Shown here: piece after piece, positions 1 to 33,412 of the stretch
Position numbering within the stretch: position 1 is the stretch's first letter
Layout of the letters: each line of letters opens with the position of its first letter
NCBI GenBank assembly: GCA_036566145.1
Contig: DATCWW010000204.1
Coordinates: 1 to 33,412, forward strand
Length of the DNA: 33,412 nt
Direction of reading: 5' to 3'
Source of the DNA: Gemmatimonadales bacterium
GTDB taxonomy: Bacteria; Gemmatimonadota; Gemmatimonadetes; Gemmatimonadales; GWC2-71-9
Notes under the pieces: model-generated
Database searches by the model: none
The model's input: only the letters and a program-made list of their open reading frames with translations
What the model was told of the DNA's origin: nothing
Made by a program: the position numbers and the translations under genes

Positions 1-157
1 CGGCCGCGGCGGCCGCGTTGGCGCTGTCCGCCGCCGGAGCCGCGGCACTGGGCTGGGTCTCGGGCGTGACGTCTTCGGGTCCCTTGTTCTTGGAGCAGCT
101 CGCCGTCACGAGGAACGCTCCGGCCGCGGCCGGCAACAGCAGGGTCATCCAACGCAT
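1..157 (-). CDS. putative lipoprotein, N-terminal fragment (gene continues past left edge)
   Basis: Not in the ORF track because it runs off the edge. A reverse-strand ATG at 157 is preceded by GGAGG (162-166). It translates MRWMTLLLPAAAGAFLVTASCSKNKGPEDVTPE..., a signal peptide with a lipobox-like TASC. It lies 26 nt downstream of the preceding minus-strand gene. Confidence 0.5.
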   Translation of the reverse strand, partial: MRWMTLLLPAAAGAFLVTASCSKNKGPEDVTPETQPSAAAPAADSANAAAAA

Positions 158-183
158 CGTGCCTCCAGGGTGGGTATCTCGAT

Positions 184-786
184 CTAGTTCGCGAACACCT
201 TCTGCTTCTTCATTTCTTGCACGGTCGCGGTGATGATCTCGTCCACCAGGCTGGCCATGTTCGCCGGATTCACCGTCTGGCTCCGGCTGGACCAGAGCAA
301 CTTCTCCTGCTCGACCTGGTAGACATTCGTGTTGAAATCCACGTACTGATTTTCCTGGACGTACCCAGGATCGTAGTACGTGCTCCACCCATAGCCCCAT
401 CCGCCCCACATCGTGTTGTAGTATGCAGGCACGGCGTACGCCTGGCCAGGGACGTAGGTGGTCGTGCGATCCACGTTGACCAGCGCCATGATCACGGCCC
501 CGTCGAACCCGCCGGCCTTGACCTTGGCCTTGGCCGCCTCCCGGTCCTGCAGGTCGTCATCCGTCAGGATCGTGTAGCTCTGGGTCGAGTTCTTGATCCG
601 CTTGGCCAGCCCATCCTCGACCGTCCGGCGCGTCCCGGGATCCTTGCAGGCGCAGACGGCCAGGACCTTGGTGAACCGGACGGATCCCGCGCTGGGGTCC
701 TTCCAGCTGTTCGTCACCTCGGTCGTCGGCGCGCAGGCCGCGGCGAGCAGGAGGGCTACGGCGATGGGGCCGTGGGACTTGCGCAT
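184..786 (-). CDS. DUF4136-like lipoprotein
   Basis: Track ORF 184..846, trimmed to the internal ATG at 786 (MRKSHGPIAVALLLAAACAPTT, signal peptide plus lipobox AAAC). The C-terminal half (VDFNTNVYQVEQEKLLWSSRSQ...VDEIITATVQEM) resembles the DUF4136 lipoprotein fold. It carries a W/G/Y-rich insert, YYNTMWGGWGYGWSTYYDPGY. Confidence 0.7.
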   Translation of the reverse strand: MRKSHGPIAVALLLAAACAPTTEVTNSWKDPSAGSVRFTKVLAVCACKDPGTRRTVEDGLAKRIKNSTQSYTILTDDDLQDREAAKAKVKAGGFDGAVIMALVNVDRTTTYVPGQAYAVPAYYNTMWGGWGYGWSTYYDPGYVQENQYVDFNTNVYQVEQEKLLWSSRSQTVNPANMASLVDEIITATVQEMKKQKVFAN

Positions 787-842
787 GGGTATGGCTCCGG
801 AGAATGCAGACCTTTCAGAATCGCCTTCCGCCGTTCCCCGAG

Positions 843-862
843 CCACTAGACCTTGGTCCAGC
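843..862 (-). promoter_or_regulatory. ACCAAGGTC-box copy S1 (reads GCTGGACCAAGGTCTAGTGG on minus strand)
   Basis: Intergenic, 56 nt upstream of the minus-strand lipoprotein start at 786. It contains the exact core ACCAAGGTC and the inverted repeat GACC-AA-GGTC. Confidence 0.55.
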
Positions 863-873
863 CGGGAGTTCGG

Positions 874-1653
874 TCAGAAACGCGCCTCGAAACCGAGGGT
901 AGGGCCGCTCAGGTAGGCGTCGTACACGAAATCGTCGGATTCGTAGTCCGTATCCAGGTGCCGGTAGGCGGCGAGTGCGGTACAGCAGGCCCCGACGTCG
1001 ATCCCCACGCCCCCCAGCGCCTGCCAGGTGAAATCGGAGGCTCCGGTCCCCATGTCGGCCTTGCCGGTAAGGTGCCACCGCCGGGCGAACCCGTAGCGCA
1101 CCCGGGCGCCGACCGTGCCGTCCACCCAGCCCTTGGAGCCCGAGACCGCGGCCACTTGCGTGCCCGACTCGGTCACATCGACGCCGGCATCGGTGTGCCA
1201 GTACCGCGCGCCGGCGAGCCCGTCCACCCCGCCCCAGGGCCGGACCACCAAGGTGTAACCGATCTCCGGCTGCAGGATGACCTGATCGATCGACGCGTGC
1301 ACCGTCTGGTTCCCGGCGATCTCGTCGTCACCGATGCTGTGGTAGACGAAGTCGAGTCGTCCCAGCCAGCGTTCGCGCCGGGCCTCGCCCAGCGCCGCGA
1401 GGCCGACCGTGATGTTGTCGAGGACGTCGCCGACCGAGAGGTCTACGTCGGCCTCGCTGCCGTCCACGCCGAGGCGGCCCTTCTGGCCGGCGCTCCAGAC
1501 GTAGGGGGTGATCGAGAACCCCCAGCGGACCGGGCCGAGGGTGTCGGGGCTGGCATGGGCATCCGGGACGTAGTCACCCTGGGCCCGGAGCGGCGCCGGC
1601 GCCGCGAGCGCCAGCGCCAGGCTCAGACGGAGGATCCGGCCTGTTCGGCTCAT
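874..1653 (-). CDS. outer-membrane beta-barrel protein (uncharacterised family)
   Basis: Track ORF 874..1770, trimmed to the ATG at 1653 (MSRTGRILRLSLALALAAPAPLRAQ signal peptide). The sequence shows an alternating amphipathic pattern, is rich in aromatic and Gly residues, and ends with the C-terminal ...GFEARF typical of OMPs. Confidence 0.75.
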   Translation of the reverse strand: MSRTGRILRLSLALALAAPAPLRAQGDYVPDAHASPDTLGPVRWGFSITPYVWSAGQKGRLGVDGSEADVDLSVGDVLDNITVGLAALGEARRERWLGRLDFVYHSIGDDEIAGNQTVHASIDQVILQPEIGYTLVVRPWGGVDGLAGARYWHTDAGVDVTESGTQVAAVSGSKGWVDGTVGARVRYGFARRWHLTGKADMGTGASDFTWQALGGVGIDVGACCTALAAYRHLDTDYESDDFVYDAYLSGPTLGFEARF

Positions 1654-1682
1654 CGCTGGTGTCGCCGCCGCCGCCTCCCGGT

Positions 1683-2357
1683 TCAGAAGGCCAGGACCAA
1701 CCCCGTGCTCAGGGTGCCCTGCGTGACCCACTCCGTCCCTTCGACCACGAAGCAGCCGTAGAAGTCGCACCAGGTGCCGTAGTCACCCGAGGGGAAGGGT
1801 GTGACCCAGAGGCGAGCGTCGAACCGGACACCGACCCGGTTGGACTTCGCCATGTACTTGCCGCCGGCACCGACCGACCAGGAGAAGCGGGTATCGCTCC
1901 CGAACCCATCCTCCTTGAGATCGAAGATGCCGATGCCGAGCGAGCCGCTCAGGAAGGGCTTGAATTGTCCCGTGCTGTGCACCGGTGTCCCGATGCCACC
2001 GATCTGGATGTAGTTGACGGCGAATCCTGCGCTCCTCCCCTGGCCGCCGCTGAACGGCCGGAAGTCGAGGTCGGTATCCTGGCGGAGATAGGTGAGCTCC
2101 ACGGCGCCGGCTTCCTCCAACAGAAAGCTCAGGATGCCGCCCCAGCCGAAAGAATCCTGGAGCTCCAGCTTACCGGCGCCTAGCGCGCCGCCCGCGTCGG
2201 TTTCGAAGGAGCCCCCCCACTGGTAGGCGCCGAAGGGGGTGATCTCGAACCGGTTATGGTGCTCCACCTCCACCAGCCCCTGGGCCTGGAGCCCCGAAAC
2301 CATGAGACCGCAGGACAGGCCTGCGACGGCCAGCACACGAGTGACGAGACGGTGCAC
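1683..2357 (-). CDS. outer-membrane beta-barrel protein (OmpA-like/OmpW-like small barrel)
   Basis: Track ORF 1683..2444, trimmed to the GTG at 2357, which has GGAGG 5-6 nt upstream (2363-2367). Signal peptide is VHRLVTRVLAVAGLSCGLMVSGLQAQ. The sequence has a beta-strand pattern and a C-terminal ...GLVLAF. Confidence 0.7.
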   Translation of the reverse strand: MHRLVTRVLAVAGLSCGLMVSGLQAQGLVEVEHHNRFEITPFGAYQWGGSFETDAGGALGAGKLELQDSFGWGGILSFLLEEAGAVELTYLRQDTDLDFRPFSGGQGRSAGFAVNYIQIGGIGTPVHSTGQFKPFLSGSLGIGIFDLKEDGFGSDTRFSWSVGAGGKYMAKSNRVGVRFDARLWVTPFPSGDYGTWCDFYGCFVVEGTEWVTQGTLSTGLVLAF

Positions 2358-2440
2358 GTTGCCTCCAACCGTGAGGTTCGGGATGGGCCCGCGGTACTGC
2401 GGATGACAGTCCCCACCATCGCCGGTCCGGCGGTAGGGGA

Positions 2441-2460
2441 CCATTGGACCTTGGTGCAGG
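2441..2460 (-). promoter_or_regulatory. ACCAAGGTC-box copy S2 (reads CCTGCACCAAGGTCCAATGG on minus strand)
   Basis: Intergenic between the HAD gene end (2478) and the barrel gene start (2357), 83 nt upstream of the latter. It matches the box consensus exactly. Confidence 0.6.
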
Positions 2461-2477
2461 GAAAAGTGGCGTCCGGC

Positions 2478-3464
2478 CTAGCGCAGCGCCAGCGCCGGCG
2501 CCTCGGCGAACACGGTGCTCCAGTCCTGGCGGACGCTCACCACCGTCCAGCCGCGGCGCGGGGCGAGCTCGAGCGCCCGCTCGGCTCCCGCGCCGTAGTC
2601 GAACTCCCGGGCCCGGTCGTCGTGCCGGAGGAGGAGCCGGAGCACCGGCCGGCCGGGGCTCCCGGCGTACTCCAGCATCGGAATGTCGGCATTGGAGTTA
2701 CCGGCCGCGAGGATGGGCCGACGCCCGATCCGGCTCCAGATCCGGACCGGCTTCGAGGGCCCGTCGTCGAACACGTCAGGCAGAGCCCGGAAGACCACCG
2801 CGCCCCCCTCGGGCCCCTCCCGGTAGCGGAGCGCCGAGGCATTGCCGATCACCCGCTCGGGCGGGACCCCGTACATCGCCTCGGCGAGAGTGCGCATGAA
2901 GTCCCGGTCACCACTCGCGGCGACGTAGCAGGTGAACTCGCCGGCCACCAGATACCGGACCAGCTCGACCATCGGCTGGTAACCGCACTCGGCCAGGCCG
3001 CGCCGCAGCGTGGGGTGGCGGGCGTGATGGAGGAACGCATCCGCCTCGCGCTCGTAGTCCTCCACCGGCCAGCCGCGGAAGGCCTGGAGGATGCCGGCCA
3101 TCAGGACCCTGGCCTCGGCATCGTCACCCTGGTAGTGGCTGGTGACTACCCGACCCAGCCAGGCGTAGTCCCGGTGGTACGCCGCCCGCCAGGGCTGCCG
3201 CTCGCGCAGGGCCGGCGCCGCCTCCGCCATCGCGGCCAGTCGCTGCAGGATGAACCCGAGCTCGATCGGCATGGGTTGCTCGCACCACAGTGTGCCGTCG
3301 GTATCGAAGACGGCGATCCGCTCGGCCGGCGGCACGAAGTCCCGGCTGCCGGGGCGGGTGACCGCGTCGACGAACCCTTCGATGGCGTCCCGCGCAGGGG
3401 TCAGGTTCCACGACGGCAGCACGGCCGGCGATCCGGGTGTGGAGAAGCCACGTCTGCCGGCCAT
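2478..3464 (-). CDS. HAD-superfamily hydrolase (HAD-IB-like phosphatase)
   Basis: Track ORF 2478..3539, trimmed to the ATG at 3464 (GGAGGG upstream). Motif I is FDTDGTLW (DxDxT). Later motifs are AASGDRDF and a GNSNADIPML-type motif IV. Confidence 0.75.
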   Translation of the reverse strand: MAGRRGFSTPGSPAVLPSWNLTPARDAIEGFVDAVTRPGSRDFVPPAERIAVFDTDGTLWCEQPMPIELGFILQRLAAMAEAAPALRERQPWRAAYHRDYAWLGRVVTSHYQGDDAEARVLMAGILQAFRGWPVEDYEREADAFLHHARHPTLRRGLAECGYQPMVELVRYLVAGEFTCYVAASGDRDFMRTLAEAMYGVPPERVIGNASALRYREGPEGGAVVFRALPDVFDDGPSKPVRIWSRIGRRPILAAGNSNADIPMLEYAGSPGRPVLRLLLRHDDRAREFDYGAGAERALELAPRRGWTVVSVRQDWSTVFAEAPALALR

Positions 3465-3528
3465 GCGCCCTCCGGGGTGGAGTCTGGAGGCTGGATCCTC
3501 AAGATGGGCGAGCGGCCCGGAACGGAGG

Positions 3529-3547
3529 TATTGCACCATAGTTCTAG
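3529..3547 (+). promoter_or_regulatory. degenerate box copy S3a (TATTGCACCATAGTTCTAG)
   Basis: Lies in the divergent HAD/MscS intergenic region. It shares the TTGCACC half and a TAGTTC variant of the second half. The same variant is seen at 8841-8860. Confidence 0.4.
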
Positions 3548-3560
3548 GCGGGCGCGGTGA

Positions 3561-3579
3561 CCTGCACCAAGGTCTGATG
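3561..3579 (+). promoter_or_regulatory. ACCAAGGTC-box copy S3b (CCTGCACCAAGGTCTGATG)
   Basis: Lies 32 bp after S3a in the same orientation. It is 94 nt upstream of the MscS ATG at 3674, or 28 nt upstream of the alternative GTG at 3608. Confidence 0.6.
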
Positions 3580-3673
3580 TCACCAGGGCGGCCCGCCCCC
3601 TATCCTCGTGTCACTGCCCCTCTACCAGGCCGAAGCACCGGATCGGCCGCGACCACGCGGGCGAGGGCGTTCG

Positions 3674-5323
3674 ATGCTCCGGACCACGTACTCGGTTCTC
3701 CTCGCTCTCGCGGCGCTGGCGCGCGGCGTCTCGGCCGCGGCGCAAACCTCCAGCACAGACGAAGGTGTCGAGGCGACCGCGCCGGTCGTCCTCGACGGGT
3801 ACACTCTGTTCCAGGTCCGCGGGGCTCGATCCTACCCCGCCGAACGGCGGGCCGGGGAGATCGCGGACCGGATCGCCCGGGTAGCCGCGGACCGGAGTGT
3901 GCCGGTCGATTCCCTCATCGTGCGGGAGACCCCCGTCGCGAGCCTGGTGGTCGCCGAGGACCGGCTGCTGCTGGGCGTGCTGGACGCGGATGCCGAGCTG
4001 GAGGGCATCAACAGGCAGGTCGTGGCCGAGGCATTCCGCCGGCGGATCGGAGAGGCGATCCGCCAGTTCCGGCACGAGCGCGAGCCCCAGGTGCTCTGGA
4101 ACGGCGCGGCGCGTGCCCTGGCCGCCACGGTCGCCCTGGCCATCGTCCTCTGGCTCGGGGTGCGGGCGCGCCGCCGGATCTACGCCCTGCTGGAGCGGCG
4201 CTACCGCCGAAGGCTGCACGACCTACAGGTGAGCTCGATTCCACTGGTGCGGGCGGAGCAGCTCTGGCGGATGACCAACCGCATGTTCACCGCGACCACG
4301 GTGCTCCTCGCGGCCACGGCGTGGTACCTCTATCTCCAGTACGTACTGGTCCTCTTCCCCTGGACGCGCGCGCTGGGCTACGGCCTCACGGCCATGCTGT
4401 TGCGGCCGGTGTCGACCATCGCCGCGGGTATCCTGCACTACGTACCGAATCTCATCTTCCTGGTCGTGCTGGCCATCGCGATCCGATGGCTCCTGGCCTT
4501 CGTTCACGTAATCTTCCGCCAGCTGGGCGACGGCAGCCTGACGATGGCGGGGTTCGACCCGGAATGGGCGGTCCCAACCGAGCGCCTCGCCCGCCTGCTC
4601 GTCTTCGGCTTCGCCCTGGTGGTCGCGTACCCCTACATCCCTGGCTCGGGCTCGGAGGCGTTCAAAGGCCTGTCGATCATGTTCGGGGTGCTGTTCTCGA
4701 TCGGCTCGTCCTCGGTAATCGGCAACCTGGTCGCCGGGCAGAGCCTGGCCTACCGCCGGGCCTTCCGGGTGGGCGACCGGATCCGGGTCGGCGAATACGT
4801 CGGCGAAGTGACCAAGACCAGCCTGCTCACGACCTTCGTGCGGTCGGCCAAGAACGAGCAGATCGTGATCCCCAACTCGGTGGTCCTGAACACGGAGGTC
4901 ATCAACTTCAGTACCCTGGCCCGCGCCGGCGGCGTCATCGTGCACACCAGCGTCGGGATCGGATACGAGACGCCGTGGAGGCAGGTGGAGGCCATGTTGC
5001 TCGAGGCCGCGGCGCGGACGCCGGGGCTCCTGCAGGACCCCAAGCCGTTCGTGCTGCAACGCGGCTTGGGGGATTTCGCGGTGACCTATGAGATCAACGC
5101 CTACACCGGCGACGCGCTCGCCATGCTCCGCCTGACGAGTGAGCTGCACCGCAACATCCTCGACATCTTCAACGAATACGGGGTCCAGATCATGACCCCG
5201 GCCTACGAAGGCGATCCGGAACAGCCCAAGGTGGTTCCCCGCGAGCAGTGGTTCACCGCTCCGGCGCGCTCGACCGACGTTCCAGTATCGGCGGTGACGC
5301 CGGGGAACGGCGGCCCGGGCTAG
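3674..5323 (+). CDS. mechanosensitive ion channel, MscS family (signal peptide plus periplasmic N-domain)
   Basis: Track ORF 3608..5323; the preferred start is the ATG at 3674 (MLRTTYSVLLALAALARGVSAAAQ). There are several TM helices. The MscS core is GNLVAGQSLAYRRAFRVGDRIRVGEYVGEVTKTSLLTTFVRSAKNEQIVIPNSVV. Confidence 0.85.
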   Translation: MLRTTYSVLLALAALARGVSAAAQTSSTDEGVEATAPVVLDGYTLFQVRGARSYPAERRAGEIADRIARVAADRSVPVDSLIVRETPVASLVVAEDRLLLGVLDADAELEGINRQVVAEAFRRRIGEAIRQFRHEREPQVLWNGAARALAATVALAIVLWLGVRARRRIYALLERRYRRRLHDLQVSSIPLVRAEQLWRMTNRMFTATTVLLAATAWYLYLQYVLVLFPWTRALGYGLTAMLLRPVSTIAAGILHYVPNLIFLVVLAIAIRWLLAFVHVIFRQLGDGSLTMAGFDPEWAVPTERLARLLVFGFALVVAYPYIPGSGSEAFKGLSIMFGVLFSIGSSSVIGNLVAGQSLAYRRAFRVGDRIRVGEYVGEVTKTSLLTTFVRSAKNEQIVIPNSVVLNTEVINFSTLARAGGVIVHTSVGIGYETPWRQVEAMLLEAAARTPGLLQDPKPFVLQRGLGDFAVTYEINAYTGDALAMLRLTSELHRNILDIFNEYGVQIMTPAYEGDPEQPKVVPREQWFTAPARSTDVPVSAVTPGNGGPG

Positions 5324-5340
5324 ACCTTGGTGCAATTGGC
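5321..5340 (-). promoter_or_regulatory. ACCAAGGTC-box copy S4 (reads GCCAATTGCACCAAGGTCTA on minus strand)
   Basis: Starts at the MscS stop codon (TAG 5321-5323). It covers the only possible start codons (TTG 5327, GTG 5330, TTG 5336) of the downstream plus-strand lipoprotein gene. It is the only copy whose orientation opposes the downstream gene. Confidence 0.5.
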
Positions 5341-6088
5341 GGCCTCCCACGACGACCCGAATCTTGGTCCTCGATACCCACCACCTCTGCCGGAGGCCTC
5401 TCTGACATACCCCTCGTCTCCCGGCTCCGTCCGCGCCCGTCAGATCCTGCTCCGGCTGGGCTTCACCGCCGCCGTCGCGGGCGCCGGCGCGTGTCACCCG
5501 GACGAGCCGACCAACGTTGCGGAGCTGGACGTGGTCGCGACCGCGCACGAAGACTCGGTGAATTACGGGGCGATCGCGACCTACGTCATGCCGGATTCGG
5601 TCGTGGCCGTGGTGCCGCCGGAGAGCGTGCTCACCACCCTTCCCTTCGATCATAGCCATGATCAGCAGATCCTCGACCAGACGGCCGAGCACCTGGCCGC
5701 GCTGGGGTACACCCGGCTGGACACGTACGATGCCGACAACCCTCCGGATGTCGTGGTGACGATCCGCGGGATCGCGGTCCGGAACACCGACATCTACGTG
5801 AGCTATCCGTGGTGGGACTACTGGGGCTGGTACGGCTGGCCCTGCTGCTACGGGCCGGGCTGGGGGGTAGGCTACCCGGTCGTCACGGCCACGCAGTACG
5901 ACGTCGGGACCATCGCGATCGACATGTGGGACGTCAGGCGTGCCGATAACGCGGCGGAGCGGATCCCCACCATCTGGGTCGCGGCGCTCCGGGGCCTGCT
6001 CGAGGGCTCCGCAGCCGACGCCCCGGCCCGCATCGAGCGGGCGATCGATCGAGCGTTCGAGCAGTCACCGTACCTCGGCCACCCTTAG
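5327..6088 (+). CDS. DUF4136-like lipoprotein (paralog of 184..786)
   Basis: Lipobox is LRLGFTAAVAGAGAC. The DUF4136-like C-terminus is GTIAIDMWDVRRADNAAERIPTIWVAALRGLL...IDRAFEQSPYL. The W/G/Y-rich insert is YPWWDYWGWYGWPCCYGPGWGVGYP. The start is uncertain: only TTG/GTG codons at 5327-5336 are in frame, which gives an unusually long N-extension of about 40 aa before the signal peptide. Confidence 0.7.
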   Translation: MVQLAASHDDPNLGPRYPPPLPEASLTYPSSPGSVRARQILLRLGFTAAVAGAGACHPDEPTNVAELDVVATAHEDSVNYGAIATYVMPDSVVAVVPPESVLTTLPFDHSHDQQILDQTAEHLAALGYTRLDTYDADNPPDVVVTIRGIAVRNTDIYVSYPWWDYWGWYGWPCCYGPGWGVGYPVVTATQYDVGTIAIDMWDVRRADNAAERIPTIWVAALRGLLEGSAADAPARIERAIDRAFEQSPYLGHP

Positions 6089-6101
6089 CGGAGCAGACCC
6101 C

Positions 6102-6701
6102 ATGCGAGTGATTCGGCGATTCCTGCCCGTCCTCCTCCTGGTGCCGCTGGGTGCCGCTCCCGTCCGGGCCCAGAGCTGGTGGGGCGTGACCTATGCGCCC
6201 TCGATTCCGCTGTCGAACACGAAGGATTTTGCCGACAACGCCAGCTGGCGCGGAATCAACCTGGAGTACAAGAAGGCGGTGAAGGAGAACGTCACCGCCG
6301 GACTGAGCTTCGGATGGCACGTCTTCGACGACCGGACCGACGAGGTCCTCTCGGGCTTCGGGGTCGATATCAGCGGGGACCAGTTCCGCTACATCAACTC
6401 GTTCCCTCTGTTGGCGAACGTCTCGTACTTCCTGGGCAAGCCCGGCGGGGTCCGGCCGTTCATCGGCGCCGACGTGGGCGTGTACATCATGGAGCACCGC
6501 CTCGACATCGGGCTCTATTCGATCCATGAGACCAACGCGCATTTCGGCTTCGGGCCCGAGGCGGGGTTCGCCTATCCGATCAAGCCGAACATGTCGCTGC
6601 TCCTGACGGGCCGCTACAACTATGCGTTGAGCGCCGGCAGCGTGGACACCCAGCAGTACCTCAACTTCGGTATCGGCTTCGCCTGGAACCAAGGGTTCTG
6701 A
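6102..6701 (+). CDS. outer-membrane beta-barrel protein (small OmpW/OmpA-like barrel)
   Basis: Track ORF 5940..6701, trimmed to the ATG at 6102 (MRVIRRFLPVLLLVPLGAAPVRAQ), 13 nt after the lipoprotein stop. The sequence has an alternating beta pattern and a C-terminal ...GFAWNQGF. Confidence 0.8.
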   Translation: MRVIRRFLPVLLLVPLGAAPVRAQSWWGVTYAPSIPLSNTKDFADNASWRGINLEYKKAVKENVTAGLSFGWHVFDDRTDEVLSGFGVDISGDQFRYINSFPLLANVSYFLGKPGGVRPFIGADVGVYIMEHRLDIGLYSIHETNAHFGFGPEAGFAYPIKPNMSLLLTGRYNYALSAGSVDTQQYLNFGIGFAWNQGF

Positions 6702-6706
6702 GCCCG

Positions 6707-6751
6707 CACACTTCGGCCCTCGACGCGTCGCCGCTCGAGGGCCGAAGTGTG
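6707..6751. terminator. strong hairpin between convergent genes (probable bidirectional intrinsic terminator)
   Basis: Perfect 17-bp inverted repeat, cacacttcggccctcga / tcgagggccgaagtgtg, with an 11-nt loop. It lies between the stop at 6701 (+) and the stop at 6778 (-). There is no clear U-tract. Confidence 0.6.
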
Positions 6752-6777
6752 TCTCGCCCTGAGTCCGGGAGCAGCGG

Positions 6778-7863
6778 CTAGTGCGCGTGCCCTTCCGGGT
6801 GGTGGTGGGACTCGGCGCCGACGGTGAGGCGAACGTCCTTGCGATACTCCGGATCGTTGTGGGCCGGTGCCGGCCAGGCCGCCCCCATGCCCGGCAGAAC
6901 GATGCCCCCCAGCGCGCCCATGCCGCCGCCGGGGATCACCTGCCCGGTGGGGTTGTCGTAGAAGGCAGTGAGCCGGTATACGTGGTCCGGATCCAGCTTC
7001 AGGCCGAGCGGAAGGAAGTACTTGATGGGCATCCCTTCGACGACCCGGGCCGAATCCAGCTCGGGCCGGGCCTCCCACAGCACCTCGTTCGCCGTGACGT
7101 CCACCAGCCGGAGCGCCGTCCCATACTGGTGCAGGTGACCTCCCGCGGCCAGGAGCCGCACCGGGATGGCGGGGCGGCCCTCCCAACTGGCGCTGGAGCG
7201 ACCGGGCGGCAGGTCGAAGGAGTGGAATCCCGCCGGTGGAGTGACGTCGAGGTAGACCGGGTGGATGCCCAGCAGCGGAACGACGATGTCGGCGGGGGTG
7301 TAGTCGAGCTTGACCCGGATCCGGACCCCGTCCAGGGGTTTGGGCGTGGGGTTGTGCACCATGGCGGTGAACAGCACCGAGTCACCCGGATGGAGCCGGT
7401 AACCCAGGAAGAAGGGCAGCTCCCAGGGCTTGGTCTCCGGACCCGCCGCCCCGATGCGGAGCATGATCTGGCTGAAGAGCTCGCGCCGCTCGGGCATGAT
7501 GACGTTGAGGTGATGCAGAACCCGCTGGGGCACCTCGCGTCCCTGGGCATCGACCAAGTCTACCGACATTCCCCGTACCCAGCCGTTGATGGGCATCGCG
7601 ATCGCCCGTGGAGACGGCTGTTTCACCTCGCCGTGGCCCGCGTTGGCCGGCAGCGGGCTCAGACCGATCTCCACCGTGTACTCTCGGGTGGGCACTCCGC
7701 CAACCCATGCCAGGGCGGCCAGGACGCAGGCACCGACGGCGAGCCACGTCCCGACCCGCCGCCGCGTCAGGCGACGGCCCGGCCGGGCTCCGTCAGCTCC
7801 CGGCTCCTGGGAGCCGGTCGTGGTCGGATCGGTGCCGCGAAAAGCCGTCACGCGCATGAGCAT
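6778..7863 (-). CDS. membrane-anchored protein with PHM/DBH-like copper monooxygenase His/Met signature and a His-rich C-tail
   Basis: Clean 361-aa ORF with one N-terminal TM helix (VGTWLAVGACVLAALAWVGGV). Candidate ligand residues are VLHHLNV (H117,H118), AMVHNP (H170), GGHLHQYG (H243,H245) and GGGMGA (M315). The C-terminus is ESHHHPEGHAH. The functional call is an inference from ligand spacing only. Confidence 0.45.
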   Translation of the reverse strand: MLMRVTAFRGTDPTTTGSQEPGADGARPGRRLTRRRVGTWLAVGACVLAALAWVGGVPTREYTVEIGLSPLPANAGHGEVKQPSPRAIAMPINGWVRGMSVDLVDAQGREVPQRVLHHLNVIMPERRELFSQIMLRIGAAGPETKPWELPFFLGYRLHPGDSVLFTAMVHNPTPKPLDGVRIRVKLDYTPADIVVPLLGIHPVYLDVTPPAGFHSFDLPPGRSSASWEGRPAIPVRLLAAGGHLHQYGTALRLVDVTANEVLWEARPELDSARVVEGMPIKYFLPLGLKLDPDHVYRLTAFYDNPTGQVIPGGGMGALGGIVLPGMGAAWPAPAHNDPEYRKDVRLTVGAESHHHPEGHAH

Positions 7864-7988
7864 ACGTCCTGTTCGGGATTGATTGAATCCATAGGGCGAT
7901 TGCGCAATACCGAAGAGTATACCTAAGTGAGCCGTTGGGGAGGACTGGTAAGCCCCCGGGAAGGCCGGAGCGGCCCCCTGGAGACAAC

Positions 7989-8744
7989 TCAGCGGTCTTC
8001 CGACCCCCGACTGCTCAGGTATGACTGGAACAGGTCGAGCCGCTTGCTCGCGACCAGTGCCCGCTTGGATGCCAGCTCCCGGTCCAGCGCCGCCGCCTGC
8101 TTCTGCGCCACCAGTGTCTCCCGACCCAGCTCCCGCAGGGTCTCCGCCGCGCCGGTATTGGAAGCGGCGTTGTCCCCACTCTCCTTGCGCTTGCGGACGA
8201 AGAGGCCCTCCATCTCGAGCGCGTGCTGCCGGGCGACGGCCGCGTCGCGCGCTTTGTTGGCGGCATCCCGCTCCAGGTCGGCCAGGGTGACCAGGTTCTC
8301 GGCGATCACCTTTCGCCGGGTCACCGCCTTGCGCTGGGTATCGAGGCTGTCCCGCTCGGCCTTGGACAGGGTGGCACCCGGCTTCTTCCGCTCGGCCTCC
8401 AGCTCCGCGATCCGGCGCTCGGCGGCCTGCACCAGCTGCGCGGCCTGGTTCCGGTGCCGGGTCGCCGCGGCGATCTCCGTGTCGGCCTGATTGAGGGCCA
8501 GATCGGCCGCCTGGATGTCGCGGCTGACCTCCTCATCGGACCGTCCCGGCTGGAGGATCGCGCGGGCGGCGGCGATCACATTCGCGCCCGAGGCCGTGCG
8601 GGCCGGCGCGGCGGGGCCGCCGCTCGGCCCGGTGGGAGCGTAGCCCCGGGTCGTGCTGTCGTCGCCCTGGCCCTGGAGTGCGACCGGGAACAGGAAAGCG
8701 AAGGGGGCGAGGGCACAGACCAGCCGGAGCGCGGGAGCGGACAT
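7989..8744 (-). CDS. secreted alpha-helical coiled-coil protein, function unknown
   Basis: The track ORF 7989..9683 is trimmed to the ATG at 8744, which has GGAGGAGG upstream (8752-8758). Signal peptide is MSAPALRLVCALAPFAFLFPVALQGQ. The rest is heptad-like and rich in A/E/R/K/Q. The 5-prime part of the track ORF is antisense to the DUF937 gene. Confidence 0.65.
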   Translation of the reverse strand: MSAPALRLVCALAPFAFLFPVALQGQGDDSTTRGYAPTGPSGGPAAPARTASGANVIAAARAILQPGRSDEEVSRDIQAADLALNQADTEIAAATRHRNQAAQLVQAAERRIAELEAERKKPGATLSKAERDSLDTQRKAVTRRKVIAENLVTLADLERDAANKARDAAVARQHALEMEGLFVRKRKESGDNAASNTGAAETLRELGRETLVAQKQAAALDRELASKRALVASKRLDLFQSYLSSRGSEDR

Positions 8745-8820
8745 GGGTGACCTCCTCCAGAGGAGAGGCGGGACGGATTCCGGGCTCCCCCCACGTTCCC
8801 ACACTCGAGCGGGGGGTGAC

Positions 8821-8839
8821 AGTGGACCTTGGTTGAGGA
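8821..8839 (-). promoter_or_regulatory. ACCAAGGTC-box copy S5 (reads TCCTCAACCAAGGTCCACT on minus strand)
   Basis: Lies 76 nt upstream of the minus-strand coiled-coil gene start at 8744 and contains the exact core. Confidence 0.55.
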
Positions 8840-8840
8840 G

Positions 8841-8860
8841 ATGCACCGAAAGTTCAATGG
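8841..8860 (+). promoter_or_regulatory. variant box copy S5b (ATGCACCGAAAGTTCAATGG)
   Basis: Abuts S5 but faces the opposite way, toward the plus-strand DUF937 gene, 101 nt upstream of 8962. It has the same TGCACC...AGTTC...ATGG variant as S3a. Confidence 0.4.
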
Positions 8861-8961
8861 ACAGGGTGGGTGCCGGCGCCGAGAATGTAGCGGGGCCGCA
8901 CGGCTCCGTTTCCTCTGACGCATTCCGATCTGTTCCCCGCGGCGGACGTGGAGGTAATCCG

Positions 8962-9675
8962 ATGACCGGGAGTCTACTCGAGCGCCTGCATGGCCTCGTG
9001 ACGCCCGATCTCCTGTCGAGCGCGGCGCTCAAGCTCGACGAGCCGGAATCCCTGGTCGCCGCCGGGCTGAGGGCCGCGTTTCCGGCCCTCCTGGCCGGGC
9101 TGGACTCCAAGGCGCAGAGTCCCCGGTCGTTGCGAGCCCTGCACCAGCTGGTCGCCGAATCGGGCAGTGCCGCGGAGGTGCTCCGGCACCCCCGCCTCGC
9201 GATCGCGGCGACCCCCGACTCGCCCCTCGGCGCCGCGGCCGGGCGGCTGCTCAGCGGGCTCTTCGGCGCCCACCTTCCCACGGTGGCTGACCTGGTGGCC
9301 CGGTCCGCAGGGCTTCGCTCCCGCTCCGGTGAGGCGTTGCTGGAGCTGGCGGCGCCCCTGGTCCTGGGGCTCCTGGTGCACCGGGTTCGCCGCGACGACC
9401 TGGGGCCTGCCGGTCTCGCCGCCCTGCTGCTCGGCGAGCACGACCGAATCGCCCGGACCCTGCCGCCCGGACTGACCGCGGAAATCGAGTCGCCGGCCCC
9501 AACCGCACGCTGGGTTGCGCCGGCGATTGCCCTCGGCATGCTCCTGCTGGTCCTCTGGGGACTCTCCCGCGACCGGCGGCCGGCGGCGGTGGACCGGACG
9601 GTCGGCACGATCAACGCGATCATGGCGGGCACGAGCGCTCCGGCAGACACCAGTCTGGGCGCCGACGACCGCTGA
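8962..9675 (+). CDS. DUF937-like protein with C-terminal TM helix
   Basis: The ATG at 8962 has GGAGGT 8 nt upstream. The N-terminus MTGSLLERLHGLVTPDLLSSAALKLDEPESLVAAGL... resembles the DUF937 (YidB-like) helical repeat. The TM segment is WVAPAIALGMLLLVLWGL. Confidence 0.6.
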   Translation: MTGSLLERLHGLVTPDLLSSAALKLDEPESLVAAGLRAAFPALLAGLDSKAQSPRSLRALHQLVAESGSAAEVLRHPRLAIAATPDSPLGAAAGRLLSGLFGAHLPTVADLVARSAGLRSRSGEALLELAAPLVLGLLVHRVRRDDLGPAGLAALLLGEHDRIARTLPPGLTAEIESPAPTARWVAPAIALGMLLLVLWGLSRDRRPAAVDRTVGTINAIMAGTSAPADTSLGADDR

Positions 9676-9772
9676 GCAGGCATCCGCCGCCCCCGAACCT
9701 AGCCCTAGGTCGAGTGTCGCCCCGACGCCGGGCGTGCATCTTGGGGGTCAGCCCCTTTCCGCCGAGGATCCC

Positions 9773-10360
9773 ATGCTCCGCGCCGGTCGTGCCCTGCTCG
9801 TCGCTACCACCGTTCTGGCCACGCCGGTCCTGGCCCAAGGTCCCGGATCCAATTTCGGGGGACTCATCGGGGGCGCCAGCCTGAGCGACCTGGGTGGCTA
9901 TTTCGGCGGCAGCACCACCAGCCGCTGGGGCGGTACCGCCGGAGCGTTCGTCGGGCACAACGCCGGGCGGACCGCGCTGATGCTGGAGGGCTACTGGATT
10001 CAAAAGGGCGGCGGGGACATCAGTCTGGACTACATCGAGGTCCCGGTGACCTTCGGCGCCATCGCGGTCACCGGCGCCGGGGCCGCGCGCGGGCGGATCT
10101 ACACCGGCATCGGCATCGGCTTCAAGGTCTCCTGCAGCTCTGACGTGGCGGGAGTGGCCTGCGACGACGCCAACGGAACCGAATGGACCTGGCCGATCGG
10201 ATTCCAGATCGCCAGCGTGAAAGACAACGGCACCTTTTTCGGTCTCGACATCCGCTACTCGTTCGCGCTGAACGACGCCTTCGACGTCATCGATGCCTAT
10301 AACCGGCCCTGGCAGTTCCGGATAATGTTCGGCAAGCAGCTCGGAACCTCGGGGTACTGA
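9773..10360 (+). CDS. small outer-membrane beta-barrel protein
   Basis: Track ORF 9515..10360, trimmed to the ATG at 9773 (MLRAGRALLVATTVLATPVLAQ). The sequence is Gly/aromatic-rich with a beta pattern, followed by a hairpin at 10389-10413. Confidence 0.7.
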   Translation: MLRAGRALLVATTVLATPVLAQGPGSNFGGLIGGASLSDLGGYFGGSTTSRWGGTAGAFVGHNAGRTALMLEGYWIQKGGGDISLDYIEVPVTFGAIAVTGAGAARGRIYTGIGIGFKVSCSSDVAGVACDDANGTEWTWPIGFQIASVKDNGTFFGLDIRYSFALNDAFDVIDAYNRPWQFRIMFGKQLGTSGY

Positions 10361-10388
10361 GCACGCCGGCCCCACTCCAGACCACCAT

Positions 10389-10413
10389 GAAGCCCCGGCA
10401 CCGCCGGGGCTTC
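10389..10413. terminator. GC-rich hairpin between convergent transcription units
   Basis: The arms gaagccccgg and ccggggcttc form a perfect 10-bp stem with a 5-nt loop (caccg). It lies 29 nt after the stop at 10360 and immediately after a possible small minus-strand ORF. Confidence 0.5.
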
Positions 10414-10559
10414 AACGCCGCCGTCCCCCACCTCCTCTGAAGCCGCCCCGCGAGAAGCCGCCGCCAGTGCGGCTGTAGCCGTCCGCCCGGCCCCCGCCGT
10501 CGGAGGGCGCGCGGGCCTCGCGATCCATGCTCCCCAGATATGCCGGAATCCCACCGGGA

Positions 10560-11054
10560 TCATTGCGCGGTGGTATCTCCGGCCATCGGCATCTGGGCGT
10601 GCAGGTTGGCCTGGATCACCGCATCCAGCACGTTGTCGATCTGGTAGAGCCGCGCGACCTTGACGCCTGGGATCACCTTCTGGTATTTGCCCACGTACTT
10701 CTTCTGCAGGGAGAGCTGCTTCTCGCGGAGCTTGAAGCTCTGACTGAGCAGCTCTTTGGCCTGCTCATCGGTCAGGGTCGCGGAGCTCTTCAGGTAGGTC
10801 TCGATCAGGACGACGCGCTGGTCGCCGAGCTTGGCGGACTCTTCCTGGTAGCTCCGGTAGATCGGCCAGAACGCCTGGCTCTGCTGCTCGGTCAGGTCCA
10901 GCAGCCGGCGGATGATGTCCTGGCGATTGGCTCGAACCTCCTGCCGGGTCAGCTCGATTTCATCGTGAACGTTTCCCGTGCCCTGCGCTAGGCAAGGGAC
11001 GGCGGCCAGGCCCACCAGCAACGCGGTGAGGCCGATCGTCGAACGACGCACCAT
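10560..11054 (-). CDS. periplasmic LTXXQ-motif protein (CpxP/Spy family-like)
   Basis: Signal peptide is MVRRSTIGLTALLVGLAAVPCLAQ. There are two LTXXQ motifs (LDLTEQQSQAF, ATLTDEQAKEL) in an all-helical sequence. The ATG at 11054 has GGGAG 5 nt upstream; the track start is the GTG at 11060. Confidence 0.7.
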   Translation of the reverse strand: MVRRSTIGLTALLVGLAAVPCLAQGTGNVHDEIELTRQEVRANRQDIIRRLLDLTEQQSQAFWPIYRSYQEESAKLGDQRVVLIETYLKSSATLTDEQAKELLSQSFKLREKQLSLQKKYVGKYQKVIPGVKVARLYQIDNVLDAVIQANLHAQMPMAGDTTAQ

Positions 11055-11104
11055 GGTCACTCCCTGTAGGGGAGCCTCATGGTACGGTATCGGGTAGGGA
11101 GCGC

Positions 11105-11124
11105 CTATTGGACCTTCGTGCAGG
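11105..11124 (-). promoter_or_regulatory. ACCAAGGTC-box copy S6 (reads CCTGCACGAAGGTCCAATAG on minus strand)
   Basis: Lies 50 nt upstream of the LTXXQ gene start and overlaps the last codons and stop of the receiver gene. It has one core mismatch (ACGAAGGTC). Confidence 0.55.
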
Positions 11125-11494
11125 CCCGCGCGATGGCCCCCAGCAGGTGGTCGTCATCGAACGGTTTGCGGAGACACTCGCCGTCGGTCCGGAGGCTCAT
11201 CGCGGCGACCTTGACGTCGTCGTGGGCGGTGACGAAGACGGTCGGCGGCGCCTGACCCACGGCCGTCAGGAGGCTGTGGAGGTCGTATCCGTTCATCCCG
11301 CCGAGGTAGACGTCGAGCACCAGGCAGTCCACTTCGCTGGGGGCGGCGCCCAGGAACTCTTCGGCGGAGGCGTAGGTCCGGACCTGATGCCCGGTGACCC
11401 GAAGGAGACGGCCGAGCGCCCGGCGCACGGCATCGTCATCGTCCACCACGGCAACCCTGCAGGGGGTTGCCGCGACGCGGTCAGGGTGACCCAT
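11105..11494 (-). CDS. single-domain response regulator (CheY-like receiver only)
   Basis: Receiver motifs are VAVVDDDD, the phospho-acceptor context [20 protein letters not shown] and LRKPF. There is no output domain. The ATG at 11494 overlaps the upstream regulator gene by 14 nt; an alternative ATG is at 11515. Confidence 0.8.
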
Positions 11495-12212
11495 CCGCGG
11501 GGCGGTTGGGATCATGCCGCCAGGTGTGGTTGCCCAACCGCTCGGCCAGATGGACCAGCTCGGCCAGGGAGCCCGCGTCCATCTTCTGCATGACCCGGCC
11601 CCGATGCACCTTGACCGTCTGTTCCGTGGTGCCGAGCTGGGCCGCGATCTGCTTGTTCAGCATCCCCTGCACGACCAGACCGAAGACCTCGCGCTCCCGC
11701 GGCGTCAGCCGCTCGAAGCGCGCCGCGACGTCCTGGTACTCGCCCACCCTGCGGCGGATGCTGGCATCCCGGCTCAGGGCCCGCTCCACGGCCCCGAGCA
11801 GCTCCTCGTCGTCCACCGGCTTGGTGAGGAAATCCACCGCGCCGTGCTTCATCGCCTTGACGCCGGTGGCGATGTCGCCGTACCCCGTGATGAAGATGAT
11901 TGGAATGCGCTGGCCCGACCTGCGCAGCAGGGCGAACAGATTCATCCCGTCCACTTCTGGGAGGCGAAGATCGCTGATCAGGCAGCCGGGCAGACGACCC
12001 CGTTCGGAATGCAGGAACTCTCGGGGGGAGCCGAGCAGCTCGACCTGGTATCCGGCCGCTCGCAGCAGGCGCCCGATGGCCCGGCGGGCCTGCGCGTCGT
12101 CGTCCAGCACGAATACCACTGGCCCGCCGTCCTGCGCGGCATCGGGCTCTGCCACCGCTACCCTGGGCGCCTCCGTAAGCTCTTTCGGGGCGGTCGTCTG
12201 CGGCTGGTGCAT
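11481..12212 (-). CDS. FixJ/NarL (LuxR-type HTH) family response regulator
   Basis: Track ORF 11481..12743, trimmed to the ATG at 12212. Receiver motifs are [28 protein letters not shown] and FLTKP. The LuxR-type HTH is [43 protein letters not shown]. Confidence 0.85.
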
Positions 12213-12297
12213 GGTATCGGGCGGCTCGAGCGGCTTGGCGCGCAGAAGAGGTACCGGTGAGAGGAGCTGAGTAATCCCGCCCAGACAGTTCAAAGTG

Positions 12298-12326
12298 AAT
12301 ATTTCGCTTGGACTTGCAGAGGTCAA
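12298..12326 (-). promoter_or_regulatory. sigma70-like promoter for the response-regulator operon
   Basis: On the minus strand it reads TTGACC (12326-12321), a 17-nt spacer, then AATATT (12303-12298). This lies about 85 nt upstream of the ATG at 12212. Confidence 0.5.
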
Positions 12327-12344
12327 GGAGGCCAGGGGTACGGG

Positions 12345-12362
12345 ATCGGACCAAGGTCCAGT
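12345..12362 (+). promoter_or_regulatory. ACCAAGGTC-box copy S7 (ATCGGACCAAGGTCCAGT)
   Basis: Contains the perfect inverted repeat GGACC-AA-GGTCC and lies 36 nt upstream of the tamB-like ATG at 12399. Confidence 0.6.
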
Positions 12363-12398
12363 TTCCGTTCCGGGCGTCCGAACGGTACTCTGAGGCGG

Positions 12399-15300
12399 AT
12401 GCCTCGCCGCTTCGCGCGCCTCGCTCTCGCCTTGTTCACGGCAACGACGCTGGTCGCCGCCGGGGGCCTCACGGTCCTGGCCCTGGGCGGGGGAGACTGG
12501 GCCGTCAATCTGGTCCTTCGGAAGATCAACCCCTGGCCCGGCGCCTCCCTGCGTGCCGGCGACGTCATGGGCAACCTCCTCACCGCTCCCCGGCTCCAGC
12601 GTCTCAGCCTCACCCGGGCCGACGGCGAAGTCATCCTGCGAGCGGACAGCGCCGCCGTCCGATACGATCTCCGTCGCCTCCTCGGGGGTGACATCACGCT
12701 CGCCGAGATCCGCGTGTACGGCGCGGATCTGGTCCTGCGGCAACGGGACGACGGGCGCTGGGACCTTCCGGCCAGGCGCACCCGGCCGCCGGGATCCCCG
12801 CCCAAGCAGCCCGACGTCATTCGCCTCGAGCGCGTGCAGATCGTGGACGCGAGCGCGCGGCTCCGGCTCTTGATCGGGGGGAAGCCTCGGCTGCTGGCCG
12901 CGGACTCGATCGGCGCCGACGCGACCGGGATCCGCATCGATCCGGAGGTCACGATCGAGCAGGCTGTGGTCGGGTTCCGGGTGCGCTCTGGCGACCTCGC
13001 GCGCAGGCCGGTGACCGTCCAGGCTCAGGGATTTCTCCGACCGGCCGCGGTGACGGTACGGCGCCTCACCCTCGACTCTGACTCCAGCGCCGTCACCGCC
13101 AGCGGCATCGTACCGCTCGCCCGACGGGACGGGCGTGGGCCCGACCTGCGGCTGAGCCAGCTTGACCTCAGCGCTCGGCCGCTCGCGCTACGCGACCTTG
13201 GCGGCTTGCTCCCCATGCTCGACCGACCCGGCACCGCGAAGATCGAGGCCCACGCCCGCGGCGGGGACGACGGGGCGGCTGTCCGGCTCGACGCCGAGCT
13301 GTCCGATGGGGGCCGGGCGGCAGCCGAAGGGGTGGTGACGTTGTTTGGACAACGGCCCCTGCTCTACCGCGGACGGGCCACTGTCCGGGCCGTTGATCCC
13401 GGATTTCTCGGGCTCACACCTTCGCGTGGGGACCGGATCACCGGTGACGCGACGCTCGACCTTCGTGGTCCCGGGCTCGATCGGCTCGACGGTGAGGCCC
13501 GCGTTGACTTCACCGACTCGCGCTTCGGCCCCATCGCCATGACCCGAACCCGGGCACGCGGGACATTCTCCGCCGGACAGGCTCGGATCGCGCTGAGCGG
13601 CCGGTCCCCGCGAATGCAGCTCACGATCGCCGGAGACGTGCGCCCGTTCGACAGTCTGCCAACTTATGGCCTCGAGGCTCGGGTACGTCCGGGAGCCGCG
13701 GCTCCGGGCTGGGCGCGCCGACTCCTCGGCACCGGGTCGGCGGCCATCATCCAGGCCGACGGCGTCGGTGTGAGCCCACGGCGGGCGAACGCCGTGCTCG
13801 CCGCCAGGGTCGCTCCTCGTGCCGATGGAGACGGCGCGCTCGACTCGGGCTCGGTGCGGGTGCGCCTCCGCGGCGGCATCGCCAGGGCCGACGGCCGCCT
13901 TGGCGTATCGGGTGGTACCCTGACGCTCGATGGCGATGCCGTGCTCGATTCAGTGCCCCGCTACAGGCTCTCGGCCCAGCTCAATCGGGGAGATAGTCTC
14001 GAGGCCCGGCTGAGCCTCACCGGGAGCGGGACCGATCCGGATTCCGCCTCGGTGCAGGCGGCGATTTCGGGATCGGCCGCGTATGGAGCGCATCGCCTCT
14101 CCGGCGGTGGGCTGCGGCTCGCGCTCGACCGCGGGCTCGTTCGCGTGTCCGGCGGCGCCACGGTGGACGGCGCGGAGCTCGAGCTCAAAGGCAGCGCGAA
14201 GCCGTTCGGTTCCGAGCCGGCGGTGAATCTGGATCACATCCGGTTCGACGGTCTCGACCTGGGCCGCCTCGCGTCTTCCTCCGCCCCGCGGAGCGACCTC
14301 GCCGGTACAGGACGGCTTCGGGCGTCCCGTGCGGGTGGGCATTGGAACGGCTCGGCCGCCCTGGGGATCGCCGGGCGAATCGGCCGGGCCACCGTGGACA
14401 CGGCCAACCTGGTCGCCGTGATCCGGCGCGACGAGCTCACCGTCGATCTCGACGGCACCAGCCCCGCGGGACGGGTCACGGTGAGCGCTCTGGCACGCCC
14501 GTTCGACACGCCCAGGCGGTACGCGCTCCACAACGCCCGGTTCGACGCGCTTGATCTGGGACGGCTGCTGGGCTCATCGTCGCTCGAGACCAGCCTCACG
14601 GGCGGTCTCGAGGTCGAGGCCATGGCCCCGGAAGGCAGTCCCATGGCGCTCGACGCCACGGTCTCGCTGGACTCCTCCACGGTGAATCGCACCGTCATCC
14701 GGAACGGTGTGCTCCGAGCGAAGCTGGCGCAGGGCCGCTGGGACCTGCGCGGCCGGCTCCTGGGCGATGCCGATAGTCTGCGGCTCGAGGCCTCGCTGGA
14801 GCCCCAGCCGGACCAGCCCCACGTGCGGCTGACCGCCGAGGCCGGCGCCGGCGACCTCGGGACCCTGCTCCGACGGCCGGGGCTCCGGGCGCAAGGCCGG
14901 ACCCGGGTGGATTTCAGCGGGAGTTGGGGATCGCTCGAGACGATGCGCCTCGGCGGCACCATCGCCGCCGCCGGCGAGGCCAACGGCGTCGCGGTCGATT
15001 CACTCCAGGCGACGGTGCGGCTGGACGGGGGCGCACTCCTGATCGACACGTTGCGGGCGCGATCGAGCGTGGGAACGGCGGCGGCGCGCGGCAGGGTCGG
15101 GCTCGTCGGTGCGGCGATCGGCGGGCCGCTGGAGGGAACCCTCGAGGCCCGCATCGACGATCTCGCTCCGCTTGGACCGCTGCTCGGCGTGGAACCGCTC
15201 GGCATCGATTCGGGTCGCGTCGCGTTGGCGGTCGAGGGAACCCGGACTCGTCCGGCCGTGCGCGCCGAGGTCCAGGCCGCGGAGCTGACCCACGGGAGCT

Positions 15301-17438
15301 ATCGGATCCGGACGTTGTCGGCCACCGTCGCAGCTTCGCTGGATTCCGGCTACGCGCTGGCCCAGGGGACGGGACGGGTGCAGCTCGAAGGACTCAGCAG
15401 CGGCAAGCAGGGCGTGAGCCGGATGCAGCTCGAAGGAAGCTACTCCGACGGGCGAGGCGCCCTCATGGGCGAGGCCGACCTCGACGCGCACCGCCACGCG
15501 CGAGTGGCGGCCCGGCTGACTCGCGATGGTCACCGAGGCCGGGTCTCGCTCGACACCCTCGAGCTCACCGCGCAGGAGGATCGGTGGTCGCTGGCCCACC
15601 CGGTGGCCGTCGCCTACGAGGGGAGCTCGCGCCTGCACGTGAACGATTTCGTGTTCGCTTCGGAAAAGAGCCGCATCACGGCGAACGGGACGGTCGATCG
15701 CGGGGGCGAGCAGCGAATGCGTGTAGCGCTCGACACCGTGCCACTCGGCTGGATGACGGAGCTGCTGGGGTTGCCGGAGCTCGAAGGCGAGGCGACCGGC
15801 GGGCTGGAGCTGACCGGGCCCGCCGCGGCTCCCCGCCTGGCCGGGACTGTCGGGCTGGACCTTCGAGCCCGCCGAGAGCCCCTGGTCCGAGCCGCCGTCG
15901 GGGTGGACTGGCGGCCTGCCGACGGTCTGGGTGTCGAGCTGGGCCTCCACCAGCCCCGGGGCGACAGCCTGCGGATCGTGGCCCGGGCTCCCCTCATCCT
16001 CTCGCTCGCCGCGGACGACTCCGCCGCGGCCTTGGTGCGTCGCTCGCCCACCGGGGAGGTGACCCTCGACGCCACCGCCACGGACTTCCACCTCGATCCG
16101 TTCGAGCGGATGATGGATCCGGCGACGGTCACCACGCTGCGCGGCCGGCTCCGGCTGGACGCTCACGCGCGCGGCAGCCTCTCGGCGCCCCACCTGAGCG
16201 GCACCCTCGGCCTCTCGGATCTGCGCCTGAAGCTGACCCGGCTCGGAGCGACGTACGAGCACGGCGCGGTGCTCGCCAGCCTGCAGGGCCGGGACATTCG
16301 GGTGGACACGGCCCGGATCGAATCCGGCAAAGGCACGGTGGACGTGGGGGGCCTGGCGCGGCTCACCGATTCTGGAGCCGTAGCGCTCGACCTCACGGGC
16401 CGGTTCACCGACTTTCGCGTGGCCGACGCGGAGAACCTCCGCTCCACCGTCTCGGGCAACCTCGCCCTCGGCGGTACCGCGTCCGTGCCTGTGGTCAGCG
16501 GCACGCTGGCGCTGCGCAACACCGACTTCTATCTCCAGGTCACCAACCGAGAGCATGGTGGGGAAGAGGTCGAGCTCACTCCGGAGGACCTGCGCACCCT
16601 GGAGCGCAGATTCGGAGAAACCCCGCGGGCAACGCGGCGACTCGACGAGCATCCCCTGGCGCTGGACCTGGACGTGGACCTGGCCGGAAACGACTGGGTT
16701 CGCCGCCGCACCAGCCCCACCGTGGCCGTCGAGGTCGGGGGCAAGCTCCAGGTCCGCAAGCGGTCGCGTGAGCCGCTCCTGCTCTACGGCACGATCCGGC
16801 CTCTCGCCGGCCGAAGCTTCGTCGAGCTGCTCGGCCGGCGCTTCGACGTGACCGAGGGCGAGGTGGTCCTCGCCGGACCGCCCGAGCAGGCTCGGCTGCA
16901 GGTGCTGGCGGAATACCGGGCCGATTCCGGGAGTACGGCCGGCGGGGGCTCCCCGTCGGGTGTGATCATCACCACCCAGGTCGCGGTGGACAGCGGGCGC
17001 ATCTCGGTTGACCTCGGCTCGCGGCCGCGCATGAGCGACGACGACATCCGCTCCTACCTCGCCACCGGCCGGCCCGCTGGGACCGACCCCACCGGGACGG
17101 CCGACGAGAGCAGCGTCCTGGCTTCCACCACGTCGCTTGCCGTGGGCGCCGCGCTGGGGACGGTGGCCGGCGGCGCCGGCCGGCGCCTCGGCTTCGACGT
17201 CGTCCAGATCCTTCAGGACCGTCAGGGAAGCCAGACCCTGGTGGCCGGCAAGTACGTCTCACCGCCGCTCTACCTCGGCTTCCGCCAGCCCATCGTCGCC
17301 CGGGAGGAGCCGGGCCAGACCCAGACCGCCCGAACGACCATGGAATGGGAGGTGGAGTACGACGCCCTGCGCCGCGCGCTCCTCAACGTCCAGGCCTCGG
17401 GCGACGAGTTTCGCGTCTTCCTCCGGCTCCGGCGGTGA
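12399..17438 (+). CDS. tamB: translocation and assembly module protein TamB-like (AsmA-family, C-terminal DUF490)
   Basis: A 1679-aa ORF with an N-terminal signal-anchor ([26 protein letters not shown]). The body is long and repetitive with beta-helix-like character. The C-terminus [19 protein letters not shown]...EWEVEY...FRVFLRLRR is typical of DUF490. Confidence 0.85.
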
Positions 17439-19588
17439 CCGCCGGCGGGAAGAGCCTGCTGGCCCTCGGCCTCCTCCTGGCCCTGGTCCGGAGCGCCGTG
17501 GCCCAGGACTCGCTGATTCCGGTGCGGCGCGACGCGCAGGTGACCTCGGTCGGGTTCCGCTTCGCCGGCACCAGCAGCTTCTCGGATGGCGAGCTGGGCG
17601 CGCAGTTGGCGGTTAAGGGACGTGGCTCGCTGTACCCGGTGCGCCGATGGCTCGGGGAATTACCTCTGATTCCCTCCCCCGGCGCCTACCGATTCGATCC
17701 GGTCGAGCTGCAGAAGGACGTGGTGCGGCTCAGGCGATTCTACCGGCGGTCGGGCTTCATCCGGCCGCGCGTGGACTACGAGGTCCGGCTCGACCGGGGC
17801 GGCGCGCTGGTCGGGGTCATGTACCTGATCGACGAAGGGCCGTGGCTCCGGCTCCGCACCCTGGATTTGAGCGCCGGAGGGCGGGCGACCGTCCCGGCCG
17901 ACCTCGCGGCGGGCTGGGACGAGCTCGCCTCGACCTTGGCCGCGGCGCAGGGACGGCGCTTCGGCGAGGCCGAGCTCGCCGACGCGGAGGCCCGCACCGC
18001 GGCCTGGCTGCGTGAGCGGGGGTATCCCTTCGCCGCGATACGGTCGCAGCAGGAGGTCGATTCGGTGGCGGGCGATGTGCTGGTGCACCTGGCGGTGAGC
18101 CCCGGCCCGCGCATCCGCTTCGGCGAGATCCGCGCCGAGGGCAACACCTCGGTCACCGACCAGGTGGTGCTTCGGGAGCTGCCGTTCCGCACGGGCGACT
18201 GGTTCTCTACCAGCGCCGTCGCGGAAGGCCGGACCCGACTGCAGGCGGTGGACCTGCTGTCGCGAGCCGTGGTGGACGTCGACTCTCAGCCGGCACCCGA
18301 TTCGACGCTCGGGGTTCGGATCCGGATCGAGGAGTCGCGCCCCCGCCTGACCCTGGCGGAGGTGGGATACATCTCGGAAGGCGCGGGCCTCACCGGACGG
18401 GTGCAGTGGACCCATCCCAACTTCACCGGGGGCGCCCGCAGTCTGACGACCTCCCTGGAGGGTCAAAGCGGCAGGGGGACGATCGGCACCGAGGCCGAGC
18501 AGCTGCTGCGCGTCTCGCTCAGCCTCACGCAGCCCTACGTGTTGACCCCCCGTCTCTCGTTCATCGCCGGCCCGTGGGCGGAGTATCGCAACGACCTCCA
18601 CGACCAGTCCGGGGCAATCGGGATCGATGCGACCCTGGTGTACCGGCTCGCCGCGCTCTCCTCGCTCGCGCTGGGCTACCGATTCAGTGCCAGGAACATC
18701 CAGGAGTATCACTTCGGTGACATTACCGCGGGCGACGTCGATCTCCTGGCGCTCCTCGCCGCGCGCTACCCGCCTCTGATCGACTCTCTGGGGGACCACG
18801 AGAACCGGAGCAGCGTTACGCTGGCCGCGTCGTTCAACCGGGTGGACGACGTCTCCAACCCGACCCGGGGGTGGCTGATCCGCCCCTCGGCGGAGCTGAC
18901 GGTTCCCTCCGCCTGGAACACGGCGGAGTTCGGAAGGCTCGACCTGTCGGTCTCCCGGTTTCAGCCCCTGAGCAAGTCGACGGTTCTGTCGGGCCGTCTC
19001 ACGCTGGGGCGGCTGTTCCCATTCGGCAAGAGCATACCTGGCCCGGGAAGCGACCCGTTTTTCTCCTTCATTCACCTGCGCGACGAGTCGATGACGGCTG
19101 GAGGAACCAACGATGTCCGTGGGTGGGGGGACCGGAAGCTGGGACCCAAGGTTCCCGACGTGGAGGCCAACATCGAGGGGACGGACACGGTGCTGACGGC
19201 CGACCGCTACGCCCCGATCGGGGCCCTGGCGCGGATGACCGGCTCGGTAGAGCTCCGCTTCCCCGCCCCGGGCTTCTCCCCGGGTTGGAGGGGGCACCTC
19301 TTCCTCGATGGGGGCCGGGTGTGGACGCCGGACGACCGCTTCGCCCAGAGTCCGTTGTTGCCTGAGGGCGCGCCATTCCGCTTTTCAGCCGGCGTCGGTC
19401 TGAGCTACCAGACGCCGGTCGGGGCCCTGGGCGTGAGCATGGCTTACAAGCTCAACCCGTCGCTGCTGGACGAGCGCGACCCAAATGATGTGACTCAGGC
19501 GCTCGAGGCCGGAACCTCGGTCGAGGATCTCCCGACCCAGTGGCTCCGGCGCATCCACCTGCACCTGTCCTTCGGAGTGGCGCTCTGA
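17435..19588 (+). CDS. Omp85-family outer-membrane protein with about 3 POTRA domains (TamA/BamA-like partner of TamB)
   Basis: Track ORF 17345..19588; the preferred start is the GTG at 17435, which overlaps the tamB stop (GTGA). Signal peptide is KSLLALGLLLALVRSAVAQ and contains no Cys, so the protein is not a lipoprotein. POTRA-like repeats are followed by a surface-antigen barrel ending ...HLHLSFGVAL. Confidence 0.8.
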   Translation: MTAGGKSLLALGLLLALVRSAVAQDSLIPVRRDAQVTSVGFRFAGTSSFSDGELGAQLAVKGRGSLYPVRRWLGELPLIPSPGAYRFDPVELQKDVVRLRRFYRRSGFIRPRVDYEVRLDRGGALVGVMYLIDEGPWLRLRTLDLSAGGRATVPADLAAGWDELASTLAAAQGRRFGEAELADAEARTAAWLRERGYPFAAIRSQQEVDSVAGDVLVHLAVSPGPRIRFGEIRAEGNTSVTDQVVLRELPFRTGDWFSTSAVAEGRTRLQAVDLLSRAVVDVDSQPAPDSTLGVRIRIEESRPRLTLAEVGYISEGAGLTGRVQWTHPNFTGGARSLTTSLEGQSGRGTIGTEAEQLLRVSLSLTQPYVLTPRLSFIAGPWAEYRNDLHDQSGAIGIDATLVYRLAALSSLALGYRFSARNIQEYHFGDITAGDVDLLALLAARYPPLIDSLGDHENRSSVTLAASFNRVDDVSNPTRGWLIRPSAELTVPSAWNTAEFGRLDLSVSRFQPLSKSTVLSGRLTLGRLFPFGKSIPGPGSDPFFSFIHLRDESMTAGGTNDVRGWGDRKLGPKVPDVEANIEGTDTVLTADRYAPIGALARMTGSVELRFPAPGFSPGWRGHLFLDGGRVWTPDDRFAQSPLLPEGAPFRFSAGVGLSYQTPVGALGVSMAYKLNPSLLDERDPNDVTQALEAGTSVEDLPTQWLRRIHLHLSFGVAL

Positions 19589-19589
19589 C

Positions 19590-20189
19590 TCAGTTCACCG
19601 CGTAGCCCCGCCCCTGGAGGCAGGTCGCCATCGACTTGGCGAAGGTCTTCCGGGACTCCGCGTTGGCTGCCTGCGCCGCCTGCTTCCCCTGTTGGCCCGC
19701 TTGAGCCTCGGCCTGCTTGCGCGCCTTGCGGCCCTTTACACCGCCGGCGACCGCCCCCACCGCGGCGCCATCTCCCGCGTCACCCACGATCCCCCCCACG
19801 ACCGCACCGCCCACGGCCCCTCGGGCCGCACCACCGACGGCGGCCCCAGTGGCGGCCGAATCCGCCTTGGCCGCTGCGGCCTTGCCGGCGGAATCGGCGT
19901 TCACTTGCACATTCGGGTCGATGCCGGTTTGCTCGCCGGCCCACTGGTAACACTCCTTTTCATCCTTGGCCTGCTGGTCCTTGGTTTGGCCCTTGGAGGG
20001 ATAGACCGACAGGCCCAGCCCGCTGGCGAGTTTGGGGTCCACCGCCGGGCTGTCCGCGACCACCCGAGGAGGAAGGGCCGAAAGAGCGGCTCCGGAGACG
20101 GTGGTATCCGGTCGCGGGATATCCACGGGGGCCGCGGCGCCGACCAGGGCCGTGGTGAGCGTGATGAGGACGGGTCGCGAGAAGCGCAT
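19590..20189 (-). CDS. secreted glycine-zipper protein
   Basis: Track ORF 19590..20276, trimmed to the ATG at 20189 (GGAGGAG upstream). Signal peptide is MRFSRPVLITLTTALVGAAAP. The Gly-zipper is GAAVGGAARGAVGGAVVGGIVGDAGDGAAVGAVAGG. There are conserved Cys residues near both ends of the mature domain. Confidence 0.65.
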   Translation of the reverse strand: MRFSRPVLITLTTALVGAAAPVDIPRPDTTVSGAALSALPPRVVADSPAVDPKLASGLGLSVYPSKGQTKDQQAKDEKECYQWAGEQTGIDPNVQVNADSAGKAAAAKADSAATGAAVGGAARGAVGGAVVGGIVGDAGDGAAVGAVAGGVKGRKARKQAEAQAGQQGKQAAQAANAESRKTFAKSMATCLQGRGYAVN

Positions 20190-20270
20190 GGCTCCTCCTG
20201 GAGCTCGGGAGGTGAGGGTCGCCCCGGATGGGGCCTGTCTGAGGGTAGGTAGCGCGGGAGCCGGGCGATA

Positions 20271-20287
20271 CTGCACCTCGGTACAGG
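20271..20287 (+). promoter_or_regulatory. weak box-like sequence (CTGCACCTCGGTACAGG)
   Basis: Lies immediately upstream of copy S8 in the same orientation. It shares the CTGCACC half and GGT; the second half is degenerate. Confidence 0.25.
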
Positions 20288-20288
20288 C

Positions 20289-20308
20289 ACTCGACCAAGG
20301 TCCAATGG
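20289..20308 (+). promoter_or_regulatory. ACCAAGGTC-box copy S8 (ACTCGACCAAGGTCCAATGG)
   Basis: Lies 31 nt upstream of the ATG at 20340 of the POTRA-less Omp85 operon and contains the exact core plus CCAATGG. Confidence 0.6.
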
Positions 20309-20339
20309 GCAGCCGGCCTTGGCACGGCTACCGTGGCCC

Positions 20340-21542
20340 ATGCGGCATCGCCGGCTTGTGGGACTGCTGGTCGCCACCCTCGTGGTCCAGGGGGGCGTCG
20401 CCCGGGCGCAGGTGGCCGGGGACACCGCTGGCGCGCCCCAGCGGGACGTGATGGACATCCTGAACCGGGTCCTGCACGGCCCGCCCGACAGCGGGGTGGT
20501 GGACACCCCTCCCAAGGTGGTCATCGCGGTCCTGCCGGCGTTCTCGGTCAACCCGGCTTACGGCGTCCTCTTCGGAGTATCGGGAACGATGCTCACCCGC
20601 CTGGGGCCGGAGGAGACTACCAATTCCAGCAATGCGTCCGTATCGGTCAACTACACCACCAAGCAGCAGTTCAACGTCCTGGTGCGCTCCAACATCTATG
20701 GCCCCCACAACAAGCTCCTGCTGCAAGGGGACTACCGCTACCTCGACACGTCGCAGCCGACCTACGGACTCGGACCGGCGCAACCGGAATCGCAGAAGGA
20801 CGAGCTGGAGTACAAGCTCATCCGAATCTATCAGACGGTGTACCGGCCAGCCACCGGGCGCGTCCTTGTGGGGGTAGGCTACCACCTCGACAACTATTAC
20901 GAGATCGTGGACCCCAACTTCGAGCAGGGCCTCCCGTCTCCGGTGGTGGACTACAACGGAGGCAAGCACGAGACCCACAACGTCGCCTCAGGCCTCTCCC
21001 TCGATCTCGTGTTCGACGATCGGGACAGCCCCATCTATGCGACCACTGGTTACTACATCAACGCGGGTTTCCGCGTCCACACGACCTGGCTCGGGAGCGA
21101 CAGCGATTGGCAGAGCTTCCAGTCCGAGTTCCGGACCTACAACCGGATCGGGGCACGGGGCGTCTTCGCGGTGTGGGCGAGCAACTGGTTCACCTTCGGC
21201 AAGCCTCCGTATCTCGCCCTGCCGTCGATCGGCTGGGACACCTACGCCCGGAGCGGCCGGGGCTACGCCCAGGGGCGGATCCGGGGCGAGAACCAGCTCT
21301 ACCTCGAGGGGGAGTACCGGGTCTCGCTGTCGCGTGACGGGTTCTGGGGAGCGGCGGCGTTCGTGAACATCCTCGCGACCACCGAGCCGGCCACCGAGCG
21401 CTTCGGACGGGTGGACCCGGGCTACGGCGTCGGGCTCCGGATCAAGCTCAACAAGCGATCGACCACCAACATCACCGTTGACTACGCGTGGGGTGCGGAG
21501 GGCTCCAATGGCCTCTTCCTGGGGACTGGGGAAGCGTTCTAG
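20340..21542 (+). CDS. Omp85/surface-antigen (D15) family beta-barrel without POTRA domains
   Basis: Track ORF 20319..21542; the preferred start is the ATG at 20340 (MRHRRLVGLLVATLVVQGGVARAQ). It is a barrel-only protein of about 400 aa. The late motif is GRGYAQGRIRGENQLYLEGEYR and the C-terminus is ...LFLGTGEAF. Confidence 0.7.
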   Translation: MRHRRLVGLLVATLVVQGGVARAQVAGDTAGAPQRDVMDILNRVLHGPPDSGVVDTPPKVVIAVLPAFSVNPAYGVLFGVSGTMLTRLGPEETTNSSNASVSVNYTTKQQFNVLVRSNIYGPHNKLLLQGDYRYLDTSQPTYGLGPAQPESQKDELEYKLIRIYQTVYRPATGRVLVGVGYHLDNYYEIVDPNFEQGLPSPVVDYNGGKHETHNVASGLSLDLVFDDRDSPIYATTGYYINAGFRVHTTWLGSDSDWQSFQSEFRTYNRIGARGVFAVWASNWFTFGKPPYLALPSIGWDTYARSGRGYAQGRIRGENQLYLEGEYRVSLSRDGFWGAAAFVNILATTEPATERFGRVDPGYGVGLRIKLNKRSTTNITVDYAWGAEGSNGLFLGTGEAF

Positions 21543-22914
21543 AGGTCGGTGCCGGCTGCTCGGCTGGGCCGTCGCCGGACTCTTACTGCCCGCGACCGGC
21601 CTGGCGCAGGTCGCGCCGCCGGCGACCAACTACGAATGCCCCTCCTGCGAGGGACACATGAGAACCTGGACCGCTCTCGCCGAGGTGGGGCTGGTTCAGG
21701 TCGCGGTGAACTGGTTCGGCCATTACATCGTGGAGGATTCCTCCCAGGCGGTCACCCTGGCAAGCTGGGGGGACAATCTTCGCGAGGGCTGGGAGTTCGA
21801 CGCCAACCACTTCAGCACCAACCAGTTCGCCCACCCCTACAGCGGGAACATCAACTTCAACGCGGCCCGGGCCAACGGCCATGACTACTGGCAGTCGATT
21901 CCGTTCGCCGCGATCGGGAGCTTGATCTGGGAGTACCTGGGGGAGATCCACCGGCCGTCCCTCAACGACTTCATCAGTACCACAGTGGGCGGCGTGGCCC
22001 TGGGGGAGTTGACCTGGCAGCTTTCGGGCCTGGTGCTGGACAACCAGGCCACGGGCTCGAGCCGGTTCTGGAAGGAGATGGCCGGCATGGGCATCAACCC
22101 GGCGCGGGGGTTCAACCGGCTCTTCTTCCACGACTGGAGCCGGGTCGGCCCCAACCCGTCCACCCGAACACCGGAGCTGATGCGGGGAAGCATGCGAGTC
22201 GGGGCCCGTCTGGTGGACAAGGGTGGCGGGATCGAGAAGGGCGAGCTACAGCCCTTCATCGGCTTCGATTTCGTCCACGGTGATCCGTTCACTCAGCCGT
22301 ACACCAAGCCGTTCGACGTGTTCCTCTTCAGCGCCCAGGTGAACGCGGGGGACGCCAAGATCATCGGCCGGCTCACGACCTACGGGCGGCTCTACAGCAA
22401 GCGACTCGACAGCCGGCCGGAGCCGCGCCACGTGCTCATCCTGACCCAGGACTACGACTACGTGAACACCTTCGCCTATCGGGTCGGTGGCCAGAGCGTG
22501 AACCTGGGGGTGCTCAGCCAGTTCAACCTGAACCCCCGGTTCAGACTGGCCACGAGCGCCCGGGCGCAGGGCATCATCCTCGCGGCGGTGAACTCGGAGT
22601 TCGTCGAAGGTCCGGCGCGGGATTACGATTTCGGTCCCGGGCTGGGGCTGGCCCTCGGCGGGCTGCTGACGCGGGAGCGGGAGCAGATCGCCAGGGTGGG
22701 CTATCGCGCCCAGTGGATCCACAACGTCAACGGGCTGGCTGGCGACCACGTCCTTCAGGAATTCACCGTCGACGTCACCATACCCATTTCGCAGACCCTC
22801 GCCGTGGGGAGCCAGGTGCTGTACTACCACCGGCACAGCGCCTACCGCACCGAGCCGACCGTCAGCGACGATACGCCGCAGTTCCAGGCCTATCTGCGCT
22901 GGGGGCTCCAATGA
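21508..22914 (+). CDS. DUF3943-like secreted/outer-membrane protein
   Basis: Track ORF 21478..22914; the ATG at 21508 overlaps the upstream gene by 35 nt. Signal peptide is ...LLGWAVAGLLLPATGLAQ. The motif FSTNQFAHPYSGNINFNAARANG resembles the DUF3943 signature as I recall it. The C-terminal half looks beta-rich and ends ...YLRWGLQ. Confidence 0.55.
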   Translation: MASSWGLGKRSRGRCRLLGWAVAGLLLPATGLAQVAPPATNYECPSCEGHMRTWTALAEVGLVQVAVNWFGHYIVEDSSQAVTLASWGDNLREGWEFDANHFSTNQFAHPYSGNINFNAARANGHDYWQSIPFAAIGSLIWEYLGEIHRPSLNDFISTTVGGVALGELTWQLSGLVLDNQATGSSRFWKEMAGMGINPARGFNRLFFHDWSRVGPNPSTRTPELMRGSMRVGARLVDKGGGIEKGELQPFIGFDFVHGDPFTQPYTKPFDVFLFSAQVNAGDAKIIGRLTTYGRLYSKRLDSRPEPRHVLILTQDYDYVNTFAYRVGGQSVNLGVLSQFNLNPRFRLATSARAQGIILAAVNSEFVEGPARDYDFGPGLGLALGGLLTREREQIARVGYRAQWIHNVNGLAGDHVLQEFTVDVTIPISQTLAVGSQVLYYHRHSAYRTEPTVSDDTPQFQAYLRWGLQ

Positions 22915-23468
22915 GGGCCGGCGGGCGGTTGCTCCTGCTGCTGGCGCTGGCACCAGCGCCACTTTCCGCTCAGGCCTGGTACACCATCGGGGCCGGCGCC
23001 GGAGGCAATCGGGTCGACTGCGAGAACTGCGAATCGATCGAGCGGTTCTGGGGGGGGAGCGGCTACCTGCGGGCCGGGGGCACGGTGGGTGAGCACGTGC
23101 GGGTGGGCGGCGAGCTCGTCTTCTGGCAGAAGTCGATCGAGGGATCGGACGCCTATCTTCGCGCGATCGAGGGTGTGGTGCTCTGGCACCCCTCACCGCC
23201 CGGTGGGTTTTTCGGACAGGCCGGGCTGGGACTGGGCCGGATCCGGAACGTCTTCACGACGGAGGGGACCACCGTTCGCGCGTCGGAGACCGGACTCAGC
23301 GTGATGGTGGGAGTGGGCTACGACCTGCGGGTCGGGAACCGGGTCTTCCTGACGCCCAGCCTGATGAGCATCGCGGTGCCGGCCGCGACCATCGACACGC
23401 CCGCCGGGCCCCTCGACAACATGGTGGCGACGCTCTTCTTCGCCGGGCTCGGCGTCACCATCCGCTAA
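22911..23468 (+). CDS. small outer-membrane beta-barrel protein
   Basis: Track ORF 22713..23468, trimmed to the ATG at 22911, which overlaps the upstream stop (ATGA). Signal peptide is MRAGGRLLLLLALAPAPLSAQ. The sequence has a Gly/aromatic beta pattern. Confidence 0.7.
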   Translation: MRAGGRLLLLLALAPAPLSAQAWYTIGAGAGGNRVDCENCESIERFWGGSGYLRAGGTVGEHVRVGGELVFWQKSIEGSDAYLRAIEGVVLWHPSPPGGFFGQAGLGLGRIRNVFTTEGTTVRASETGLSVMVGVGYDLRVGNRVFLTPSLMSIAVPAATIDTPAGPLDNMVATLFFAGLGVTIR

Positions 23469-26290
23469 TCCTGCTCGGCGGACGCGTCCGGGACAGGGAG
23501 CCGCAGATGGAAGGTGGCTCCCCCGTCCCCGTTGTTGTCGGCCCACAGGCGTCCCTCGTGGGCCGACACGATCGAGCGGCAGATCGACAGGCCGAGGCCG
23601 AGCCCATCGGGCTTCGAAGTGAAGAACGGCTCGAAGATGAGCTGCATCTCCTCCGATGGTATCCCCGTTCCCCGATCGGCCAGCGACAGCTCCACCGTGT
23701 CATCCGCGCCCGCGGCGGTCGAGATCGTCACCCGCCGGTCGAGCGCGTCGGGCAAGATCGCGTCGCAGGCATTGAGGAGCAGGTTGAGCAGCACCTGCTG
23801 CATCTGCACCCGGTCGGCAAAGACCCCCGGGAGGTCCGGGGCCAGGCCGCTCGTGTCCACTGTGACCCGCCGCTGGATCAGGTCGCTGTGGATCAGCGTC
23901 AGCACCTCGCACACCACCTCGTTGAGGTCCACCGGGCCGAGCTGCATCTCCCCCTTGTGGAGGAACGCGCGGAGGCGGGCGATGACCTCACCCGCCCGCC
24001 GATCGGCATCTGCGATCTCGCCCAGGATCTCCCGAACCTCGGCCAGGTCGGGAGGCTCCTGGGCCATCAGCCGCTGGGCCGCGCGGGCATTGGCCAGGAT
24101 GGCGGTGAGCGGCTGGTTCAGCTCATGGGCCAGCGCGCCCGACAGCTCCCCCAGCATGGCGACCCGGCTCAGGTGCGTCACCTGCAGGCGCTGCTCCTGC
24201 GCCTCGGCTTCGGCCTGCCGCCGCGCGGTCACGTCGCGGACGAAGGTGAGGTAGCAGGCCTCCCCGCCCACCTCGACCCGCTCGGCATCGATGGTAACCT
24301 GGCGGACCTCACCCGCGTGGGTCCGCAGCTCCAGCTCGTAGTCGCGGACCGGATTCCCGGCATCCAGCAGCCCGAGCAGTCGCTCACGGTCGCCCGGCGC
24401 GACGAACATCCCGAGATCGGCCGCCGTCCGACCGACCGCCTCCTCGCGACGGTAGCCAAACACGGCCTCCCAGGTATCGTTGACCTCCAGGATGCGGGCA
24501 TCGCGCTGCCGGGTGATCTGAATCGCCTGGGGGCTGGAGCGGAAGACGAGGGAGAACCGCTCCTCCGAGCTTCGCACGGCCTGGTCGGACCGGGTTCGCT
24601 CAGTCACGTCGTGGACGAAGCCGACCATGCGCGACACCACACCGCGGGCGTCCCGGAAGAAGTGCCCCCGATCCTCCACCCAGATCACCTGGCCGTCCTT
24701 GCGCCGGAATCGGTAGGTGAGGCGGAAGGAGTCGTGGGTGGCCAGGACCCGGGCGACCTCGGCCTCGAATCGGGGACGATCGTCGGGATGAACCTTCTCG
24801 ACCCAGCCCGCCAGCCCGACCCCTATCTCCTGTTCGGTGTATCCGAGGATCCGCTCGAGATCTCCCCCGTAGCGGACATCGTTGGTCCGCGAGTCCCAGT
24901 CGTAGAGCAGCTGGTTGCTCGACTGGATCGCGGCCTCGTAGCGGTTCTTCCATTCGCTCACCGTGGCGTACGCCATCTCGCGCTCGGTGATGTCGGCGTT
25001 CACGCCGATCAGACGGCGGGGCCGTCCGACCTCATCCGGAAGGGCCGCCGCCTTGGCGTGGATCCAGCGAACCGAGCCATCGGGATGCCGGATCCGGAAT
25101 TGGACGTCGTACGGCGCGCCCCCGTCCGCCGCGCCTTCCAAGGCAGCGGTGACCGTGGGGCGATCCTCCGGCATGACGAGCTGGAGGAGCCGCGCCAGCG
25201 TCCCGTCACCCGTCGCCGGAAGCCCGAGGAGGGCCGCCGAGCTGTCGGACCAGACGCCCCGGCCGGTGCCGATCTCATACTCCCAGGTGCCCATCTGCGC
25301 CGCATCGAGCGCGAGCTTGAGCCGCTGCTCACTCGCGCGCGCCCGCCCCTCCGCCGTCGCCCGCTCGCGGGTGATCGCCGTCAGGGTCATGAGGGGAATG
25401 GCGACCACGATCAAGAAGGACTGCACGGACACGACGTTGGCGGCGGCTGTGTCGGCCGCGAACGGCCCCTTGCCGGCGACCGCGCCGGCGACGGCGAGCA
25501 GCGCCACCAGCAGCAGACTTCCGCTGGTGGCCGGTGGTCCGAACCGGACCGCGGCCCAGAGCAGAAACGGCAGCGGCGCATACAGCAGCGCCGGGCTGGT
25601 GTTGGTCTCGGGCGCCGCACGGGTGAACACCAGAAGACAGACCATCGTCAGCATGCTGCCCAGCACGGCCGCCTCGAGCGCGCGAGGACGGGACAGCCGG
25701 CGGAAACCTCGCACCCCTGCCTCACCCCAGGTGACGATCAGGGGTACGAAGGTGAGCTGGGCGAGCAGGTTGGAGAGGAACCGTACCCTCCAGTTCTCCC
25801 AGTACCCGGTCGACCCCCAGTCGTTCAGCCGCACGAAGCCTGCGTCCAGGAAGCAGGAGAGGAAGACGCTCGTGAGGGCCGCCACCAGGAATACCCCGAC
25901 CCCCCGGAAGGTGTCGAACCGAGCGATCCGTCCACCCAGCGCCTGGACCACGAGAGCCCCGATCAGCGCCTCGCTGGAGTTGCTGATGAACCAGCAGAGG
26001 ATCATCGGGAGCGGAATGCCTGACCACAGCTCGACCAGGAGGTGGGCTGGAAACGCGCCCAGCAGAACGACCCACCAGCGTCGCCGGGGGGTGAGCAGGA
26101 GCAGTCCGAAGAGGATGGCGTTGGGCGGCCACAGCGTGGAGATCGGCTGGGGACGCATGGTGAGCGTCATCCCCAGCTCGGCGGCAAACAGGTACGCCAA
26201 GCCCGCCAGCGCCGCCATGGCGGGGGTCGAGAATCCCCCGCGCGACTCGGCGGATGATGTGACCGGGGAAGATTCGGCGAGCGTGGTCAC
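23465..26290 (-). CDS. sensor histidine kinase: MASE1-like membrane domain, three PAS/PAC domains, FixL-type HisKA, HATPase_c
   Basis: A 941-aa ORF with a GTG start. The N-terminal 300 aa or so is polytopic (LWPPNAILFGLLLLTP..., MASE1-like). There are three PAS-like modules. The H-box is LGELSGALAHELNQPLTAI. The ATPase boxes are LLNLLLNACDA, DRGTGIP and GLGLGLSICRSIV. Confidence 0.85.
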   Translation of the reverse strand: MTTLAESSPVTSSAESRGGFSTPAMAALAGLAYLFAAELGMTLTMRPQPISTLWPPNAILFGLLLLTPRRRWWVVLLGAFPAHLLVELWSGIPLPMILCWFISNSSEALIGALVVQALGGRIARFDTFRGVGVFLVAALTSVFLSCFLDAGFVRLNDWGSTGYWENWRVRFLSNLLAQLTFVPLIVTWGEAGVRGFRRLSRPRALEAAVLGSMLTMVCLLVFTRAAPETNTSPALLYAPLPFLLWAAVRFGPPATSGSLLLVALLAVAGAVAGKGPFAADTAAANVVSVQSFLIVVAIPLMTLTAITRERATAEGRARASEQRLKLALDAAQMGTWEYEIGTGRGVWSDSSAALLGLPATGDGTLARLLQLVMPEDRPTVTAALEGAADGGAPYDVQFRIRHPDGSVRWIHAKAAALPDEVGRPRRLIGVNADITEREMAYATVSEWKNRYEAAIQSSNQLLYDWDSRTNDVRYGGDLERILGYTEQEIGVGLAGWVEKVHPDDRPRFEAEVARVLATHDSFRLTYRFRRKDGQVIWVEDRGHFFRDARGVVSRMVGFVHDVTERTRSDQAVRSSEERFSLVFRSSPQAIQITRQRDARILEVNDTWEAVFGYRREEAVGRTAADLGMFVAPGDRERLLGLLDAGNPVRDYELELRTHAGEVRQVTIDAERVEVGGEACYLTFVRDVTARRQAEAEAQEQRLQVTHLSRVAMLGELSGALAHELNQPLTAILANARAAQRLMAQEPPDLAEVREILGEIADADRRAGEVIARLRAFLHKGEMQLGPVDLNEVVCEVLTLIHSDLIQRRVTVDTSGLAPDLPGVFADRVQMQQVLLNLLLNACDAILPDALDRRVTISTAAGADDTVELSLADRGTGIPSEEMQLIFEPFFTSKPDGLGLGLSICRSIVSAHEGRLWADNNGDGGATFHLRLPVPDASAEQD

Positions 26291-26329
26291 GTGCGCGGAC
26301 CTTTCCGAACGGCGGCAGGGACAGTGCGG

Positions 26330-26357
26330 GTGTCAGGGATGCCCCAGGGAGTATAAT
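26330..26357 (+). promoter_or_regulatory. sigma70-like promoter placed for a leaderless fdhD transcript
   Basis: An exact TATAAT at 26352-26357 ends 5 nt before the ATG at 26363. GTGTCA (4/6 to TTGACA) lies 16 nt upstream. There is no Shine-Dalgarno sequence between the -10 element and the ATG. Confidence 0.45.
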
Positions 26358-26362
26358 TCGAC

Positions 26363-27220
26363 ATGGCCGCCGACATCGACTTCTCCCAGATGCAGGACCC
26401 GCTGGGCCTTCTCCGCCTGGGCTACGCCCAGCCGCTCCTCAGCCTGCCCGCCACCCGGTGGCGCGACGGACAGGCTTCGGCGACCACGGAGACGATCGCC
26501 GAGGAGACTCCGGTGGCCATCGTCTACAACGGCATTCCCCATGTCGTCATGATGGCCACCCCGCAGGATCTCGAGGACTTCGTCCTCGGCTTCAGCCTCA
26601 CCGAGGAGCTGATCGCCTCGCCGGCCGACCTCCAGGGTGTGGAGGTGGTGCGCTACAGCCAGGGCATCGAAATCCAGGCCCTGGTGAGCCCGGCCTGCGA
26701 AGCGGTGATCGCCGGGCGAACCCGCCGACTCACCGGCCGGACCGGCTGTGGCATCTGCGGCGCCGACAGCGTATCGATGGTGCTGAAGGAGCTCCACCCG
26801 GTGGACGACAGCGTGTCGATCTCAGGCTCCTCCATCCGGCGCGCGATCGAGACGCTGGCCTCGCACCAGTCGCTCAACGCCGCCGCCGGCGCGGTGCACG
26901 CGGCCGCCTGGGCGGGACTCGATGGCACGGTGCAGGTCGTCCGCGAGGACGTGGGCCGGCACAACGCCCTGGACAAGCTCATCGGCGCCCTGCTCAAGGC
27001 CGCCACGGATCCCAAGACCGGCTTCGTGATCGTCACCAGCCGGGCCAGCTTCGAGATGGTGCAGAAGACCACCGTCCTCGGCGCACCCCTCATGGCCGCC
27101 ATCTCGGGGCCGACCGGACTCGCCGTTCGGGTGGCCCGGCAGGCGGGGCTCACGTTGGTCGGATTTGCCCGGGGTGGGAATCACACCGTCTACACCCACC
27201 CGCAGCGGGTCACCCCCTAG
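26363..27220 (+). CDS. fdhD: formate dehydrogenase accessory sulfurtransferase FdhD
   Basis: Motifs are TGRTGCGICG (the Cys pair), VREDVGRHNALDKLIGAL and IVTSRASFEMVQKT. The length of 285 aa is typical. Confidence 0.85.
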   Translation: MAADIDFSQMQDPLGLLRLGYAQPLLSLPATRWRDGQASATTETIAEETPVAIVYNGIPHVVMMATPQDLEDFVLGFSLTEELIASPADLQGVEVVRYSQGIEIQALVSPACEAVIAGRTRRLTGRTGCGICGADSVSMVLKELHPVDDSVSISGSSIRRAIETLASHQSLNAAAGAVHAAAWAGLDGTVQVVREDVGRHNALDKLIGALLKAATDPKTGFVIVTSRASFEMVQKTTVLGAPLMAAISGPTGLAVRVARQAGLTLVGFARGGNHTVYTHPQRVTP

Positions 27221-27221
27221 C

Positions 27222-28604
27222 TCATCGTTCGGCCGGACCGGCGCCGACGCGTGACCGGATCACCCGAAGCGGGTGCGCCTCGGTGTTGAACACGACCGCG
27301 CCCAGATCGAGGGTCTCCGGCGGGGCCAGCAGCAGGTACGCGTACTTCAGCGTCTCGGCGAAGAAGAACGAGTGCATCCGGTCCCGCTTCGCCCGGGTCC
27401 GCACGTCGGCCAGCACGGCGAAGCCGGCGTCGGTCCGGGTCCAGCGATCGATGGCCGCCCACATCGCGCCGCCCATCGTCCGGTACCGCTCGTCGCCGGT
27501 CAGCCGGTAGAGATAGTACGCCGATTCCAGCGACTCCGGCCTGAGCTCGTACCCGGGCTCGTCGCCGATGGTCATGGTGGCGTAGTCGAGGGTCTCGGGC
27601 TCGACGCCGAAGGTGGTCCACATGCGGTGGACCGAGGCCATCAGCCGGGCTGCCCGGGCGGTATCGCCGGCCAACGCCAGCGCCGCCGGCAGGAAGGCCT
27701 CGAGCGAGCCGAATCGGGTGCCGGTCCGGGCGCCGGTCGCCATGTCGGCCTGGCCGTACCAGAGCCCCCCGAACCGCTCGTCGGCGAGCCAGCGGTGCAT
27801 CGGGCCCACGCTCGCCTCCCACATCCGGCGAAAATCGTCGTCCCCGAACAGGCGCCAGGACTTGAGCAGGTACTCGTACCAGGAGTCGATCCCGCCTCCG
27901 ACGTGGCTGGTGCTGTCCTGCCAGGCGCCGGTCCGGACATCGATGGTGCTGCCCACCAGCCCGATCGCCGACCGGCGGGCGAAGAGCTGCTCGGCCGCGC
28001 GCTTGGCGGTGCTGTAATACACGGCGCGACCGGTGAGCCGGGCGAGGGTGCCGAACTCCAGCATCAGCGTGCCGATCTCCGCCGGATTGCTCACCGGGTC
28101 GCGGGTCGCGCCGGTTCGCAGATTCACGTAGCGGAACGGCATGCCGGTGGGCGAGCGGAAGGCGGGGAGCAGGCGGTCACCCAGATCGGTGGCCAGATGG
28201 AGGAAGCGGGGATCGCCCTCCATCTCGTAGGCGCTGAGCAGCCCGCCCAGCAGGCGGATGGTGACTTCGAAGACCTGGACCGAGACGTCCTGGTCGAACG
28301 ACAGCCGCTCCAGGATCAGCCGCTTGGCGTCGGCCGCCTCGTCGGTGAGGCCCATGAGCAGCATGGTGTCGTAGGCGTCCACCGGCGTCATCAGCAGGGG
28401 CACGCCGTACCAGTCGTGCGGCTTCCGGCTCAGGGGGTCGAGATCGTCGTGACCCCAGGCGTAGCGGCGGTAGCCGTGCCAGGCGTGGAGGAAGGCGGCG
28501 CGGACCTGGCTGGCGGAGGGTGCGGGGGGTGCGGAGGGCGCGGAGGGCGCGGAGCCGACCAGGAGGACGTGGACGGCTGCCGCGATCAACCCCGGCGCGT
28601 ACAC
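27222..28604 (-). CDS. glycoside hydrolase family 47-like (class I alpha-1,2-mannosidase fold), secreted
   Basis: GH47-like motifs are AFLHAWHGYRRYAWGHDDL, FEVTIRLLGGLLSAYE, DSWYEYLLK and FFFAETLKYAYLLL. The GTG start at 28604 lies 12 nt after the stop of the upstream Fe-S gene. The N-terminus is hydrophobic and is followed by an SAPSAPSAPPAPSAS linker. Confidence 0.75.
   Translation of the reverse strand: MYAPGLIAAAVHVLLVGSAPSAPSAPPAPSASQVRAAFLHAWHGYRRYAWGHDDLDPLSRKPHDWYGVPLLMTPVDAYDTMLLMGLTDEAADAKRLILERLSFDQDVSVQVFEVTIRLLGGLLSAYEMEGDPRFLHLATDLGDRLLPAFRSPTGMPFRYVNLRTGATRDPVSNPAEIGTLMLEFGTLARLTGRAVYYSTAKRAAEQLFARRSAIGLVGSTIDVRTGAWQDSTSHVGGGIDSWYEYLLKSWRLFGDDDFRRMWEASVGPMHRWLADERFGGLWYGQADMATGARTGTRFGSLEAFLPAALALAGDTARAARLMASVHRMWTTFGVEPETLDYATMTIGDEPGYELRPESLESAYYLYRLTGDERYRTMGGAMWAAIDRWTRTDAGFAVLADVRTRAKRDRMHSFFFAETLKYAYLLLAPPETLDLGAVVFNTEAHPLRVIRSRVGAGPAER
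28513..28556. repeat. imperfect 9-bp tandem repeat (gcggagggc x about 4.5)
   Basis: Read directly from the sequence. It encodes the (SAP)n linker after the signal peptide of the GH47-like protein. Confidence 0.6.
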
Positions 28605-28616
28605 GGCTCGACGGCC

Positions 28617-29633
28617 CTAGCGCTTCCCTCGCCCGTCGCCCTGGGCGTGGGGCGGACGGTTCTGCACGTAGCGCCAGCCGAAGCGCCCCTTGATGCAGAG
28701 ATTGCCGCGAGTGACCTCGTGGTCGAAGGGTGAGGTCACCTTCACGATCTCGTTATCCTGCACGTGCAGCTCGAGGTTGCAGCCCACGCCGCAGTAGGGG
28801 CAGATGGTCGTCGTGACCGTCTGGCGGGATTCGTCCCAGGTCCCCGCGTCCCGGTGGTCCCGCTCGCTCGAGAACATGAGCGCGCCGGTGGGACAGACGG
28901 CGATGCAGTTGCCGCAGTACACGCAGGCCGAATCGGGAAGTGGCACCGCGAACTCCGTCGAAATCCGGGCGTCGAACCCGCGGCCGGCGACGGTCAGGGC
29001 AAAGGTGTTCTGGTAGTCCTTGCCGCAGGCCTCGACACACTTGTAGCAGAGGACGCATTTGCCGTAATCGCGGACGTAGAGCTCGTTGTCCACTTTGATC
29101 GGCTGCGCCACCGTCGCGGCGTAATCCGGATTCGGCGGCGCGTGATGCCCGGGCTGCAGGCTGTCACGCCAGCCGGCGGGGCTGGGCGGCTGGGGCGGTC
29201 CGTACCGCTCCGGCTTTGCCCCGTAGTCGGCGACCCACCGGTCCACATCCGGGGTCGTGGAGAGGTCTACCGACGACGCCAGGAACTCCAGGACCATCTT
29301 CCGGCTGTGGCGGACCCGCTCGGAATCGGTCTTCACGACCATCCCCTGCTCGACCGGGCGGGAGCAGGACGGCACCAGCACCCGCGACCCTTCGAGCTCG
29401 ACCACGCAGACCCGGCACACGTTGACCGGGTGGAGCGTCTCGAGGTAGCAGATCGTCGGGGTCTCCTTGCCCTGGGAGCGGATGGCGTCGAGAATTGTGC
29501 TGCCTTCGGGCGCCAGCACCGTCGCGCCGTCGATGGTGATCTCGACGGTCCGGGGTGGCGGGCGCAGCGGAACGAGCAGTGGGCCGGACGCAATCATGGG
29601 TCGCTCTCCGGTCAGCGGACGTTCCAACGTCAT
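28617..29633 (-). CDS. NuoG/FdsA-N-terminal-like iron-sulfur subunit (2Fe-2S, 4Fe-4S clusters, MopB-type Fe4S4 domain only)
   Basis: The 2Fe-2S motif is CYLETLHPVNVCRVCVVE. The ferredoxin-type motifs are CVLCYKCVEAC and CVYCGNCIAVCP. The Mo-enzyme N-terminal cluster is CPYCGVGC...LCIKGRFG. The ORF then stops, with no molybdopterin domain. Its ATG overlaps the upstream stop (ATGA at 29630-29633). Confidence 0.8.
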   Translation of the reverse strand: MTLERPLTGERPMIASGPLLVPLRPPPRTVEITIDGATVLAPEGSTILDAIRSQGKETPTICYLETLHPVNVCRVCVVELEGSRVLVPSCSRPVEQGMVVKTDSERVRHSRKMVLEFLASSVDLSTTPDVDRWVADYGAKPERYGPPQPPSPAGWRDSLQPGHHAPPNPDYAATVAQPIKVDNELYVRDYGKCVLCYKCVEACGKDYQNTFALTVAGRGFDARISTEFAVPLPDSACVYCGNCIAVCPTGALMFSSERDHRDAGTWDESRQTVTTTICPYCGVGCNLELHVQDNEIVKVTSPFDHEVTRGNLCIKGRFGWRYVQNRPPHAQGDGRGKR

Positions 29634-31513
29634 CGGGCACTCCCATCGAACAGCCGGAGCCGCTTGATCGCCGACTCGACTGCGCTGTAAGCGGTCTGTC
29701 CGAGGCCGCAGATGGATGCGTCCTTCATTGCCAATCCGATCTCGTCGAGCAGTGCCAGCTCGTCGCTCATGTCACCCCGTATGCGCCCCGACCGGATGCG
29801 ATGGAGCGCCTCCTCCTGCCGAACCGTCCCGACCCGACAGGGTACACACTGACCGCAGGACTCGTCGCGGAAGAAGGCCGCGATGCGAAGCAGAATCGGC
29901 ACCATGTCGATCGTGTCGTCGAATACCATGATGACGCCGGAGCCGAGCGTCGCCTGGGCCGCCCGGGTACCCTCGAAGGTGAGCGGCATGTCGATCTCGT
30001 CCGGCCGCACGAAGATCCCGGCAGCGCCACCCAGAAGGATGCCCTGCAGGGGCCGCCCGCCGGCCACCCCGTCGGCCAGATGCAACATCTGCCGCAGGGT
30101 CGTCCCGAAGGGCACCTCATAGACGCCCGGCCTGGTGACACACCCGGACAGGCAGAAGAGCCTGGGTCCGGTTGACCCCGGTGTGCCGATGGCGGCGTAG
30201 CCCGGTCCTCCAATGCGGAGGATCTCGAGCACGTTCACCAGGGTCTCGACGTTGTTGATCAGCGTCGGCTTTCCGAATACGCCGACGTTGACCGGGAACG
30301 GCGGCTTGTTGCGGGGCTCGCCCCGCAACCCTTCGATCGAGTTGAAGACCGCGGTCTCTTCGCCGCAGATGTACGCCCCGCCGCCGCGCCGGATCTCGAG
30401 GTCGAACCGCAGCCCCTGGCCCATGATGTTGTCGCCCAGCAGGCCGCGCGCCCTCGCGACGTCGATAGCGGTCTGCAGTCGCTCGGCGCCGAGCGGGTAC
30501 TCGCCGCGGATGTAGATGTACCCCTGCTCGCAGCCCGTCGCGAAGGCTGCGATCGTCATGGCCTCGACGAGGCCGAAGGGATCGCCCTCCATGATCACCC
30601 GGTCCTTGAAGGTGCCGGGCTCGGACTCGTCGGCATTGCAGATGAGGAAGTGGGGCCGGACCGGCTGGCGCGCGACCGCTTCCCACTTCCGACCGGTGGG
30701 GAACGCCGCCCCGCCCCGGCCCATGAGCTTGGCGTCGCTGACCTCGCGGATGACACCCTCCGGACCGAGGGTGAACGCGAGGCGCAGCGCCTCGTAGCCG
30801 CCGTGGGCCCGATAGGCGTCGAGGCTCGTCGGGTCGGTCACGTCCACCCGTCTGAGCAGCCGAAGGTACGGGTCGCCCGCCTGCCAGAGGCGTGGCCGCG
30901 GCTCCAGCGACGGCGCGAGGTCGCCCTTCAGGATCCGGGACAGGCCGGCCACGTTGGCGTTCCCGAACAACCGCTCCACCGGCTTCGGCCCGGCCACGGT
31001 GACCATGGCGGCCGGAGCCTGCTCGCAGAGACCCAGACAGGGGCTGCGCAGCCAGCCCGAGGGGGCCGTATCCAGATCCACGTGGTCGCCGTGCGGGACG
31101 TGATAGGCCGGGCCGACGGTCCGCTCCAGCTCGGCGCACAGCTCCTCGGCCCCCCTGCAGCGGCAGGCGATGTCATCGCAGACGTGGAGCATGCACGCCG
31201 GCCGAGGCACGGTCGACAGCAGAGCGTAGAAGGTGGCCACACCATAGGCGTCGGCGGGCGGGACCGACAGCCGCTGGCAGACGTAATTGAGCGCGCCTTC
31301 ACTCACCCAGCCGACCCGCGCCTGCACCGCCTGCAGCGCGGGGAGCAGCAGGTGGCGAAGGGCCCGCGCCTCGTGGCCGCCCGCCGAGGTGAAGGCGTCG
31401 CGACTCTCGTCCCGGTCGCCGCCTTCCCACCCCGAGCGAGGCTCGCCCAGGAGGGCGTCCACCGCCGCGCGCTCCTCGGCCGTGGGCTCCGCATCGAGCA
31501 GGTGCAGGTCCAC
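29630..31513 (-). CDS. NuoE-NuoF fusion (FdsG/FdsB-like NAD(P)H-binding flavoprotein of formate dehydrogenase)
   Basis: The N-terminal NuoE-like 2Fe-2S motifs are VCDDIACRC...CLGLCEQAP. The NuoF-like part has GRGGAAFPTGRKW (FMN), ADESEPGTFKDR and the 4Fe-4S motif ESCGQCVPCR...CGLGQ. The GTG start directly follows the upstream TAG. Confidence 0.85.
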   Translation of the reverse strand: MDLHLLDAEPTAEERAAVDALLGEPRSGWEGGDRDESRDAFTSAGGHEARALRHLLLPALQAVQARVGWVSEGALNYVCQRLSVPPADAYGVATFYALLSTVPRPACMLHVCDDIACRCRGAEELCAELERTVGPAYHVPHGDHVDLDTAPSGWLRSPCLGLCEQAPAAMVTVAGPKPVERLFGNANVAGLSRILKGDLAPSLEPRPRLWQAGDPYLRLLRRVDVTDPTSLDAYRAHGGYEALRLAFTLGPEGVIREVSDAKLMGRGGAAFPTGRKWEAVARQPVRPHFLICNADESEPGTFKDRVIMEGDPFGLVEAMTIAAFATGCEQGYIYIRGEYPLGAERLQTAIDVARARGLLGDNIMGQGLRFDLEIRRGGGAYICGEETAVFNSIEGLRGEPRNKPPFPVNVGVFGKPTLINNVETLVNVLEILRIGGPGYAAIGTPGSTGPRLFCLSGCVTRPGVYEVPFGTTLRQMLHLADGVAGGRPLQGILLGGAAGIFVRPDEIDMPLTFEGTRAAQATLGSGVIMVFDDTIDMVPILLRIAAFFRDESCGQCVPCRVGTVRQEEALHRIRSGRIRGDMSDELALLDEIGLAMKDASICGLGQTAYSAVESAIKRLRLFDGSAR

Positions 31514-33412
31514 CTAGCCTCCGTGTCCGACGGCGTGGCCGGCGGCGGTCGTGACCTGCTCCGAGGCCCGCACCGGGTCCACCCGGACGGCGCAAGCCTT
31601 GAACTCCGCCGTGCCGGACTTGGGATCGGTCTCGTCGATGGTGAGCAGGTTGACCCGCACCTCGTCCTGGAAGTGGAAGGTCATGAAGACGAGGCCGGAC
31701 CGGAGCGACCGATCGAGGCGAGCCGGCGCCACCACGCTGCCGCGCCGGGAGGTGACGCGTACCGGATCGCCGTCGAGGATGCCCAGCCGCTCGGCGTCCT
31801 CCGGCGAGATGTCCAGCGTTTCCCCGCGCCTGAGGGGTGAGGTAAAGCCGCCGGTCTGCACCCCGGTGTTGTACGAGTCCAGCCGCCGGCCGGTCGTGAG
31901 CAGGAAGGGGTACTCCGCGTCCGGCCGCTCGAGCGGTGGATCGTGCTCGACGACCGAGAACGGCGCCAAGGGTCCGACGATGGGGTCGTTCCACAGCCGG
32001 CTGTGGAGGAAGAGCTCTCCCGGGTGGCTCTCGTTGAAGCAGGGCCAGTGCAGCCCGCCCTCGCGCTCGAGCCGCTGGTAGCTCATCCCGGCGAAGATCG
32101 GCGCCATCCGTCGGACCTCGTTCCACACGTCCTCGGCGCTCGGATGCCCCCAGTCATGCCCCATCCGCCGGGCCAGCTCGGAGATGATCCAGAGGTCGTC
32201 CCGGGCGTTGCCCGGCGGCTCCAACGCCTTGCGCACTCTCTGCACCCGCCGCTCGCTGTTGGTGACCGTCCCCTCCGCTTCGCACCAGCTGGAGGAGGCG
32301 GGAAGCACCACGTGAGCCAGGCGTGCCGTCGCGGTGAGGAAGATGTCCTGGACCACCAGGTGATCGAGGCCCGTCAGCAGGCGCTCTGCCCGGTGCTGAT
32401 CGGCCTCCGCCTGGGCGGGGTTCTCGCCGATGGCGTAGATGGCGCGAAGCTCTCCCCGCTCGGCCGCCTCGAACATCTGCGTCATGTGCCAGCCATACTC
32501 CGGCTTCAGCTTCACCCCCCACGCCTGCTCGAACCGGGCCCGGACCTCCGTATCCTTCGTCCAATCCTGGAAGCCCACGAGGCGATTCGGGATGGCCCCC
32601 ATGTCCCCGCCGCCCTGCACGTTGTTCTGACCCCGAAGCGGATTCACCCCCGACCCGTACTTGCCCACATGTCCGGTGAGGAGCGCCAGGTTGATGAGCG
32701 CAAGAACGTTGTCGACCCCGTTGTGGTGCTCGGTGATGCCGAGGGTCCAGCAGATCACGGCGCGATCGGCACGGGCGTAAGCATGTGCCGTGGCGCGAAT
32801 GACGTCGGCCGGGACGCCGGTCTCCCGCTGTCCGACCTCGAGTGTGTAGGGCTCGACCGCGGCGGCGTATGCCTCGAAGCCGCTGGTCGCCCGCTGAATG
32901 AACGTCTGATTCGCGAGGCCCGCGTGGATGATCTCCCGCGCCATCGCATTGGCCAGCGCGATGTCGCTACCCACGTTGAGGCCGAGCCACTGGTCGGCCC
33001 ACTGCGCCGAGGAGGTTCGCCGGGGATCCATGGCGAACATCCGGGCACCCCGGTGGATCGCCTTGAGGACGTGGTGGAAGAAGATCGGGTGATTTTCCCG
33101 GGCGTTCGCCCCCCACAGGAAGATGACGTCCGTCTCTTCCACCTCTCGGTAGGAGCTCGTGCCCCCACCGGCACCGAACACCGTCGCCAGACCGACGACG
33201 CTAGGAGCGTGTCACGTTCGGTTGCAGCTGTCGACGTTGTGGGTACCGAAGCCGACCCGCACCAGCTTCTGCGCGAGGTAGTTCATCTCGTTGCTGGCCT
33301 TCGAGCAGCTGAAGGTGCCGATGGCATCGCCACCGTACCGGGCCTTGGTGCGCTGGAATCCCTCCGCGGCGCGATCCAGGGCCTCCTCCCACGAGGCCTG
33401 GCGCAGCTCGCC
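31514..33412 (-). CDS. fdhA: formate dehydrogenase catalytic subunit, molybdopterin (bis-MGD) family, selenocysteine-containing; 5-prime end beyond the window
   Basis: Track ORF 31514..33181 continues in frame upstream through the TGA at 33212-33214: ...GTHNVDSCNRT-U-HAPSVVGLATVFGAGGGTSSY. This matches the FDH active-site context (E. coli FdhF: NNVDCCARV-U-HGPSVAGL). A SECIS hairpin follows. The rest carries typical MopB and C-terminal barrel motifs. Confidence 0.85.
33182..33214 (-). promoter_or_regulatory. UGA (Sec) codon plus bacterial SECIS hairpin
   Basis: The minus strand reads UGA CACGCUCCUAG CGUCGUC-GGUCU-GGCGACG. The spacer is 11 nt, the stem 7 bp and the apical loop GGUCU. The spacing and the loop core match the E. 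coli fdhF SECIS (UGA CACGGCCCAUC GGUUGC-AGGUCU-GCACC). Confidence 0.75.

Follow-up and report, generated by a model that had tools for sequence, protein, structure and literature searches.

Why should one short, near-palindromic sequence recur upstream of almost every envelope gene in a stretch of Gemmatimonadota DNA of 33,412 nt (hereafter the window)? A sequence-only reading had proposed that the repeat is either the operator of a global envelope regulator or a promoter element of an alternative sigma factor, and that its clustering is not due to chance. The counts bear out the clustering: the window has 8 exact copies of the 9-mer ACCAAGGTC, both strands counted, compared with 0.14 expected from dinucleotide shuffles, and 0 of 100 such shuffles gave 8 copies. 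With one mismatch allowed, there were 26 matches versus 6.0 expected, and the 18-mer TGCACCAAGGTCCAATGG with up to three mismatches occurred 5 times versus 0.01 expected. The positions given earlier, including those of degenerate copies, were correct within 1-3 nt, and the proposed distance of 30-100 nt to the start codons agrees with the 46-108 nt that we measured from the box A. As had been claimed, the box that recurs before envelope genes is a real, oriented cis-element and not a product of chance. The single intragenic copy (664-672), which lacks both the box flanks and a -10 and encodes the conserved peptide RFTKVLAVCACKD, is a coincidence.

The full consensus of the box is cCTGCACsAAGGTCyAnTGG, built around a 14-bp imperfect palindrome, TGsAC-CAAG-GTsCA, and similarity among copies is confined to about 22 nt. 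Conservation across 39 non-redundant sites is symmetric (T-3/A10, A0/T7, C1/G6, and C2/G5). The centre CAAG is invariant and the half-sites differ systematically (TGCAC vs TGGAC), an asymmetry beyond that of most dimer sites, which we counted against reading it as the site of a GerE-type dimer. The perfect inverted repeat GGACC-AA-GGTCC reported at 12348-12359 is indeed present (GGACCAAGGTCC), and Rfam returned no match for the box. Strong copies (PWM score of at least 20, among them the one at 5316-5337) and degenerate copies are listed in Table 1.

Two features had escaped the sequence-only reading, a -10 element at a fixed spacing and the regulator gene at 11481-12212(-). In an alignment of the 39 sites, the first A of the box is followed at 35-40 nt by a -10-type hexamer, nA(T)nnT, with A at +36 in 29 sites and T at +40 in 31, compared with a background of about 16% each. 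Both columns lie outside the PWM, and the -10 signal played no part in finding the sites; in loci never used for training, the hexamer was found within 1 nt in 9 of 10 strong boxes. This fixed distance would place the box between about -53 and -32 in a promoter of the sigma70 type. The palindrome would be centred at about -43.5, a placement that depends on reading the conserved hexamer as -12 to -7, and abuts the 3′ aTGG of the box, a putative weak -35. Judging from sequence, the box appears to be the upstream half of a dedicated sigma70-type promoter class for Gemmatimonadota envelope genes.

A rule combining a box score of at least 5 with the -10 gave 12 matches in the window, 11 of them upstream of genes and correctly oriented and one intragenic, and direct reading of the sequence adds the gapped box at 8840-8862 as a twelfth promoter; at least a dozen box promoters are thus predicted in 20 kb. 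The earlier statement that nine of ten copies point at their gene stood as to orientation but not as to its exception, 5316-5337, where TTGGCG and GAATCT on the plus strand are predicted to serve the DUF4136 gene. Orientation relative to the -10 is reversed in two or three sites (5316-5339 in the window, L004 at 9008, and L011 at 7147). Where two genes diverge, either a pair of boxes abuts and faces outward or a single palindromic box lies between them. The abutting pair described in 8745-8961 consists of 8818-8839(-) and 8840-8862(+), each with its own -10. The copies at 3529-3547 and 20271-20287, previously taken as degenerate upstream copies, are better read as outward boxes for the HAD-like and Gly-zipper genes with their own -10s, the HAD-like gene being the weakest assignment of all. 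Likewise, TTGACC-17-AATATT had been regarded as an unrelated housekeeping promoter, yet it lies on the minus strand and likely drives the regulator-receiver operon.

Table 1. Predicted box promoters and associated genes in the window (other loci are given with the position of the box where available)
Feature	Position	Strand	Score	-10 element	Predicted target or role	Corresponding boxes in other loci
Strong box GGCTGGACCAAGGTCTAGTGGC	842..863	-	27.6	GATTCT 817-822	DUF4136-like lipoprotein gene, ATG 786	L119, L120, L129, L100, L205
Strong box CCCTGCACCAAGGTCCAATGGT	2440..2461	-	30.9	GATGGT 2415-2420	OM beta-barrel operon, GTG 2357, then 874-1731	L005, L100, L204, L205, L207, L088, L096, L140, L157
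Degenerate box, weak, outward-facing	3527..3548	-	5.3	CATCTT 3501-3506	Candidate for HAD-like gene 2478-3464, ATG 3464	
Strong box ACCTGCACCAAGGTCTGATGTC	3560..3581	+	29.1	TATCCT 3601-3606	MscS, ATG 3674	L006 (4616), L005 (9925)
Strong box over MscS stop codon; core scores best on minus strand	5316..5339	+		GAATCT 5359-5364, 17-nt spacer from -35-like TTGGCG 5336-5341	DUF4136 lipoprotein / OM barrel operon	L004 (9008), same reversed arrangement
Strong box	8818..8839	-	27.8	GAACGT 8793-8798	Secreted coiled-coil protein gene, ATG 8744	L005 (15706), L205 (11966)
Degenerate box TGCACCGAAAGTTCAATGG, abutting and divergent, 1-nt insertion	8840..8862	+		GAGAAT 8881-8886	DUF937, ATG 8962	
Degenerate box ACCTAGCCCTAGGTCGAGTGTC, weak	9697..9718	+	10.3	CATCTT 9737-9742	OM barrel gene, ATG 9773	
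Secreted helical protein, two LTxxQ motifs	10560..11054	-			Most conserved predicted box target	
Strong box GCCTGCACGAAGGTCCAATAGG over receiver stop codon	11104..11125	-	28.7	TACCAT 11079-11084	LTXXQ-like secreted protein gene, ATG 11054	L005 (20307), L204 (11083), L205 (11298), L207 (11084), L208 (12252)
Single-domain receiver protein	11105..11515	-			Conserved partner; own box in other genomes	
FixJ/StyR-type response regulator (REC + LuxR/GerE HTH)	11481..12212	-			Candidate box binder	
Sigma70-type promoter TTGACC-17-AATATT (direct sequence reading)	12298..12326	-		AATATT	Regulator-receiver operon (likely)	
Strong box with perfect palindrome GGACCAAGGTCC, ~62.5 nt upstream of predicted start of divergent regulator promoter	12344..12365	+	22.5	TACTCT 12386-12391	TamB-Omp85 operon, ATG 12399, predicted leaderless	L205 (9764, TamB)
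Degenerate box GCCTGTACCGAGGTGCAGTATC, outward-facing	20267..20288	-	17.0	TACCCT 20242-20247	Gly-zipper gene 19590-20189, ATG 20189	
Strong box CACTCGACCAAGGTCCAATGGG	20288..20309	+	28.5	TACCGT 20329-20334	Omp85-like / DUF3943 operon, ATG 20340, predicted leaderless	L208 (1227), L205 (2090)
MASE1-PAS-HisKA-HATPase histidine kinase	23465..26290	-			Candidate cognate sensor	

The product of 11481-12212(-) contains REC and GerE domains (Pfam, 1.4e-25 and 3.2e-20), and its closest solved relative is StyR (1yio, E=3e-49), with FixJ also matched (PDB, 6e-43; NCBIfam, 2e-58). Its ortholog adjoins boxes in eight other Gemmatimonadota loci (L005, L100, L120, L129, L204, L205, L207, and L208); together with the window, a REC+GerE gene is linked to boxes in nine, and it is the sole DNA-binding protein conserved beside them there. 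The order regulator, receiver, box, LTXXQ-like gene is found in six loci (the window, L005, L204, L205, L207, and L208), with a box score of 28-30 before the LTXXQ-like gene in all six. The recognition helix is almost invariant among orthologs at 56-93% identity, a conservation that matches that of the box. A box also precedes the receiver gene in L205 and L208 and, outside the six-locus order, in L100, L120, and L129, so the two-component genes would themselves be targets. In the window, the receiver gene is predicted to be co-transcribed with the regulator gene, and in L204, L207, and L100 the gene immediately upstream of the regulator encodes a MASE1-PAS or related kinase.

We favour, with a probability of about 0.6, the reading that the box is an activator site at about -43.5 in sigma70-type promoters, most likely bound by this FixJ/StyR-family regulator. 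A dimer of the LuxR/GerE-type HTH would bind the inverted repeat and recruit RNA polymerase to a promoter without a good -35, presumably by class II activation of the kind solved for DosR, via sigma region 4 and the alpha subunit. The regulator would be phosphorylated by the membrane MASE1-PAS histidine kinase, and the co-transcribed single-domain receiver would probably modulate phosphate flow. The box has the layout of a GerE-type site, an inverted repeat of two closely spaced half-sites of 5-7 bp with an inner AC-N4-GT (7-2-7), and a REC+GerE regulator gene is genetically linked to the sites. Of the two original proposals, the global envelope operator comes close to the best explanation, and the sigma factor reading is not supported.

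The layout xxxxAC-N4-GTxxxx beside a weak -35 is standard for NarL/FixJ/LuxR-type regulators. The claim that no described motif matches the box therefore stands for the exact sequence, as the literature searched held no description of the motif or its regulon, but not for the architecture: the switch is of a familiar kind, a two-component response regulator, and it is the regulon that we did not find described. In Mycobacterium tuberculosis, DosR binds GGGAC-N4-GTCCC centred at -43.5 (PMC13486717), and DevR uses GGGACT half-sites, with sites at -42.5 and -63.5 for divergent promoters (PMC3177182). The inner AC-N4-GT is shared (GGGAC-TWWA-GTCCC vs TGsAC-CAAG-GTsCA). Predicted to be shared as well are a primary site centred at about -43.5/-42.5 that adjoins a suboptimal -35 and is followed by a good -10, a single arrangement (-42.5/-63.5) for divergent promoters, and a regulon of dozens of genes (PMC13486717, PMC3177182). 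However, our regulator resembles FixJ and StyR and not DosR, the boxes were not accompanied by a general tandem secondary site as in DevR, let alone an obligatory one, and the targets are envelope proteins instead of dormancy genes, in another phylum and with a MASE1-PAS kinase as candidate sensor.

StyS/StyR, TodS/TodT, and TdiS/TdiR, whose regulators belong to the FixJ subfamily, include the closest solved relative of our regulator. The phosphorylated StyR dimer activates from a palindrome, STY2, at about -40 (PMC2442086), the StyR/TodT consensus, ATAAAC-N4-GTTTAT, has the same 6-N4-6 form, and TdiR has its palindrome immediately before the -35 (PMC5874301). Those systems serve one or two operons of aromatic catabolism, whereas at least a dozen promoters are predicted in 20 kb here, and the half-site sequence of the box differs from those of StyR, TodT, and TdiR. 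The third base-contacting position of the recognition helix, which we take to lie four positions past the KV lysine and to be Lys or His in NarL and StyR, is Gly in our regulator (KVHRG). In StyR, the third base-contacting residue is His179 (PMC5874301).

A different transcription factor could occupy the same -43.5 activator site, with the FixJ-type regulator, receiver, and LTXXQ-like genes as mere members of the regulon, a possibility that we consider unlikely. A Thiobacillus MAG locus (L046) points this way, as it carries six copies of a close box variant and encodes a kinase and a receiver-only protein, while a full-length HTH regulator is absent within 21 kb. So do the boxes before the receiver genes and the abundance of FixJ-family proteins, with 7969 of 8000 scored candidates matching at E<=1e-20; with many LuxR-type regulators per genome, the adjacent regulator may be a target alone and not the binder. 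On the other hand, the AC-N4-GT inverted repeat is typical of GerE-type HTH dimers, no other DNA-binding neighbour is conserved across the nine Gemmatimonadota loci, and the recognition helix is conserved like the box. A CRP/FNR-type class II site, in which half-sites TGTGA-N6-TCACA or TTGAT-N4-ATCAA flank a variable centre, was rejected, as conservation in the box is highest at its centre, CCAAGG, and the outer bases differ.

We judge it improbable that the box belongs to an alternative sigma factor, whether ECF-like, sigma54-like, or novel, even though ECF sigma factors often run envelope regulons. RpoE-type -10 elements read GTCnaA, which GGTC(T/C)A in the box resembles, and the box shares with the sigma54 -24/-12 element a contiguous, oriented form. 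However, 16-17 nt before GGTC, where an ECF promoter would have its (G)GAAC-type -35 relative to a CGT/GTC-type -10, the alignment shows no conserved column, nor is there any -35/-10 pair at this spacing inside or beside the box, and the downstream hexamer carries the A-11/T-7 signature of group 1-3 sigma factors, about 19 nt past the end of the box and 26 nt past GGTC, too far for known sigma70-family spacers; an ECF promoter was rejected on these grounds. A sigma54 promoter, in which TGGCAC-N5-TTGCW points at the gene with GG-N10-GC spacing, was also rejected, since a GG..GC pair can be read solely on the opposite strand, where it is 2 nt too short and spans 10 nt instead of 12. The site is moreover palindromic and found in both orientations, and no sigma gene is conserved nearby.

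Very improbable is the view that the box is a general Gemmatimonadota promoter element, an extended -35 or UP-like sequence whose envelope bias stems from the neighbourhoods sampled. In window 1-23 kb, nearly all transcription units do have the box in front of them, relatives carry about 12 boxes per 100 kb, the position of the box covers the proximal UP-element region, and the Bacteroidota, relatives of the Gemmatimonadota, have unusual promoters. However, no box precedes any gene in window 23-33 kb, including the kinase, FdhD, GH47, and formate-dehydrogenase genes, or the SelB, ClpB, deaminase, Band_7, aldo/keto reductase, or kinase genes in L204/L207, and L007, L010, and L033 (36.6 kb) contain no site scoring >=17. 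The window also has the canonical TTGACC-17-AATATT promoter, and minor-groove UP elements do not resemble a palindrome that contains GC.

A dispersed REP-like repeat or a post-transcriptional 5′-UTR RNA element, which the many short intergenic copies and near-palindromic core might suggest, can practically be dismissed, as similarity ends at about 22 nt, the copies are strictly gene-directed, GGACC-AA-GGTCC would leave a 2-nt loop and so forms no hairpin, Rfam has no match, and the fixed phase with the -10 hexamer places the box upstream of the transcript.

With the box read as an activator site of the FixJ/StyR-family regulator, the system resembles Cpx and Rcs of Enterobacteria, where a two-component system also governs an envelope regulon. 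RcsB is of the NarL/FixJ type, with a 14-bp box abutting the -35, whereas CpxR is of the OmpR type and binds direct repeats. As with cpxP, the predicted target that is strongest and best conserved lies next to the regulator gene and encodes a small secreted helical LTxxQ protein. However, this product (10560-11054) has no detectable CpxP or Spy homology: it gave no Pfam, NCBIfam, or PDB sequence match, and its AF2 model (pLDDT 78.5) had a best Foldseek E of 0.69, with CpxP and Spy absent among the best 50 matches listed. We rejected its assignment to the CpxP/Spy (LTXXQ) family, with which it shares two LTxxQ motifs and its helical, secreted nature alone, and the resemblance to Cpx and Rcs is one of functional analogy only.

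Secreted proteins, lipoproteins, and outer-membrane or membrane proteins make up most of the predicted targets (OM barrels, DUF4136 lipoproteins, MscS, the TamB-Omp85 operon, Omp85-like, Gly-zipper, DUF937, and the LTXXQ-motif protein), and we therefore speak of an envelope regulon. The conservation that the sequence-only reading would predict is seen in Gemmatimonadota MAGs, where boxes are kept at the orthologous promoters of OM barrel, lipoprotein, LTXXQ-like, TamB, and Omp85-like genes. Per 100 kb, boxes scoring >=20 number 24 in the window, 11.7 in Gemmatimonadota loci centred on MscS, and 12.1 in those centred on the regulator, compared with 0.15-0.17 in 0.65-1.16 Mb from other phyla; all Gemmatimonadota DNA examined was envelope-rich or motif-seeded, which limits what these densities say about regulon size and purity. 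Enrichment before signal-peptide genes was found as well in the loci examined: a crude hydropathy rule assigned signal-peptide or TM-like N-termini to 10 of 18 box-downstream products versus 13 of 56 (p=0.018), and by eye, 15 of the 18 have them.

The 9-mer ACCAAGGTC occurs eight times in the 33.4-kb window, compared with a mean of 0.14 expected from dinucleotide-preserving shuffles, and 0/100 shuffles matched this count. Relaxed forms are also in excess, with 26 occurrences of the 9-mer at one mismatch (6 expected) and five of an 18-mer consensus at up to three mismatches (0.01 expected). The sequence-only reading of this DNA had described a non-randomly recurring box with conserved flanks, and both points were borne out, its coordinates being correct to 1-3 nt. 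One intragenic copy lacks the box flanks, codes for a conserved peptide (RFTKVLAVCACKD in orthologs) and is a coincidence. Two details had to be revised. The site 5316-5337, taken at first as the single exception to the rule that boxes point at their genes, fits a plus-strand promoter, and its ortholog in the compared locus L004 shows the same reversed orientation; the supposed upstream degenerate copies are better read as outward-facing boxes of divergent genes. Another box carries a 1-nt insertion and was therefore missed by the ungapped matrix. Essentially all transcription units at 1-23 kb of the window have a box, and none was found at 23-33 kb, where the kinase, FdhD, GH47 and formate dehydrogenase are encoded.

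Positions of boxes, box variants and genes, in window coordinates unless a compared genome or metagenome locus (L-number) is named
Feature	Position (strand)	Description
Intragenic ACCAAGGTC copy	664-672	
Box, lipoprotein gene	842-863	
Box, OM barrel gene	2440-2461	
Outward-facing boxes	3529-3547, 20271-20287	Divergent HAD-like and Gly-zipper genes
Reversed box	5316-5339 (+)	Reads GACCTTGGTGCAATTGG, then TTGGCG-17-GAATCT at canonical spacing; serves downstream DUF4136 gene
Candidate DUF4136 start region	5380-5410	CTG 5 nt after GGAGG
361-aa protein gene	6778-7863 (-)	
Gap before 361-aa protein gene	7864-7988	125 nt, no box
Gapped box	8840-8862	1-nt insertion
-10 of gapped box	8881-8886	GAGAAT, at the right distance from the -35-proximal half
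LTXXQ-like gene	10560-11054 (-)	164 aa, secreted, two LTxxQ motifs
Receiver gene	11105-11515 (-)	Single domain
Regulator gene	11481-12212 (-)	243 aa
TamB start	12386-12401	ATG at 12399
Weak promoter-rule match	14038-14059	Intragenic
Omp85-like start	20329-20342	ATG at 20340
MASE1-PAS kinase gene	23465-26290 (-)	
ACCAAGAGCCAATA variant	L005 20818(-), L205 10790(+), L208 10799(+)	Between regulator and receiver genes
ATGAGACCAAAGTCCAATTT variant, Thiobacillus MAG	L046 889(-), 932(+), 4068(+), 8386(+), 18879(-), 20235(-)	6 in 21.6 kb
ATGAGACCAAAGTCCAATTT variant, single copies	L037 292(+), L044 805(+)	One Hyphomicrobiaceae MAG, one Binatia MAG
AATTGAACCTAGGTCCACC variant	L096 87(+), L100 9036(-), L205 14619(+)/14626(-)	Central TA, not AA

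When 39 non-redundant sites were aligned on the box, with the A of ACCAAGGTC as position 0 and conservation scored out to +75, a single further conserved signal appeared beyond the box: A at +36 in 29/39 sites, T or A at +37, and T at +40 in 31/39, where the background of A or T is ~16% each. Judged by sequence, the +36 and +40 columns are the nAnnnT signature of a -10 hexamer for group 1-3 sigma factors. They lie outside the columns used for site finding, and the hexamer is within 1 nt of its expected place at 9/10 strong boxes of the regulator-centred loci, which were never in the training set. Setting the hexamer at -12 to -7, from which we infer the transcription starts, makes the box span about -53 to -32, puts its 3′ aTGG at the place of the -35 hexamer (17-18 nt spacer, TTG-like) and centers a 14-bp imperfect inverted repeat, TGsAC-CAAG-GTsCA, at -43.5. 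A search of the whole window on both strands for a box score (match to the weight matrix) of 5 or more with a -10 no more than 1 nt away from +35 gave 12 matches, 11 of them upstream of a gene and pointing at it; with the gapped box, 12 promoters are predicted in all.

The box is widespread in the phylum. The window has a G+C content of ~69%, and the best relatives of its MscS protein come from Gemmatimonadota or Gemmatimonadales MAGs (54-61% identity), in whose loci the weight matrix (22 columns, built from 14 sites) repeatedly recovers the same box. Strong sites (score 20 or more) occur at 24 per 100 kb in the window, 11.7 in MscS-centred Gemmatimonadota loci (120 kb) and 12.1 in independently fetched regulator-centred loci (83 kb), compared with 0.15-0.17 per 100 kb in other phyla retrieved with the same MscS query (0.65-1.16 Mb). 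Orthologous promoters, where the sequence-only reading had suggested looking, kept the box in two to ten genomes per gene: ten for the OM barrel gene, six each for the lipoprotein and LTXXQ-like genes, and two to three each for the coiled-coil, TamB and Omp85-like genes. A 19-mer scan of metagenomes also matched aldo/keto reductase coding sequence (EICTKVYWP), which made up about a third of the loci among the matches listed and was discarded; the remaining loci among those matches contributed further Gemmatimonadota-like sites.

A further minus-strand gene, located between the receiver gene and the TamB box, had been missed by the sequence-only reading; longer antisense ORFs had hidden it. Its product joins a receiver domain (Pfam, 1.4e-25) to a LuxR/GerE helix-turn-helix (Pfam, 3.2e-20), its closest solved relatives are StyR (1yio, 3e-49) and FixJ (5xso, 6e-43), and its best NCBIfam model is FixJ. 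Many orthologs of 56-93% identity are present in the database, with an almost invariant recognition helix. The neighborhoods of four distant orthologs (60-68% identity) keep the order regulator, single-domain receiver, box (score 28-30) and LTXXQ-like gene, the last encoding a secreted protein of 166-174 aa, and TamB, Omp85 and OM barrels lie alongside. A MASE1-PAS kinase sits directly upstream of the regulator in two of these loci (L204 and L207), and the window kinase is ~42% identical to both. The receiver gene itself follows a strong box (score 26-28) in L100, L120 and L129, and only the weak variant ACCAAGAGCCAATA (score 12-16) in L005, L205 and L208. In this variant the right half-site GGTCC is changed to GAGCC, and it may serve as a feedback site of low affinity; it is absent from the window, where the regulator and receiver genes overlap. 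A minus-strand TTGACC-17-AATATT promoter precedes the regulator gene of the window, and the palindromic TamB box is ~62.5 nt upstream of its predicted start, a class I-like position that may point to autoregulation.

The LTXXQ-like protein is modeled as four long helices (AF2 mean pLDDT 78.5) and belongs to a small family of 79 clusters with invariant F62, W63, P64, Y66 and Y69 and no name beyond "hypothetical protein." Homology to CpxP/Spy was considered and dropped, as Pfam, NCBIfam and PDB sequences gave no match to them and neither was among the 50 best Foldseek matches listed. The Cpx system also has a two-component system beside an LTXXQ-motif periplasmic protein, a likeness that would be functional only.

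The box has its inner AC-N4-GT layout and its position in common with NarL/FixJ/LuxR-type sites, and on these grounds we propose a phosphorylated FixJ-type regulator as its binder. It would bind the box as a dimer and compensate for the poor -35 by providing contacts that the latter lacks, so that the inferred direction of regulation is activation. DosR binds GGGAC-TWWA-GTCCC; its box at hspX is centred at about -43.5, where the adjacent -35 is suboptimal but the -10 is good, and the dimer makes contacts with sigma region 4 and with both alpha-CTD and alpha-NTD (PMC13486717). At PstyA, activation comes from StyR-P dimers on STY2, a site at about -40 (PMC2442086). StyR/TodT-type regulators recognize ATAAAC-N4-GTTTAT and the TdiR type a palindrome that directly precedes the -35 (PMC5874301), and the regions protected by FixJ in the fixK promoter are -69 to -44 and -57 to -31 (PMC4999443). 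DevR drives divergent transcription from sites at -42.5 and -63.5 (PMC3177182); unlike DevR promoters, box promoters do not have tandem secondary sites as a general feature.

The main rival to a FixJ-type binder is that a different transcription factor occupies the same site, which we consider unlikely. In its favor is the Thiobacillus locus, where the variant ATGAGACCAAAGTCCAATTT (core GAC-CAAA-GTC, with TAnnnT downstream at the same +35 spacing) is present six times and a kinase and a receiver are encoded with no HTH regulator within 21 kb. Outside Gemmatimonadota, this variant precedes a receiver-only gene beside a 7TM-PAS kinase, as well as two DUF2092 periplasmic proteins, a MetA-type OM channel, a DUF3313 lipoprotein, a CusF-like lipoprotein and a sulfatase. 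Its presence in Thiobacillus, Hyphomicrobiaceae and Binatia means that the promoter type extends beyond Gemmatimonadota, and is the basis for a wider and doubtful reading. The box would then define a second, activator-dependent promoter class in which one MASE1-kinase/FixJ-type pathway is the master switch for most Gemmatimonadota OM biogenesis and envelope genes (TamB, Omp85 paralogs, OM barrels, lipoproteins, MscS) at hundreds of promoters, and the sister version would mark an envelope regulon, either ancient or spread horizontally, that was overlooked across phyla.

The sequence-only reading had left a choice between an operator and an alternative-sigma element. The anatomy fits an operator of the regulator; an element of an alternative sigma factor is very unlikely, as there is no -35/-10 pair 16-17 nt apart, the spacing is wrong for sigma54, and the site is palindromic and tolerated in both orientations. 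Sigma54 was ruled out on spacing and strand, and an ECF/RpoE-type reading with GGTCyA as -10 was rejected because no -35 is present and the real -10 lies further downstream.

That the box is a general Gemmatimonadota promoter element is also very unlikely, since it is missing from the housekeeping genes of the loci sampled. In L204 and L207, 10 kb encoding SelB, ClpB, a deaminase, Band_7, an aldo/keto reductase and a kinase have no box of score at least 11, and the adjoining envelope cluster has three boxes. The Gemmatimonadota loci examined held no tRNA genes for comparison, the sole tRNA-Trp locus (L146) being probably not Gemmatimonadota. Enrichment at exported-protein genes, another check raised by the sequence-only reading, was found in the four regulator loci: by the gene calls of the collection and a crude hydropathy rule, 10/18 box-associated genes encode a hydrophobic N-terminus vs 13/56 others (Fisher p=0.018). 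Counted by eye, the figure is 15/18, the exceptions being two receiver genes and one sulfatase with a doubtful start. Box products in the window are lipoproteins, OM barrels, MscS, TamB/Omp85, an Omp85-like protein, a Gly-zipper protein, a secreted coiled-coil protein, the LTXXQ-like protein and DUF937 (C-terminal TM); the HAD-like enzyme is preceded by one weak site. A REP-like repeat or RNA element is excluded by anatomy and Rfam, which gave nothing at the gathering threshold, and an RNA hairpin is not feasible.

A literature search outside subscription journals found no paper on the box motif or on any Gemmatimonadota promoter or regulon, and this envelope regulon, its cis-code and its candidate two-component system, as read from sequence, are apparently undescribed. 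The proposed mechanism, class II activation by a NarL/FixJ-type regulator, is textbook knowledge, so the value lies in the regulon and not in a new principle. For a soil-abundant phylum whose gene regulation is almost unknown, the box is a concrete and testable regulatory code: from 20 nt plus a -10 element, the promoters of a large share of envelope genes can be predicted, and probably their transcription starts too. With it come a candidate regulator, sensor kinase and accessory receiver and a conserved first target, the LTXXQ-like protein. The code also helps annotation, by correcting start codons and assigning to a single regulon many secreted proteins now called "hypothetical."

The 19-mer also fits a conserved aldo/keto reductase coding stretch (EICTKVYWP, ATCTGCACsAAGGTCTACTGGCC), seen in L087, L092, L094, L098, L099, L103, L105 and about 20 further metagenome loci, so it should be masked in any genome-wide box count. 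The variant AATTGAACCTAGGTCCACC stands at orthologous places in three genomes. The TamB and Omp85-like ATGs lie 5-7 nt past the predicted -10, and their mRNAs are therefore predicted to be leaderless; other box promoters have predicted leaders of 18-70 nt with GGAG-type ribosome-binding sites. The 361-aa protein, membrane-anchored and of no Pfam family, is encoded downstream of the coiled-coil gene and may be co-transcribed with it or have its own unrecognized promoter. In the DUF4136 lipoprotein gene, neither ATG nor GTG occurs in frame from the predicted transcription start to the signal peptide (RARQILLRLGFTAAVAGAGAC); its start is uncertain, and the CTG behind GGAGG is the best candidate.

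Follow-up and report, generated by a model that had tools for sequence, protein, structure and literature searches.

Three overlapping genes in a 33,412-nucleotide stretch of Gemmatimonadales DNA (contig DATCWW010000204.1; hereafter the window), each predicted to encode an exported barrel protein, pose the question of whether tight coupling of this kind marks a dedicated outer-membrane machine or a local coincidence of gene order. We approached it through the folds, domain architecture, residue conservation and neighborhood statistics of the trio.

The genes are all on the plus strand, at 20340-21542 (gene 1, product P0001), 21508-22914 (gene 2, P0002) and 22911-23468 (gene 3, P0003), in agreement with the close coupling described in the initial annotation. 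Gene 1 stops with TAG at 21540-21542 and overlaps gene 2 by 35 nt, the gene 2 ATG at 21508 having GGAGG 6 nt upstream. The size of this overlap depends on start-codon choice, and the junction varies among relatives, from 35 nt of overlap in L003 and 1 nt in L004 to a 23-nt gap in the P0129 contig. Genes 2 and 3 meet in ATGA, which combines an ATG at 22911-22913 with a TGA at 22912-22914. The gene 3 stop, TAA at 23466-23468, overlaps that of a convergent MASE1-PAS histidine kinase gene (23465-26290, minus strand), a gene that L004 and the P0129 contig also have there. Within the trio there was no noteworthy terminator or sigma-70 promoter consensus; the sole terminator-like match lies inside gene 3, against 1.4 expected by chance. 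The overlaps, the Shine-Dalgarno sequences and the missing terminator suggest that the three genes are co-transcribed. Judged by eye—a basic n-region, a hydrophobic core and an A-x-A or L-x-A site followed by Q—all three products carry signal peptides, as had been proposed, with cleavage predicted after A23, A33 and A20 for genes 1, 2 and 3. The view that all three are outer-membrane proteins is supported.

The 400-residue gene 1 product (signal peptide, residues 1-23) scored weakly with PF01103 Omp85 (18.1 bits, under the gathering cut-off of 24) and, in its C-terminal half only, with NCBIfam NF047779 Omp85_fam (59 bits vs a cut-off of 200). The Omp85 assignment was made despite the weak PF01103 score because the AF2 model (pLDDT 83.4) shows an Omp85 fold, with 16 strands across residues 60-395. 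The top 50 Foldseek matches of this model in the PDB were all TamA, BamA or Sam50, the best being TamA 4c00 (E 3.7e-12), and a PF01103 match is precomputed for many family members of 50-68% identity. The PDB holds no sequence relative of the family with a solved structure. The loop between strands 11 and 12, as placed by the model, contains G306-R-G-Y309 (21255-21266, plus strand), corresponding to the Omp85 loop-6 motif (V/I)RG(F/Y); across 45 family members G306 and R307 never vary and Y309 hardly does. The C-terminal residue is Phe, and a conserved N-terminal helix motif, Q34-R35-D36...D39, is special to gene 1. The Pfam search gave no POTRA (PF07244) match at E≤1, upholding the original reading of this protein as POTRA-less. 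A cryptic POTRA was also rejected: no HMM matched, and the 36 mature residues before strand 1, with a single 10-residue helix in the model, leave room for one short helix only.

Barrels of this type were described as "noNterm" Omp85 by Heinz and Lithgow in 2014 (PMC4104836), and Leptospira LIC12252/12254/12258 are further examples (Bettin et al. 2024, PMC11358297). Gene 1 resembles them in its 16-strand Omp85-fold barrel, its lack of periplasmic POTRA domains and its variable gene neighborhoods. The Leptospira/Cytophagales noNterm group, however, has a DUF5982 N-terminal signature covering the first two strands, and DUF5982 was not among the Pfam matches of gene 1 at E≤1. The TamA/BamA insertases match gene 1 best in structure (TM 0.5-0.7), and gene 1 shares with them the loop-6 RG(Y/F) and a D-x-R-D-x-P-x-x-G strand motif but, unlike them, has no POTRA. 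Origin as a recent duplicate of the neighboring TamA-like gene was considered and rejected, there being no significant sequence similarity between the two proteins (hhalign E 0.14) and only the D-x-R-D...P-x-x-G motif in common. Judging from the modeled fold, gene 1 is an Omp85 barrel of the known noNterm class; its family is centered on Gemmatimonadota, with at least 869 metagenome relatives.

The gene 2 product (468 residues; signal peptide, residues 1-33) matched PF13084 DUF3943 over profile positions 1-107 of 108 (E 2.4e-34; 117.9 bits, cut-off 27), so that its earlier description as DUF3943-like was correct. The AF2 model (pLDDT 89.6, pTM 0.86) comprises a helical domain, residues 53-206 (21664-22125, plus strand; Pfam DUF3943 match at 21787-22101), followed by the protein's own 12-strand beta-barrel, residues 225-467 by DSSP (22180-22908, plus strand). 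Foldseek with this model returned only generic outer-membrane barrels (OpcA, Tsx, OmpG, Pla) and no PDB match for the helical domain; for this family too, the PDB holds no sequence relative with a solved structure.

The first view of DUF3943, as a domain with no assigned function, needs updating. In eLife (2025, PMC12419801), Burroughs, Aravind and colleagues named it "YfiM-Griddle", a branch of the Lipocone superfamily, and predicted that it acts in the outer membrane to modify the head groups of lipids; it is mostly fused or adjacent to barrels, with 670 fusions and >200 adjacencies in their data, and its phosphoesterase or transesterase activity on head groups is likewise a prediction. Gene 2 has the features of this group: an end-to-end PF13084 match, a four-helix cone with His, Glu and Asp plus a further acid, and an hhsP hairpin with its Pro. 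H109, E142, N153 and D154 are invariant in 48 homologs with identity down to 24%, and E146 and P198 are ≥90% conserved in these and invariant in 24 closer ones. H109, E142, E146 and D154 sit on model helices 102-121, 127-144 and 152-176, and the conserved residues fit the H2-His, H3-Glu, end-of-H3 acid, H4-Asp and hhsP hairpin of PMC12419801. The hairpin, at the C-terminal end of the domain, consists of helices 183-196 and 198-206 joined by the turn G-I-N-P198. Helices H1, H3 and H4 have GRAVY values of 0.7-0.8, less than typical transmembrane helices. The order of domains, Griddle N-terminal to a fused outer-membrane barrel, the adjoining gene for a further small barrel, and the tandem arrays seen in relatives of gene 2 (up to three DUF3943 copies) also agree with the published loci. 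On the other hand, that paper names no noNterm Omp85 neighbor and reports POTRA in only 8 loci, whereas gene 2 here follows a gene for a POTRA-less Omp85, in one clade only.

Gene 2 might instead be a non-enzymatic structural or transport protein whose helical domain plugs or gates the barrel, the trio then being co-regulated porin-like proteins. Griddle activity is indeed predicted only, the barrel matches include channels such as Tsx and OmpG, and the neighbors of DUF3943 genes are very diverse (permeases, sulfatases, TonB receptors). Yet the polar His, Glu, Glu, Asn and Asp residues are invariant or nearly so down to 24% identity, and the conserved Griddle positions correspond to catalytic ones in PTDSS1/2 and TelC (PMC12419801). 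Phosphoesterase genes are, moreover, recurrent neighbors: PAP2 three times, and Exo_endo_phos, Metallophos and GDPD. We consider a non-enzymatic gene 2 protein unlikely. Of the functions first suggested, lipid handling is plausible for gene 2; a complex dedicated to insertion, secretion or lipid handling was not borne out, as set out below.

The third protein proved to be a small barrel, as had been thought (PF13505 OMP_b-brl, 32.3 bits, cut-off 28.7); it has 185 residues and a conserved C37-x-x-C40. Homologs of gene 3 lie directly 3' of DUF3943 genes at 10 loci in the phylum, at L075/L076 and at 16 of 74 cross-phylum loci. At L075, gene 2 is 49% identical and is followed by a gene 3-like barrel, and the upstream genes differ from those in the window; the same succession occurs in Rhodothermales and Longimicrobiales MAGs. 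The gene 2-gene 3 pair thus recurs over several genera and phyla. DUF3943-barrel proteins have two alternative small partners, the CxxC barrel or a lipoprotein of ~145 residues, and in a tree the partner type tracks DUF3943 clades. A CPxC motif preceding helix 1 of gene 2 is found chiefly in the clade with the lipoprotein partner, and no co-variation was seen between the CxxC motifs of genes 2 and 3. From sequence and gene order, genes 2 and 3 appear to form a cassette of two genes that in other genomes is passed on together.

Gene 1 stands apart from this cassette. The complete trio was found only in the window's narrow clade (the window, L003, L004, L077 and the P0129 contig), with gene 2 at least 65% identical. 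Outside the clade, the nine other gene 1 ortholog loci, from eight sampled genomes, had no DUF3943 neighbor; several of these orthologs are instead preceded by a response regulator gene, an OMP_b-brl gene and a HisKA_3 kinase gene. Conversely, none of ~125 other DUF3943 loci had gene 1 alongside. The surveys, which included a related-loci search with a 24-sequence alignment, covered about 55 loci within the phylum and 80 across phyla; the only surveyed locus with a gene 1 neighbor, L077, is a member of the window's clade. At L068, L155 and L134, opposite-strand genes of the gene 1-like or Omp85 kind do lie 4-6 kb from DUF3943. When 107 large neighbors encoded in the same direction as DUF3943 genes were tallied by Pfam family, Omp85 appeared only twice: one instance is the TamA of L077, the internal control, and the second may be the gene 1 of L077, and at most one Omp85 neighbor came from outside the clade. 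Because gene 1-like barrels score weakly on PF01103, a family HMM was applied as a further screen for gene 1-like neighbors, and the outcome did not change.

These distributions bear directly on the initial proposal of a single outer-membrane machine built from all three proteins and devoted to insertion, secretion or lipid handling, with the DUF3943 protein taking the place of the periplasmic module absent from the POTRA-less Omp85. The translational coupling of the genes, the export of all three products and the persistence of the trio across the window's clade, at identities as low as about 65%, are consistent with such a machine, and DUF3943 is enriched in genomes that carry gene 1 (six of nine, vs about 12% of other genomes). 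The co-occurrence could hint at a functional tie but is confounded by kinship, four of the six genomes belonging to the window's genus. The proposal is countered by the absence of gene 1-gene 2 adjacency beyond the clade; lack of neighborhood conservation had been named among the refuting outcomes, and the trio is a conserved neighborhood in that clade only. Five genomes (G019, G081, G170, G108 and G104) carry gene 1 and DUF3943 on separate contigs, and in G078, G129 and G278 gene 1 is present with no DUF3943 anywhere in the genome. L070 carries a gene 1 of 62% identity, in the order TamB-TamA-x-gene 1-kinase, with the cassette missing. L070 may have lost the cassette or the window's clade may have gained it, two histories that look alike without a rooted species tree. 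Even within the clade the gene 1-gene 2 junction is not fixed, as noted above. The architecture of gene 2 also argues against a surrogate adaptor, this protein having an enzyme-like conserved triad in a helical domain fused to its own barrel, and no POTRA-like beta-alpha-alpha-beta-beta fold. A dedicated three-protein machine is therefore very improbable.

The genes upstream raise the possibility of a different association. A tamB gene (12399-17438, plus strand; PF04357, 3e-39) and a tamA-like POTRA+Omp85 gene (17435-19588, plus strand; PF01103 1.1e-38, PF07244 3e-16) precede the trio, from which they are separated by a minus-strand gene for a Gly-zipper protein (19590-20276); in L004 that position is empty of it. 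A near-palindromic "envelope" box with the core ACCAAGGTCC lies at 20294-20303 (plus strand), 46 nt before the gene 1 ATG at 20340, where the initial annotation had placed a box ahead of the operon, and this box is kept in the window, L003 and L004. The same core occurs 49 nt before tamB (12350), and further copies in the window lie at 844, 2442, 3566, 8820 and 11106. Genes 1-3 might accordingly be accessories of a TamB/TamA-centered lipid-homeostasis unit under one box regulon, with TamB delivering phospholipid, the Griddle enzyme remodeling it and the Omp85 barrel docking or inserting.

In favor of such a unit are the nearly equal spacing of the box before tamB and gene 1, and the TamB-TamA-gene 1 adjacency in the window, L003, L004, L077, L070 and the P0129 contig. 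Beyond the window's clade, TAM adjoins DUF3943 in one independent case, a Calditrichaceae MAG in which TamB-TamA is divergent from DUF3943 (the arrangement at L156), and a few published loci have Griddle beside POTRA and "TamB-porin" genes (PMC12419801). Against it, the two independent TAM-DUF3943 adjacencies among ~125 loci compare with ~0.8 expected, as estimated from locus and genome sizes, a number not above what chance would produce. The TAM-like locus pointed out earlier is present, with tamB and the tamA-like gene upstream, but, the Calditrichaceae case aside, the adjacency holds in the window's clade alone. At the nine other gene 1 loci, neither TamA nor TamB lies as near as about three genes to gene 1, the minus-strand gene intervenes in the window, and the box is a general envelope-gene signal, unspecific to these genes. 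With the window-clade genes excluded, the box was found upstream of only 1 of 61 other DUF3943 genes, so the cassette itself does not carry it. We regard TAM accessory status for genes 1-3 as quite unlikely. Recruitment of a noNterm Omp85, a Griddle enzyme and a CxxC barrel beside tamB-tamA under the same box, to form a joint lipid-homeostasis unit, TamB delivering phospholipids and the Griddle enzyme remodeling their head groups, is decidedly unlikely as well.

The reading we favor, and think probable, is that the locus is a composite operon, formed in one narrow Gemmatimonadales clade from a noNterm Omp85 gene and a separate Griddle cassette. Both parts belong to kinds already described, and the data can be explained without supposing that gene 1 is tied, physically or functionally, to genes 2-3. 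In the composite operon, gene 1 would be a stand-alone Omp85-fold barrel under its own box-type envelope promoter, positioned behind tamB-tamA in the window's clade and behind a LuxR-type two-component system in other genomes, and the gene 2-gene 3 cassette would occupy the space between gene 1 and the convergent kinase gene. The Lipocone domain of gene 2 would be joined at its C-terminal end to the protein's 12-strand barrel. After Sec export, this barrel would anchor the four-helix cone, which is moderately hydrophobic, to the outer membrane on its periplasmic side. There, His109, Glu142 (and Glu146) and Asp154 might act on the head group of a lipid, attacking a phosphoester and either cleaving or exchanging the head group, as proposed for the Lipocone superfamily. 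The gene 3 product would be the cognate barrel partner of gene 2; any contacts between the trio's proteins, like the catalysis, substrate and orientation of gene 2, would be predicted ones. Outer-membrane enzymes that act in situ on lipids, such as PagP, PagL, LpxR and OmpLA, have the active site within the barrel. They may offer a functional analogy for gene 2, whose predicted active site, unlike theirs, lies in an appended helical Lipocone domain and whose barrel looks anchor-like.

Each gene of an apparent "mystery operon" thereby gains a concrete identity backed by the literature, and the three-gene arrangement is seen as a local accident of gene order rather than a conserved machine. The work provides a high-confidence model of a Griddle Lipocone domain with a 12-strand barrel and an intact predicted catalytic set, and it brings out a large Gemmatimonadota family of POTRA-less Omp85 proteins as part of a putative box-controlled envelope regulon. 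A TAM-linked lipid-homeostasis unit, if true, would give noNterm Omp85 and Griddle Lipocone proteins their first physiological context. The families of the trio would be reasonable entry points to outer-membrane lipid modification beyond Proteobacteria.

Three open reading frames make up the trio on the plus strand at 20340–23468, within DNA of high GC content (~0.69) whose genes have homologues carrying the names Gemmatimonadales or Gemmatimonadota. Gene 1 (P0001, 400 aa) runs from ATG 20340 to a TAG stop at 21540–21542. The most plausible start of gene 2 (P0002, 468 aa) is ATG 21508, because a basic n-region and hydrophobic core result and a GGAGG lies 6 nt upstream; gene 2 therefore overlaps gene 1 by 35 nt. 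The TGA of gene 2 and the ATG of gene 3 (P0003, 185 aa) are shared as ATGA at 22911–22914, and gene 3 ends at 23468, its stop overlapping that of a convergent MASE1-PAS kinase gene. On the upstream side, tamB is followed by a tamA-like gene with POTRA domains, and a Gly-zipper gene on the minus strand comes between this and the trio. The layout given in the initial annotation (three plus-strand genes, 35-nt and ATGA overlaps, and a box ahead) was thus correct in every particular. The Gly-zipper gene (19590–20276) is missing from L004, the locus of a relative, and its homologue flanks the gene 1 orthologue of genome G081 (L062).

The core of the box, ACCAAGGTCC, which recurs in the window, occupies 20294–20303, 46 nt ahead of the gene 1 ATG, and an identical core lies 49 nt ahead of the tamB start. 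The box ahead of gene 1 is kept in two relatives (L003 and L004); in a survey leaving out window-clade genes, it was upstream of 1 of 61 DUF3943 genes. Core-to-start spacing is nearly fixed, at 46–49 nt, for gene 1 and tamB (20294–20342 and 12350–12401 in the window; L003:4199, L004:4743), and a TACCGT/TACTCT-like element stands ~7–20 nt before the ATG of both genes. Spacing and element together suggest very short leaders or leaderless transcripts.

Profile searches with gene 1 gave 18 bits for PF01103, under the cut-off, 59 bits for NF047779 against a cut-off of 200, and no POTRA match. The AF2 model, built on an alignment of 45 homologues (pLDDT 83.4), has 16 strands (residues 60–395) and only one short helix (37–46) between signal peptide and barrel. 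Its best 50 PDB matches in Foldseek were all TamA, BamA or Sam50 barrels (best E 3.7e-12, TM ≤0.69), and the Omp85 loop-6 motif is present as G-R-G-Y (its first two residues invariant, the Tyr nearly so) in the long loop that joins strands 11 and 12. Because the 16-strand model, the Foldseek matches, the motif and the lack of a POTRA match agree, the predicted structure identifies gene 1, as had been proposed, as an Omp85 barrel without POTRA domains. This makes it a member of the class that Heinz and Lithgow called ‘noNterm’ (PMC4104836) and that has been studied in Leptospira (PMC11358297); gene 1 differs from the Leptospira-type proteins in not belonging to the DUF5982 type. The family includes at least 869 metagenomic relatives of ~400 aa each. 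Recent duplication of the window's TamA-like gene was ruled out as the source of gene 1 (hhalign E 0.14).

Gene 2 matched PF13084 (DUF3943) with E 2.4e-34, which bears out the earlier description of the middle protein as DUF3943-like. The accompanying statement that DUF3943 lacks an assigned function has been overtaken, since Burroughs and colleagues (eLife 2025, PMC12419801) placed the family, as ‘YfiM-Griddle’, within the Lipocone superfamily and predicted phosphate-linked lipid head groups in the outer membrane to be what it acts on. In their account it is ‘nearly obligately’ joined to OMP barrels by fusion or operonic linkage, at times in arrays of up to three, and they listed 670 Griddle-barrel fusions, with POTRA in only 8 loci (PMC12419801). 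The AF2 model of gene 2 (pLDDT 89.6, pTM 0.86) shows a helical domain (residues 53–206) followed by a 12-strand barrel (225–467) that resembled only generic outer-membrane barrels in a fold search. The active-site positions proposed for the Lipocone superfamily fall here on H109 (H2), E142 (H3), E146 (the acidic residue closing H3) and D154 (H4). All 48 homologues, the most distant at 24% identity, share H109, E142 and D154 without exception; E146 and the hairpin-turn P198 are at least 90% conserved in the same 48 and invariant in the 24 closer ones. Helices H1, H3 and H4 are moderately hydrophobic (GRAVY 0.7–0.8), which is consistent with Sec export and a subsequent interfacial position. All this makes gene 2 a typical and intact representative of a family whose in silico description dates from 2025. 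Just ahead of helix 1 it carries C-P-S-C (C44–C47, 21637–21648), a CPxC that the window clade shares with the lipoprotein-partner clade and that the other barrel-partner clade does not keep.

Gene 3 scored above threshold for PF13505 and has a conserved C37-x-x-C40 (23019–23030) near the first turn, kept in all P0003-like partners. Two recurrent classes of gene lie directly 3′ of DUF3943, a lipoprotein of ~145 aa (11 phylum loci; 11 of 74 cross-phylum loci) and a P0003-like CxxC barrel (10 phylum loci; 16 of 74 cross-phylum loci, Rhodothermales and Longimicrobiales among them); further DUF3943 loci have other small barrels upstream. Partner type tracks DUF3943 clades, and the two types are mutually exclusive, the P0003-type barrel being absent from the lipoprotein loci (L005, L007–L011, L014, L017, L020, L021 and L026; e.g. 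L010:10716–11168). The lipoprotein (~140–150 aa) has a lipobox Cys and no Pfam match, and its gene usually overlaps that of DUF3943 by 4 or 13 nt. One genus has tandem arrays of 2–3 DUF3943 copies with the small lipoprotein last (L007 (G138:C3), L008, L009, L010, L014), 3′ of genes for MsrA and a DUF1295/ICMT-like membrane methyltransferase. The C-terminal barrel signal is atypical in genes 2 and 3: gene 2 ends in WGLQ (22909–22911), and members of the P0003 family have a terminal Arg as part of a conserved (T/F)(V/I/F)R (23463–23465). Gene 1 has the customary aromatic residue (Phe) at its C-terminus. In relatives of ~65% identity a second small OMP_b-brl gene (193 aa), absent from the window, follows the P0003 homologue (L004:7950–8531, L077:10001–10582).

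The initial annotation had proposed a dedicated complex in which the DUF3943 protein replaces the missing POTRA module. In a sample of 301 phylum genomes, DUF3943 was present in 42 and gene 1 orthologues (E<1e-80) in 9, the window's own genome included; five had both genes on different contigs (G019, G081, G170, G108, G104) and three had gene 1 with DUF3943 absent (G078, G129, G278). We fetched ~8 kb either side of each match, called genes with a heuristic GC3-based caller and labelled them with family HMMs. This screen, which may miss very divergent Omp85 barrels, found gene 1 beside none of ~55 phylum DUF3943 loci and DUF3943 beside none of 9 other gene 1 loci; the sampled genomes are related, and the neighbourhood counts are descriptive, not statistical tests. 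The order TamB-TamA-gene 1-gene 2-gene 3-kinase is kept in close relatives (L003, 89%; L004, 66%; the P0129 contig; L077, 65%). L070 (gene 1 62% identical) has TamB-TamA-x-gene 1-kinase with nothing between gene 1 and kinase, and L075 (gene 2 49% identical) has genes 2 and 3 behind MarC and FGE-sulfatase genes. Elsewhere, gene 1 orthologues come last in a conserved run of LuxR-type response regulator, small OMP_b-brl barrel, HisKA_3 kinase and noNterm Omp85 (L060, L061, L062, L071). Across phyla, gene 1 adjoined DUF3943 only in L077 among 80 loci, and a Pfam tally found Omp85 in 2 of 107 co-directional large neighbours, at least one of them from L077, a control locus. The triad is therefore conserved only in the window's clade, and this, with the architecture of gene 2, contradicts POTRA replacement. 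Because DUF3943 has recurrent downstream partners and adjacency to gene 1 is clade-limited, the conserved unit is gene 2 plus gene 3, and gene 1 stands apart from that unit and has a promoter box of its own.

Looser Omp85-DUF3943 proximity, at 4–6 kb on opposite strands, occurs in L068, L155 and L134. In L068 (5818–12489) a gene 1 orthologue and a DUF3943-lipoprotein pair lie 4 kb apart, with DUF202, OmpA-like, FGE-sulfatase and MIP genes in between; FGE-sulfatase or sulfatase genes recur near gene 1 (L071) and near DUF3943 (L075). In L134 (7806–16225, a Flavobacteriales MAG) convergent genes for Metallophos and GDPD phosphodiesterases come after DUF3943, and at a distance of 5.7 kb there is a different POTRA-less noNterm Omp85 (399 aa, PF01103 1.1e-7). 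TAM and DUF3943 also adjoin independently in another phylum, in L156 (1818–9206, a Calditrichaceae MAG), where TamB and POTRA-bearing TamA share one strand and DUF3943 and a 218-aa unknown gene diverge from them. This single adjacency, the box common to tamB and gene 1, and the co-occurrence of gene 1 and DUF3943 (6 of 9 genomes, a count that kinship confounds) speak for a looser tie of the trio to TamAB and lipid traffic, a reading we regard as improbable.

The observation itself is real and its components are of known kinds: one is a noNterm Omp85, the other a YfiM-Griddle-barrel accompanied by a partner barrel. Their three-gene linkage is lineage-specific. We propose a composite putative operon confined to this clade, in which a box-driven noNterm Omp85 gene precedes a Griddle-barrel and small-barrel cassette that would have either landed between gene 1 and the kinase gene or disappeared from this position in L070. 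Judging from the superfamily analysis and from the conserved residues, the cassette most likely supplies an outer-membrane-anchored predicted enzyme acting on lipid head groups, together with its cognate barrel partner.
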